A DNA stretch of 63,343 nt, the filler included, from Reclinomonas americana ATCC 50394 (Eukaryota): NCBI GenBank assembly GCA_048213135.1. It is 13 parts of 13 records of this genome, joined end to end, with 100 filler letters (N's around TTAATTAATTAA, not from the genome) between each part and the next. Parts side by side here need not be neighbours in the genome. Positions count along the whole stretch, not along the records: positions 38,469 to 49,323 come from AFZH01022394.1; 12 more parts are not named here. One strand, written 5' to 3'. Position 1 is the stretch's first letter. Each line of letters starts with the position of its first letter. A model generated the notes under the pieces. It was not told the origin of the DNA, did no database searches, and worked only from the letters and a program-made list of their open reading frames with translations. A program made the translations under genes and the position numbers. Below are positions 1 through 63,343 of the stretch, in pieces.

Positions 1-44
1 AGGCTCTTCTTTCCCTCTCTCTGATGTACTGATGAGAACGCAAC

Positions 45-1238
45 TCGCAAACGCCCCCAAGCTACCAGCACCGACACGGACGTAATCCGAAGCACCGGCA
101 TACTTGGCGCTGCACGCACACACACAAACATCAAGGCACAGATGGTGGGTGACTTTTGCGAGTCTGCACTGCACGCTTTGCTGGTACTTGAAGGACGCAC
201 CACACCAACAGATTTCCGTTGGGGATAAGCGGCGACGCCGGCGATTTCACCACCAGGGTGGTGCCGCTGTTCAACACCGACACCACAATCATTGGCACGC
301 CGGCGCCCGCCGCCGTGCATGTGCTGGCGCCGGTGACGGCAGGAACCGACTCCAGGTTGATCGCTGTTCCCGTCAACACCGTGCCGAGCACGGTGAAGAG
401 CTGATCGGCGCGACCAGCAGTGATGTTCAACGGGGAGAAGCCAGTGGCTGTGGGGGAGACGAGAAAGGGAGAGGGAGTGTGAGTGAACCATGGGGGGAGG
501 AGACTCAAGGGAGGAAGCAAGAGTGACCACGAGACAAACGCACACAAGTCGATGCAAGTACTCGGGACACGCGCTCAGTTTGCCAATCTCTCGCCCAAAC
601 CCAACACACTCATAAGCTTGAAACTACAATAAACTAAGGCACGGTTCGCAAATAATGCTCACTGTCCGCATTCTTCTCAACCTCATACGCGCGCCCATTT
701 TCACACGAACTCAAAAGCAACATCCTAGTTGGCTCAAACCCATGGTGCTCACTGTGACAACTCGCACGCAGACAACACAGCAACCAAGGCACGATTCGTG
801 CACGCTGCTGAGTGTGGCCCTATCCCCTCACTATCAAACGCGGCCAGAACACAGATAAGCGTGTGAGACAACAACAAGCGCGCCCTTTTTCACACAAACT
901 CAAAAGCAACAGTCACCAGTGCACATGCTCACTGCTACCCTTCTCCTCTCACACTCATACACACTCACCACAGACAACAATCCTCCCAAGCACAACCTTC
1001 ACATGCATATTCACAAAACCAAACACTGTGCCACCACTGCCCTTGCTCACTCTCTCTCTTTCTCCCTCTATGCCACACACTTAAACGCACATGCTCTCGC
1101 ATACACAGAGAGAAAGAGAGAGAGAGAGCGCGAGGTCACCCTTCCCTCTCACACACACTCACCATCAGCATTCGCTCCTTGCGCTGCCAGCAGTGCCAGC
1201 AGCACGGCCAGTGAAGCAATCAGCAACACCAGTCTCAT
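45..1238 (-). CDS. Secreted/surface protein, 5' part (exons ~1238-1163, 447-201, 109-~45; probably continues past the window start)
   Basis: Exon 1 encodes a signal peptide, MRLVLLIASLAVLLALLAAQGANAD, followed by a GTGAGT donor. Phase-consistent joins give a beta-rich ectodomain (ATGFSPLNITAGRADQLFTVLG...GNLLVC-AKYAGASDYVRVG). Confidence 0.65.
625..945. repeat. Degenerate direct repeats in an intron
   Basis: gcgcgccc(a/t)ttttcacac(g/a)aactcaaaagcaa occurs at ~689 and ~878; tgctcactg occurs three times; aaggcacg(g/a)ttcg occurs twice. Confidence 0.6.
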
Positions 1239-3084
1239 TCTTGCTCACACCTTCTTCTTTGCCTTTTGCTGCGTCACACACACACACAAACACACAACAT
1301 GACCGTTAGCGCGCGAAAAACAAACGACGACTTTGCAAACAGCACAATCACAACACAGACAGAGAGAGTGCAGTTTTGTGTGCGTCACTATGTGCGTGCG
1401 TGCGTGTGCGTGCGTGTGCAAGAGCGCGCGTGTGCGTGCCTCTCTTTCACTCACCGAGTGTGTGTGCGCGCGCAATGAGTTTGTGCAGTGAAATTTCCCG
1501 CGCGACCCCAACGGTCAATTGACTTCGACAAGCAAAACCAATTCGGCGACAAGGAAAACTGCGGCTTTTAAGGTTGTTGTGCATTTGGATAGGTGTGCAC
1601 CGCCTCCCACTGCCAGGCCGTTGTTGGGACAGAATTCGAAGTTGAAATATTGTGAGCAATCGATCCCTGTTTGCGCGTGGAGGGGTGCATGTCATATGGC
1701 ATCTGAGAAGAGAGGAGCTGCTTGTAGCTGCAGAGAAGTGACGTGCGGGCTGGATTCAGAATTCGTGGCACTCATTCGAATTCTTATTCCAGTTCCGTCA
1801 CAAATAATAACAGAAACTTCACTGATCCATACACAGAAGTCCAAACTGCAGCCAGGGCCAATTGCAAGCAATTGCAGCTGCCTTTATGACCAAGTCCAAC
1901 CAGGTGTAAAACTACATCACAAAGACCAGCCTCGAGGTGTCAGAAGCGAAAGGTTTTCTCGTGCGTATGCGTTCGAATTCGAATTTGCTTGCGCTGCGGT
2001 TTCACAAATTCAAGAACTGCAACAACATCAGCTATCTGGGTGACCAACTTCTTCTGTACCTGCGGTCGGACAATGCACCAAAAGCCAGGGAATGCCGCAA
2101 TGGGCCCGACTTTGTGAGTCCGGACTTGCGATCGCGATTTGGTTGTCAACAAATTCGATATTCATGACCACCTGCCAGATTCCCGCTCCGTAAACTGGCT
2201 GATATGCCATGCAGCTGTGGAGATCACAGAGTTATATATACCCGCTGCCCTTGCGATGCCACAGTCCTCTCTATGCATTTCGACATCGATTCTGCATGCG
2301 CAATTCGAATTCGAACAAATACGAATCCAAGCGAATTACAAAGCACTGCATCCTCACCGCATCTAAAGAAAACCCTCTTCAACAACACGCACTCCGCGAG
2401 CCTCTCCCAAGAGCGCTCCGTGCTGCAAATCGCCAGTTTTTCGATTTCGAGATCGTCGTCTCGCGATAATTCACTTCTGCATTTCACCGCCTGCACGCAC
2501 GCAATCTCCGTGCACCGACATATTCTCACTCTGCCTTAACCTGCTGGCCTTCCCTTTCACCCTCTCCTTCCCCCCACCCCACTCAAAACCGGACAACGGC
2601 CAACGCCTCTCGCGATGACGTCATCCGGACGGAATTTCTCGTGGACAATCGCAACACCCCGCAGAGACAAGGCACACACACACGGGCACTCAGCGGGAAG
2701 ACAAACGCCACGGAAGAACTCGTCGCAGCCTCGATTCTTCCGTGCCGTTGCTTGTTTGTTTTTTCATTAGTGTGGGAGAGAGTGCAACGACGACGAAGGG
2801 TGAGTCTTGTGTGATTCACAAAGGCACGCGCGCGCGTGTGTGTGTACCAAATGACTGATTGAATACGCACAGACTCTGCCAGTGCGCCTCAAACAACAAC
2901 AAGCCTTCCTTCCTTCCTTGCCTCTCCGCCTCCCAATAGAACGCCTCGTCGTCAACACACGCACGAGGTCGTACAATCGAACATTGATTCGAGAGCAGGT
3001 GGGCGTTTACTCTCTCTGTCTCTGTCTCGCTGCCTCCACAATCGTCAAATTCTCACCCAATCCTCGTCGTCGTGCAGCAGCAAC

Positions 3085-4717
3085 ATGAGCACTGGAACCA
3101 GCGGAACTCTCCTCTCAGCAGCCGGCTTTAGTCCGCGCACGCGATCTCTCCTCGATGCCATTCACACGCTGACCAGCACCACCACCAACACGAGCACAAC
3201 GCGACCAGCCTCACGCCACCACAACAACAACAGTGCTGTGCTCAGACCGCAGCCGGTGACGGCAGTGACGGAGGTGGTGGCGGCCGCGTCGGCAAGCAGG
3301 ACGCGCCCGCGCTCGGCGTCGATGCTCGGCACGAGGCAGACGTTGTCGGTGTTTCAGCGTCCGGCGTCGACGTTGCGGCAGCAGGCGGCGGCTGTGGCGG
3401 CGGAAGCTGTCCGTCCGGCCACGCGACAAGCCGGCGAGTCGACGACGATTGGTACGAGCAGTGGTGTATTGGTGGGCGGACGCACGACACCGCCCCCGCC
3501 CAAGCGCAACACGTCGACGAACACGCCGCTGATTCGCAACGCGTCGGACTCGGAGTCCTCCAACAATGGTGTGCACACGACGATTTGCATGCGGACGCCG
3601 TCGCCTCCGCCCGCGGTGTCGGCGAGGTGTGCAGCCGGTTCGGCACTGGCCACGGCGCGTATGCTGGCCAATCGGAGAACGAATGCGTCGGGTGGAGCGG
3701 TCGGACGGCCACTGGTGTTGTCCAAGACGCAGCGCGATCAGCTGCGTGATGAGGACCACGCTCAGTTGGTCAAGGTCATCCACCCGGTGCCGGCGCCGGC
3801 CACCTCATCGACATCGCTCTTGTCGGTGCCGGCGCAGATTGCCGGCATGATGAAGCGCATCGACAGCATGCCACCACCTGCTGCTGGACAGCAACAGCAA
3901 CAACAGCAGTACGCGAGCGGCTTGGACAAGCTGCCGTCGCAGTCGTCCATGGTAATGAACTCGACCATGGCGACGGCGACGTCGCAGGCACCCAAGCCCA
4001 TTCGCGATGCTGTGCACATTTTGCGAGGGTGTGTGGCACCGCCCGGTTCTGGAGCCACGGAGGCGTTTGATCGCCTCATGTTCTCGGTCGAGGACTTTTT
4101 GTCGCGCATCCACCGACGAGCGCGCTCCTCGCCCGCCATTGTGTATCTCTCTACCTACTACATTGTTGCGTCGTCACCTCCGGCAGCTGCTGTATGCGAC
4201 TCAAACTGGTGTACTGACTTCTTCTCCTTCCCTCAATGCGCAGTGGAAGCTCGCTGAACGTAACACGGCAGTGCGCGTCACCATGTACAACATCAAGCGA
4301 CTGGCTTTTGTCGGAGTGGTGCTGGCCCACAAGTTCTTGGAGGACCGACCGGCCCGCAACCGCTCCTGGGCCAAGCTCGGCGTGTTTGCGTCGTTGGCGG
4401 AGCTGAACCGCACCGAGCGCGAGGTTTTGCGCCTGCTCGAGTGGCAGCTCATGGTCACCGACACGGTGCTGTGCGGGTGGATCCACGCCCACATTGCCGA
4501 TTTTGAGGACAGCAGCCTGCGGTACGAGCTCAAGTGGCCGTCGTCATCGTCGTCGTCGTCCACCGGCAACGGCTCGTCGCCATCGCCAGGCATGGTCTCG
4601 TCGCCGGTCAAGCCCACCACCAGCAACGAGTCATCATCATCGTGCTTGAACTCGGCTCTTGCCGCAGCCGTCGCTGCTGCAACCGCGAACGCCTCTGCTG
4701 CCGCCGAGGTCATATAA
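3085..4717 (+). CDS. PHO80/cyclin-P(U)-family cyclin with a long low-complexity N-terminus; exons 3085-4164 and 4244-4717
   Basis: The cyclin box SVEDFLSRIHRRARSSPAIVYLSTYYI|WKLAERN...NIKRLAFVGVVLAHKFLED...NRSWAKLG...LAELNRTEREVLRLLEWQLMV is restored by removing a 79-nt intron (GTTGCG...ctgac...CAG). Confidence 0.85.
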
Positions 4718-5623
4718 TTGTGTGTGTGTTTGACGGAGAAAAATATGTGTGTTGTAGGGTGTGTATGTGTAACTCTTCTTAGCTGTTATCCTTGTGTCGT
4801 AGTAATGTAATGCAGCCGTGGCTGTGGTTGTTTAACTGATGGGGGAGGGGGTTGAATCCACTGCTGTGTTGTGGAGAGAAAGTCGGAGCCGTGACGTCGA
4901 CAACTCCCAGACTTGACCACTCTCGCGCTGATGGTGTTGTGCTCTCACGCGCAAGTGATCACACTCGCTGACAGGAAGAAAGAGATGACACCGGCAGTGT
5001 CCTCTTGATCTCGTCAACCACGCTGTCATGAAATGCAGATCGCTGTTTCTCTCGTCGACGACTTGTTCGAAGCACCACCACCGAAAGCGAACACACAGAT
5101 ATACCGCTGTTGTCAAGGCTGGTGTTTGCGCTGTGGCTGGACGTGCTCACCCAGGAAGGTGTAGCTGGTTTGTTGGTGCATGAATTGTTGGTCGCCGCCG
5201 CACATTATTTCAATATCGAAACTGAAAGATACCGCGAATTCAAAAGATTATGTTTTTTGGTGTCGTCATTTTTCACGCTGTGATTCCACACAGTGATGGA
5301 CACTGACCCTGAGACCACATGCTGGCCCACCGCAGCGGACATCTCAGAATTAAAAAATTGCTGGCACCGCATGCGGCTGCATCTCCCTTTGAATCAAAAA
5401 AATAGAACCTAATTGTGCGAATACACTGGATCTTTTTCTCTTTTCCCTCCTTTCTCTCTTTCTTTTCCCCTCCGCCTTCCACCTGCTGTGCTCCTTCACC
5501 TCCCTCCCGCGACCGAAGAGATCAATCCGCGCGTGTTCAGTTGCCCCATCAACAATGTCGTACAAAGACCGATTAGGTGACTTTTTCATTCTGTGTACAA
5601 ACAATTATCATTATCTCTCTCTC

Positions 5624-6168
5624 CTACGAGGCACGCGGTGGCATCACACGCATGGCGGCATCGTCGACGGCCACATCCACATCCATGGCCTCGGCCATCA
5701 CCGGTAATCTCAGCACGTGGCGGCAAAACAGAAACGCCATGTGCCGCGGTGTGTGGTTCTCCACCGCCTCCTCGGCGTCCATATCGTCCGCCACCACGCG
5801 CACGGCTGGTGGGGGTGGAGGTGGGGGTTGATCAGCGCCAGTTGAATCTTGTTGTTGTTGTTGAGGTGAGAGGGTGTTGATCACGGCCACACGCGCGGCC
5901 AACGCGGCACCGAACGCCACCCATTGGCGTGCTTGTGCCGGCAGCCCGCCCGCTCGTTGCATGCGACGCATGTCGTCAGCAGTCCAGCTGCGCAATCACC
6001 CGAGGATGTGAGCGCGCGAGGCAGAAGAGAGAGAGAGAGAGAGTGATGTGGGACGAACCGAAGGGCATTGGCCAGGGGATTCGCGGGAATTGACGTCCGC
6101 GCAGCATGCTGCATGGTGTGACGCGCGGTGCACGACGCGGTGTGGAGGCTCTCAAAGGGATCATTCAT
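5624..6168 (-). CDS. Hypothetical protein, two exons
   Basis: MNDPFESLH...NALR joins across a GTTCGT...GCGCAG intron to WTADDMRRMQRAGG...PPRAS*. No recognisable domain. Confidence 0.4.
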
Positions 6169-6932
6169 GGTTGGTTGGTGGTACGGGGGTGGGTGGTGTC
6201 TTCTCTCGCAGATTGAGATGAAAAAAGTGCTGGTGCATCATCGGCTGGAATCCAGCTGATTCTTTGTCATTCCAACGCATCATTTCAGACGAACGTATCC
6301 GCATCCAACACAAGGTGTCGCACGTGCGCTGAGTGGTGCTTCCGGCTGGCGGAGTGCACGCGCGTGGTATGGCGAGGGTGCGTGCCTGCGTGCGTGCGTG
6401 TGGGCGGCGCTTCATCAAGATCACGGTCGATTTGGACATTTTTTGTTGTCCAAACGTTCGATATGCTAAGTGCACAAATCTCCTGGGATACTGCACCGGC
6501 GCCGTCCTCTTCTCGCCGTCGAGCTTCCCGTCACTGTTGTCAGCATGGCGGTGTGCGTGGAATCCCCAGTCCAGTTTCTCGTAGTCCTGGTTTACATGCC
6601 GACTTTAGTATGAATGTGTCAGAGCATCAAACGATGCGAAAAAAATGCCCTCGCTTTGTTCTTGTGGGGGTTCAACGAAATTCGCATCCACTCCACCAGA
6701 AGCACCTTGGCCTCCAGCCTCCAGCAGTACACGCAGATCAGCGATACAGAAGCTCACGGCAGCTGTCTCGAACACAGGTCGTTTGTCGGCACATGCCCAC
6801 ACGCTCTGTCCGAAGTCCACTTTCGCGCCGCAGGGTCACTGTCTCGCACCTGCTGCTGATGCGGAACCCCCACTGCCCCACCCCCGTACAAACTTGACCC
6901 TCTCTGAATCTTCCCTCCACCGCTTGCACCCC

Positions 6933-7032
6933 NNNNNNNNNNNNNNNNNNNNNNNNNNNNNNNNNNNNNNNNNNNNTTAATTAATTAANNNNNNNNNNNN
7001 NNNNNNNNNNNNNNNNNNNNNNNNNNNNNNNN
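6933..7032. other. Artificial contig linker N44-TTAATTAATTAA-N44 (also at 13372, 32887, 34203, 35640, 36861, 38369, 49324, 56331, 59100, 60322, 61757)
   Basis: The identical 100-nt spacer, with stops in all six frames, occurs 12 times. Confidence 0.98.
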
Positions 7033-10000
7033 GACAAGTCAGCGCACAGGGCGTGGCGAAGAGATTCTCACGACGCAAAACAACACAAGACCTTTTCCGC
7101 CCTCTATGCGTCGTGGTGGTCGTCAAGCAGGTACACGTGAGAATAGTGGTCATGGCGAAGAAGAACCACAAGCACATGCAGGGCGAATACGTAACTCTCA
7201 TATTTTCCGAGCGCATCTGCTCCGACTGCACCAACTCGCTTCGCACGCGTTCCAGCTCGCGCTGCAATTCACGAATCTGCTGTGCATGCGCCTGCAACGC
7301 CTCCGCCATGGACATCTCCAGTTCAGCTGCGCGTTTGCCGGCGTCCTGCAATTGTCGCGCACGTGGACTGGTGGCGGTCGATGAGGCGGCCGAGTACGAC
7401 GACACGACAGAGCTGGCCGTATCTTCCACACCTGCGCATCTCTCGTCGGAATTCCCAACACAAAGCGGCGGCAAGCACCACCACACTCACCAATTTGCAT
7501 GAGGATCTCGACCATCAGCTGCTGCGCGGCGTTCGTGCGGTCTCGCCCGATCAAGTCGGTGATGACTGCGGCGGCACCGGCGGCGCGCAGTTGCTCTGCA
7601 ATCTGCGAGTCTTCCGTCGAGCAGCGCAAGACGTACGCGCTGCGAAATCAAGTCGTTGGTGTTGAGAACAGCAGAAGTGATGCGGCAATCCCTTTCTCTG
7701 TCGCCTCTCTTCCTCCCATCCTCTCTCTCTCCTCATCTGTCCCTCCCTTTTCTCCCTTCCTATTCCCAGCTGCAGTCTCGAATCGCTTCCTCCCTCCCTA
7801 AAGCCCTTTCCCTCTTCCACCTCTCCCCTTCTCTTTCCCTCCTTCTTCCCCTTCCCCCATCCCACCTCCAGTAGCACACATCGGGCCGCGGTGAGGCCAG
7901 CAACCCAAGCAGCGCCATGATCACCGGCTGCACCGTGCGGTGCACATCCTCCACAGCTCGCACATGCGACGACACCTGCAGTGCTCCGTACACTCGCCCC
8001 AGCAGACAAATGGCGTCGACAGGATCCGGCTGACCCACTTGTTGTGGTTGCGACGGCTGCCGCACGCCGGTAAAGTGCGTTTCCATGATGAGACCGACCA
8101 GCACCTCGGCCAGAGTGCGTGTGCTGTTCACTCGCGCATCGTGAGAAGAACGCTGTGAGTGCGGAGGCAATGGGGCGGTCACTTTACCTCTTGCCGGGCG
8201 CCAATCGTGACACTGGTCGTCGATCTGTCGCCGCCTCAGTCAGCGCGGCGTGAATCGCGTGACTATCGGCCGAGGTCAGCAAGCGGAGAGCGGCGCACAT
8301 GGCCAGGGCGCTGAGGCATTGGCGGGTGAGATCGACGCACCACTCCCGCGCACATAAAAACGAAACAAACACACGAACCATTGCGCCGCTACCGACAGCT
8401 GTTGCTGGCCACTGAGATCGATCGAATCACGAGCGCGCGCCTTGGTCACATTGCGCGCGGTGAACTGGCGCAGCGATGTGGCCACCGCCACCACACTGCC
8501 CGGCGCGCACAAGAACACCGCGATGGGCGAGTCCAGCGCCAGACCTGAAAGAAGAAAAAAACGTGCCAGCGGTGGGCAAGGTAAAACCTCACATGGACTG
8601 CTGAACACGCACACTCACCGGCCAGCATCTGCATGCACGGGAGAGCGACAGCGGGCGGGAAGGAAGCAGCCAGTTGAACAGCGCGCAACACAATTCGCGC
8701 CGCCGTCTCCAGCGGCACCAGCTGCTGCTGGGCGAGAGCCTCGTTGAACCGCTTGCTGTCCGCTCGATGCAAGGCGACCAGCAACAACGCCATGTCTTTC
8801 GCACCCTGGTGGTTCCTTTGCATACGCGCCAGATGCTGCATTGCGACAAGGTGTGAACAAATCAGCATTTTGTCTCTGCGCTCAGCACACACACACACAC
8901 GCACCGCCAATGTGGCCACCATCGTGTCGGCGAATGCGCCCAACATGGGCACTACCCTCAGCTCGATCCATGTGCGACACAGCTTGGCCGCCGCTCCCAC
9001 CACTCCGTCGTCAGCGGCGGTGTTCGGATCGTGCGAAAGCAATCGCACCGTCTGCGCCACCAGCTCCCCGTGCACTGCGGCAGCGTTCGCCGCCGGCTCG
9101 TCACTGAGACGGAGGATCTCGGCGAGCAAATCGAGGCCACCGGCAACAAACTCTGCAGCGCACGCGCACGCGCGTAAGCAGCTCACGTGTGTGGTTGCTC
9201 GAAGTGAGAAGCATGACGCACCGCCAGTCACACCGGTCGGTCGCACTGCGGAGGTGTGTGCCAGTATGTCGCGCACCTGACCGGTGACACTGTCGACCAC
9301 ACCCTCGTCTCGAACGACGCGCATGGTCGAGTCCAACACCAGACGCTGCGTTGCAATCAGAGGCCAGCGAGAGCAAGACAAGACAGGGTGCCGCGACGCA
9401 ACCTCAAACGCCTGCAACGTCAACAATGCGCGCAGACCGGCAAACGACGAAGCACGAAGCGACATGCGCTGTGACTCCTCCAACGCTGTTCCACCAAATA
9501 AGGGGGAGGTGAATAGCAGTGCATCACAGCAAGGAGACAGTCGACTCACCATCCGAGGTGCGCAAGAATGGACTGCGCGCCAAGCAGAGACGGAGCATCG
9601 AAGCAATGTCTGCACATGCAGAGGGGAAACGTGAGCATTCAGCAAAAGGTGCGCAAGAAAAGAGCGCGACTCACAGTTTTGCAAATGATCCCGCACTCCA
9701 GTGGCGGAGCTCAGTGCAGACACCATGTCTCCGGAGATTTCCGCTTCGTCCACCGCCTGCGTGTTTCATCGCAGCACAGGATGAGTTAATGACCGCCCAC
9801 AATAACCCGTGATAAAGCTTCGCCCCGTATGCAAGCAGATCTTCTCACATCTCTCTCTTCCGCCAACTAATCGGTCAAACTCCATCTCGCTCTCTGCTCC
9901 TTTCCCTCTGCCGATAGTGTAAGCCTTCTCGTACTCCTCGAATAGAATATAGGTCTCCTTTCACTTCTCCTCCGCCAGCATGCCGATCTCGCAAACTTAT

Positions 10001-13000
10001 CTCTCAGTTCTCCTAATCAAGGACAATACATCCAGTTCTTGCTAAGCTTCTCGATCACTGTTCCTGCCACACTGCCTGCCCACATGCATGTCATCCCATT
10101 CCCTCCAACTCCTGCTGACTTGCTCGTACTCCTCCAGCCGATCTCTCAAACTTACAATCAAGACACTGCATCCAATTCTTGCTAAGCTTCTCGATCTCTG
10201 TTCCTTCCACACTGCCTGCCCACATGCTTGTCATCCCATTCCCTCCAACTACTGCTGACTTGCTCGTACTCCTCCACCGCTTGCCGATCTCTCAAACTTA
10301 CTAATCAAGACACTGCATCCAATTCTTGCTACGCTTGTCAATCTTCACCAGCACCCTTTCCCACCCTTCCTATCACTCCCTCCTCTCTCTTCCTTCTCCC
10401 TTTCTCGCCCCCCTCCCCCCTCTACCCCTTCTCCCCCTCACCGAATCCACCACCGCGGCGAATGTGAGCAGCGTGGCGCGAAGCTGCTCAATGGGCGAGC
10501 GCCGATTGGCCGACTTCTCCACCACCACATACGCCCGACTCGCCGTGTGCCACAACACGGAGAGCGCCGACGACAGAGGAATGGTGGCCACGCCACGCGC
10601 ACGCACAGTTGCTTGCAGCAGCTGCGAGAGAGACGACACATGTGACACCATGGAGACAGCTGCGGAGAGGAAACTGCAAAGGAATGAACCTCCATGTGCA
10701 GGCACGCCGCGTCAATGACTTGAGATGGCGCATCGGCGCGCAGTTCCTTGAGCAGGTGATCGAGCGACAGCACCAGGTCCTGCGCACAGAGATCAGCAAT
10801 CGTCACCACATACACATTCACAGTTAGTGTTTGCGGTCGCCGAACCTGGCCGGCGGAGATCGAGTGCACCGAGGCCAACAACGGATCGGTGCCCGACAGC
10901 GTGCCGAACATGGTGACGAGGAGCTGAAGAGCAGATGCCTGCAGTGCGGGGGTAGTCGGAAGGCCGTGCGACACGGCCAATCGTCGCAACACATCGACAT
11001 CGGTGGGTTTGAGAGCGGACAACATGTCGCCCCCGAGACGCGACACGAGATTCCTGGTTTGCCACGTTGGTGAGGAAGTCACAAGAGGGGCGCGCAGTGT
11101 GACCAAAAACAAACCGCAGAGAGACGAGTGCGCTGCTGATCTTCCTCTCGGACACTGCCATGGAGTCACCGGCATCCAAATGCGGTGTGTGCGCGTGCAC
11201 AATGGACATCAAGTGGCTGGCAATCTGCGCATCCCTCGCGCCAGCCACAGTGACCATGTCCATCAGCTGCATCATCGCATCAAGCGTTAGCAACAATTCA
11301 AATCGCGTTCTCCCCCCCTTTCCTCCTCCTCGCCAGCGCACCTCGGTGGCCACCACGGAGATCTCTTCGTCCTCAGTCGCCATGTCGGTCAGCACCGTGG
11401 CGAGTCCGCCACCAGCCAGGAAGATGCTGCGCAGCTTCGAGTCCGACAAGTACGCAGTCAGCAGTCGCATGGCTGGCAGCTTGGCGTGACTCTTTTGTTC
11501 CGCCAGCTGTGTCAGCACACTGACGTACTCGTCGGCGGGACCGCACGCCTAAACCAAACACAAGCAGTCAGCATCCATTGATCACCTGGTGTGCGTGCAC
11601 GACACGACCCACCAACACGCCAATCTCGCGCACAAGGCGACACGTCGCAGCGACGGACTCGGCGGCGAGATGCAGTGACGGCACGAGTGCCAGACGCAAC
11701 AGAGCCAGCACTGCACGGCTGACGAGATTCATCTCGTCGGTGGTCATGGGCGGCAGCAATTCATGACGCCTGTGCAGCACTGTTGGAGTCCGAGCCACCG
11801 AAAGAGAAAAAAAGAGGCGAGAGATGCGAGTTGCACTCACCGACATGAATGTGCCAGTATTCCGAGCAGCTGCTGCAGCCAGCGGTTGCGCGACTCGGAG
11901 AGCGGAATGAACGACTGTCGCGAGGTGCACTCGGCCAGCAGCAGCAATGCGTCGGCAATTGTGCGCGGAGCCTGGAAGCGGCGCATGGCGGCGGCGGCAA
12001 CTGTATCTGAACCGCGCACCGACACCTCCTGCGCACTATGCAACGCCTGCAGCGCTGTGGAGCTGATGGCGGTGGGCGGAACGGCGTAGTCGGCCGATTT
12101 TCCAGTCACTTCATGGAGAATGCATCGCAACAGCAGCGGAGTCCTACGAAAGACGACAGAAGTAATGAGCGAAGCTTAGAAAAGGAATATGGCTCGCCAA
12201 CAAAACTGGTTCAGGACGGCTGACTGTGCTGCCTCTGGTGCCAGTCGGATTGCCTGCACAAAAATGAGCCACACAGGACGGCACAAATCTACAACACGCA
12301 TGGGGCGCACCAGCTCCAGTGCCTCCAAACACCGCACGGTGCTTGGTCGGCTGGAAAAGTCGCGCGACGCCAACTCTGACAAGCAAGAAATGGCGCCCTG
12401 TACACGGTGGGTGAGCAAACCAAGTGTCAGTGGGAGCATACGCAGAACCACACCTGCACAATGCCGCTCTCCACAAACAGCGATGTCACAGCGGCCTCTT
12501 TCCAGCACTGAATGAACATTTCCACGACTCGCATGGACGCTTGCAGATGCGTGCGCGGATTCACGGCGCCACACAGACGGTCAACCACCAGTGGCTCACG
12601 CAAGACGCCCGTGACATTGTCGGTGAGCTCACAGCAGCACGTCATCAGTCGAATGTACGGCTCGGGTGGGTACTCGCGCTGCGACATGCACCTGCGCGCG
12701 ACGAGTCAGGAAAAACACACACACGCTGACACGTTGCGCCATAACAAACCGCGACATGATGTCGTAGGCCTCGCGCTTCGTGTCGCCACTCAAGAATGTA
12801 CCCGGTGCCATGTGCTCGAACAACTCGATGAATATCGACAGCGTCTCCCTGTGTGTCGGCGAGTCTGCCACAAAAGGTGATGAGCAGCCACCGGCATAAG
12901 CTCGAAAAACTGAGAGAGAGAGAGCACAAACCAAGTGGTGCATGTTCCAGGAACGGCAGCAGCGCCGATGGCACTCGCGACTCGGCGAACGCACTCGCAA

Positions 13001-13371
13001 CGCGCGGAAGCTTGTCATCGCACAGCCGTCGCAGGAAATTGAGAATGGCACGACGGGTCTCCGAAACATGCTGCGGCGACGGCACGTCACCACCGCCATT
13101 CTGTGTGAATGGTCGTCGTAACGTGAGCAGTCAAGCAATTGCACATCGATAATGAATGCAGCACCACTCACCGCCACGCCTAACACCGACCACAAGGCAA
13201 CAGCCCCTGCAAGTATCAAAAACGAGGATTGGCACACACACACACACATTCACGACGACTTGCTCACACGCCAAACGCACCTCGGAGTCCAGCCATGACA
13301 CCCTCGGAGGTCTTTTGGCGCACGTCACCGGCCGCCACCGTGTTGCCGAGGATACCAAAGAGGTGCGCGGG
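7033..13371 (-). CDS. Multi-exon alpha-helical (ARM/HEAT-like) coding region ending in a coiled coil; probably the 3' continuation of the gene at 13472-28602
   Basis: Leu/Ala-rich exons are separated by short GT-AG introns (e.g. KLPAMRLLTAYLSDSKLRSIFLAGGGLATVL; FVAGGLDLLAEILRL). The coiled coil ELEMSMAEALQAHAQQIRELQRELERVRSEL lies at ~7200-7350. Strand and style match the next contig. Confidence 0.6.
10016..10337. repeat. Intronic tandem duplication, ~140-bp unit, about 2.3 copies
   Basis: The block atcaag(g)aca...catcca(g/a)ttcttgctaagcttctcgatc...ccacactgcctgcccacatgc(a/t)tgtcatcccattccctccaact...gctgacttgctcgtactcctcc is repeated. Confidence 0.85.
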
Positions 13372-13471
13372 NNNNNNNNNNNNNNNNNNNNNNNNNNNNN
13401 NNNNNNNNNNNNNNNTTAATTAATTAANNNNNNNNNNNNNNNNNNNNNNNNNNNNNNNNNNNNNNNNNNNN

Positions 13472-16400
13472 AATGCCGGCCGGCACCGACCCACGGAGCC
13501 ACTGCACGTCACGCATCCACTCGCCCCACGTCGACGACTCGAGGAGGCTCATGTTTGCCTGCGCTGCATTGCCGCTCAGCTGGCCAATCGCGTGCAGAAT
13601 GCGCAACGCCTGCAGAGCAGCCTGGTCGGCCGAGCGACCGGACACGTCCACCACGCGAATCAACTTGGCCACCTGAACACTCGGCTTTCAACAACAGCAA
13701 TAACAACAAGAACACCAACCAAATACAGAAAGGTGCGAACCTCGATGGCACTGCAGTCGGTGGTGAATGACTGCACAATGTCGGCTGCCTCGCTGCTTGC
13801 TTCGCTGGTGCGCGCCCAGTCAACCTGTCGACTGGCAATGGACGCCAGACACTTGTCCAGCAGCGAAAGTACGCGCGCTTGACGAGACGACAGCGCGTGT
13901 GCGCGATGCGCATTGCTGCTGTCGGCGACTCCACTGGCCGGGAGAATTGTCGACACCTGATATCGATGCATGTCAGCCGTGCATTGTCAAGCACAGTCAA
14001 CGCAAATAACAAAAAAGCGACAAAAACCATGATGGCTGGGATGCCGTTGCCGGAGAAGAGAGCTGAAAATCCCCACGGGAAAGTGACCAGCTTGTCCACC
14101 AGGGCCGTAGCCAGTTCTGCCACGTCGTCTCCCATGGCAGCCGGATCAAAGCACAGGCGGAGAGAGGACACTGCATTTTGAGGAGCGGCAACATTCAGCG
14201 GAATGGCAATGAGGTGGTGTGCAGAAGAACTCAGGATGCAACTGGCGGATCGCACTGAGGCCGTCACGAAGGTCATGCTGCCGGGTCCCTCCCATGCTGA
14301 CACGGTGAGTGGCAACGTGCTCGTGGGGAGCAATTGCAGGCCTGCGCACGCCACTGCATGAGGACAATGCAAATGTCTAGTGGTGGCGCGCGCATGTAAA
14401 CCATTGGATGCGGCCACATCGGCCAGCGCACAGAGGACGCCGAGTGCCACCTGAGCGTAGGCGGCTTGCTGCGACCGCGGCACCGTGTCTATCGAACGCA
14501 GCAATAACAGTGGAAGCTGGTGCTCGACGACAATGGCAGCCACCATGTCCGGTGCTGCGACGGAGAGAGCACACATTTTTTTCAACACCAGCGGCGGCAG
14601 AGGAACGGAGTACGTTGTCGCACACACGCAACAAGCTTCTCGAACGAGTCGAGAGACGAGGCGCAGGAATTGCATGCACACGTCGGAGCGCGGATACGAA
14701 CAGCCGTGGACGACGCCCGACAGCAGTGCTTCCAGCAGCTGGGTACGGTGGTTAGCATGCACAGGAAAAAACAGAAGACAAAGACACCGATGCTTGCTTG
14801 ATTTTTCACACCTCGGCACGACTCTCGCGAGCAGCATCGACGATTGCTCCCACCACCATGGCACAGCGTGAGGCCAGTACATCCCTGCGCCATGCAAAAA
14901 GCAGTGAGTCTCAGCACCAACCACATCACTGCAACACGGTAAGAACCATTCGTGGGGCGCGCGTTGTGGCGACTGCGGGTCAAACACATATTGCACGCAG
15001 GTAACCACCAACTTGGAGAGCGATTGCGCCACTTCGGTCTTGAGCAGCGCCACGCAGGCGCCTTGCAGCGATGCAGTGGAGAGCAGCTGCATTGCAAGAG
15101 GCACACACCTCATCAGCGAATCGGTCAACAGAACGACGCCCCTTCACACACACCTGCTGCAGCACAGTCGCCGCCGATAACCAGGAGTCGTACGTCGGTT
15201 CGGCAAGCAGCCGGCCAGTCATGTCCAGCAACGGCGCCAACACGTCGGCAACTCCCTCTGAGAGCGGCATCTGCATCACAATCGCGGTGAGTGTGCGAGA
15301 GCGCATTGGAGGAGCGCGAGCCCCGCCCCGACACACCGCTTGGATCTTTATGGTGGCCAACTTGCCGACGGTGGCCACGTCGACTTCGGAGCTCATGGAC
15401 GAGTCGCGCAGTGCGCTGAATAGCTCGGCGTAGGTGATGCTCTCGGCCCACAGCAAACTGTGACACAAGCACACTTAATCGAAAAAATGGGGATCAATGA
15501 GCAAGGCAGCATCATCACGCACCCATCGGCACCGCTCTCGCGCAATCGCTCGAATGTGACCAGAGCACAGCACCACGTCTGCTTCACACACGAGGCGTCC
15601 GAGTGCTGCCGTTTCCACACAGTGCCGAGTCATGCCAACCAGTCCATGATTGGATCAGCACACAACACCATTCCCACGCAACTTGCTGCGCGACAAAGTG
15701 GTCCAGCAACTGACGGAGGCCAGCGGCAAACACACGCGGGGCCTCCGCCGCCGTCAGACGCAGTACAGAAGGCCTACGTAGCACTTCTTCTACGAGACGC
15801 ATCACCTCCTGCACCCGCCAGCAAGTGAGCAACAAGGCCACGGCGAGCTGATCGACGTCGCAAGGTACACTCACCAGCGCGCCTCGTGGAGCCGCCGCTG
15901 TCGACTGCACGAACAACTGATCAATATGCACTGGCAGAGACCACCACGGTAGGTGCGTGAGCCACTGCGCGGCAGATCGCCGCTTGCTCAAGCTGCTCAC
16001 ACTCGCGGCAGCGACTGCAGACAGCGCGCAGACGTAGTCTCGCAGCAACGCAGCAGCGTCGGCCACCACGGCATCCCACGAGATCTCCACGGCCATCGAC
16101 CCCGTGGAATCCACCTGCAACAAGTGATCCACATCCTCGAGCAACTCCCACAGCTGTGTTGATACAAGAATCTTGGTAAGAAGCTGCGCAACGTGCAGCA
16201 GCAAAGACACTCGAATTCTAGTATTCACCGCGCAAAACACATTGGCTTGCCCGGCTTCCGCCGCTCGGGACTCCAGAGTGGCGAGCTTGCCACGCAACTC
16301 TTCGCTTCGCAACTGACGCGCAAGGCAGTCGGCGATTCTGCGGAACAGCAGGCTGGTCGAAACCAGATCTTGTTCGTCGTCATCGGAGTGAGATTGCGTG

Positions 16401-19400
16401 GCACACACGAGGCAGGCAGGCAAGCAAGCAAGCAGTGCGTACCACCCGACATTTCGCGCGAGGTAGCCTGCAGCAGTGCACACCAACGCACTTGGCTGGC
16501 GGTCTGCTGGATGGCCGGCAAGTAGCCGGCGACCAGCTTCTCCGAGCACCTGATGCATGGTCAAACAACGAATCAGCGTGTGCCAATGATGCTCGACGTG
16601 CAACCCCCACGCAACAAGGCCACCAGCTCGAGCAGATTCGACATGGCGCGCGTATGTGAAGCATACTGCCACACAGCGTTGGTGGACGGCGCGCTGTCGC
16701 TGTCGCTGTTGCTGGCAGACGCAGCCGCGGCACTGCCACCGCTGCCGGTGATGACGGACGCTGTCTGCACGTACTCGTGGCACAGGCGGGAGCACACATT
16801 CAACAAATCGTCGGCCAGCAACTCGTGCCCATTCGCAATGTCAACGGCCAGTGTCCGCGCATGAGAGTACACCGACGATGGTCGACTGTCCTCCATCACC
16901 GTGCGCATGAAATGTGTCTGCACCACGCGTGCGTGAGAGAGGGAGGGAGGGAATGAAAAAGCTCTTTCAGTGTCCGCACCTCATGTAGACAGGTAACAAT
17001 GAGGCCGGCAAACACCGGAGGTGGCATATTGTCGAGCGCGGACATGGAGGGTGTGCGAGGCGTCGGCGGCACGTCAAGCGAGCAGCCAAGTGCATCCGCG
17101 CCGGTATTCACAAGCACAGGCTGCGGTCGATGCGTGTTGTGCGACGAAGACGACGATGATGATGACGCCGGCTCTGCGGCCACCGAGACAGCTGGTGGTG
17201 CTGCTGCAGTGGTCGGCGATTGCGCCATAACCTCAATGGCCTGCCCCAGTAGGGAGGCAACGGTGGCCGCGGCGGTGCCCGAGATGGGTGTGTCGGGATT
17301 GGCAGACTCAGCCACGGTGGCGTCCAGGGCGCGCTCCAGCAGGGTTTGCACCGTGTTCTTGGTGGTCGCCGTCACTGGTGTCGTTGGCGAAAGGAGTGGC
17401 TGCTCGGTGGCGGTGTTTGTCCAGGAACGCGCTGACTGAGCGGATGCTTGCTGTCGCTCGGCACGCAGCGACGCAGGCACCGGAAGCGATGCATCACGCA
17501 GCGGCACGGTGGCCACAAGGGCAGAAATTACGCTGGCAGCCGCGGTGCTGACCGCGACATTGCCGCGAACCACCTGCTTGGCGAGATAGACCACCATTCG
17601 CTCTGAGAGAGAGAGAGGAGGGCGAGTAAGCGCAAGAAGGAGAGAGTCGTGACCACCAAACACAAAATACCTGCTGCCAGGAACAGGCTGTCGCCCGCTG
17701 CCGAGGCGAGCAGAGCACCGCAGCACGGCGTGCTGCCCTTGCACAACTCGGCCAGTACCGACAGGCACAGGCATTCCTGACGCACAGAGAGTGTTTTCGC
17801 GGCCGTGTCAGGTTTGGTCGGCGACAGTAGTCGCCCACTGTCGTCGCCGGCCAGTACGTGCTGGACCAGAGTGCCCACCATCTGCTCGGTGGCGAAGCGA
17901 GCCTTGAAGTAGTCGTGTGAGCGGAGAAGCGATGCCAGAAACTCCATGACTGCATCCAGCGCCTCTTCGTGGTCGCGGCGGTCGGCAGCAGTCGGCGGCG
18001 GCGGCGCACTCAACACTGTCTGCACGCACGCCGACACGGCCGACACCACGTGTTCCGCACTGGGCAGCAGGTACTCGACACGCATGCCAGAGACCAGCGA
18101 CGCCAGCAGACGGAAACAGTGATGCAACGCGGCGGCCGCTGGCGCCGAGTCTGTGGGGAAAGGTGTGAACGAAGCGGGCAGGGGAGGAATCGCAAGGACA
18201 GAGAACAACGCAACTGCGCTCCGCGGAGCACGCCACGCACCAGCGCAGGAGCGACAACAAGCTCTCTGCGCTTGTCGACCGCACAATGTCCTCCGTCACA
18301 TCAACCAGCACGGCGGCACGGGTCAAGATGCGCAGCGTCAGGTACGTTGCCGGACTCTGCACACAATTCATGAGACGAGCAGCGGCAACGACTCGTACCC
18401 ATCCGTACACAGAAACACACAAACCGAGCGAAGCGCCGGTGAGCCGAATCGCGCCAGCAGCAGCTGCCAGAGGCGGTGGAGCGTTGCGCCCGAGTGCTGC
18501 GCCAGCTGCTCCGGTCGCACGTCATGAAGCACATCCAAGAGGGATTCGAGGAACGTCTCTGTCGTCGAATGTGAATATGCACCCACCAAACATACAACAA
18601 CAAACCAAAAAAACACACACACGTGCCTTGAAGCAGCGCATCGGCGCCGTCGGCACCGGCGACAATTATCGACACCTCGTCATGGAGGATGGCGTCGAGC
18701 GTGGACTCGACGATTTGGAAAAAGTCGGGCACTTCGGCCAGCAAGTGTTGCGTGCGAGTGTCCAGGTCGAGTCCAGAGCGCGTGCGCAGTCGCTGTGCAC
18801 ACGCAGACACATTCAATGAGCATCAACAGGCAAAGCTGCGCGACGGGGGCAAACTCACCACTGATGCAGAGTTGATGGAGGCGGCAAACGGTTGCAAGCC
18901 ACTCAGAAGCGCATGCAGCAGGCGCAAGGTGGCCTCGCTGCTGCGAACTACCGCCGCGAAGTCGGCAGGCGGAAGCTGCAAATCGCGCTCCACCACGACA
19001 CGAGCTGCGACCGCTGTGAGTGCACTCAGCAGAGGGGCACCCAGTTCGACCAGGAACCGCCGGTTTGCCTCGTCCGCCACACAGCTCTTCTCCAGCTGGC
19101 GGAGAAGCGGGACCTGTGCACGCCGAGCTGACGACAGTACGTACAGCAGTGCTTCTCGTGCTCGCAGCTGCATCTCTGTGCTCTCGACACCGTCGCCGAG
19201 TGCGTCCAACAGCCACAGACTGAGCCTCCCGTTGCGTGCCGATCCGCCAACCAGAGCGCTCTCGCCGCCAGCGGCACCAGTGCTCGAGGCAGGAGTCTCG
19301 TCTGCCAGCACATGCTCCGCACACTCGGCCACAAGCACGGCGTGCTCACCCTGTGATGCGGTGAGAGTTCTGTCACTGTGTGTGCAACCGCGATCACCCA

Positions 19401-22400
19401 GATTACGCACCTCCTGCAAGAGCTCCGCAGGCGCCGTCAGCAGGTGCGCAAGCAGATCGGGCGTGAGGCACACCAGCAGTTGTTGTGTGTTGGCAGTGGC
19501 CGTTTGCTGCAGCTCGTGCATCACATCAAGTGTCGGCAGCGAGGCAGTGGAGCCGTGTGCGGCCGTACGAGTGCACAGAGTGAAGATGCAGCCGACGGCG
19601 CACGTGGCGAGTGCCTGCTGCAGGGCCGCACACTGCGCCGCCTGCAACACATCGGGTGCGGCGGTACCAGTCGCCGGTTGTGGACTGAGAACATCGACGT
19701 GCGGCGACAGATCGCGCAAGAGGCGCACACACGTTTGCAGCACGTGTCCATCGACGCAGACGTGACTTTGGCGCACAACAACACACAGCAAGTGAGCAAA
19801 GAAAGCGGCAAGAAGGCAGGCCCTGACGAGAGCAGTGTCCGCACCGCAAATCGGCTGCATGTGGGCGCACTTTGAGGACCTCGCGAATCGATGTGAGGCA
19901 GCTGGCAATCGAGGCTAGACGACCGCTGTTACTGACGCGCGCGTGGTCGGTGAGCACTTGCAGGAGGCGGGTGAGTGCCAGCATGAAGCGGTCGCTCGGC
20001 TCAGCCTTGGAGACGACAAGCAAGTACTGCAAGGCGGCCGAGAGGATTCCGTACGGATTGGCGCCGGCGGCGTCCTCGGATCGTGCCAGAGCGGCGGCCG
20101 ACACCTCCGTCTGTGCGGCGAGTTGCAGAGCGCAGTCGACCAGGGCACCGGCAACACAAAACGTGTTGCCGATGAACAGACGCATGCCCGGAGTCAACGA
20201 GACAGCGACCTCACGTAGGCTGCGCGGAATCGTGTTGGTGGCGCCGAGACGGCGTGGACGCGAAGCGCCCATCATGAACATGTCCGGCAGCGACGGCAAT
20301 CGCATGGTCGACGCATCCACCGGACCGCTCACCGGCATCGACTTGCACACGAAGAAGTGCTTGGGGAGGCCGACAAAGGCGAACACTGGAGGGCACAACA
20401 GAGGGACATGAGAGTGAGGGAGACGGCGAGTCAGTCCAGTCCAACGTACCGGTGGCGAGGATGCGATGCAGCAGCGTCAGTGTCTGTGTGCTGACAGTGG
20501 CAGCGCTGCTCTCCAACTGCGTGCACAGGGCGCGCAAGAAGAGCAGCATCTTGTCGTCCAGCTCGCACTTGTTCATCAGGTACGCCACATGGTCGCCAGT
20601 GAGCACCTCATTGAAGGAGGCATCCAGCGACTGCAGCGCGCTCAAGCACTGCCAGTTCCACACCAGCGACTCGACAAAGTTCCACAGCGAGAGCAACAAC
20701 GGCAATTGTGACGCATCGTGCATACTGGGCCACACCGACAGGAGTCAGAGTTGTAAATAATGGGACACGACTCTCTGCACAGAGGAGTTCCACCAACCAC
20801 GACAGCAGGCGACCGTCGACCAACATGGCATCGAGGAGCTTGCACGTATGCGAGACAGCTGACTCGGTTCGCGACATGCGATCGAGCGGGGAGACAGAGG
20901 AGGAGGCGACAAAGGAGACAACGAGCCGCGGCACTCCATCGTCGTCGTCGTCGTCATCACCCGCGGCGCCGCGCTTCAGAGGACCAGAGAGCGATCGCGC
21001 ATTGTCGTCGGCGGCCGACAGCTGCACAGTGCACTTGAAGGCGTCTGCGACGAGAAAAGTGAGTGAAGGGCGGAGGAAACAACAGGCGACAGGAGCCGTG
21101 CCTATCGGTTGCCGGCCACGCAATGTCGACTCTACGTCCTCGGCCGTGCACACAAGCGGCAACTGCACCACTGCCCCGGACGACTGCGGAGGCTTCGGAA
21201 CACACGCTTCCGTGGCCAGAAACGTGCTCAGAATGTCGAATGCGAGGCACTGGCGCACGGGGAATGAAGGAAAGGAGAGTATAGAGATGAGACGAATGCG
21301 TTAAAAGTGGTATGCGATGAGAGGAAAGAGACCTTGGTCTCGATGGCCGACGCATCCAGATCCTGCATATCGTTGTGCCACGTCATGGACAGCAGTCGCT
21401 GCGCACAGTCGAACAGTGGTTCTCGTTGCGCGTCGTCCTCGACATTGGCGGCAGCAGACACCGTGCCGGCAGTAAGACGTCGCAACTACAAAAGGCGGGA
21501 ATGAGGCAGGTGGAGGGGCAGAAGGACAGTCGAAGAGCGCACCGTGCGAGCCACCAGGAGCAACACGTTTGAGCGGCACAGCGAGTCCGGGTATCGCGGG
21601 CGAGTAAAGTCCAAGGCGCTGCGAGATCACGGGGGGAGAATGAAAGACTAGGCAAAGTACACATGCGTTTCGTGGGCATGCTCACCGCAGGAAAGGGCGG
21701 AATTTCGGATGCTGCTGGCAGAGGAGATGGCTGGCGGCTGCCGGTGTAAAAGTGGCATCGACAAACTGCACGCCCTCAAAGAGGCGCAATGCTTGTGGCG
21801 CCGTCAGCTGTTATCGGGAGAGAGAGAATGAGAAAGTGGCTATTTTGTGAGCAACAAGCAAAGGAATCGCGACCTGCTCCACGAGCGTGTGACAGGCCTC
21901 CGAGTCGCTGACCAAGCTGCTGCAGAGGAACATAAAAGCGAGCCGCGATTGCAGCACGCTGATGCGATGGAGAATCCGGTAAGCGCGTGACCAATGAAGA
22001 CAGTCAACGGAAACCAGATACACACGCACCGACGACCCATGAGGCTGACGAGACAACACGAAATGATGCTGTCGGAACCCGAGGCAGCCGCACAGAGGAG
22101 ACCAGTGAGTTCCGGCAACGCGCTGGTGAGTCGCAGGAGGAGAAGCCAGATGAGGTCGGCGATCTCGTGCTCTGGCATTACAGGCGTGTAAGCAGATGAA
22201 AGAAGGGAGCGATGGCGACACCGACTGTACCTCGGGAGTCCGCTGCGCACGCTCGGACCAGACGATTGAGGAACAAACGGAGCCTGCGGATGTCACAGAG
22301 CACACTCTGCATACCGAGAGAGAGAGCGGTGTGTGAGCTGGCGAAACGGTCAACATAGCAAGCATAACCATCACCAACCATCACTTGTGGATGCTCTTCG

Positions 22401-25400
22401 GGATCCACTCGGAGGAGGATCTGCGTGGCACGGGTGACTCTCGAGGCACTGAACAAATAGCAGGGGTGAAATGAGAAACGCACCAGCAACGACAGTGCCC
22501 ACAGAGTGGAATCAGAGTGCGTCGCCAGCAGAGCGAGGATCACGTCGACGAGTTCCTTGCTGAGAAGTCGCGGATCGGCACGAGGGCACTGCGAGTGGGA
22601 GACAATTGTGAGTGAGAGCATAAGTTGATGGCTTAAGCGTACGCGCGACCACATGCGACTCACCGATTGCGCAGAGGCAGGAGCCGGCGGGCCACACACC
22701 ATCACAGTGAAGAGGAACATGCACTTGCACAGAATACCCGACTCATGTCTGCGACGGCAACACAATTGTCAGGTGCAACGGGCTGTGCGGATCGGCAGGC
22801 GTGCACAACGAAACGGTGTCAGCGACGACATCGGCCGCTGCAAGAATGGTTGCATCAGTGCCAGCAGGACGGCGACGGCATTGCCAGTCGAGGTCAGCTG
22901 TTCGATGTGGTGCTGCACTTGCTCCGCGGCGAAACTCTCCGACACGAGTGGGTCGTGCGACTGCAGAGGTAGAAGGAGAGGGATGAGTGGAAAGGGAGGG
23001 AGGAAGAAGAAAAGAGGGAGAGGAAAGAGAGGGAGGGGGGAGAGGAGGAGGAATGAGAAGGAGAAAGAAAGCGAGGACAAGAGCGGTAAATAGAGGGAAA
23101 GAGAGGGGGAAGAGAAGAGGGAAAGAGAGAGGGAAGGGAGGGCAAGACAGCGGGAAAGAGAGAGGGAAAGAGAGTGGAAGAGAGGGGAAGTGGGGAAAAG
23201 AGGGGAAAGAGAGGGAAAGAGAGGGAAAGAGGGGAAAGAGGGGGAAAGAGGGGGAAAGAGGGGGAAAGAGGGGGAAAGAGAGAGAGGGAGAAAGAGAAGA
23301 AGAGGGGGAGAAGAAGAGGGGGAGAAGAAAATGAGAGAAGAGAAACATAGGGAGAGAGAGAGAGAGAAGAAAACGGGAACGAGGGAATGAGACGAAAGGA
23401 GAGGAAGGGCGGCAAAAACAGACAGGCAAAAGGGTGACCTGGCAAGACACAGGGCAATGCAATGGAGAAAGAGCACAGACGATGTCTCGGATCGGAATGT
23501 GAAGAACAAGAAGCACAATAGCCTCCTGATACGCACCTTTTCAAACGCACTCCATCGGTACACCAACAAATCGTCTCGCTCGTTTCCGCCGCACACCAGG
23601 GCACACAGCACCTGCAGCGCCTGGTGCTGCAGCGGCAGCGGCCAGGAGAACTCTTGCACGAGAGTGGAGGTGGCTACGCAAGCAGAGCACGTTGGTTACA
23701 ACATCGAAATAACGCGTCGCGCTTGTATGCTCACCTCGCGAGGCGACAAACGAGAGCGACTGCAGTACGCGCGAGGCACCGCCCTGCTCGCGGAATTGAA
23801 TCGAGATGCAACGCACGAGTGGTTCCTGTGCAGCAGACGAATAAGACGTGCGTGAACACTGAGCACGCGTCACACCCGTACGCAACAGTTTGGAATTCGG
23901 TGAGCAGCGGATACAAGGCCGCCAAACAACGCTCGACAACGAGTGCGTTCTGCATGGACAGGGCGCGCGACACGATGCCCATGTTGTCGTTGAGGAACAG
24001 CTGTTGCGCGGTGTCGAGGAAGTTGCCCGCGCCACTGCAGTGCACAGTATCAGACGCCGATGGAATAATGACGTGAGGCACACGAAAACACACCCAATGA
24101 TTTTCAGCGCATCCACTTGCTCCTCCACACGGGGAGACATGCAGTGACAGCAGGCAGTGTGCAGCTCCATCATGCTGTTATCCTTGAACCACCTGCACGG
24201 ACGGGAAAGAACAGTCGGACGCTGACTCTGGATTCCACGACGAAGAAAAAAAAAGATCCGCAACGAGCTCAGTACGCGCTCGGCGGCATTCACGAGCACA
24301 CCGTCCAGATCGCCCAGTTGCGCGCACATGTCGATGATTCGGAAACGGTACTCGATAGAAACGTGCAGCAGATCACTGCGGCGAAACGCGTCAACTCGCA
24401 GTGTCGAATGCCGACGATGAGAACAACCAAACGACGCAACTTGCGCTCCAGCAACAAGTTGACGCAAGGGTTGCCGTTGAATCGAAGCACTCGAATGTGC
24501 TCTCGCACATTGCTGTGCGGGGAGACACAGGAGTCACATCTCCACACTCACTCACTCACTCACTCACTCGGCAATCATCCATCACACGCTCACCGTGCCA
24601 ACTTGAAAAGATCGTCGAGGCTGCGCACAGCGGTGCGCACCATCTCCAAGTGCCGCAGCGAGGGGCACACGGCGACGCCTTGTCCAATGTCGTCCAGCTC
24701 CACCGTGTGGATCTTGTTGTTGTTCAGATACAAGTGGCTGAGCGAGCGGAAGCCAGAAAACCAGCGCCACCTGCAATCGGCCGGATACGATTAAGAACAA
24801 CGACCAAGGAGGATTGGGAGGAGAAAGAGTGCACGCAACGGCAGGACGTTGATCTTGTTATTACTCAAGTCCAGCACACGCACGTTGGCGAATACCTCGA
24901 GGCCGGATTTCGGCAGCACCTCGATTTTGTGATTGCGAAGGTGGACTTCCCTGAGAGGAGGAAAGGAAGGGGGTGGTGGGTGAAGGGAAAGGGGGAAGGG
25001 AAAGGGGGATGACGGAAGGGGAGAAGACGGAAGGGGAGAAGACGGAAGGGGGAAGACGGAAGGGCGGAGACCGAAGGGGAAGACCGAAGGGGGAAGACCG
25101 AAGGGGGAAGACGGAAGGGAGAAGACGGAAGGGGGAAGACGGAAGGGGGAAGACGGAAGGGGGAAGACGGAAGGGGGATGACCGAAGGGGGAAGACGAAA
25201 GGGGGGAGACGTAAGGGGGAAGACGGAATGGGGGAAGAATTAAGAAATGCAGCGTACAGATTCCTTTCGCCAACCTGATGCTCTCGGCGACCTCTGGCAA
25301 CGAGCGCAGATACTCGTCCGTGATGCGACTCATCCTATTATTCACCCGCTCCTCCTTTGCCAACCGCTCGGCGTCGCGCAAAACGTCGGTCATGCGAGTA

Positions 25401-28400
25401 AATACAGGATGCTCTCGACGCGCATTCGGCAGCCTCGCTTCCAGGTACTCCACGTCGGCCGCATGGATCCACTCGCGGTATGACGCAAGCAGCTCGGTGA
25501 CCGTGCCGTACTGCAAGCGTGGCGAGTGAGTGTGACCCACACGTATGCAGAGAGAGGAAAGAAAGCGCTTTCTCACGTGGGCAGCGGCGTCGTGCTTGCT
25601 TCCGTAAAGCAGGGCGTCGCTCCAGGCGTACAGCAGGAACTGAAGGCCAATGTGCGCCTCGCTAACCTATGCCACACAAACATGAAAAAGAGAGATGAGA
25701 CGCGGGAAGCAGTGGTGGTGTAGACCTCGGAGGCAGGCTCCCGACGAGCATCGCCACCGGCGTCAGCGACGGAGTCGACATCACTCTGCCGGGATAGGAG
25801 GAATCAGAGCAGTGTGACACTTCAAGGCACGCACGAAAAATCACACCTCTGACACGAGGGACCGCCCACTGCTCTCGTGTCCACCACGCCTGGGCGAAGC
25901 TGCGCGTAACACACGACGTTGTGAGTGAGCGAGTGAGCGCAGAGTGCATGAAGCGATCGTCAAAGTGGGACGCAACAGGAGGCATCAGAACGAGCTGCGG
26001 ACCCGTGCCGATGGAATGCACCTGGCCGCGAAATAAGTTAGTGAGCAAAGCAACAACGATGTGAAGCAAGATGATTCACAAACCCAGTGCATTGGCACTC
26101 CAACCTGCACCAGGAGCGCACATAAGAACGACACGCAACAATCCAGCATGAATGACGAGGGACACTTACCAGCTGGCCCGTCCTCCGCATCGGAGGGAGT
26201 GAGCACCTGCAGCGTACCGCTGTATCCGAGTCGTCTGGCAAAGGCGACGAGATGGCGCGCCAGTGCCGCAAACGCCACCGCTCGGCGCTCAATCAATGCG
26301 CTTGGTGTCTTTTCCGGATGTGATCGAGCCAGCGTGATCAAGTCGAGACTGCGGCGGCGACGCAGTGAGTATGAGAGGCAGTGGAAGACGACAATCAACG
26401 GGGAGAGAACCTGGCATTCCAGTACTGCTGCGCGTCCAGCAGCAAGTTGGCGCGCTTCAGCAGCAACGCTTCACTGGGCGCTTGCTGCGCGGTGTGTCAG
26501 GCACACGAGGAGAACGTCGGCCCTCTTCCCCCTCCCCCACGCAACATCCATCTCGCTGGTCAACTGTGAGACCTGGTGCCGCGGATCCCCATCAAACGCA
26601 CTGCACTGTGCGCAGGCGCTCCGAATTGATTGGAGGATGCGGCTGCGCACGTCACTCGACGATGCTTGCAGTGTGATGGTGTCGGTTTTGCGACTGGGGG
26701 AGATATAGGAGAAGGGTGAGGAGGAGAGGAAATGAGAAGAGGAGAGGAAGAAAAGAAGGAGGAGAAGGAGGAGAGGTAAAAATGGGAGCACGAGAGGAAG
26801 ATGGAAGGGGCTAATCGAGAGCAAGAATAAGAACAAGAGGGAGAAGGAGAAGAAGAGGAGGAGGACGAGAAGGGGGAGCAGGAGATGGGTTAGAGAGCAA
26901 GAGATAACAGAAAGGGGGAGAAGAAGGAGGAGAGGGAAGGAGCAGGTGGAGGAGGAAGGAGGAGGAACAAGGAGATGCCCAAGGAAGAGGAGGAGAAGGA
27001 GGAAAGGGGAGAACGGAGACCGGGAGGGGATCGGAGCCAGAGGAAGGAGAAGGGCGAGGAGGAGAGGTAAAAATGGGAGCACGAGAGGAAGATGGATGAG
27101 GCTAATGGAGAGAAAGCACCAGAACAAAAAGAGAGAAAGCACAGAAGAAGAAGAGGAGGAGGACGAGAACGGGGAGCAGGAGATGGGAAAGAGAGCAAAA
27201 GATGACAGAAAGGGGGAGAAGTGAAAGATCAGGAGGAAGGATCAGGTGGAGGAGGAAGGAGGAAAAAAGGAGATGCCCAAGGAGGAGGAGGAGAAGGTGG
27301 TGAAGAGAGCAGAAGAAATAGGTGATTGTGGTGATGGTGAATGTGGAGGAAAGAACAGCAAGGTGAGAACGAAAAGGCGGATGCTCGACGGAGAAGGGGA
27401 GAGGGAAGCGCACAACGTGCTGGGGAGGGCGACAGCCAACATTTATGCACACACGAGAGAGAGAGAGAGTATCGAAACAAACTTGACAAAGACGAGAGAA
27501 AAACGCAACGCAATCAACGTGGTGAGCGAGAACCGCAGCGGATCCTCCGCCGACTCCTGTATATCACTGACATGCTCATACAGGTAGGTCTTTCGATGCG
27601 ACTGCCCATCCACATCCACCGTATGAAAGCACGTCGGCTGCAAATGCAACCACTTGTCGTCGACGGTGCGATTGGTGCGGATCTTGACCACGCGAAACAT
27701 GGTCGGCTGTCGCAACGTTCTCGTCATGGTCTGCATCACATAATGCCGCGACCGTTTCACCATGGTCATTGTGCGCAGCAACTCCGAGGCCTCCATTCGA
27801 TGCGCCATGGACGGCAATCGCTGATCGTTCAGTGGCGACAACAGCTCCAGTGAGGCCACCTCGCGCTCCAGCATCTGCACCGCGCACAGCAGGTAATCCG
27901 GCACCGCAAACGATATGCTGCACATGTCGCCAATAAGCTATCACTATGATAATATGAGTGGTATGAGGAAACACGGCCTTGCCTGGTGTCGTCCTCCACT
28001 GCCACACTGCTCGGTGCTCCCGGGCGCAATGAGACCAACTGTGCAGAGGAGGAGGAGGCAGGCGGAGATAGCAGAGACTCGACATCGCGACGGAGTTGAG
28101 GCAGCCACTCGCGAATGGACGCGGAACTGTCGATCAGAGTCGAGAGGAAGAGGAGAGTGCCGCGACTGAGTCGGATCTGACAAGAGCAAGACAATGAAAG
28201 ATGGTGAGAAATCGAACACTGAGAGGGGGGACAGAGAGAGAGAGAGAGAGAGTGTGTGTGTTGTGTGAATGAGAGAGAGAGACAAGAGTGAAGGGTGAGA
28301 AAGGAGAGAGAGAAGAGAGTGTGCACTGTTTCCCGCCAATCGTTGTCATGTGAGTCTCTGTGTGTGTGAGAGAGTGAGAGAGTGTGTGTGTAAGTGTGTG

Positions 28401-28602
28401 TGTGTGAGAGAGAGAGAGAGAGTGAGAGTAGAGATCAACCGTCTGCAACTGATTGTGTGTGAGTGTGTTGAGAGCAGTGAGTGTCGGAAATGCATGTTTG
28501 TGACTGAAAAGAAGAGTGTGTGTGAGATTTGTGCACCTGTTCCGCGGGTGAGGAGGAGGCTGCTGATGAGAGGCGACCACTGGTGCTGATGGTGGCGCCC
28601 AT
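13472..28602 (-). CDS. Very large multi-exon protein: PH-like domain, LRR + LRRcap, then a long ARM/HEAT-like region
   Basis: Dozens of short GT-AG introns. PH-like: FRVVKIRTNRTVDDKWLHLQPTCFHTVDVDGQSHRKTYLYEHVSDIQESAEDPLRFSLTTLIA|RKTDTITLQASSSDVRSRILQSI (~27720-26620). LRR: VHLRNHKIEVL, VRVLDLSNNKINVLP|WRWFSGFRSLSHLYLNNNKI, IRVLRFNGNPC. LRRcap: YRFRIIDMCAQLGDLDG (~24950-24290). The start MGATIS at 28602 is tentative. Confidence 0.7.
25010..25235. repeat. 14-bp purine minisatellite (GACGGAAGGGGGAA)n in an intron
   Basis: About 15 tandem, slightly degenerate units are directly visible. Confidence 0.9.
26760..27225. repeat. Intronic ~290-bp degenerate direct duplication (purine-rich on +)
   Basis: ggagaggtaaaaatgggagcacgagaggaagatgga occurs at ~26769 and ~27061, with matching downstream sequence. 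Confidence 0.75.
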
Positions 28603-29194
28603 GAGTCAAAGGGACGACGAATAGAAATGGTGTGCTCGCGAGATGAGAGCATTGCTTATTTAGGAAAGAAAGTTTGTTCTGATATCGAAAAAAGTGAAAG
28701 TGGGTTTTTTCGAAGAATAGTTTTCAAAGGTCATGATGGCTGGTATTATACGTATTTCGCGGCACTTGCAGGTGCAGAGAGGGATCAAAGGGCGATGTAT
28801 TTCAGTTGTACATGTCCGGATCCTGGCGCCGGCCTCGACGTCGTACAGCTTCTCAGCTTTCTGTGCTGCCTCCTGAAAGGGAAGATAACTGTTGGAGAAG
28901 AGGACTTGTGTGTTTTGTATGTTGGTGGAGTGCCAAGATGATTGTCGCAGCGGCAAGGGATTTGTGGCGCCGGCCATATGCATATATATATATGCATTTG
29001 ACGCGCGCAGCGCATGATTGCAAGTTGATTCAGCTGCTCCTTGCAAACTTCGTCCACCTGTCTCCGCGCTTCATCAGGCTCCTCGCTGCAGACCTCTGCC
29101 GGAAAGCGGTTGTGTGAAGCACCCTCCACCAAGCGTTGTGTAAATTTTACGTTTTCATTTTCTGGTTAACGTTGGCACGCACAGCAATCCTCAC

Positions 29195-29671
29195 ATGGCC
29201 ACACCACGTTTTTTGCTGCTCGAGAGCACCTCCACCGCACCTCCCCGCTCAGTACTGGACACTGAAAAGTTCGTGCGGTATTCTCTGGATGCCAGCACGC
29301 GTGTGGTGGTGTCGGAGCGGCTCACACGGGAAGTGTTTGGACTCCCCCACTGTTCACCCTCCACCCACGCATCGGCCGACGACATCAGCATGGAGGTGCG
29401 GCGTCATTACGCTGAGGACTTTCGCCTCTACACCTGCGACTCCCTGCAGGATGACGAGAAATTCATTCGCCCTCGGCTGCGGAGGAGCCGGCCGGTGCCA
29501 GATGCAGTCACCCCCGAGAGTTTCGCCTGCTGGGCTTTGACTGGCCGATACAACGCCGCGCGTGTGAAGCTGAAGGAGCTGGAAGCATGGATGATCATCA
29601 TCGTGATTGCCATCATCGTGCTGGAGGTTTTCGCTGAGAAGCCCTCCGACCGCGGCTGTGTTTTGTTGTGA
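29195..29671 (+). CDS. Intronless hypothetical protein with a C-terminal hydrophobic helix and a CaaX motif (CVLL)
   Basis: 158-aa ATG ORF with GC3-rich codons; it ends ...LEAWMIIIVIAIIVLEVFAEKPSDRGCVLL*. Confidence 0.5.
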   Translation: MATPRFLLLESTSTAPPRSVLDTEKFVRYSLDASTRVVVSERLTREVFGLPHCSPSTHASADDISMEVRRHYAEDFRLYTCDSLQDDEKFIRPRLRRSRPVPDAVTPESFACWALTGRYNAARVKLKELEAWMIIIVIAIIVLEVFAEKPSDRGCVLL

Positions 29672-30333
29672 CAATAAACCAGCTGCGTTCTCTTGGTCTT
29701 TTTGGCTCGATACGTGTACTGTATGCCTTATGCCCCCTTGCCTCTCCTGCGAGACTGCATGAGGGATGGTATCGATGGTGCAGCGCATGCAGATGCGTTA
29801 CATTTGTGGGCGACCGCGGCCTTGCAATTGCAATTGCGCATGCTTCCTTTCCTATTTGTGCTTCAGAAAGAAGAATTAGGAGGAGGAGGAGGATGAGGAG
29901 GAGGAGCTCGAGACGTACTTTCAGGACGAAGGCAGAGGGGAACCTTACTTTCTTCCGCTTCTTCATCTTCTTCTTCTTCTAAATGTTCGAATTCTCCAGC
30001 TCCTGCTAGGCCTCCTCCTCGTCGTCGTCCTTCTCCCCTCTCGTCCTCCTCCTTCTCCCTCCTCCTCCTCTCCTTCTTCTTCCTCGTCTTTTTCGTCTTC
30101 CACACCTTGCTGCCTTGCAATTGCATTTGCTTTCGATATCGAATTCGATATCGACGTCGCGATCGCTGTCTTGCTTGCACAGCCTTCCGATATGCGCAAA
30201 GCACAGCGTTCCACTGTCAGCATGCTTCCTCCTGCACAACTCCCTGCACATTGCAACACACACCAACGTCTCTCCAAACAAAGTCACTTCAGCACTCACT
30301 TGTCCTCAATCACTCTTTGTCATTCAAGAGAGC

Positions 30334-32835
30334 ATGAGTGAGGCCAGCTCGTCTTCCTCTGCGACCCTTCTCACCGCCATCAGCGCCGACGCTGAGCGCG
30401 TAAAGAGCGCACAAGAGGCATCGCTCACTCGCGATCGCGCAGTTGTTGAGCAGTTGCTCACACGCGCGCGAGAGATGCACGCGCAGTTCGCCACAGGTAC
30501 ATACACACACAGAGAAGGCGATGAAAGCGGGGGGAGAAGGCGATGAAAGAGGGAGGAGAAGGCGATGAAAGAGGGAGGAGAATGAGTGAGAGGGAAAGGG
30601 CGCGGAATGAGGGAAGTGAGGGAGTGTGAGCAGAGAGGGAGAGAGAGTGAGAGAGAAAGGACCCAAGTTGATTACCTCTCTCTGTCTCTCTCTCTTTCTC
30701 TCACTCTCTCTCCACCCACCACACACAGAGAGAGAGAGAGATAGAAAGAGAGCGAGCGTGTGCGTGTGTGTGTGTGAGAGAGTGAGGAGAGTGAGAGAGA
30801 AGATACTTTGAGTGGAAAGCCTCTCTTGTCCTTCTCTCCCCCACTCACACACTCACTCTCTCTCTCTCTCTCCTCTCTCTCTCCTCTCTCTCTCTCCCTC
30901 TCTCCCCCCTCTCTCTTTCTCTCTGTGTGAGGGAGGAGAATGATAGAGAAGATACTCTGACAGTCAAGTCTCTCTTGTTCTTCTCCCTGTTCTCTCTCCT
31001 CACTCACACACACCCACTCTTTCTTTCCCTCCCTCTCCCTCCCCCTCCCTCCCTCCCTCTCCCTCCCTCCCCCCTTCTCTCTCTGTTCATTTGCGACTGA
31101 TTGAGCATTTTCCTGATCAACACCATCCTTCTTTGAAGGTGCCTGCGAGAAGAAGCCGAAGGCCATGTTTGGTGACTTTGCGAATGAACTTGTGCGAGCG
31201 GGCAGTGAGGTGCAGTCGGCGCACAAGGACTTTTACTCGACGCTCGGTCGCATGGGAAAGACGCTGGACAAGTCGTTCGCCATGGACTTGTCCATGGCGC
31301 ACCGACCGTGGGCGTTTGACAAGGCGCTGGTGGATCAGGCGGTGGCGGAGCACTTGTATCGCGAGGGGCACTTTGCGGTGGGCGAGACTGTGTGTCAGGT
31401 GAGAGAATGAGGGAAAGGGAGAATGAGGGGAAGGAGGAGAAGGGGAGAAGGGATGAAGGAGAGCGTGTGAGGGGAGGTGATGGAGAGTGGGGGGGAAGTA
31501 CGATGAAGGATGAGGCGAGAAGAGATGAAGAAGAGAGTTACAGCTGTGATGAGAGGGGATGGAGAGTGGGGGGAAGGACGATGAAGGATGTGGGGAGAAG
31601 GGATGAAGAAGAGAGTCACAGCTGTGATGGAGGGGATGGAGGAAGGGGAAGAAGGGCGATGAAGGGTGAGTGGAGAAGGGATGAAGAAGAGAGGGGATGG
31701 AAGAATGGGGAGAAGGGCGATGAAGGATGAGATGAGAAGAGATGAAGAGAGTCACAGCTGTGATGGGAGGGGAAGGAGAATGGGGAGAAGGACGATGGAG
31801 GATGAGGGAGAAGGGATGAAGAAGAGAGTCAAAGCTGTGAAGGGAGAGGAAGGGAGATTGTGAAGGGAGGGGATGGGGAATGGGGAAGGATGAGGAGAAG
31901 GGACGAAGGAGAGAGAGTTAATGCTGTGAAGATTCGGGAAGGGAGATTGCGGAGAAGGACGATGAAGGATGAGCGGAGAAAGGATGAAGAAGAGAGTCAA
32001 AGCTGTGAAGGTGGAGTAAGAATGTAATTGAGAGAAGGTGGGCATGAGAGCCAAGGTGAAGTGGAAAACTCGGGACACAGGATACTGGAAGAAAGAGCAC
32101 GTCCGTTTGCGAGTGTCCTCATCTTCTTCCCTGTCAACTCTTGAGCCATCCTTGTGTTCCTCCTCGTCCTTCTTTCAGCACCTTCCGCATAGACACAGCA
32201 CGCAGGAGAACGTGAGTGTGCAGAAGTGAGCGGGCGAAGAGCAGCTGCTGTGTAAATCGGAGAGATGTCAAAGAATGTCAATTGTCGACTGACACAGAAG
32301 CGTGAGTGAGTCAGACGGAAAAGGGACTCCTCAGCATGTTGTGCAAGCCAACAAGATTCTGCATGCCTTCTCTTACATCTTCTCCACCTCCGCGCGCACA
32401 CCCACAGGAGGCCTCGGTCGCCGTGGACGAATCCATCAAGGCGCAATTCCTCGACATGTACCGCGTGCTGCAAGACATCCGGTCCGGCGTCCTCTCTTCC
32501 GCTATCGAGTGGTCGCGCGTGCACGAGAGCGCACTGCGTGAGGCCGGCTCGTCGCTCCCGTTTGCCCTCCACCGTCTGCAGTACGTGCAGCTGGTGGCGG
32601 CGAACCGAGTGGCCGAGGCGCTGGAGTACTCGCGCCAATTGCCGCTGTTCGCCGGCCCGCAACACATGCACGAGATACCGCGCCTGATGGGCGCCCTGAT
32701 GTACGCTGGTTCGCTGGAGACCAGCCGGTACGCCGACCTGCTGCAAATGTCGCAGTGGCGAGATATTGCCACGATGTTTGCTCGTGAATGCTGCGCGTTG
32801 ATGGGCCTGCCGAGTGAGAGCTCCATCTTTGTAGC
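30334..32835 (+). CDS. RMND5: RMND5/GID2 (CTLH/GID E3 ligase subunit); the 3' end, including the RING domain, is lost at the contig gap. Exons 30334-30496, 31139-31398, 32408-~32835
   Basis: HKDFYSTLGRMGKTLDKSF; LisH (VDQAVAEHLYREGHFAVGETVCQE); CTLH (FLDMYRVLQDIRSGVLSSAIEW...SSLPFALHRLQYVQL); CRA (EALEYSR...HMHEIPRLMGALMY...FARECCALMGLPSESSI). Exon phases are consistent. Confidence 0.9.
31420..32020. repeat. Degenerate purine-rich minisatellite in RMND5 intron 2
   Basis: The core gatgaagaagagagt(c/t)a(c/a)agctgtga recurs at least five times. Confidence 0.75.
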
Positions 32836-32986
32836 GTTACGTGTGGGGGGAGCAAGGGGTTGCTGCTGTGTGTGTGTGGTGGGGGTNNNNNNNNNNNNNN
32901 NNNNNNNNNNNNNNNNNNNNNNNNNNNNNNTTAATTAATTAANNNNNNNNNNNNNNNNNNNNNNNNNNNNNNNNNNNNNNNNNNNN

Positions 32987-33490
32987 GTCGTACGCCGCCG
33001 CACTCGTCTTGCGTCCCGACACCAAACAGAAATGCGAGCCACACACATTGCTCGTCTCTGCATTGGCTGCTGTCGCCGGTACGGTGCTCTGTGAGCAACA
33101 GGGAGGTGAGCTTGTCATTCCCACACAAGCTCACTACTCTCGATCACATGCCTTCAGCGTGCACACACTCACACCGAACGTGTTCGATGCCGCGGCAGCA
33201 TCCAGAAAAGTCCACGATCGACACAGCGGGTACAGATCGCACAGTTCGCAGCAGCCGATTTCGTTGCGCACAGTGACGAGCGAGGCCACGATCGTGCCGC
33301 CAGGACGATCCACAGCCTCGAACTGGCACACTTCCAACGCCGCTGATCGGTGCGTGTGCGAGTGAGATGGCCGGTGATGGGACACACCCAGCTGACAACC
33401 AACGCAACGAGCCACAACTCCATTCTGCACAGTTGAACAACCGGCATTCGTTGCTGCACATGCATCCGCAATCGTCGTCAGCACCACTCA
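32987..33490 (-). CDS. Cys-rich extracellular exons including a PAN/apple-like domain; possibly a downstream part of the NHL/cadherin-like gene
   Basis: VCQFEAVDRPGGTIVASLVTVRNEIGCCELCDLYPLCRSWTF matches the D-x-x-G-G...CCxxC...C-x-x-W-T-F PAN pattern. An upstream Cys-rich exon reads DACAATNAGCSTVQNGVVARCVGC. Confidence 0.55.
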
Positions 33491-34302
33491 CACATTCCCG
33501 TGTCTCACAGTGCACACCGAGCATGATATATACCCCGAACATAGTGAAAAGAAAGGGAGCGAGGAAGAATCAACAAGGACAAGCACACGTCTGTGGAGAG
33601 AAAGGACGGTCCGCACAGCCGAAAACGGGCAAGAACAACAGACTACATGCCTTGAAAGTGACGTCGTAATCACCTCCTGTACACTTTACCCTCTCCTCAC
33701 AACTCGCAACAATGTTCGCTTCACTCTAGGCCTGAACTTAAAACTTCTGATGTCGCTGCCTTGTGTGCTCCTAATTCGTCGCCCTTCCTCGTTCCCCGTG
33801 ACATAGCTGCAGCTCTGCACTTCATCCTTCCCCCCACAGCTACTTCACCTCTCATGCCACCAAAAGCCTGTCCATTAATTCCTGTCATTGCTGCCTTCCT
33901 GACGCTCACTGCATGCCTGTTTCCCCTGGATACCGCTGCCCTGCTCCTCACCGTTCCCCATAACTCTTCATCCCTCTCAAAGCCTCCACTCTTGCGCTTC
34001 ACCCCATACTTCCTTCTCAACACCTCCGCTCTCCGCCGTTCACCACTTACATCTACACTCGGTCTTTTACCCACCCCTTCACACGACAATTCCCTCTCCC
34101 ATTCTCTTCTACTCCCTTCCCTGTTCCTCTTTCTCCTTCACTCTCAGGACATCCTCCGCCTTTCTTGACCATACTCTCTGCAAGTCTCTCCCCCCTTCCC
34201 TCNNNNNNNNNNNNNNNNNNNNNNNNNNNNNNNNNNNNNNNNNNNNTTAATTAATTAANNNNNNNNNNNNNNNNNNNNNNNNNNNNNNNNNNNNNNNNNN
34301 NN

Positions 34303-36960
34303 CGCAACGTAGGTGGTTGTACCGGTGCAGGCGAGATCTGTTGGCACCGAGTTGGAGGTGGTGAACGACATGGTGGTGCCGGTGAGAGTGCTGGGTACGG
34401 TGGAGGTGGAGATGGCACGAAAGTAGTACGTCCAGCTGGCGGCGAGCGACGTGAGTGACGCGGCCAGGGCGGTGCTTGAGGCGACGCCCGAGGTGGCCGG
34501 AGTGGCCGAGACAGTGGAGGAGCCGATGGTGAGTCGGCGAATGGCGGAGTTGGTCCACTCTGGTGATATCGATAGTTATGATGATTACCAACCAAAAAAT
34601 GATTACATCTCTTGCGTGATCTCGTACCTGCAATATACAGAGTGGATGATGCGGTATCGTACGCCATAAACACCTGGACTGACACAATGAGAGAGACGAA
34701 ACCGATGAGTCGTCCCAAGTACTAGACGAACGAACCGGGCCATCAAATCGAGCACTTGTCACTGGGCTCCCGTCGATTGCTCCCGTGGCTCCCGCAGCGC
34801 CGGCGATGGTTGTAACGACACCGGTGCCGATGACGATTTGGCGAATGGTGGAGTTGGAATACTTTGAGAAGACACACCAATAAATAATGCGAGTAAATAC
34901 GTCACATGCACTGCATAAAAACCCGACGCAACATCAGCAATGTAAAGTACGCCACGCGCTCGATCAAGCTGGATGCCAATTGGCGTATGGAATCGAGCCG
35001 CAGTGCCTGTGGCATCTGTCGACCATGCCGCTGCGGTGAGCGAGCCGGCCAGAGTTGAAACCGTCATTGCCAGCATGTCGATCACACGAATATTATGCCG
35101 ACCTCGATCGGCTGCTCACACCCAGACGAGTAAGCGCACATCTAGTGTCACAAAAGCCTCTCTCTCTCTCACGCACACACACACACATACACACCAACGT
35201 ACAGCCGATTGCCTGTCGTGTCCAATGCCAGACCATTCGGTCCACCAAACCGTGCGGTTGTTGCACATGCCCCATCAACTGTACTCGACGATCCAATAGT
35301 GCCACAGTAAGTGGTGACCTCGCCACCAAATGTGACCTAAAGTTGTGGGAAGCAAGGATGTGAAATTGTGCACAACACAATCAAACAGATTGCGCACACA
35401 CCTTTCTGACAGCATTGTTCTGCCAATCGCCGACGTATACAACTTTGTTGGACGAGTCCATAACAAGGCCGTACGGGCGGTTAAACCTTGCACTCGCTCC
35501 CGTGCCATTGGCAGTGCCGGAAGTCCCGTTGCCCACCAGAGTCGACAGAGAGCCCGAAGGAGTGCTAACACGAACTGCGTGGTTCAATTGCTGGAAATAC
35601 GGAAGTGAGCGACAGAATACTCCAATCTATCATAAATTANNNNNNNNNNNNNNNNNNNNNNNNNNNNNNNNNNNNNNNNNNNNTTAATTAATTAANNNNN
35701 NNNNNNNNNNNNNNNNNNNNNNNNNNNNNNNNNNNNNNNTCGACGTTGTCACACTGCTGGCCGCCAGCGTGGCCAGCGACTGGGTGGCTGTAACATACCG
35801 AAGGAGGGGAACAGTGTGAATGGCCAGCGACGGAAAAGGAAGCAGGAGAAGGAGGAGGAGGAGGAGTAGCAGGAGGAGGAGCAGGAGGAGGAAGGAGAAG
35901 GAAGAGACGGAGGCGAGGAACAAGAAGGAAGAGAGATGGAGGAAGTGCATGAGGATCAGGAGAAGAAGAAGAAGATAGAACAGGAACAGGAGTACGACAG
36001 TGAACGACGACGACGACGAGGAGGAGAAGAAGAAGAAGGACAGGAAGAAACACTCTCAGAAAAATAGAGTAGAAGAGAATGAGAAGGAGAGGCAGACACA
36101 GAACACACTTGACTGTAAAAGAATCACATCGCCTCACCCGCAGTGATGGTGAACGCCTTGTCGAAGAACAGCGGCGGCGATCCATTGTCCGTCGACCGAA
36201 TCGTCACCGCCAGCGAGCTGCCCGCCTGCCCCGCCGCCACAATCACCAACGACTGTCCGTTGACTGAAAACACTGCGCTGTTGGCGCCTCCAACAATCGA
36301 GTATGTGAACGACTGGCCCGCATTCGCATCCGTCGTCTGCAGCGCACACACGACTTGATTCGCCACCGACGGCGACACATACGTCATCGACGAGCAGCTA
36401 ATGTCGGTGGGAGCCACATTGGCGGTGGTGGTGAATGACACGGTGGAGCCGTTGATGGTGCTGGGTGTGGAGGTGACGCCGACGGCGCGATAGTAGAATG
36501 TCCAATTGCTAGCCAATCCAGTCAATGAGGCGGTGATTGAGGCGGCGAGGGAGCCGGTGGCAGTAGCGGGTGTGGCCGACACAGATTGTGATGCGAGTGA
36601 GATGCGACGGATGGTGTGTGCGGAGAAATCGGCAACCAACACCGATGCTGTCGATGCATCGAAGGCGAGTTGGGCTGGCGAGGTGAAGCGCGCCACGGTC
36701 AGAGCGCTGCCGTCGGCTGATCCGCTCATGCCCGCCGCGCCGCCAATCGTCGACACTGACGAGTCCGATACTCGAAGTTGCCGCACGGTGTTGTTGCCAG
36801 GCTGCGGAGCTCCGTGCAGTCAGAATGAAACAGCAAAACGGTTCTGTGGGTGAAGCGAGANNNNNNNNNNNNNNNNNNNNNNNNNNNNNNNNNNNNNNNN
36901 NNNNTTAATTAATTAANNNNNNNNNNNNNNNNNNNNNNNNNNNNNNNNNNNNNNNNNNNN

Positions 36961-37025
<65 letters not shown>

Positions 37026-37713
37026 AAGCACGCACCTTTTGAATTGCGCGGCCACTCCTGTGCCATCCACCAGGCCGCAAGTGCTTCCCGCAAAGGTGGT
37101 CACTGTGGCTGCGGGTGTGATGCGTCGAATGCGACAGTTGCTGTCATCGCGCGTGAGAAGAGTGAGATGGAGAGGAAAGGAGGGGTCGAATGAATGCGGA
37201 TGACAAACCCGTTTTCTGCCACGTACAAGTTGCCCATGGCGTCAAAGGCCATTCCCTGCAGACGAGGCACATATGCATGGGAAGCACACGCTTGCCAAAG
37301 TATAATGAACTACGTATACAGGTATGACGCACCGTCGGTGAATGGAGAAGCGCGCTCACTCCAACACCGTCAGCCGTTCCCGACGTGCCTGCTGTGCCCA
37401 CAAAGGTGGAGACAGTGGCCGAGGAGACACCAATCGCGGCAGCATATGGAGACCACTCAAAGGAGTTGGTGGTGCCTCCACTGACATTGTTGGGATTGAC
37501 CCAAGAATTCAGCGTTGCGGTTGTGCCAGTGATGTTGTTGGCGACGGCGGTGGTCACTGTTTGGGCGTCTGCGGTGGACGGAGGCCAGGAATGAGCGAGA
37601 GACACAGGGGGTGCACATGTTCAGCAACGCGCACGCACACACGCTGGCACTACGCAACTTGCAGTGCCAGCGAGCAAAAGGACGACGAGTGCGATCTGGA
37701 AGAGCAAAGACAT
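34303..37713 (-). CDS. Secreted modular protein: signal peptide + repeated [FN3-like N-half - NHL repeats - FN3-like C-half - cadherin-like] modules; interrupted by two contig gaps
   Basis: Exon 1 (37713-37659) MSLLFQIALVVLLLAGTA joins NAQTVTT.... NHL repeats include VSTFVGTAGTSGTADG, DGSALTVARFTSPAQLAFD...LVADFSAHTIRRI and ARFNRPYGLVMD...YVGDWQNNAVRK. Cadherin-like segment: APTDISCS...LQTTDANAGQSFTYSIVGG...FSVNGQSL...VTIRSTDNGSPPLFFDKAFTI. Confidence 0.8.
36961..37024. repeat. (AG)n microsatellite
   Basis: Pure dinucleotide run next to a contig end. Confidence 0.95.
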
Positions 37714-37972
37714 CCGAGTCGTTCTCGTGTTTCTGTGAGGAGCAGCAAGCCGCCTACTCATTCAACAAACGGAAACGTTTTTTTGGCGCCAAAATTGACA
37801 ACTGCAACAATACAAAACAACAACATGAACAACAACAAAGTCATTAACCAACAAACAAGCAACAGCTGTCTTGATGGGTCATGGGATAAAGCTGATGAGT
37901 ACGCTGTCCGGCTGACGCAAAAGATTCTGTACATATGTGAAATCAGTGCCTTCCTCCAATAATGCGACAAAT

Positions 37973-38031
37973 TTACTAATCCAAACACCAATGCAGCTGC
38001 ACGATGATCACCATCGTGAGTGAGCACCAGA
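37973..38031. repeat. 59-bp dispersed repeat, copy 1 (copy 2 at 59748-59806)
   Basis: ttactaatccaaacaccaatgcagctgcacgatgatcaccatcgtgagtgagcaccaga; 6 mismatches and no gaps against copy 2. Confidence 0.8.
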
Positions 38032-38624
38032 TCGTCGACGCCGTGAAAATCCACGAAACGCAGACTGCACGCGGTGAACAGCTGGGGGCTGCACGTGCAC
38101 GCATACTGCAGCTGCGCACAATTCCAACTGCGCTGTCCTGGACTTCGTGTTTGCTTCTCTCCTCTTCTACCAGCTACCACACTGTTGGGTGTGCCCGGTG
38201 TGCGAAGGTCATGAGTCGGTAAGTCTTGTTTTCGATATCAACGTCGCAGGACGTTTTGTTTTCGTTGTTTTTGTGATTGAGAGGGAATGCGCGTCAACTT
38301 TCTCGAGTTGACTGCTGGAGAACGCACTCTTCTCGATCAGTATCCGCACATCAAAGAGCGCTTGAAAGNNNNNNNNNNNNNNNNNNNNNNNNNNNNNNNN
38401 NNNNNNNNNNNNTTAATTAATTAANNNNNNNNNNNNNNNNNNNNNNNNNNNNNNNNNNNNNNNNNNNNAGAGGTTCCCACTTCCTCTCTCTCCCGATCCC
38501 GGTTTCCCATCTCACTCTCCCATCCCACCTACTCTCTGTTTACTCCCTGTCTCTCCCTTTCTCAAGTAAGAGAGAAGAGGGAGGAGGAAGAGGGTCTGCG
38601 AGAGGACTGTCTCTTCTTCACGCG

Positions 38625-38975
38625 TTCCCTCCTGTAAGCTGCCTCGAATTCGCTTGCAAGCCACACAGAGAGCGATGACGGGCGAGACGAATAGGAGAAG
38701 GAGAGTAAGAGAATGTGCGAGAGGGAGAAAGAGAGGCAGAGGAGACGAGAGAAGAAGACAGGTGACTGTTTGTTCTCCCTCTCCTCTTCCCTTCTCTCGT
38801 TTCTTCTGTCTGCAGCCTCGATTGAGCCTGCGGCCACACAGAGAGAGTGACGGTGAGAGAGGCGAAGGGAAACGGGAAGCGTGGGAAGTTAGAGGGAGGG
38901 GACTGTCTTTCTTCGTCTTCCCGTCCTGTATGCTGCCTCGAATGAGCTTGCAAGCGCACGGAGAGAGCGATGGGA
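38625..38975. repeat. Degenerate direct repeat, three copies
   Basis: A cctgta(a/t)gctgcctcgaat...gcttgcaagc...agagagcgatg-like core occurs at ~38630, ~38810 and ~38925. Confidence 0.65.
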
Positions 38976-39339
38976 ACCGGGGAGAAACGGAGAGATGGAA
39001 TGAGTGCGGGACGGGTGGGGAGCGGAAAGAGAAGACGAAAAACAGAACAGAAAGTGGCTTCGTAAAGGTGTTGCCGTTGTCCTTAGCGCTCCTCTCTGCC
39101 TGCGGTGTTGTGCTTGTCTTCTTCTCCATTCTCACGCTCTCTCCCTTCTCTTTCTTTCCCGCTTCCTCGCTTCATTCCTTGCGCAATTCGGTCGTTGTTC
39201 CCCGAGGAGTGGACGATAGATCCCGCTTTGCTGAGGCTGTCTGTGTCTAAGTGAGGCGCCCGCACACAATTCACCTTCTCCCTCTTTATGCCCATCATTT
39301 CGCCTCTTCGTTGCCCGCCCTCAATTAACTCGCCTTCAG

Positions 39340-40655
39340 AGCTCGATGTCGACGAGGACGGCGTGTGCGACATGATGGAGTTCAGCTACTGCATGCAGCT
39401 GCTGATCACGCGCAGCACGATTGGCGAGATTCGCGGTGCGCTCCACATATTTTTCTTTTTTATCACCCCTCTCGCCACTCATTCCTCACCACAGAGCGCT
39501 ACGGCGAGGACGCGGAGCTGCGGCGAGAGGAGGAGGAGGAGCGACGATTGCGCGAGATGAGTGTGGCCAAGCTGCGCGATTACTTTGAGACCGAGGCGTT
39601 TGCGAATGATTGCGCCAGGAGATATGCCGCCGCCGATGTGGATGGGGTGCGTGTGCTTGGTTGGGTGCGCAGCACAAGGGTGTTCTTTTGCTCGCTCATG
39701 CTGTGCACAGTCGGGCGAGTTGGACATGACCGAGGTGCAGGCGCTGTTGTGGGAATTCTGGGGGGAGATGGCGCGCGAGTTGCCGGAGTTGTTGGCGGGG
39801 CAGGAGCCGCCGGATGAGGATGACGTGCGGCATTTGTTTGCTTGTTGCGTGAGGGGGGAAGGTTGGGAGTGGGGAAGGGGGTGGGAAAGGCACGACAGTT
39901 GATTTGCGCTCCGATTCTGCTCTCTCGTCCAAGGAGGCTCTTCGCCTCTCACTTTTTAACTCTGATGGCATTGCACGAGCATCCACATGAAAAGTCTCTA
40001 CGTCCTCCCTTCTACTTCTTACTGTTGATCGCATTGCACGAGCCGCGTATCTCGGCAGTCGCGCAACAAACATCGATGTCCCCTCTGCATCTCTCGTTCT
40101 CGGTGACATGACCTTCCACTTTCGGTCTGTCTGCGTCCCTTATTCACACTAAATGGGTGCATTCTTACCATGAGACTCTGTGTCCTCTCTTTGCATCACT
40201 CTTTCTGTCGCTGAGATGACACAAGTCGCGAAACTCGACAACCCTGCTACGAAGCTGTGTGTATCCCCCTCTTCACCTTTTCTGTCTCTCTGAGTCAACG
40301 ATAACTGAGCAAAATGATATCGCACGAGCCATGTAGCTCGGCAGGCACACCACGAAACTCGTTGTCGCTCTGCACCTCTCGTTTCAGTGACATGACGTTG
40401 CACTTTTGGTGTGTCTTCGTCTTCCCCTCCTGCTCTTCACCTCCTTCTCCTCCCTCCACCCTCTTGACTCCTCATCCCCTTCCCCTCTCAGTGACTGGAC
40501 GAGAGGCAGACGGCATTCTCGATGTGCCTGCCTTCACAGAGCTCATGAAGGAGCTGCTGATTCGCGTTTCCATGGCACGCGAACGCTCAAAACTGGAAGA
40601 CGAGGAAGAAGAGCGGGATGGTGGTGGTGGTGGTGGCGCAAGCAGCAGTTCATGA
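39340..40655 (+). CDS. EF-hand calcium-binding protein, 5'-incomplete, at least four exons
   Basis: EF loops DVDEDGVCDMMEF, DVDG|SGELDMTEV and a degenerate GREADGILDVPAF. Introns are phase-consistent (GTGCGC, GTGCGT and GTTGCG donors); stop TGA at 40653-40655. Confidence 0.75.
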
Positions 40656-40768
40656 ATCTGTTTGCTTGCTTCTCTCTATTCGTCCTTTTCTTTCGCGTCG
40701 TCCTTGGCATCCCTATACATGACAATATCAGACAGAGATGCATGAACACACACAGGACAATCAACAAC

Positions 40769-43700
40769 TCACGGCTTTGGCGCCCGACGGCACCACGACA
40801 GCGGATTGAGCCACGCTAGACAGCGGCGTAGTGCGCTTCCACCTCCACCACCGCCACCACCTGCTCCGCCCTGCACGGCGAACAGTGCAGTCTGAGCCGT
40901 CGTGAGGTCCAGGCTGGCCAGCGACGAGATGAGATCCTCGCGTGTGACAAACTCGCGTCGCACGGGCACGTTTTGCACCAGGCGCACCCCTCGATGGCCG
41001 GTGATCTGCACGCCAAGTGAGCACAGGCGAACAATCTTACGAGGAAAACACTTGGATTGCGAGACGCACGTCTTCCACCCACTGCACGACATCGCTCAGC
41101 GGCTGCTCGACCGCAAACTGCTTTTGGATCGGCGTTCCGTTCCACAGTCGGACCTTGACGACAGTGTGCGTGGGCGGCTCGGGTGCGGCGGCCGGGCGAC
41201 GGCCTCGTGCAGCTGCAGATGCGGCTGCGGCTGGGCGCACCTCCGGTACCACTGATGGTTCGGCGGGCGGGCGGCGCCCACGTGCCGCTGGACGTGCCTC
41301 GGGTTCCACTGGCGGCGACGCCTCTGGCTTAGGAGACGGAGATGCCGCTGGCTTGGCAGCAGCTGGACGCGTCTCTCGCTCTACAGCAGGCTGTGGACGC
41401 TGCAAGGGCGGAAGTGAGGCGTGCAGTGTGGTGGCAGGGCAAAGCTGCAGGCTGGCCAGCGACTTGGACATGTGCGCGGTGGTGAATTTCTTCTTCGGCA
41501 CCGTCTGCGCCAGCTCAAAGCCGGTGGTGGTGGTGGTCTGTGCGGAAAAAATCGAGTGAGAGACAAATAGAGGTGGCGGGAGGGGAGGTATATTACCTCC
41601 TCCACCCAGTTGGCGACCTCTGCCAAGCGGGCAGTGGCTGGGAACTCGCGGCGAATGACGGAAGAGTTCCACAACCGCACGCTGATCATACACTGCGCAA
41701 CGAAACCAAGGGCGGGTGTCAGACCAACGCAAAGGATACGTGAACCCCCTTCTCTTCTGTCTCAGAAATGCCTACTTCCTCACACTCACATATTCCATGC
41801 CCTTCGCAACAACTTCCACCGACAAGAGCAGCTTCTCTCTCCTGCTGTCTCAGACGACCTCGCCCTGACCTTTTCGTTCTGGGTTACCGCTTTCTACGCT
41901 CTCACACTCCTTGTCATATCTCAACAACCACTTCATGTGTGCAGGTGCGCAGCGAACAAAGAGTAACCTATTCCTGTCTCCTAAGAGTCTCCCACCAAGA
42001 ATTTTTCGATCTGATCCTCGAGTTTCTCACCTCTCGCTCTTTCTCAACAACAACCACCAAGGGACAGCTTTCCACTCCTGCTGTCTCAGACGACCCTCCC
42101 TCTCGTTCTGGGCTCTCATTCTCTGTCTGTCTCAACTGCCACCCAACAAGAGAAAATTTCCCTCTCCTTGAATCTCAGAAGTGACTCTTGCAGTCTCTGT
42201 CTTCCCCATTAATTTTGTCACTCTCCCCCACTCCTCTCTTCTCCTCTTTCCCTTCCCTTTTCTCCCTCTCTCCTCTTCTCTCTCCCTTCGCCTTTTCTTT
42301 CCTTTCCTTCCCTTTCCCTCTTCCCTTTCCACACACCGTAGCTGCTGCCGCCGTCGACGGAATCTCGGACGCAGGCGCAGCAGCGCTGGCGGCTGCTCGC
42401 GCCCTCGGATGCCTCTCCTATTCACCCCACGGACGGTGTGAGCCGACAAAGAGGAAAGGGAATGAGTGAGCATGCTGCTCACCGATGATGGATACTGTCG
42501 AGCAGGCTGTGCAGGATGAGCAATTATGTGAGACACGGAAAACAGAGTAGAATGTCTGACACTACGATACGCACCGCAGCAGGTGGCGGCTGCACACGCA
42601 CAGAAACAAGGCATGAGATTCACCGAGCACGCAACAGAAGAGAGAGAGAAAGAGAACTCACCATTGAACTCGAGGAACCACCCTGCATCGAAGCAATCAG
42701 CATCATACGCCACGCCAATGAAGGAGACAGGTCTCGAGCACTCACCACTCCTCTTGGCGACGCGTCTCTCGATCTCGGCGACGCGTCTCTCGATCTTGGT
42801 GACGAATCCCACGATCTCGGCGAAATGTCGCCCGCTCTCCTCGGCGACGACTCGGCCGACCTGGTAGGCTGCATCGCAGGAAGCAAAAAGTCAGTCGCCA
42901 CTCACACCTCTGAGAATCACTTTTTCGCACCGATGGTGGCACCGTCACCGTCTGCGCAGAGAGGGAATGAGTGCCACAATAATCAACACAAGCTGCAGCA
43001 AACACATTTCCCCACCGGCAACAAGCCAGCCCCTCGCGCCTGCAGCATCCACAAGAGCAAAATGAGTACAGTATGCGCATACACACAAAATTCAGGGGTG
43101 CAACAGTCTCACCAATGGCGATTCCTCGGGCACAACAATCGGCGCACGCTGCGAAGCCTCCATGGCCACCTGCCGCTCCTCCGCCTCCAGGTAGGGTGCC
43201 AGCAGCGGCGCGGCGAGTGCCACCTTGCGACGCACCGTGGCAATCGCTCGCCGCAGGCTGCGTTAAAGCGTGAGAACCTATGTGAAGGAACGCACGCAGA
43301 GACAAGTGAGCGCAACTTGTCGCGCTCAAGACTCCTCGCCGACACGTTCTTCATCATGCGCAGCTGCGCGTCGCTGTAGGCAAGTGGAAGTGAGCAGAGG
43401 GGAGGAAAGAGGAAGAGAGGAGGAGGGAGAGGGACTCGACTTGGCGACACGAAGGGCGCGATCGAAGACGGCCGGGTCAATGTCGCACGGGTAGCGGACC
43501 TCGACTTCTTGCCCTTCGGAGTTGAAGCAGTGAACGGAGGGGAAGCCGCGGGGGGTGCCTGGGAGGGGGAGGGAGGAAGGGTGAGGAGGAGGAGGGAGGA
43601 GGAGAGGGTGAGGGAATAAGGGGAGGAGGGAGGCAATAGCGAAGATGGAGAGGGGTGAGACAGAGAGAGAAGGGAGCAAGGGAGGGAGGAGGGTAAGAAA

Positions 43701-44207
43701 GGAAGAAGACAGGACGATACAGTGCGGCCAACATGAACGCCGGAAGAGAAGACACGAGAGAGCGAGCGAGCGAGAGAGAGAGAGAGAAAAGGAAAGAAGA
43801 CAGGCCCAGACAAGACACAGAATGCAGGGAGCCCGTGAATGCATCAAGAGAAAACGAGGAGGGAGAGAGAGAGCGAGAGAGAGAAGAAGATAGGCGCTTG
43901 ACAGTGCAACAAGACCGTGCGTAGGGACAAGTACGACAACTAAGTGCCACCTAAACCAATCAAGGAGACGACCAAACAGAGAGAGACGCAACACTTCTTG
44001 CGGAGTTGCGGGCACTCGTCAGCGGGCTTGATAATGACACCAATGGCGTGCACCGCAGGCTGTGAACATGAGAGAGAGAGAGAGTGTGTGTCAGAGAGAG
44101 AGAAGGAAGAGAGAGAGAGACTGACAATATGTCTCTCGTTCACACACTGCACCACTCGCCCTCACCTTCTCTCTCTCTCTCACACACACACACTCTTTCT
44201 TCTTTCT

Positions 44208-44270
<63 letters not shown>

Positions 44271-44523
44271 TCTTTCTCTCCCACACACAAACCATTGCTG
44301 CTGTCTCCACACACGCTGTGCATCTGCGCATGGCGTCACGCACTCGAGCCTCCGCACTCTCGTCCTCTGTGAGTGTTGCACACGTGTAAGTCTCTCTCAT
44401 GACATGCACTCAAGAGAGAGAGAGAGAGAGCAAGTGTCGCGCACTGATGAATATGACAAAGAGCAGACGTGCTTCCGTGTGCGCGATGCGATAGGCCTCG
44501 TCGAAGGTGTCCGCGCACTCCAT
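40769..44523 (-). CDS. UBXN4-like p97/Cdc48 adaptor: N-terminal thioredoxin-like (UAS) domain + two UBX domains
   Basis: N-terminus MECADTFDEAYRIAHTEARLLFVIFI...FPSVHCFNSEGQEVEV. UBX1: ISVRLWNSSVIRREFPATARLAEVANWVEE...FELAQTVPKKKFT...SLASLQLCP. UBX2: VKVRLWNGTPIQKQFAVEQPLSDVVQWVED...LVQNVPVRREF...SLASLDLT. C-terminal Trp-rich amphipathic segment. Confidence 0.75.
44210..44268. repeat. (CT)n microsatellite in an intron
   Basis: Pure dinucleotide run. Confidence 0.9.
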
Positions 44524-44806
44524 GATTGTTTGGAATGGAAACCCGGCAAATCCTGGCAAATCGCGCATGACAGGTTTGATATGCGCTGCGTCGCTGCCGC
44601 TGGTGCGTTGACACTGAGGTAGAAACGCGAGTAATCGATCCGACCGACAATCTGCATATCGATAGTTTGTCGATGATGTGGCATTGCACTACTCTGCGAC
44701 TAATAATCATGAATTCGAAGACCGGATCCGGATATCAAAGATCTTGCAGTTCACTGCCTCAGCTCTCTTCATCTTCCTCTTGCTTCACCCTTGCCACAGT
44801 TGCAAG

Positions 44807-47135
44807 TTAGGCGCGATTGAGGATTGCCCGCAGCCTCTGAAGCAGCTGCTTTTCCTTGGTCTCGAAATCCGGCCCAGAGCGGTACTCAGCGTCCGAGTCC
44901 TCCAGCCAGCGCTGCACGTCCGACACGGTTCCGCTGATGGACAAAGCCAGCTGCTCCAACTTGCGTTCGGCGTTCTTCTTGCACGCCTTCTCTTCCTCCA
45001 AATCACGCTCGACGTCGCGGTAAGTTCTGGCTCTCTGCCGCACGTTGTCTCTCCGGCGCGACGTCCGGCCACCAATGTCGCCGGAGAAGCGACCAGCAGT
45101 AGAGTCAGCCACGTAGGTCGCATCATCATCCTCTTCGTCGACTTCTTCCCCTTGGTACGTAGCCAGGACCGACCGAGTCTCTCGAGTCAGCTCCGCTTTC
45201 TTGGCCTCAACCTCCTCCAGCGAATGGTACTCCACGTCCTCCAGCCAGCGCAACACATCAGACGCAGCATCGTTTACCGATGAGGCCAGCTGCTCGAGCT
45301 TGACCTTGGCGTTCTGATCCTTGCGCACGTGCGGCCTGGAGGCGGAAGGCGCAGGAATACTGCGTGAAGTCTGCGAATTATGTACCAACGACATCGCAGA
45401 GGTCTCCGACCGAGGCCGGTGCCTTGCAAAGCTGGCCGACTCTTTCGTGATGAAAATCTTGTTTTCCTTGCCCGTCGACTTGTCCTTGGCCGACACCTCC
45501 AGAATGCCGTCGGCCGACAGGTCGAAGGTGACCGCAATCTCCGGACAGCCGCGAGGCGCCGGTGGGATGCCCGACAGCTCAATTATGCCAAGCAGGCGGT
45601 TGTCCTTGGTCTTGGCACGCTCGCCCTCAAACACCTGAATCAGCACGCTGCTCTGGTTGTCGGCAAGGGTGCTAAAGGTCTCCGACTTCTTGCACGGAAT
45701 GGCCGAGTTGCGGTTGATGAGATTCATCATCACACCGCCGGCCGTCTCAATGCCAAGCGACAGCGGCGCCACGTCGATCAGCAACAGGCCCTTGGTGGCC
45801 TCCGACCCGGTACCAGTGAATATGGCAGCCAGCACGGCAGCGCCGTAGGCGACGGCCTCGTCGGGATTGATACTCTTGCACAACTCCTTGCCGTTGAAGT
45901 AGTTGCGCAGGAGCTCCTGCACCTTCGGGATGCGGCTGGACCCGCCGACAAGCACCACCTCGTGCACCTCGCCCTTGCTCAGCTTCGAATCGCGCAGCAC
46001 TTTCTCCACGGGGTCAATGCATTTGCGGAAGAGGTCGATGTTGAGCTCCTCGAAACGGGCGCGGGTGATGGACGAGTTGAGGTCGACGCCCTCGCCTAGC
46101 GTATCAATGAACATCGCTGTGACAAGCTGCGACGAGAGTTCGCGCTTGGAGCGTTCGCATGCCGTGCGCAGGCGGCGAATGGCCCGTGGGTTGCTGCTAA
46201 TGTCCTGCTTGTGCTTGCGCTTGACCTCCTCCACAAAGTGGTTCACCATGCGGTTGTCAAAGTCCTCGCCGCCCAAGTGAGTGTCACCGGCCGCGGCCTT
46301 GACCTCGAACACGCCCTCGTCCAGCGTCAGCAGCGACACATCCAAAGTGCCACCGCCCAGGTCGACGATGAGAACATTGTGCTCACCCGGAACCCACGGA
46401 TGCAACGGGAGGCCATACGCAATGGCGGCGGCCGTCGGCGCGTTCATAACACGAAGCACTTCGAGGCCGGCGATCAGGCAGGCATCCCGTATGGCCACGC
46501 GCTGATCCTCGTTGAAGTAGGCCGGCACTGTGACCACGGCCTTGGTGACCTTCTTGCCGAGGTAGGTTTCGGCCGTCTCCTTCAGCTTGACGAGTACGAT
46601 GGCCGTGATCTCCTCGGCCGAGAACTGCTTGGTCTCGTTCTGGTACATGACCTCGACCATGGGCTTGTCATCCGGGCCCTGCACGACACAGAACGGCCAC
46701 AGCACCTTGTCGGCCTGCACCGTCGGGTCGCTGAACTTGCGGCCAATCAGGCGCATCGCATCAAACACTGAAGGAGGAGAACCGACAAATTAAGCACAAC
46801 GAGACAAGTGATCGCGCGTGCTGACAATGTCAATGACGACGCACCAGTGTTGCGCGGGTTCATGGCAGCAATGCTCTTTGCATCCTCGCCAACCATGAGC
46901 TCTGTCTCCGTAAAGCTGACGTACGACGGCGCGGTGCGGTTGCCGTGCTCATTGGGAATGATTGTGACGCTGTTGTTCTCCTGCGGGTGAGAAAGAGAGT
47001 GAGCAAGTGAGTAAAGAGACAGAGTGTGTGTGCATGAATTGAGGGACGTGAACACACCCACACTGCCACACATGAGTAGGAAGTTCCGAGATCAATGCCG
47101 ATGGCTCCCTCGTACTCAGCCATGACTGTTGCCAT
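44807..47135 (-). CDS. HSP70: Divergent cytosolic-type Hsp70; three exons (47135-~47058, 46981-~46845, ~46767-44807)
   Basis: Motifs [82 protein letters not shown] and [18 protein letters not shown]. Both introns join in frame. Confidence 0.95.
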
Positions 47136-47795
47136 TGTGTGTGCGCGTGCGTACGTTGCAGTTCAGTTTGCTAGGCCTTGCTAATGTCTGGTGGGCTGAG
47201 TTGGAAACCCGGCGACTGTCGCAGTGGTGTGTGGCCGGCTTTTGTCACATTCCACACACGGTGGTTTCAGCGTTGCATTTCGCGGCATTCGCGCACTGTG
47301 CGAAGTGCACTCTTTCGCTCACCTTTCTCGTGATGTTACCAGAGTGCACATTCGCAACAGGAGCGGATACTGTCACGGGAACAATGACACGTGTTCATCT
47401 CTCTGACACTTGCTTGTCATGATCAGCTGGCAGGTTTCAGTGCATGTGCACAAACGAAAGAGAGAGAGAGGCAGTACATGATGTATGTGTGTGTGCGCGC
47501 GCGTGTGTGTGTGTGTTTGTGTGTGGACAGTTGTCGACACGTCATCGCGATCGGCCAATCAGTCTTTGACTTCATGGCGACTTCAAGGCCTCATTTTCCT
47601 CTTCCTTTGTACCACATACCACCCCCGTTCTCCACTCCTTTCGTCTCCACTTCAATCCCACCACTCCTCCTTTCCTCCTTTCCTCCATCGACAATTTATG
47701 TAAACCCCATACTGTACAGAAACGCATGACTCACTCCGTTTCTCTCCTTCTCCCCTTTCCAAAAACGGCCGCCACTCCCCCACCCACCCCACCCC

Positions 47796-50700
47796 ATGAG
47801 TCTCTTCGACGACTCACCCACCGCCGACTCCCTCTCCACCTCCTCCTGGGACTCGCCACCAGAGCTCACCAAACAACACCAGAAGCAACAACAACAACAA
47901 CAACAACGCACCAAGCGAGCCACCGGAAACGTGTTCCAGCGACTGACTGCGCGCCCTCCACCGCCCATCTATGAATCCGAAGCGCTCAACCGACCAACAA
48001 CACCACCCAATGCGCTGGAGAGACGAGAAATGGAGTTGCGTGCCGGCCTCATGTATATATTTGGTATTGATTGCCAGCTCCTGATATCTCTCATCACAGG
48101 CTGGCCCGAGAGAGGATGCGGGAGGATGTGAGTCTCTGTCTTCCGCTCACAACGTGGAGGGTTTGTGAGCTTGTGAGTGCTGATCGTTGTTGCGCAGGAG
48201 GCCATTCGGCTGGCGGCCGATGTATTTGCCAGGCAGACTGGCTCGATGCGACGGCCGTCTGGCTTGCTGCCCAAGTCGTGGTCGGTGAGTGTGTCGACAT
48301 GCAGTCGACTTCCCTGAGTCTTCTCTGTCCTCCTTTCACCTCACCGCACTGTTCGACCTCATCCCTTTCACACAATTCCTTCCCTTCTCTTCCCGCTTCA
48401 CCCATACCTCTTCGCCCTTCCATTCCCCTTCTCGTCGTTTCCTTCACCATTCTCCTTCCCTTTCCATCATTAGCATTCCTCATGTCGCCCTCCTCCTTTT
48501 TCTCGTTCTTGTCTTCGCCCTTCTCCCTGCGCCCTTCAATCTGCATTCCTCCTTTCCCCCTGCATTCTTCCCCTCGTCGCCCTTCTCCTCCTCCTGTCGC
48601 TTTTCTCTTTCTCCCTTGCCGGGCCCCATCTCGCATGTCCTCTTTTCCTTCCGCACTCATTCTCCCTCCTTCCTGCATGACCCTTCACCCTTCTCTCTTC
48701 ACTCTTCCCTGACCCTGTCATTTTTCTTCTCATCGCCCCTGTCACCTTTCCCGTTCACCCTTCCCCCTGCATTCCTCCCCTCTTCACTCTTCCCTCGTCG
48801 CCATGTTCTTCCTCCTTTTACTTTTCACTTTCTCCCTTCCCTCTTTCCCAACTCCTCTTTTCTTTTTTTCGCTTCCTACCTCTCTGTGCTCTTTTTTTCT
48901 TTTCTCCCTTTCCTTTCTCACCCACCCTTCCCCTTCTTCCTTTTCCCTTCTCCTTTCCCCCCCTCGCAGACCTCCCTCAACGTCCCCCGCGAAACCACCA
49001 ACGACTCCACCTTTCACCGCTCGCTGGTGGAGGACGACGACTCGGTACTCAACGACGACCTCATCGCCCGCCGCCGTCGCCTGCAACTGGAACGCGTACA
49101 CTCACCCTCCCACGACGGCGGGGACGGATACTCGGAAATCGCCGGCAACTCACTGTACGAGGAGGCGTTGCAGCGAGTGCGGGAGATGCACGAGGCGCAA
49201 AAGGACAGCAAGCGCACGCACCAAGAGCTCCTGTATCGCTTCACGAGGACGCTGCGCGAGCGAGAGGGTGCTCGTTGCGTTCCATGTCTTTCCCCCACGC
49301 TCTCCATCGCCTTTCTCTCACTTNNNNNNNNNNNNNNNNNNNNNNNNNNNNNNNNNNNNNNNNNNNNTTAATTAATTAANNNNNNNNNNNNNNNNNNNNN
49401 NNNNNNNNNNNNNNNNNNNNNNNTGTGTCGTCGCGGCCGCTGTCGCCGGAAACGGCCGCACGCTCGCAGCACACACCACCACGCTTGCGGCCGTACGAGC
49501 CACCGTCGTCCATGGATATTGGCCCAGCGCACGGGTACACCACGCGAGTCGACGACGCCAAACTCAAGTTTGTGCGTTCTGCTATGGTGGAAAAAGGTTA
49601 GCTGCTGCGCGCCAGGGGGAAGGCGCTGGCTAGCACTCACTCTTTGTGTGTCGCAGAAATGACGGCACGCCAACAGCGCCTGGCCATGCTCCCTCTTGTA
49701 CACCGCTTGCGGCGAACCACTGGCGGTGAGACTCCGAGTTGCCGAGCACTTTCGCTCCCGCGCCCACCCTCACTCACCATTCGCATTCCAGGAAAGCCAC
49801 GAGTGCGCGACTGTCGTTGCGACGGATGCACACACGGCCTGCCGTGCTTGAATCCACGCACTCCCGCCGTGTTTGCCGTCGTGGATGACCCGCGTGGTTG
49901 CGTCATCTCCCGCCCCGCCCGCCCACCCGCACCTTTCTCATCTCGTTGTTACGCCCAGACATTGCCAAGATGCGTCCGGACTCGCGCCTGCTGGAGGCCC
50001 GCGGCAAGCTGGACGGCGACCCGTCGCAGTCACTTGACAGCGCCGTGCTGCAGTGGCTGTGCTCGGAGGAGGCCAACGGACTGGGTGCGGCCGACCAGAC
50101 CGCCGACCGGCAAGTGCGCGTACGAGACTATCGCCGACTGTTTCTGGAGACCAAGGCCGACGGGAGGTGGAAGCAGACGTCGACGTGGCGCACCATGCTC
50201 GCCACCAACAACACGCTGCGCCTGCGCAAGCTGCCATCGTTGCGGCGTCGCTTTGCAGCGGCGGCGGCTGCTTTCGGAGAGGGCGATGTAGCAGAAGAAG
50301 GAGGAGGAGGGGGCGAGCAAGTGTCAACATCGCCGACCGCCACTGCGGCCGCTGGTACGACAATGGCGACGTCGATGGCAGGTGGCACGGAGACCATGGT
50401 CGGTGGCGGTGGCGGGGACACGGTCACGGAATTCACGGCCGAGCCGTCGGTGTTGGCACGCGAGATGCTCAGTCTACTGGAGCAGATCGACAGCGAGGAA
50501 GAGGAGGAGGATGACGAGGAGGAGGCTGCAGTGGCGAAGAAAGCAGCGATGGAATTGCCAACATCAGCCGCACCACCACCACCACCACCTGAACCTTCCG
50601 CCTCGTCTCCGAACATGGCGAAAAAGGCGGGTGTCTCGTGGAAGCCACCCGCTGACCGTCTGCACGCCAGCGAGATCATCGACGACTGGTTCACGGGGCA

Positions 50701-51724
50701 AGGCATTGGGCTGCGGTGCAGCAGCCTCAATTCGTGGCTCGTGCACCCGCCACACGCGACCACAACCACCACAGCAACAGCAGCGGCAGCGGCAGCGCGA
50801 AACATGCCTCGCCCGGAGTCTCCCGAACGAGCGCCGGCATACACCAGTGGCTCGCTGGATCCGCAGTGGCGCGTCAGCGAATCGCCCGTCGTGCAGCATA
50901 CGCTGGCCGACGAGCTCGACATGCAGCGCGCCCACTCACGAGCACAGCGCCTGGCCAAGCACACTCGCTCGCGTTCCACAACCCCCGTCGCCGCCGCACT
51001 GCGACCGCCTCTATCGCCGCAGTCGCCACCCGTGGCGCGCGCACCGAAAAAGGTGCTGCAAAAGTCGACAGCGAAGCAGGTGCATTCGCGCTCCATGAGT
51101 GCAGCGGCCGCGCCGTGGGCCACAGATGCGGTTGGCGCCGACGAGCATGAAGACGCCAGCTGGTCACCGGACTGGTGGGTGTCGACACCCAACGCCTTTC
51201 TCACCTCCACAGAGGACAACGACGGTGCACTGGACGAGAGTGCGGTGGCGGCGGTGCCACCGGCGGCAGCCGATCCAGTCGCGCGCCCAGCACCTGTGCC
51301 TGCACGCGGTGGTGGCAAGAGGCCACCGCTGCCACCCGATGCACCACCACCACCACCAGCCGCTGCAGCCGTCGCTGCCGCCAGCGCCGCGGTCGAAGCG
51401 GCAGCAGAGCGTGTTCGCCTGCTGCTCAGCCTGCCCTCGCTGGCGCCATCGTACGTCAGCCCGCCGCCAGCGCTCGAGCCTCTGCCCGTACACACCGTGC
51501 ACAAGCCTGTGCCGCTACTCCCCAAGAGTCACGGACAGGTGGTGCACATGCTGGATGAGCGGCAACGTGCGCGACAGCGGCAGCAGCGAGGCCACTCGGG
51601 GTCGCCCACGCGCCCGCCGCGCGGTCAGTCACCAACAACACAATTGCCGCCTCGCTCGCACAGCAGTTTGGCTTTCAACACGCTGACGGCGTCGGGAATT
51701 CTTGATAGGAGTGCGAGCAAGTGA
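47796..51724 (+). CDS. Hypothetical multi-exon low-complexity (Pro/Ala/Ser-rich) protein spanning one contig gap
   Basis: ATG at 47796 (MSLFDDSPT...). Further coding-like exons at ~48198-48283, ~48970-49273 and ~49792-49896, and a ~1.76-kb terminal exon (49959-51724) joined in frame (DDPR|DIAKMRP). Confidence 0.6.
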
Positions 51725-52178
51725 TGAGGAAGAAGAGGGAGGGAGGGAGGGAGGGAGGGAGTGAATAATGAATAATAAATAATGAGAGACAAGGAGAAGG
51801 GGACAGGAGAGAGAGAAGGCGGGAAGAGCGACAAGTGAGTGGGACGAAGGAGGAGAGAGAAACGGAGAAGAGAGAGAGAGACATGGCAAGAGGGAGGGTG
51901 AGAGAAGAAGGCAGCGACAAAAAGAAAAGCAGAGGAGAGAGAAGTCAAGTGCACGAAACCGACGACAGGAAGGAAGAGAGTCAAGGACGACATCGCATTG
52001 TGGTGAGCACAACAAGGAAGCAGAAACAAGAACGAGAGAAAGAGACAGCAGAGGGCGAAAGTGAATGAGAGGACCGGCCACAGCAAGGGAGAAGGAAGCC
52101 GAACCCCACTTAATCAAGACAGCGGAGTGCACGCAGTTCATTGGCTTCCCCTTGCGCACCACATTACCACCAACTTCG

Positions 52179-55100
52179 TCACCGTGGATGCTTCGGCAAA
52201 TCTGTATTGCAGAGACTATGAGACAACAATCCAGCCCAGAGATGACATTTCTCGTGTCCTCATCCATCTTCTTCCTCATCCTGTCTTCCTCCCTCCTTCC
52301 TTGTCTTTCCTCAGTCTATTCCTCTCCTCCTCTTCATTCTCTTCGTAAACCACCAATTCCTTCTTCTCTTCATTCTCCTTCTTCTCCTGCTCTCCCCTAT
52401 TCCACACCTGCCTTGTTCTTCTCCTCTTCTCTTCCTTCGCCCCTACTTCCTGTTCTTATTCTTCCACACCTTCTCACCCCATATCTTTCCCGTTTTCTAG
52501 TTGGCATTCTTCTCCTCTCTATCTCTCAGTTTTCTACTCTTCATTCTCCTTCTTCTCCTCCTCTCCCCTATTCCACACCTGTCTTTTTCTTCTCCTCTTC
52601 TCTGCCTTCGCCCCTTCTTTTGTTTTTTCTTCCACACTTTCTCACACCATATCTTTCCCGTGTTTCTTCTCTTCACCCCCCTTCTCCTTTCTTCCTCCCT
52701 TCTCCTGTGTCCCCCCAACCCCTCAACACTCACCCAACATGGTGCGCACAAGATCCGTGTTGACGCTGACGGCCAGCGGCAAATCCGTCGGGTCGTACAC
52801 ATCGAGCACGCGGCACAAATCGATGAGTAGCTTGCGGCACGAGGTCACCGGCAAGGCGGCAATACGCTTACTGCGCAACTGCGCCAGTGCCACCAGTGCA
52901 TCCTCCACCTCGGCGGCTCGCGCTGTCTGCCGTGCCAGTGCGTCCACCCACAAGTGGCGCCGCTTGTTCAGTCGCCGCCGGAACCCGTCGCTGTAGCCGC
53001 GACCAGCGGTACGCCGGCTGCGTCCCCAATGCTCCGGCACAAAGTCGATCTTGGCGTACTGCGCATCCATAAAGTCGTCCACATTCGGCTCGTCGTCCTT
53101 GCCGTGCTGACTGGCGGTGGCGGCGACTTCGTGGTGGTGCTTTTGAATAATGTCGGCGGCGCGATCGACCAGGTACCGGCGCAGGAGACGATGAGCGCGC
53201 TTCACGGCCTGCACGCTGCGATCCACGTCGGCAAACGACTGCCTCTCCTTTTTCGTGTAGTGCTTGAAGATGCGCTCGGCCTCGGCCAGCGTGCGCTCCA
53301 CCTCGGCGTCCTTGACGCGAAGCAGCTAGGAAAAGGGGAAAGGGGGGAGAGTGAGCGGGTGAGGGGAGGGAAAGGGAAGAGGAGGGAGGGGAGACGCAAC
53401 TCGTTCGCAGCGTTCGCGCTCCATCTCAAAGAGGCGTGTCCAGTGTTCGGGCGACGGTTGGCTCTCCTGCGGAGATTGCAGAAGGGGTGAGCGAACAGGA
53501 AAGACGGGGAAGGCGAAGGGAAGAAGGGAAATATGAGGCCAAAGGGGAAAGGAATAGGGGAGGAAAACTGCAAGGTATCTGGGAGTGAGGGAACAGGGGC
53601 AAGTGAAAGGGATGAAAGCAAAACGGGGGGAGTGACAAGGGGAATATGAGACGAATGGATCGGGAAGAACGCTTCTTGACAGGTTGCCACTGAGCAGCAT
53701 TCTTGCTCTTTCGTGCTGTCACTGGATCCAAAGTTGTGGTTTTTCTCTCAATCTCATTCAAGCACAGACACAGACACACGCACACTCACTCACTCACTCA
53801 CTCACTCACTCACTCACTCACTCACTCACTCACTCACTCATTCACTCACTCACTCACTCACTCACTCACTCACTCACTCATTCACTCACTCACTCACTCA
53901 CTCGCTCACCGACTGGCTGACTCACTCACTCACTCACTCACTCACACCCTCCCTCCCTTCACTCACTCACTCACTCACTCTCACTCATTCACTCATTCAC
54001 TCACTCACTCACTCACTCATTCACTCACTCACTCACTCACTCGCTCACCGACTGGCTGACTCACTGCTGACTCACTGACTGACCCCGGCGCCCCTCCCCT
54101 TCGCAGACTCACGCACGCACATATTCTTAAACTTCAATCGAGAAGAAAAAGAGGAAGCAGAAAGGAATGACCAGGGAGAGGAGCTACCTTCTCACATGCA
54201 GCCCTTCCTTTCTCTCGCTGTCCCTTCCCTTTCTCCTTTCCCTTTTTCTCCCTCTTTCTCTCCTCCTCCCTTCCCCTTTTCCCCTGCTCCCTCTCCCTTC
54301 ACGCACCTGCTGTGGCGACTGTCGCTGATCAGTGTGTGGAGCAGCACTAGGTGGGGCTCGTCCACGCGCAAATGCCTGCATTCGTCAACATCATGAGCAG
54401 CAGGATGAAACACCCTTTGACACTTCTGCTTCTCTCACCTCTTGCCTGGTCTTCCAGATCATGTCCTCCAGATCCTCCATGTGCTCCACCAGCTGATCGT
54501 ACTCGGTGCGTGGGTGCGTCCGCAAGCGTCGTCGTCGCCGAGACTGCGTGCAGGTGAGTTGCAAGAATTGTGATGTGATGAATCAAGAGAAACGCACTTC
54601 ATCCAGCGCGGCACGCTGCTCTTCGTACTCCTCGTCGGTGCGCGGCGCACGCATCTCCAAGATCGGAAACTGGTGTCGTGGCCAGTATCGCCCATCGTAC
54701 TGCGCGTGCGAGAGAGAGGAAGCGAGAGAGAAGATGGGTGAGAAAGAAAAAGAGAGAGAAACATAGGCAAGAACATTTTTCTTCTTCCTTCTTCTCCTCC
54801 TTCTTATTCTCCGTCCTCCTCTTCTTGTTCTTGTTCTTCTTCTTCACCATCTTCTTCTTCTTTTCTTCATCTTGTTCTTCTTCTTGTCCTCTTCTTCTTC
54901 TTGTTCCTCTTGCTCTTCTTCTTCTTGTTGTTCTTCTTCCTCTCCTCCTCCTTCTTCTCCTTTCTTCTTCTTTCTTCTCCTCCTTCTGTTCCGTATTCTC
55001 CTCCTTCCTCTTCTTGTTCTTTGTTCTTCTTCTTCTTTTTTCACCATCTTCTTCTTTCTTCGTCTCATTCTTGTTCTTATTCTTGTTCTTCTTCTTCCTC

Positions 55101-58071
55101 TGCTCCTCCCCCTCTCTTTCTCCGTCTTCTTCTTCTTCTCCTCCTCCTCCTCCTCCTCCTTCTTCTTCCCATGGTTATTCTCCTTCTTCCTGCATTTCTT
55201 CTTCCCCTCCTCCTCCCCCTCCTCCCCCCCTCCATCTCCATCACAAAACCTGGTGAAGCAAATTGGCCACATTATCCAACCTCGCCGACACGTCCTCTTC
55301 ACCGGCGGCCGCACGAATCTCTCGCAATTCGTGCCGCAGCAACTCGGCCAGCATCTTCGGAGTCTGCGCGGCACCACATCATGTGAGCCATTTCCCTCCC
55401 CATGCCTCACACGGACTCCATTTCTCACCTTTTCCAGTTGCTCCAATGCGCTCCTTTGTGTTTTCAGCTGCGATTCGTGCGCATTCAGCACACTCTCCAA
55501 GTGTCGCAACTTGGCCTCCAATCCCAGGTCGCTGGCCATACTGCCGCGCCCATCATCCAAACGCGCAGCAATGGCCTCGTGCCTGCAAAACAAAACAGGG
55601 TCGGCATCCAATCACCACCCATTTCACCAACAATGCACAGCGACGTACAAGCGCTCCTCCAAATCCAACTCCGAGCCACTCGGTGCTGAATACCGCAAGG
55701 ACGACTGCAATCCGCAATCACATGAGCTACTTTTGCAAACAAACCCGCCTTCCCTCAATGCATACGCACCGCCTCCGAGTGTGAATCCACATGTGAGGCG
55801 CCGGCACTGCCCGATGTCACCGAGCTCACCCGCTCACGCAGAGACGCACCACTGCGCATGCGACTGCCTCCACTGCGACGACTGCGACTCAACGGGGCGG
55901 GAGCAACGGCCGCGGCGGCATCGCTGCTGCTGTCCTCGTAGGCGCTGGAGGGTGGTGAGCGAACTCGGCGATCCTTGCGACGCGAGAGCGGCGGCGACGA
56001 CTGTCCCTCGCTGACGCTGTCGCCACTGCTGTACGCGCTCTCCTCCACCACCTCGCCAGTGGACCTCGACGTGCTGTGACGGATGCTGCCGGCGTCACTC
56101 AGCGAGGCGTGGCGCGACGGCGGCTGACTGTCCGAGTAGTGCGATAGCGATGGGCTCGACTCGCGACTGTACGAGCGTCGATCGTCGGATTCGTCACCCG
56201 ACCGCCGCGTGTACGAACTGCCGCTGGCGGCACCACTCTCCGCGCCACGACTCTGTACGCGCGAGTCACTGCCTTCGGTGTACGAGGCCGACGGCGCCGT
56301 TCGTGAGCCCGACGACGAGTATCCCGAGCGNNNNNNNNNNNNNNNNNNNNNNNNNNNNNNNNNNNNNNNNNNNNTTAATTAATTAANNNNNNNNNNNNNN
56401 NNNNNNNNNNNNNNNNNNNNNNNNNNNNNNAAATGTGAAGGAAAGAGGGGGAAGGGGAAAGGGATGAGGGAAATGGGAAGAGGGAGAAGGGAGAAGGGGA
56501 GAAAGAAGAAGAGAACGGGAAGGAGGGAAAGCAATGAGGAGTGAGTGAGAGAGAAAGAGAGGTAGGGAGAGAGAAAAAGAAGAGAAGAGAAAGGATGAGG
56601 GAACGACGGGCGTAAAGGGGCAAGAGAGAGAGAGGAGGGGAAAGGATGAAGAGGGAAAGAGAAAAGGGTTGAGTGGAAGGGATACAAGGCGGAAAACTGA
56701 AGCAAATAACGGAAGGAGAAATGGAGAAGACAAGGAAAGCACGAGAGTGTTGTAGGACGACTGCACGACCGGCAAGACAGAGAAAGCAGCCAGAAAATTG
56801 CGGTGGCTTGAAATGTACGACGCAACGACTTCGAAAATCGGAATGAATGCTGCCACTGCCCATGTCGCTGAGGAGGTGGGTGCCGGTGCTTTGGGTGCCG
56901 GCTGAGGAGGAGGAGGAATGTGAGGAGAGTGGGGGGATGTGAACAGCGACAAGATATGGAAGAGCGCAACTCTCTCCAGACAGGGGTGATCCGTGGCGGT
57001 CGCGAGGGGAGAGCTGGGTGGAGGGAAGGGAAGGGTAAGTAAGAGGGAAAAGAAGGGGAAAGTGATTCGAAGAGAGAGAGAAAAAGAGAGATGAAAGGCG
57101 AAGAGAACTGATTGCAGTGTAACAGGTGACGAGAAAAGTGGAGCAACGGCGAGGGGGGATGTATGTGGGTGTGTTTCCCGCAGTCTCAGAGAGAGCGAGA
57201 GAGAGAGAGAGTGACGGAGGAGAAGAGCAACGACGAAGGGGACTGCTTGTGCCTCCGCCAGTCACGAGAGGAGGGAGATAGACAGAGAGAAAGAGAGATA
57301 GTGTGGAGAAGGAAAAAGATGAGGAGAAGGAGAAAAAAGGGATGAGGGTCGAGAAGAACGGCGACGAAGGGATTCTGCTTGTGCTTCGTCAAGTCTCACG
57401 AAGAAAAGGTAAGCTGTTTGCAGGCGAGAGAGAGCAACAGGAGATCGACAGACAAGGAACAGTCGTGCAAAGTCCAAGTCGCTCAGTACGATCCCCTTCC
57501 CTCCATCTCTGCGTGTGCGAATACAATCGCGACAAGTCCAAAACTCTCTTTCTCATGTTGTGTGTGTGCGTGTGTGCGTGTGCGTGTGTGCGTGCACGAT
57601 CGTGTCGTCTAGAAGCTCTCTGCATCATGTGAAGGGCCAACGATCGCACAGGCTCCTCTCTTTATGTGTGTGTGTGAGAGAGAGTGTGTGTGTGTTGCAA
57701 GATTGTGTCCATTCTCGATCGCTCTTTGCATCGTGCAAAGAAACAGCGGTCGCACACTCTCTTCTCCCTCTCCCTTTTCGTCACTCTCTCTCTCTCTCCC
57801 CCTCTCCCTCCCTCCCTCTCACGCAACGCTCTCTCCCGCCGACAACTGCCTCGACAACATCTCCATCAGCTCATGCCTCCCTCCACCTCCTCCTCCTCCT
57901 CCACCACCCGTCATCTCCGACGCACTGCTGCGCATACTGCTGCTCATAGTCATCGCCAGTCGCTCATCTCCGCCATACTCGTCTTCCTCTGCGTAGTCCT
58001 CTCCACGGCGACGTTGCTGCTGGTGACTGCTGATGTCGCTGCCGGTGAGCGTCCCGTCGAGGAGACTCATG
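52179..58071 (-). CDS. Hypothetical multi-exon coiled-coil / Ser-Arg-rich protein spanning one contig gap
   Basis: ATG at 58071 (MSLLDGTLTG...). Exons include LEAKLRHLESVLNAHESQLKTQRSALEQLEK, EYDQLVEHMEDLEDMIWK and RLFEMERERCER|LLRVKDAEVERTLAEAERIFKHY. The probable last exon is DLPKHPR*. Confidence 0.6.
53783..54080. repeat. (CACT)n tetranucleotide microsatellite in an intron
   Basis: About 300 bp of ACTC units with an internal higher-order duplication (cgctcaccgactggctga twice). Confidence 0.95.
54780..55240. repeat. (TTC/TCC)n low-complexity intronic tract
   Basis: Almost purely pyrimidine on +; it lies between coding exons of the minus-strand gene. Confidence 0.85.
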
Positions 58072-58277
58072 GCTGAGTGCAAAGAGAGGGCGAAAAATGT
58101 GACCGTTACGCGACGCTCGGGACGAGGGGACAAGCTAAAAGACGGGCGATGGGAGGGTGAGGCTGTTGATGTGCGTGTGGTGTGCGGGTAAAGTGAGTTA
58201 ACGGCGTTGTTGAATTCGTTAAATGATGTTGACTTGCCGGCGTCCTGCATTCGACTTCACAAAACACTTCATTCCCG

Positions 58278-58500
58278 TCACCGGCCGCTCTCAATGCCCA
58301 TCTTCTTCAACAACGCCCGGGTAGTCTGTGCACACGTTCCAACTTGCGTGAAAACAATCGGCACGTACGTAACCACACCGCTCCAGTGAGCGTCCACCAA
58401 CTCGGCATACAGCTTGCGGTCGTACGCCTTCTGCAGTGCCTCCTCGTCCTTCGGGTACGCAACGGTGGGCTCCACAATCAGCACCTGTGCGTCGACACCT
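58278..58500 (-). mobile_element. Relic of the restriction-like endonuclease (RLE) C-terminus of a non-LTR retrotransposon (R2/NeSL/CRE-like)
   Basis: VLIVEPTVAYPKDEEALQKAYDRKLYAELVDAH...VTYVPIVFTQVGTCAQTTRALLKKMGI resembles the RLE pattern hhhD/ExTV...(A)...K..KY..L...hPhhh..hG...T..hLxxhGI. No upstream PD motif or RT domain; the frame ends in stops. Confidence 0.6.
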
Positions 58501-58757
58501 GGACCTGCTCTTCTCCTGCTGCCAACATGTTCTACGGGACCTAGGCCTTCTCTGCTGACTCTCGCTCTCTACTGCTTGTACGGGACGCGACATGCTGCAA
58601 GGTGCTCTTTCTTCTTTACACACACACGGATTCCGGATGCATCATCTCACACGCACTCAACAATTTCTCTCTGACAGACTGGCAAAAAAACAAACAAAAA
58701 CAAGAAATGCACAACAAAAACCAGAGGTGCTCAGACTGCAAACCATTTCCTCCCCAG

Positions 58758-59575
58758 CTCACTGACCGTCGCCACTGCCGCTGCCCGATGCTGCGCCAGC
58801 ATCCTCCATGTCCTGGTCTTGCGGTGTGGCGTGGGCGAGGGCGTCGATAAAGGCCTCGGTGGTAACCTGTGGGGGAAAAAGGCGAGGGTGAGGGGGGGGG
58901 GCGGAGGAGGGAAGGGGAAGGGGAGGGGGAGGAGAGGGGAGGAGAAAGGGGAGGGGGAGGAGGGAGAGGAGGGAGCAGAAGGTGGAGGAGAAGGGAGAGG
59001 AGCAGGGAGAGGGGGGAGCAGAAGGCGGAGGAGAAGGGAGAGGGGAGGGAGGGGAAGAGAAGGGAAGGGAAGTAGGAAGAGAAGGGGGAAGAGAAGGGGN
59101 NNNNNNNNNNNNNNNNNNNNNNNNNNNNNNNNNNNNNNNNNNNTTAATTAATTAANNNNNNNNNNNNNNNNNNNNNNNNNNNNNNNNNNNNNNNNNNNNC
59201 AAGAGTAAGTATAGTTTCTCTGCTCACTCGCTCACTCTGACACACACTCTTTCTCGCACACACTCACTCTCTCTCTCTCTCTCTCACACACATGCACACA
59301 CAGAGCGAGTGAGTAAGAGTTTGCAAATGAGTTACTTATCGGTATCTCACGCGTCCTTTCACCGCGCTCTCTCTCTCTCACACACACACTCTGTCTGTCT
59401 GCATGCGCCTCTCCCTCTCACTTAGAGAGTGCGCGTGTGAGCAAAGGAGCACAACAGTGAGCGAGAGAGAGAGAGTGAGAGCAGATGCGAGTCCACCTCT
59501 TCTCTCACTCGCGCACTAATCACGCACCCGCCAATGACGACTTCCGCACCAAGTGCCGATGCAACTCTGACATAG
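58758..59575 (-). CDS. 3' exons of a gene, possibly the C-terminus of a Sec1/Munc18-family protein
   Basis: An exon VASALGAEVVIGG ends at a GTGCGT donor. After the gap, a terminal exon VTTEAFIDALAHATPQDQDMEDAG...* follows a CCCCACAG acceptor. This resembles the SM-protein 'EVVIGG..h.T...Fh..L' tail, but the match is short. Confidence 0.35.
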
Positions 59576-59747
59576 TCTCTCTCGCACACAATGGCAAAAA
59601 CACAACGCAGCGCGGAGGGGGGAGAGCAAAACGAAAACGCAAACCAAACATGAATTTCCCTCTTCAAATTGCGCACCCCTTATCTCCGTCTTTCTCTTGT
59701 GTATTCTCTCTCCCAGGTGCAGCCTGCACAACAAGTACACAACAACC

Positions 59748-59806
59748 TTACTAATTCAAGCAGCAACGCAGCTGCATGATGATCACCATCTTGAGTGAGC
59801 ACCAGA
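59748..59806. repeat. 59-bp dispersed repeat, copy 2
   Basis: ttactaattcaagcagcaacgcagctgcatgatgatcaccatcttgagtgagcaccaga; matches 37973-38031. Confidence 0.8.
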
Positions 59807-60421
59807 AACTCAGACATCACGGAAATTTAAAACGAGAATTAAAAGTTGATATGGCTAATGCTTGCGTTTCTGCGAGAGAAACCACGGCTCGTGACAAGCA
59901 TGGATTTGACGCCGAATTCCAAACATGAGTGCAGAAAACAATTGCGAATGCATGAAATATCCTTTTTTTCTTCCTCTTCCTCTTTTGCGTCTGTGTGCTT
60001 CCCGTCTCTCTATCTCTCTTTCTTCCGGAAAATGATCCTCTTCCTGCGCATGCTCCTGGTGAACAAGTCAAGAATACGCGACTTGCAATTGCGTATCTTG
60101 CAGCTTTTGCGTGTCGGCGGACAATTGCAATCGATATCTTAGGCACTGGAGGGGGAGATTGTGCGAAAGTGCCTAGGCGAGGAGGTGGGTGAGGGAGAAC
60201 GAGAGGAGAAGAGAGCGCGCGCGTTCAGTTTCTCTCTGCGAAATCCGAACCTTACACAATTGCATGAATTTTCCCTTTTTCCACTCTTCCTCTTTTGCGT
60301 CTCTCTGTGTGCTTCCCTTCCNNNNNNNNNNNNNNNNNNNNNNNNNNNNNNNNNNNNNNNNNNNNTTAATTAATTAANNNNNNNNNNNNNNNNNNNNNNN
60401 NNNNNNNNNNNNNNNNNNNNN

Positions 60422-61756
60422 CAATTTATGATAGATTGGAGTATTCTGTCGCTCACTTCCGTATTTCCAGCAATTGAACCACGCAGTTCGTGTTAGCACT
60501 CCTTCGGGCTCTCTGTCGACTCTGGTGGGCAACGGGACTTCCGGCACTGCCAATGGCACTGGAGCAAGTGCAAGGTTTAACCGCCCGTACGGCCTTGTTA
60601 TGGACTCGTCCAACAAAGTTGTATACGTCGGCGATTGGCAGAACAATGCTGTCAGAAAGGTGTGTGCGCAATCCGTTTGATTGTGTTGTGCACAATTTCA
60701 CATCCTTGCTTCCCACAACTTTAGGTCACATTTGGTGGCGAGGTCACCACTTACTGTGGCACTATTGGATCGTCGAGTACAGTTGATGGGGCTTGTGCAA
60801 CAACAGCACGGTTTGGTGGACCGAATGGTCTGGCATTGGACACGACAGGCAATCGGCTGTACGTTGGTGTGTATGTGTGTGTGTGTGTGTGTGTGCGTGA
60901 GAGAGAGAGGCGTTTGTGACACTAGATGTGCGCTTACTCGTCTGGGTGTGAGCAGCCGATCGAGTTCGGCATAATATTCGTGTTATCGACATGCTGGCAA
61001 TGACGGTTTCAACTCTGGCCGGCTCGCTCACCGCAGCGGCATGGTCGACAGATGCCACAGGCACTGCGGCTCGATTCTATACGCCAATTGGCATCCAGCT
61101 TGATCGAGCGCGTGGCGTACTTTACGTTGCTGATGTTGCGTCTGGTTGTTATGCAGTGCGCGTGAAGTACTTTCTCGCATCATTTATTGGAGTGTCTTTT
61201 AAAGTATTCCAACTCCACCATTCGCCAAATCGTCATCGGCACCGGTGTCGTTACAACCATCGCCGGCGCTGTGGGAGCCACGGGAGCAATCGACGGGAGC
61301 CCAGTGACAAGTGCTCGATTAGATGGCCCGGTTCGTTGTCTGGTGCTTGTGACGATTAGTTTGATGCGTCTCACTCATCGTGTCAGTCCAGGTGTTTATG
61401 GCGTACGATACCGCATCATCCACTCTGTATATTGCAGGTACGAGATCACGCAAGAGATGTAATCATTTTTTGGTTGGTACTCATCATATCTATCGATATC
61501 ACCAGAGTGGACCAACTCCGCCATTCGCCGACTCACCGTCGGCTCCTCTACTGTCTCCGCCACTCCGGCCACGTCTGGCGTCGCCTCAAGCACCGCCCTG
61601 ACCGCGTCGCTGACATCACTTGCCGCCAGCTGGACGTACTACTTCCGTGCCCTCTCCACCTCCACCGTGCCCAGCACTCTCACCGGCTCCACCATGTCCT
61701 TCTCCACCTCCAATTCCAAGCCGACTGACGTGGTCTGCCCTGCCACGTATGTCGCG
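60422..61756 (+). CDS. Internal fragment of an NHL/FN3-like module; inverted near-duplicate of 34303-35639
   Basis: The exon NHAVRVSTPSGSLSTLVGNG...QNNAVRK has the same translation in both copies. Exons and introns are collinear with the reverse complement of 34303-35639, with scattered substitutions. Confidence 0.85.
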
Positions 61757-61856
61757 NNNNNNNNNNNNNNNNNNNNNNNNNNNNNNNNNNNNNNNNNNNN
61801 TTAATTAATTAANNNNNNNNNNNNNNNNNNNNNNNNNNNNNNNNNNNNNNNNNNNN

Positions 61857-62335
61857 CTGGTGCCCTACATTGACGGCGTCAACTGTGTGCGCACGCTGGC
61901 GCACCTGTCGCACGTCGACCTCGTGCTCGTGCGCTCATGCCTCGAGCACCTGCTCTTCTACGACCTGATCATCATGGTGGATCTGTTCCAATTCAGCAAC
62001 ATGTACGTGGCGTGTCCGGAGGGCTTGCGGCATCTCATCAGCAGCGACGCCATGCGCCGACAATGCTTCAAGTACGTCGACACGCACCGTGACACGCTGC
62101 GCGACGCCGAGTCCGACGCCGGCACCGAGCGTACCTGCATTCGTGCGTACACCAGCATGAAGCCGGGTCGACGGGTGGGCCACGTCCTCGATCAGCTCAA
62201 CGTGCACACGGTGGGCATTGACGAGCGCAAGTTGGTGGCGTTTGGCGTGATTCAGAATATTATTCGGAGGGTGCATGAGTTTCCCGTGTTGGTGGATGTC
62301 GCTGATTGCCCGCCGGAGTTGCTCGACATTGCGCA
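61857..62335 (+). CDS. NPRL2: NPRL2 (GATOR1 subunit), internal exon
   Basis: LVPYIDGVNCVRTLAHLSHVDLVLVRSCLEHLLFY...VDLFQFSNMY...IDERKLVAFGVIQNIIRRVHEFPV matches the conserved NPR2/NPRL2 region. The exon ends at a GTTGCG donor (62336). Confidence 0.9.
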
Positions 62336-62479
62336 GTTGCGAGAGGGGGAAGGGGAAAGGGGGAAGGGGGTAGTGAGGGAAAGGGTGAGGGGGAGGGGGA
62401 AAAGGAAAGCGGGGAGGTCTGTGCGCCATAGCTTCTCACTAGAGTGTATTTTGGAGAGCGCTTCGATTTGCATTTCGAG

Positions 62480-62850
62480 AAAGAGAGCTCTCTAGTTCAC
62501 ATGGCACTGAGGCGAATGTGATTGTGTAGTCTGCGTTGAGTTGACGAACACAGCGAGAGGCGCGTGTTTTTTTTTGCTGTGACAGTCTATCAGTGGCGTG
62601 TTTTCAGGAGTGTTTCGAGCTGCATCTTCAGAACGAGGAGTCTCTAGTTCGCATGACTTACAGGAGATTGTACATGTGATCTGCGTTGAGCTGGCTTACA
62701 CAGCGAGAGGCATGTGTATTTTTCTGTGGAAGGCTATGAGTGGCGTGTTTTTAGGAGTGCTTCGTCAGCAGATCAAGAAAGAGGTTGCCATATAGGAGAA
62801 TGTGGTTGTGTGTGCGTTGAGTTGACTTGCAGAGCGAGAATTGTTCGTTT
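62480..62850. repeat. Degenerate tandem repeat (~150-bp unit, about 2.5 copies)
   Basis: tctctagttc.catg...tgcgttgag.tg.c...cacagcgagaggc..gtgt...agtggcgtgtttt.aggagtg is repeated. Confidence 0.7.
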
Positions 62851-63183
62851 CTTTTCTTTGGAAAGTGAGAGCGAGATCAGAGAGAATCAAGGAAGCCGTC
62901 AAGGGCTTGCCATGTTGTCTGTCTGGATTCTCGGTTGCTGGCATGAGATGCGAGAGACTGGGAGCGGTGGCGAAGGGAAGTGTGCTGTCTTTCCGCGGTC
63001 CTCTTTGTCGTCGTTCTTCCTTGATTCAGCGGTTCTATGGAACCCTGTCGTGACTCCATTTCCTTCGTCACTGGGAGTGCCTTGTGTGAGGCAGCGTTCT
63101 CGTTGATCTTTCCCTGTGCGTTTCGTCTCAGTCTCTGACGTGCTTTCTTAGTGGAGCTGAGTCGTTTTTCGTCAATGTGGCTG

Positions 63184-63343
<160 letters not shown>

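Follow-up and report, generated by a model that had tools for sequence, protein, structure and literature searches.

GTTGCGT as a candidate 5' splice site class beside GTGCGT and GTGAGT in a 63-kb stretch of the Reclinomonas americana genome

The heptamer GTTGCGT occurs in clear excess in a 63,343-nt stretch of DNA from Reclinomonas americana (the window, to which all coordinates refer), almost always on the coding strand and in many cases at an exon end, and the introns that it opens carry the same 3' signals as introns with canonical donors. It is tentatively read here as a genuine and common donor of short GT-AG introns, which would be removed by the canonical spliceosome with U1 most likely shifted by one nucleotide, an interpretation in which our confidence is a little short of even. 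The snRNA register in which the heptamer would be read we infer from the sequence. An initial annotation had proposed GTTGCG(T) as a donor class in its own right beside the local GTGCGT and GTGAGT, and the counts, the strand bias, the gene finder and the in-frame introns agree that the class is real and frequent. The motif is present at every coordinate given there, the site placed at about 7194 on the minus strand beginning at 7195.

The hexamer GTTGCG is found 76 times in the whole window. GTTGCGT stands well above background, with 32 copies compared with 11.1±3.4 in 100 shuffles (maximum 22), none of which attained 32. Sense and antisense copies number 30 and 2, respectively, with coding strands as assigned in this analysis, which is the strongest strand bias among the 1965 heptamers with at least 15 occurrences, microsatellite ones aside; Markov models of orders 0-3 predict 5.2-8.6 sense copies against the 30 observed. 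No strand bias is seen when GTTGCG is followed by A, C or G (24:18). Because the bias appears only with T at +7, the heptamer GTTGCGT, and not the hexamer GTTGCG, is the functional unit. Inspection of the 30 sense copies by hand showed that 13 start short in-frame introns of 57-104 nt and three start long intron candidates, while four (11700, 16298, 26139 and 58463) are plainly exonic, with plausible coding read-through, indicating that the heptamer alone is insufficient for donor use. Nothing beyond the heptamer is common to the GTTGCGT introns, which argues that they are not a repeat family.

Two of the predicted GTTGCGT junctions are fixed by homology, one by the LRR register and the other, in two paralogs, by the spacing of NHL repeats. 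The best-supported putative intron (24771..24839, minus strand; 69 nt, CAG acceptor) lies inside an LRR, preserves frame continuity and was predicted in both gene-finder runs. On the LRR_8 profile its upstream exon ends at position 40 and residue 2 of its downstream exon falls at position 19, which equals 43-24, so that the 24-residue register would run unbroken through the junction; the LRR label originally attached to this site thus proves to be residue-exact. The second junction belongs to a predicted 70-nt intron with an AAG acceptor in copy B of an NHL-repeat gene (61135..61204, plus strand), for which both repeat spacing and paralog divergence speak. The exon ends, ...LYVAD / YSNSTIRQIV..., join with the D-x-x-N-x-x-[VI]-R spacing of an uninterrupted NHL repeat. 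Its paralog in copy A (34862..34932, minus strand) is 71 nt long and also has an AAG acceptor; the two copies differ in 11 of 71 columns within the intron segment, compared with 4 of 200 and 1 of 100 in the flanks, and the donor heptamer has been kept while the interior has diverged. A Pfam search of 559 raw ORFs returned only Cyclin, LRR_8, CTLH, PAN_4, UBX, Hsp70, NPR2 and a weak NHL.

An unsupervised gene finder with 'any GT' as its initial donor model provided gene models, which are predictions on 63 kb, and GTTGCG was the first or second commonest predicted donor in two runs. Starting from 'any GT', GTTGCG was assigned to 15 of 114 introns, and GTGCGT and GTGAGT to 11 each; when training was restricted to whole ORFs, the 107 predicted introns included 12 with GTGAGT, 10 with GTTGCG and 6 with GTGCGT. 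GTGTGT did not grow despite its 169 sense sites, and an antisense decoy run called none of 21 GTTGCG sites, every hexamer being called six times at most. Depending on the set, GTTGCG(T) makes up 9-18% of the introns in the predicted gene models of the window, within which the earlier description of a 'major' donor class is a fair one. Miscellaneous donors were found in 37 of the 77 short introns, many of these probably being misplaced. Without strand masks the finder made excess predictions on both strands, and several GTTGCGT sites were placed wrongly until the motif had been learned.

The 13 short GTTGCGT introns start with GT, end with AG and keep the frame, the acceptor being YAG in 11 and AAG in the two NHL paralogs. 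In the comparison with canonical introns, variant introns measure 59-104 nt against 54-90 nt, and a branch-like motif, YT[CGA]AY, occurs at -40..-6 in 11 of 14 variant and 20 of 26 canonical introns versus 638 of 3000 exon windows (p=8e-6). In addition, introns of the two kinds alternate inside the same genes. Since length and branch-like motif are the same as in canonical introns, GTTGCGT introns are probably ordinary U2-type GT-AG introns. The Hsp70 gene, placed by tblastn with five Hsp70 homologs together with the sequence, supplied two predicted comparators on the minus strand, intron 1 with GTGTGT (46981..47057) and intron 2 with the canonical GTGCGT (46768..46844). Assignment to the U12-type, whose hallmarks are RTATCCTT at the donor and, near the 3' end, a branch site of the TCCTTAAC type, was considered and rejected. 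U12-type introns likewise form a second class, their rigid donor motif contrasting with a degenerate major class, but the donor here is GTTGCGT rather than RTATCCTT, and the 3' region shares the branch-like motif and YAG with canonical introns. RTATCCTT itself has two matches in the window, a chance level that 17 of 100 shuffles attain.

At all ten sites where reading-frame continuity had been reported, an open frame does extend across a GT...AG intron. Besides the intron at 24839, several of these are short. The 64-nt candidate 18151..18214 (minus strand, CAG acceptor) links a 102-codon open frame to another of at least 200 codons and was called by the gene finder from iteration 0, when the donor model was still uninformative, and again in the run trained on whole ORFs. 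A 65-nt candidate (24376..24440, minus strand) combines a TTGAC branch-like motif with a CAG acceptor, and one of 90 nt (37569..37658, minus strand) comes right behind a signal-peptide-like first exon, where the gene finder predicted no gene and called no intron. Between two long frames lies a predicted 62-nt intron (49897..49958, plus strand), and a 75-nt candidate (53326..53400, minus strand) ends with TAG. Additional putative GTTGCGT introns were found on the minus strand at 23826..23886 (61 nt), at 26485..26545 (61 nt, with a CTGAC branch-like motif) and at 15579..15682 (104 nt, or 77 nt with an earlier CAG), the last of which closes a 386-codon open frame, and on the plus strand at 48035..48099 (65 nt), followed by a 28-nt exon with a GTGAGT donor at 48128. 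Two further candidates, both on the minus strand, do not have T at +7: 43258..43316 (59 nt, GTTGCGC) and 24193..24264 (72 nt, GTTGCGG).

At 4165 (plus strand), in a PHO80-like cyclin gene, a 79-nt candidate intron (4165..4243) is in frame, but the gene finder chose a second in-frame donor at 4192 (GTATGC). The cyclin box noted there is borne out for the downstream exon only (Pfam Cyclin profile positions 88-149), and the upstream exon had no match in a comparison with PDB; a shorter loop nearer to that of cyclin-Y weakly favours the intron at 4165. The sites at 27509, 39844 and 43992 are in frame, but only with long candidate introns of 816 nt (26694..27509, minus strand), 648 nt (39844..40491, plus strand) and 434 or 488 nt (43559..43992 for the former, minus strand). 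For the PH, EF-hand, UAS and LRRcap labels, the exon pieces at 27509, 39844, 43992 and 24440 gave no Pfam match at E<=10. Position 16615 resembles the beginning of an intron and was rejected, as no GT/YAG pair suits both frames.

What is new here is the near-absence of G at -1 and the restriction of the variant to a GCGT flavour. G precedes 1 of 17 variant donors versus 18 of 26 canonical ones (Fisher p=3.7e-5) and 2 of the 30 sense GTTGCGT copies (p=0.004), among which T is the commonest -1 base (13), with A, the would-be partner of U10, in 8. T occupies +7 in 15 of 17 variant donors, compared with +6 in 17 of 26 canonical donors. The ratio of GTTGAG to GTTGCG is 0/14, against 16/10 for GTGAG to GTGCG among canonical donors (Fisher p=1e-4), and none of 14 sense GTTGAG sites was called as a donor. 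When the exon side of the variant was scored with the canonical matrix, the log-odds were -14.9 without a shift and -1.3 with one; the latter value is neutral, hence the exon side offers no positive confirmation of a shift.

Against the 5' end of human U1 (Tan et al. 2016, PMC4856993), from which that of this organism may differ, GUUGCGU forms two Watson-Crick pairs and one GU pair in the normal register and five and one, respectively, when shifted by one. The initial annotation had considered a bulged register, a shifted register and a variant snRNA or factor; its view that pairing of GTTGCG(T) with U1/U6 fails in the normal register is supported. GTTGCGT thus shows the poor pairing in the normal register, the good pairing in the shifted one and the lack of preference for -1 G that characterize shifted-register sites. 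A bulge at +2/+3 would loop out one intronic nucleotide and retain the pairs at -1, +1 and +2, but -1 G is depleted. The depletion of -1 G and the GCGT-only flavour suggest that shifted U1 pairing fits better than a bulged U, the wording favoured by the initial annotation, which the -1 G counts oppose.

Under a shift, introns with GTTGCGT and introns with the canonical donors (G)|GTGCGT or (G)|GTGAGT would all be removed by one spliceosome, the heptamer being a canonical G|GTGCGT out of step by one base. Its own G+1 would stand where the canonical -1 G does, U+2 would be the single mismatch of the shifted duplex, U+3 to U+7 (UGCGU) would pair as +2 to +6 of GUGCGU, and cleavage would stay before the upstream GU. 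A standard U1 would favour GUUGAGU in this register (six Watson-Crick pairs and one GU pair, above GUUGCGU), and yet GTTGAG is unused, suggesting that a shifted standard U1 is not the whole story. The confinement to GCGU would predict that the 5' end of U1 has adapted to +4C by placing G opposite +4, as described for Mastigamoeba, and the shifted duplex would then contain about seven Watson-Crick pairs. The more far-reaching proposal that one U1, adapted to +4C, routinely uses two registers, the normal one for G|GUGCGU and one displaced by a single base for |GUUGCGU, is a speculative one that we regard as doubtful.

It is rather unlikely that GUUGCGU is read in the normal register by a protein factor or by a second U1-type snRNA devoted to it, whose 5' end would be complementary to the heptamer, making it a separate recognition class, much as U1 co-evolved with GUUUGU in Entamoeba. 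Such a factor would suit the near-invariant heptamer with its +7 T and the GCGT-only flavour, which standard U1 pairing does not predict, and U1 5' ends that co-evolved with the donor are described for Entamoeba and Mastigamoeba balamuthi (bioRxiv 10.1101/2022.06.08.495308); however, the window yielded no match to a U1 or U6 gene (gathering or E<=1 thresholds) nor to any other snRNA gene, length, 3' signals and host genes are common to the two sets of introns, and the model does not call for a scarcity of -1 G. A different explanation, which appears improbable, is that the same U1 keeps its usual register while a single U, that at +2 or +3, is bulged, so that GU(U)GCGU is read as GUGCGU. The +7 T is kept like the canonical +6 T, and bulges at +2/+3 have been validated by experiment in human (Roca et al. 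2012, via PMC4856993). A bulge, however, would keep the -1:C9 pair, in conflict with the scarcity of -1 G and with the same-register score of the exon side. Weaker donor sites usually rely more on the -1:C9 pair.

It is very improbable that GTTGCGT is no splice signal but the product of codon or composition bias or of a dispersed repeat, with chance GT...AG pairs posing as in-frame introns, since, although long open frames are everywhere in this GC-rich sequence, 27% of positions were 'donor-like' in an ORF-end test in which even GTGAGT was not enriched, ORF-joining pairs arose from every dinucleotide (8.5 per 1000 GT sites versus 2.8-7.6 for the others) and four copies are exonic, the strand bias exists only with T at +7, the decoy run called no site, two junctions preserve LRR register and NHL spacing exactly, paralog divergence is confined to the stretch bounded by GTTGCGT and AAG, the introns are enriched for the branch-like motif and a shared heptamer alone does not make a repeat family. 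In the same GC-rich sequence, G-rich stretches of low complexity swamped a coding-drop score, which, like the ORF-end and ORF-joining tests and the gene-finder runs without strand masks, proved uninformative.

The shifted reading has precedents. In shifted-register 5' splice sites (Roca and Krainer 2009, via Tan et al. 2016, PMC4856993), all U1 pairs lie one position over, G+1 takes the usual pairing place of -1 G and cleavage occurs at the upstream GU; the human sites resemble GTTGCGT in having a consensus-like block one base deeper in the intron. As portrayed in that source, they are a handful of idiosyncratic sites, whereas GTTGCGT is one stereotyped heptamer in 9-18% of predicted introns, built on a +4C consensus (GUGCGU), confined to the GCGT flavour and known from sequence. 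Validated non-canonical registers account for 3119 of 201,541 human 5' splice sites (1.5%; Tan et al. 2016, PMC4856993). Bulge and asymmetric-loop sites described in the same work are also similar to GTTGCGT, pairing poorly in the canonical way and well with one nucleotide (+2/+3) omitted, but differ in frequency (1.5% in human versus 9-18% of predicted introns here), and the -1 G pattern misfits a bulge. According to a comparative account of donor evolution (bioRxiv 10.1101/2022.06.08.495308), Entamoeba uses GUUUGU(U) with a co-evolved U1 (AACAAAC), and Mastigamoeba balamuthi uses GUGCGC with a U1 of ACGUAC, while Thecamonas and Mamiellales have a +4C donor consensus with standard U1. The Entamoeba donor has the +3 U of GTTGCGT and, like it, conserves U at +7, and that of Mastigamoeba shares the +4C consensus with the local canonical GUGCGU; both organisms are presented with one dominant consensus, whereas two classes with a one-base offset, often in one gene, occur here. 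No printed description of GTTGCG(T) or GUUGCG as a splice donor was found, the full-text matches listed being primers and unrelated sequences.

Judging from the part of this literature represented above, work on how 5' splice sites are defined outside the textbook U1 register has dealt almost exclusively with rare sites in human (1.5%). If the reading by one U1 in two registers were true, this would be the first organism with a mainstream, genome-wide non-canonical U1 register, as opposed to a 1-2% exception. As a natural experiment, the GTTGCGT class would uncouple the register in which U1 recognizes a donor from the selection of the cleavage site by U6/U5, and it leads to a sharp prediction on the U1 5' end of the organism. 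It would also be a further case among the few lineages whose donor signals have been transformed, in the sources cited Entamoeba, Mastigamoeba, Mamiellales and Thecamonas. Gene predictors with a single donor matrix are expected to mis-annotate this genome.

Several minor observations were made along the way. The Hsp70 exon had matches of at most 68% identity among 8000 scored and at most 70% among 1.84 billion representatives, the CTLH exon had one match (35% identity), and the NPRL2 exon had none by word search. GTTGCG at 44(-), 49274(+), 56826(-), 56970(-), 57827(-) and 62336(+), where it had been said to end coding-like sequence, lies at a window edge, by a scaffold gap or in a low-complexity neighbourhood; an NPRL2 C-terminal exon was searched for downstream of 62336 and not found. 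The GTTACG variant is present at 32836 on the plus strand and at 7195 on the minus strand.

The heptamer GTTGCGT is present in 32 copies in the window, compared with 11.1 ± 3.4 (maximum 22) in 100 dinucleotide-preserving shuffles; the hexamer GTTGCG was counted 26 times on the plus strand and 50 times on the minus strand. When one coding strand was given to 58.4 kb of the window on the basis of Pfam hits and codon scores, GTTGCGT showed a sense to antisense ratio of 30:2 (5.2-8.6 and 2.7-3.6 copies, respectively, expected under Markov orders 0-3), and of the 1965 heptamers represented 15 times or more, only microsatellite-type words exceeded it in bias. No strand bias was detected for GTTGCG with A, C or G as the next base (24:18) or for GTTGAGT (5:2). 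Since the bias is limited to the T-ending form, the signal is the heptamer GTTGCGT, linked to the transcribed strand, and this heptamer is more frequent than chance.

Simple ORF statistics fail in this DNA because long open frames are present in all six frames, and exon ends were located by a gene finder that described exons by 3-periodic Markov models and introns explicitly, at 40-1500 nt. Its donor model was initially set to any GT, and its donor hexamer table, acceptor matrix and intron composition were re-estimated in each round. GTTGCG made up 4 of 75 predicted donors at the start of the first run and 15 of 114 at its end, ahead of 11 each for GTGCGT and GTGAGT, and GTGTGT remained at 5 despite its 169 sense sites. 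A second run, trained on whole stop-to-stop ORFs only and hence without any proposed splice site, predicted 107 introns, with GTGAGT (12), GTTGCG (10), GTGAGA (7) and GTGCGT (6) among the donors. On the antisense strand of the same regions, used as a decoy, GTTGCG was called at 0 of 21 sites, no hexamer exceeded 6 calls, and "introns" had a median length of 183-270 nt versus 71 nt on the sense strand. GTTGCG was the first or second commonest donor in the two sense-strand runs. Two called donors lacked T at +7, at 24264 (GTTGCGG) and 43316 (GTTGCGC).

By manual reading, 13 of the 30 sense GTTGCGT copies begin short in-frame introns (4165, 15682, 18214, 23886, 24440, 24839, 26545, 34932, 37658, 48035, 49897, 53400 and 61135), and three others require long introns (27509, 39844 and 43992). 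Three copies (9402, 14632 and 33408) open intron-like, stop-free segments of lengths divisible by three, so that read-through is possible. One copy (42635) lies within a GTGAGT intron, and six were assigned to no class: 44, on the edge of the window, 49274, which borders a gap, 16615, 25976, 56826 and 57827. The remaining four (11700, 16298, 26139 and 58463) are plausible coding read-through, showing that context matters. At 4165, previously given as a GTTGCGT junction, an in-frame intron does fit, but not as the sole choice: the gene finder selected GTATGC, a donor also in frame and 27 nt further on, alignment to cyclin-Y leans slightly toward the shorter loop, and either donor may be the one used. 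At 16615-16537 (-), an intron-like segment begins with GTTGCGT and five consecutive G, contains a TTGAC motif and has a CAG after 66 nt; its two flanking frames fit no GT/YAG pair, and would be reconciled if the draft were off by one base in a homopolymer.

Homology supports both donor types. In an Hsp70-family gene found by Pfam and tblastn (44810-47114, minus strand), alignment by tblastn with five Hsp70 homologs set the borders of two 77-nt introns, the first running from VAVW|GTGTGT to CGCAG|ENN and the second from NT(G)|GTGCGT to TTCAG|(TG)FDAM, which bears out the GTGCGT-type donors initially described as ordinary, as well as the CAG acceptor. The encoded protein reaches at most 68-70% identity in two large protein collections; the gene is a divergent paralog, or else its lineage is poorly sampled. 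At 24839, the last residue of the upstream exon is position 40 of the LRR_8 profile, the split codon encodes P, and the second downstream residue is position 19 (43 minus one 24-residue period), so the LRR register is unbroken over the junction. The introns at 34932 (-) and 61135 (+) are one intron in two inverted copies (approximately 98% identity) of an NHL-repeat gene, both partial and each reaching a contig end (34303-35639 (-) and 60422-61756 (+)). The exons end in GVLYVAD and resume with YSNSTIRQIV, and the uninterrupted repeat in the same gene reads ...VVYVGDWQNNAVRK, so that its spacing matches the joined exons. From GTTGCGT to the AAG acceptor the copies, possibly paralogs of recent origin or haplotypes left uncollapsed in one scaffold, differ in 11 of 71 columns, compared with only 4 of 200 and 1 of 100 in the flanks, and the donor heptamer is kept in both. 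The acceptor AAG (34862-34865 (-) and 61201-61204 (+)) is unusual, nearly all other supported introns ending in CAG or TAG. Differences between the copies gather in two short introns; the second divergent segment, ~34735-34683 (-) and ~61331-61383 (+), coincides exactly with a probable intron starting with GTTCGT, and another probable intron with this start lies at 6058 (-). GTTCGT has its U at +3 when read in the normal register and a sense to antisense ratio of 13:5; it may be a further minor donor type.

The short-intron set comprised 77 introns (73 from the gene finder and four by hand), with 26 canonical GTG[AC]G, 14 GTTGCG and 37 other donors; the gene models are our own predictions and the last class surely includes errors, so the variant share of 9-18% of introns is only rough for one 63-kb window. 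Variant introns resemble canonical ones in length (59-104 versus 54-90 nt) and in branch-like YT[CGA]AY motifs at -40 to -6 (11/14 and 20/26, versus 638/3000 exon windows; binomial p=8e-6), and single genes mix the two in alternation.

From the donor sequences, we infer a recognition mode based on snRNA register. The exon ends in G before 18 of 26 canonical versus 1 of 17 vetted variant donors (Fisher p=3.7e-5), and before 2 of the 30 unvetted sense copies (p=0.004 against 28% G); T at +7 of the variant (15/17) parallels T at +6 of canonical donors (17/26). GTTGCGT could be regarded as canonical G|GTGCGT with its second base altered, in which case G+1 would stand at the place of the -1 G and TGCGT (+3 to +7) at the places of +2 to +6; a one-base shift of U1 would therefore predict the loss of G at -1. 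Against the human U1 5' end, which is taken from Tan et al. 2016 and may differ from that of this organism, the variant forms two Watson-Crick pairs and one G-U pair in the normal register, and five plus one after the shift. Displacement of all pairs corresponds to what Tan et al. 2016 (PMC4856993) present, after Roca & Krainer 2009, as the "shifted register"; in their count, validated non-canonical registers make up 1.5% of 201,541 human 5' splice sites. On the exon side, the shifted register gains no positive support (the fit is neutral, -1.3), and the commonest -1 base among the 30 copies is T, not A.

A second feature is the flavour of the variant: canonical donors comprise 16 GTGAG and 10 GTGCG, versus 0 GTTGAG and 14 GTTGCG (Fisher p=1e-4). 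Since a standard U1 would bind GUUGAGU better, something specific to UGCGU is involved. It could be a U1 with G facing +4C, resembling Mastigamoeba balamuthi, in which, according to a preprint (bioRxiv 10.1101/2022.06.08.495308), U1 carries ACGUAC and donors read GUGCGC; the same preprint describes Entamoeba GUUUGUU donors paired with a complementary U1. A second, dedicated U1 is another candidate, and snRNA genes had no match within the 63,343-base window. A bulged-U register would also read GTTGCGT, but with the -1 G:C9 pair retained, depletion of G at -1 would not be expected, so the data favour the shift. The donor class initially proposed is confirmed in a sharper form, as a GCGT-only heptamer practically free of G at -1; its initial interpretation is supported in part, in that these are real donors needing a non-canonical register or a variant snRNA, with a one-base shift preferred to the bulge. 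Variant introns share no common sequence past the heptamer and are therefore not mobile intron copies, and a U12 class was ruled out, RTATCCTT being at chance level in the window. Nothing relevant to a GTTGCGT donor appeared among the full-text matches listed, and such donors would be of clear interest for splice-site evolution.

The window is eukaryotic nuclear DNA with 56% G+C. Each of its 12 gaps (the first at 6933-7032) consists of 44 N, TTAATTAATTAA and 44 N, an artificial six-frame stop linker, indicating short contigs of a draft assembly, in places 1-6 kb long, set in a row; gene parts are lost at gaps, for example at 32887 and 49324. A Pfam scan of the 559 raw ORFs recovered few domains, including a PHO80-type cyclin (3959-4714, +), LRR_8 (24794-25666, -), CTLH (32306-32935, +; E 2e-33) and NPR2 (61809-62492, +), with further matches to PAN_4, UBX and Hsp70 and weak ones to NHL repeats. 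Just 5' of the UBX-domain exon, the sense strand carries the U12-type donor consensus GTATCCTT (41732-41739, -), with the next CAG only ~46 nt on; such matches are at chance level window-wide. Long GA/CT low-complexity tracts lie at 30600-30940, 44060-44265 and 54130-54870, and Rfam "miRNA" and Hsp83 3'UTR matches within them, dozens in number and all below threshold, were dismissed as composition artefacts. Purine-rich tracts also trail the GTTGCG sites at 39844, 57827 and 62336, the last being a GTTGCGA directly followed by an AGGGGGA-type repeat (62344-62401), and a perfect (TG)73 microsatellite closes the window (63198-63343).

Follow-up and report, generated by a model that had tools for sequence, protein, structure and literature searches.

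A putative non-hydrolysing, atypical Hsp70 with Met and Ala at the catalytic Lys71 and Glu175 positions in Reclinomonas americana

The C-terminal EEVD motif of cytosolic Hsp70s serves TPR and class B J-protein partners. Two residues of the nucleotide-binding domain (NBD) have a long history as sites of laboratory mutation. Every Lys71 substitution tried in Hsc70 by O'Brien et al. in 1996, Met included, reportedly abolished hydrolysis, and mutants of the K71M and E171A classes (O'Brien et al., 1996; Buchberger et al., 1994) are said to bind nucleotide while being defective in hydrolysis or coupling. PMC9438496, which cites the classical mutant papers, describes a salt bridge between Lys71 and Glu175, with Glu175 as the presumed general base. 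Natural Hsp70-like proteins with impaired catalysis have also been described. Ssz1 (HSPA14) is the atypical Hsp70 of the ribosome-associated complex, where it is stably bound to a J-protein. According to PMC8476630, Ssz1 holds ATP with little or no hydrolysis, keeps the ATP conformation, and is without SBD-alpha. GRP170 and Hsp110 are Hsp70 relatives that serve as nucleotide-exchange factors. A preprint on GRP170 (bioRxiv 10.1101/2025.10.25.684324) reports Gln in place of the catalytic Lys in nearly all homologues, with ATP bound and not hydrolysed, and uses the term "pseudo-ATPase chaperone"; the same text gives Asp in place of the catalytic Glu in cytosolic Hsp110.

Here we describe a gene of Reclinomonas americana ATCC 50394 (assembly GCA_048213135.1) that, in our reading, may be comparable in kind to Ssz1 or GRP170. 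It is a real, intact three-exon Hsp70 copy on the minus strand, at positions 47135..44807 of the window (the whole stretch of 63,343 nucleotides that was analysed), and it encodes a cytosolic-type Hsp70. The original prediction of an intact reading frame and two intact introns holds, as the spliced model of 2175 nt (724 codons) is free of internal stops and both introns are bounded by GT..AG (Table 1). The second intron interrupts a Val codon immediately upstream of FDAM. Three canonical Hsp70s used as tblastn queries also recovered the gene in three pieces, each in a different frame, with the match over the exon 1 region at 47105-47022 in frame -3. The accompanying description of an intact Hsp70 stands for the frame and the introns but not for the C-terminal third of the protein, which is rebuilt. 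As predicted from the gene model, the architecture is atypical, rather than that of a canonical Hsp70 with two point changes, because other sequence stands in place of lid helices A/B, the distal lid module occurs twice, and EEVD has become internal. Residue numbers given for P0001 refer to the exon 3 product minus its split first codon (652 aa).

Table 1. Features of the Hsp70-like gene, with positions counted along the window.
Feature	Position	Strand	Description
Exon 1	47058..47135	-	26 codons; phosphate loop 1; supported by the in-frame spliced model and tblastn
T14 to Ser	47079..47081	-	TCC, phosphate loop 1; D10 and T13 retained
Intron 1	46981..47057	-	77 nt, GT..AG, GC 0.49; tblastn pieces change frame across it
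Exon 2	46845..46980	-	136 nt; carries TAPSY (T38A)
Intron 2	46768..46844	-	77 nt, GT..AG, GC 0.51
Exon 3	44807..46767	-	Rest of NBD, linker, SBD-beta, rebuilt C-terminus; stop TAA 44809-44807
Met at catalytic Lys71 position (full-length residue 76)	46754..46756	-	ATG, within FDAMRLIGR
D152E and S153D	46505..46510	-	GAG GAT; PAYFNDSQR loop adjoining the catalytic centre
Ala at catalytic Glu175 position (full-length residue 181)	46439..46441	-	GCG
F205L	46343..46345	-	TTG, phosphate loop 2; D199, G201-203, T204, D206 retained
Interdomain linker region	45770..45808	-	LLLI hydrophobic core retained (LLLIDV); preceding conserved Asp replaced by Gly
SBD-beta	45443..45769	-	Well conserved; pLDDT >90, confidently folded
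Ser/Arg/Pro-rich stretch replacing lid helices A/B	45320..45442	-	Predicted disordered
Helical module 1, distal lid helix counterpart	45149..45319	-	Ends ...LATYQG; aligned to HSPA1A 574-613
Internal EEVD relic	45122..45157	-	P0001 540-543, with 109 residues beyond; canonical consensus terminates in EEVD
Acidic then Arg-rich spacer	45050..45148	-	Predicted disordered, pLDDT <50 at P0001 540-572
Helical module 2, in-frame duplicate of module 1	44810..45049	-	New C-terminus ...RAILNRA; helices at P0001 571-651
Post-stop in-frame LATVARVKQEEDEES*	44759..44806	-	Resembles a 15-residue segment of repeat copy 1

Both catalytic substitutions named in the original prediction, the equivalents of K71M and E175A, are confirmed by the codons and by alignment to solved structures. 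In HMMER alignments, Met pairs with Lys71 and Ala with Glu175 of human HSPA1A (7kw7_C), and the alignment to Chlamydomonas HSP70A (7n6g) gives the same result. The two residues are not ordinary variation, because K and E each occupy these columns in 79/79 of the aligned canonical cytosolic Hsp70s and occur together in 221 of 244 alignments to a wider set of proteins. The further changes that had been predicted, TTPSY>TAPSY (T38A), FNDSQR>FNEDQR (D152E/S153D), and GGTFD>GGTLD (F205L), are likewise all present by alignment, and we found T14S and T341S in addition. With numbering by alignment to HSPA1A, and with a ligand list drawn partly from PMC9438496, 18 of the 21 residues that directly ligate nucleotide or metal are conserved (D10, T13, Y15, D199, G201-203, T204, D206, E268, K271, R272, S275, G338/339, S340, R342, and D366), the other three being K71M, E175A, and the conservative T14S. 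Across all the NBD positions examined, 31 of 39 are unchanged. The loss at the catalytic pair looks selective, with the rest of the nucleotide pocket apparently retained.

Beyond the NBD, identity to the canonical consensus is 7/13 in the linker, 74/111 in SBD-beta (67/83 at columns conserved >=95%), and 3/47 in the lid A/B region, where pLDDT is below 50 at P0001 442-482. We considered whether an unnoticed frameshift or additional intron might restore lid helices A/B and rejected this, as tblastn at word size 2 detected no lid A/B coding in any frame. The helices of module 1 lie at P0001 477-538 with pLDDT of about 85-89, and modules 1 and 2 are identical at 25 of 53 residues (E 8e-14). In the DNA, an 85-nt direct repeat pairs 44892-44976 with 45231-45315 (72% identical, spacing 339 nt), and repeat D2 pairs 44761-44781 with 45115-45135. 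By its sequence, the duplicated unit evidently once extended past the present stop. The stop in repeat copy 2 truncates what copy 1 still encodes, which could be a first sign of decay.

The exon 3 product matches Pfam PF00012 (HSP70) with an E value of 1e-180 and 602 bits, over profile positions 64-595 of 599. Its best solved-structure matches are 7n6g (HSP70A, 648 bits) and HSPA1A (646 bits), and the cytosolic chains (636-648 bits) rank above BiP (514-532) and Ssb (480-498). Its nearest kin are thus of the cytosolic type, and not of the BiP, Ssb, mitochondrial, or Hsp110 types. Also among the solved-structure matches is PDB 1kax, which we take to be the Hsc70 K71M mutant. Identity to canonical cytosolic Hsp70s is 60-70%, with a maximum of 70% over the NBD and SBD-beta, and the gene differs from them at 91 of 378 near-invariant columns. 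In a FastTree phylogeny of 92 rows, with canonical rows thinned to every 8th and every 2nd, it falls in the cytosolic polytomy, its placement within which is not resolved, on a terminal branch of 0.31 versus 0.13-0.16 for the nearest canonical rows. The best explanation, as judged from sequence similarity, is a lineage-specific paralogue of canonical cytosolic Hsp70 (HSPA8/SSA type).

We found no orthologue in protein, representative, and metagenome searches, the closest sequences being canonical Hsp70s at 70%. A word-indexed search with the exon 3 product, in which the 8000 top word-sharing candidates were scored, returned canonical-type Hsp70s only, at 69% identity or less, and a similar search with tail residues 445-652 returned 0 of 3704 candidates at E<=0.01. 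The best 150 of 64680 matches in an exhaustive representative search were all at 70% identity or below, and none of these extended past query residue 550. Pattern matches to the tail in metagenome contigs numbered 138, with 0 confirmed. An Atlas look-up of the tail gave scores of at most 0.88, to short Hsp70 C-terminal fragments, and serves as a lead only.

One Atlas row raised an integrated giant-virus origin, which is ruled out by the introns and by ordinary eukaryotic neighbours. Pfam searches of ORFs in the window (15, then 106) detected only LRR, PHO80-type cyclin, CTLH, UBX, and NPR2 domains, and for the ORF with CTLH, the databases contain just two relatives (34% identity). No second tandem Hsp70 was found in the window, nor were any Rfam families or tRNAs. 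Matches with at most one mismatch to the canonical heat-shock element GAAnnTTCnnGAA number 5 in the window versus 14.2 expected, and none lies upstream of the gene within 47136-48300, which speaks against the reading that we favour below.

Paired loss of the catalytic residues is seen in other Hsp70-like proteins. We fetched 269 database proteins, for which 244 BLASTP alignments span both catalytic columns. K and E are both present in 221, both are lost in 13, K alone is lost in 2, and E alone in 8 (Fisher p 1.6e-14 for joint loss). The double-loss proteins, all uncharacterised, include Juncus effusus KAJ3694548.1 (M/A), KAJ3669454.1, which is listed with J. effusus (M/G), Cyclocybe aegerita CAA7270568.1 (M/H), Nonionella stella EP01083 P068479 (L/S), Carex rostrata XP_078150809.1 (V/A), and Rhynchospora tenuis KAJ3690694.1 (I/A). 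Seven belong to tandem Hsp70s with two units, of which they are the degenerate one (P0156: degenerate unit in both); among the non-tandem ones, the canonical match also stops at the SBD-beta/lid boundary in 4 of 6. The double-loss proteins are 32-51% identical to the present protein and have no supported tree grouping with it, and all of them have diverged further from canonical Hsp70 than the present gene has. In the open-access literature searched, we found no report of a natural K71M/E175A cytosolic Hsp70.

These features might instead belong to a recently inactivated paralogue, long selected as a divergent Hsp70, that has since lost its function and has yet to accumulate stops and frameshifts. 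We consider this rather unlikely. Such decay would fit the disappearance of the catalytic pair, the lid, and the C-terminal EEVD, as well as the stop inside the former duplicated unit, the long terminal branch, and the lack of an orthologue in any of the database searches. Against it, the frame is intact over 724 codons with GT..AG at both introns, and simulated neutral drift up to 30% residue divergence left the 515-codon core stop-free in only 8 of 2000 runs. GC3 is 0.79 in the gene, compared with a GC content of 0.49-0.51 for the introns and 0.52-0.53 for the flanking DNA, and it stays at 0.72-0.87 along the whole gene (0.72-0.73 in the tail). Substitutions at columns conserved >=95% (n=55) are conservative, with a mean BLOSUM62 score of +0.22 versus -0.42 for random single-base changes, a mean reached in 39 of 20000 resamples. 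The remainder of the ATP pocket has been selectively retained, and the NBD (identity 0.71) and SBD-beta (identity 0.67) both fold with pLDDT >90. Between the two internal repeat copies (51 codons), dN/dS is about 0.47, with a bootstrap pN/pS range of 0.38-0.99 and 2.2% of resamples at 1 or above. The rebuilt tail itself appears to be constrained, on these 51 codons and with an upper bound touching 1. The gene lacks the look of a copy that died long ago. What the constraint tests record is the full history of the branch, and they are compatible with recent loss of function; the idea of a young decaying paralogue, raised when the gene was first noticed, is weakened by the reading frame, the GC3, the conservative changes, and the repeat dN/dS below 1, while a very recent death would agree with all of them.

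Alternatively, the ATPase may still be active, with catalysis rescued by other residues such as the acidic S153D or D152E near the active site, but this seems to us very improbable. In its favour, the changed residues belong to a loop in which Pro147, Tyr149, and Gln154 frame the water cluster at Glu175, Asp199, and Asp206 (PMC9438496), and some pseudoenzymes have "migrated" catalytic residues, as a review notes (PMC10211241). However, the lysine is unreplaced: the only new Lys or Arg residues among the 55 conserved-column changes are K93R, Q325K, N390R, E427K, and N441K, and none of the five is known to lie close to the gamma-phosphate. The reported abolition of hydrolysis by Lys71 substitutions in Hsc70, Met included, also speaks against activity. 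In GRP170, where the change is the milder K->Q, activity is very low (bioRxiv 10.1101/2025.10.25.684324). Least credible of all is the idea of a divergent but otherwise ordinary Hsp70 in which sequencing or assembly errors have altered two codons that are really AAG and GAG. Each change is indeed a single base (AAG>ATG, GAG>GCG), but two independent errors would be needed at exactly both partners of one salt bridge, in a gene already diverged at 91/378 near-invariant columns and with a rebuilt tail, and the paired loss also occurs in 13 other natural proteins.

On balance, we favour a lineage-specific paralogue of canonical cytosolic Hsp70 that has turned into an atypical, non-hydrolysing protein. 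The original pseudo-ATPase reading gains from the loss of the catalytic pair, the retention of the rest of the pocket, and the coding constraint, and it is still something that we infer. Such a protein would bind ATP but be unable to split it. If it cannot hydrolyse ATP, a J-domain protein would be unable to drive it into the substrate-trapping state; with the lid absent, it would not clamp a client; and with EEVD internal, it would be unreadable by EEVD-binding TPR partners. Because it would neither split ATP, clamp with a lid, nor have its EEVD read by TPR proteins, it would not cycle, and it would most likely stay ATP-bound and serve the Hsp70 system as a binder or regulator. If it has partners at all, it might conceivably pair with J-proteins, exchange factors, or canonical Hsp70 or act as a decoy for them, as Ssz1 or Hsp110/GRP170 do. 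A less likely role would be that of a fast-exchanging, low-affinity holdase using the conserved SBD-beta.

A broader proposal is possible, although we hold it only tentatively. The gene might be a young, still Hsp70-like stage between a cycling chaperone and an ATP-locked regulatory subunit, a natural K71M/E175A "dominant-negative" that is kept and used by the cell, for example by using its intact NBD surface and SBD-beta to hold or titrate canonical Hsp70, J-proteins, or exchange factors. On this view it would exemplify a path taken repeatedly in eukaryotes, with Lys71 and Glu175 disappearing as a pair and the lid often going too. Ssz1, Hsp110, and GRP170 are ancient and highly diverged, so the transition from cycling chaperone to helper is unreadable from them. 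The present gene is about 70% identical to canonical Hsp70 in the NBD and SBD-beta, yet it carries the full set of changes: the catalytic pair, the loss of lid A/B, and the disabled EEVD. Its two catalytic substitutions, which occur here in nature, are the very ones that laboratories have used as tools for decades. If the gene is expressed and its product binds ATP, it would be a tractable natural intermediate, and the 13 other paired losses would suggest a recurrent route; if it is a dying copy, it would reflect ordinary gene-family turnover.

With canonical cytosolic Hsp70s (HSPA8/HSPA1A, yeast SSA, Chlamydomonas HSP70A), the gene shares the NBD ligands, the linker, and SBD-beta, and it keeps an EEVD relic. 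Unlike them, it has Met for Lys71, Ala for Glu175, a disordered stretch in place of lid A/B, a duplicated distal lid, and an internal EEVD. The laboratory mutants Hsc70 K71M and DnaK E171A have the same residues replaced by the same amino acids, whereas in the gene the two changes are natural and occur together, in a protein that is also without the lid and the terminal EEVD. Similar to Ssz1/HSPA14, it would combine a dead ATPase with a missing lid. By similarity it is not an Ssz1 orthologue, with 60-70% identity to canonical Hsp70s and no Ssz1 among the 60 best solved chains; unlike Ssz1, it has a highly conserved SBD-beta and a duplicated helical tail. GRP170 and Hsp110 form a separate subfamily of ancient origin, marked by large insertions, an extended lid, and a lengthened C-terminal domain. 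The gene belongs to the canonical cytosolic clade, and its SBD-beta aligns to HSPA1A without the insertion of Hsp110/GRP170. Its catalytic replacements also differ in kind, being Met and Ala, both non-polar, rather than the Gln of GRP170 or the Asp of Hsp110.

Both residues of the Hsp70 catalytic pair are replaced in this minus-strand eukaryotic gene, with ATG at 46756-46754 (-) and GCG at 46441-46439 (-) read directly from the window. When the protein is aligned by HMMER to human HSPA1A (7kw7_C) and to Chlamydomonas HSP70A (7n6g), the Met codon falls opposite Lys71 and the Ala codon opposite Glu175, columns that hold K in 79/79 and E in 79/79 of the canonical cytosolic Hsp70s compared. The original prediction had called these substitutions, together with T38A, D152E/S153D and F205L, and all of them are borne out; T14S and T341S can be added. 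With NBD residues numbered from the HSPA1A alignment, 31 of the 39 NBD positions checked are unchanged. We took 21 residues to be direct nucleotide or metal ligands, partly from general background and partly from PMC9438496. That paper describes a salt bridge between Lys71 and Glu175, and gives Glu175 as the presumed general base. K71M, E175A and T14S are the three altered ligands, and 18 are kept (D10, T13, Y15, D199, G201-203, T204, D206, E268, K271, R272, S275, G338, G339, S340, R342 and D366), so both partners of one catalytic salt bridge have been lost from a binding pocket that is otherwise retained. Just such selective loss is to be expected where ATP is bound without being split. Also unchanged are R171, N174 and T177, presumably J-domain contact positions. 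The K71M and E171A/E175 mutants are reportedly laboratory tools, a use associated with O'Brien 1996, Wilbanks 1994, Johnson and McKay 1999 and Buchberger 1994; PMC9438496 refers to the first three of these.

The reading frame and introns of the gene are intact, as predicted: the spliced frame runs for 724 codons with no internal stop, and both introns are 77 nt long with GT..AG ends. The introns are real, since tblastn with three canonical Hsp70s as queries recovers the three exons, each in a different frame. The exon 3 product (P0001, 652 aa) matches the Pfam HSP70 family at E 1e-180, and a search for a second Hsp70 in the window found none. We take GAAnnTTCnnGAA to be the canonical heat-shock element; at up to one mismatch it was not found upstream of the start codon, in 47136-48300 (-), and the whole window holds 5 matches, fewer than the 14.2 from shuffles. 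Long dinucleotide microsatellites, (TC)58, (GA)n and (TG)22, lie on both sides of the gene, and purine-rich low-complexity arrays are also present. A Pfam scan of 121 window ORFs recognised five others besides Hsp70, with many long ORFs lacking a family match. The CTLH/CRA ORF has just two relatives in a collection of 5.8 billion proteins, both at 34% identity, so the source organism seems to come from a poorly sampled lineage. Neither tRNA genes nor Rfam families at gathering score were found across the 63 kb, and the sign of the GC skew switches at about 20-33 kb.

Features of the Hsp70 gene and of the rest of the window
Feature	Position	Strand	Basis
Exon 1 of Hsp70 gene	47135-47058	-	spliced model
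Exon 2 of Hsp70 gene	46980-46845	-	spliced model
Exon 3 of Hsp70 gene, TAA stop included	46767-44807	-	spliced model
Frame directly after the TAA	44759-44806	-	
Dinucleotide microsatellites	44168-44280, 44070-44120, 43755-43884, 47482-47525		
Purine-rich low-complexity arrays	43378-43633		
PHO80-type cyclin ORF	3959-4714	+	Pfam
LRR_8 ORF	24794-25666	-	Pfam
CTLH/CRA ORF	32306-32935	+	Pfam
UBX ORF	41040-41771	-	Pfam
NPR2 ORF	61809-62492	+	Pfam

While the reading frame and introns are intact, the C-terminal architecture is not that of an intact Hsp70, and the rebuilt tail had been overlooked. Identity to the canonical consensus drops abruptly along the protein, from 228/319 (0.71) in the NBD and 74/111 (0.67) in SBD-beta to 3/47 (0.06) in the place of lid helices A/B, for which no coding was found in any other frame. 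In an AlphaFold2 model built from a 95-row alignment (mean pLDDT 83.5), the NBD and SBD-beta fold at pLDDT >90, P0001 442-482 and 540-572 are predicted to be disordered (pLDDT <50), and residues 477-538 and 571-651 are predicted to form two helical modules. The first, module 1, matches the HSPA1A distal lid (574-613) in alignment and ends in what remains of the C-terminal EEVD, now internal; module 2 is its in-frame duplicate. Behind them is an 85-nt direct repeat, 72% identical and spaced at 339 nt, and the copies have 25/53 residues in common (E 8e-14). The frame directly after the TAA reads LATVARVKQEEDEES*, resembling the end of copy 1, to which it is homologous; the duplicated unit was once longer and has been truncated by the present stop. 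Because lid A/B is replaced and EEVD is internal, the protein has no clamp over the peptide cleft and no free EEVD end.

Whether this is a living gene was judged on internal evidence. GC3 is 0.79 (0.72-0.87 across 100-codon windows, tail included), compared with a GC of 0.49-0.51 in the introns and 0.52-0.53 in the flanks. When the 515-codon core was taken to 30% residue divergence by unconstrained substitutions only, it remained stop-free in 8 of 2000 runs, and stops averaged 5.6 per run. At columns at least 95% conserved, the 55 substitutions average +0.22 in BLOSUM62, against -0.42 for random single-base replacements, a mean reached in 39 of 20000 resamples. Between the repeat copies, dN is 0.38 and dS 0.81 over 51 codons, and the dN/dS of 0.47 (bootstrap pN/pS 0.38-0.99, reaching 1 or more in 2.2% of resamples) indicates that constraint acted on the tail once EEVD had become internal. 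Taken together, these patterns show that selection for a protein that is translated and folds was acting during most of the divergence. The main rival, a recently dead paralogue, finds room in the stop that truncates copy 2 and in the absence of any found orthologue, and we think it unlikely. We lean instead towards an atypical Hsp70 without a lid, kept by selection, that would bind ATP but not hydrolyse it and may serve the Hsp70 system as a binder or regulator that does not itself cycle. The pseudo-ATPase reading originally proposed thus gains partial support, from the lost pair, the kept pocket and the coding constraint.

A word-indexed search, which scored the 8000 candidates with most shared words, matched solely canonical-type Hsp70s, at up to 69% identity. 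An exhaustive search gave 64680 matches, the best 150 of which are all at most 70% identical to P0001 and include no match to the tail; searches with the tail sequence alone also gave none. A FastTree tree of 92 rows puts the protein in the cytosolic Hsp70 polytomy, as a branch with neither a resolved placement nor a supported sister; its terminal branch is 0.31, versus 0.13-0.16 for the nearest canonical rows. Together, the searches and tree point to a lineage-specific derivative of a canonical cytosolic Hsp70.

The literature search, among papers outside subscription access, found no natural cytosolic Hsp70 with K71M/E175A. Among 244 alignments spanning both columns, from 269 fetched database proteins, K and E are both present in 221, both lost in 13, and singly lost in 2 (K) and 8 (E, six being E to D), so that paired loss is far commoner than either single loss (Fisher p 1.6e-14); local motifs confirmed the column register. 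The 13 (P0125, P0127, P0126, P0133, P0159, P0156, P0192, P0210, P0240, P0250, P0225, P0243 and P0220) come from Juncus effusus (one carrying precisely M and A), Carex, Rhynchospora, the mushroom Cyclocybe aegerita, the foraminifer Nonionella stella and metagenome records. Their identity to the present protein is 32-51%, and the tree does not group them with it. Seven are tandem Hsp70s of two units with the loss in one of the units, and in four of the six others canonical similarity also stops at the SBD-beta/lid boundary. Because the sample is small and was chosen by similarity to P0001, this is a lead and no survey, hinting that paired loss may be recurrent in nature. The interest of the gene lies chiefly in this pointer and in what would be a little-diverged natural intermediate.

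Atypical Hsp70s are an accepted, fast-evolving class that regulates canonical partners, and a younger candidate, SSC3, is debated as a pseudogene or an emerging member, according to PMC3879978. As described in PMC8476630, Ssz1 hydrolyses the ATP that it binds little or not at all, retains the ATP conformation and lacks SBD-alpha, and Sse is an ATP-binding exchange factor with marginal ATPase activity. A preprint (bioRxiv 10.1101/2025.10.25.684324) reports that nearly all homologues of GRP170, termed a pseudo-ATPase chaperone, have Gln in place of the catalytic Lys, and Asp in place of the catalytic Glu in Hsp110. Although a member of none of these subfamilies, the present protein works, on paper, like Ssz1, Sse, Hsp110 and GRP170.
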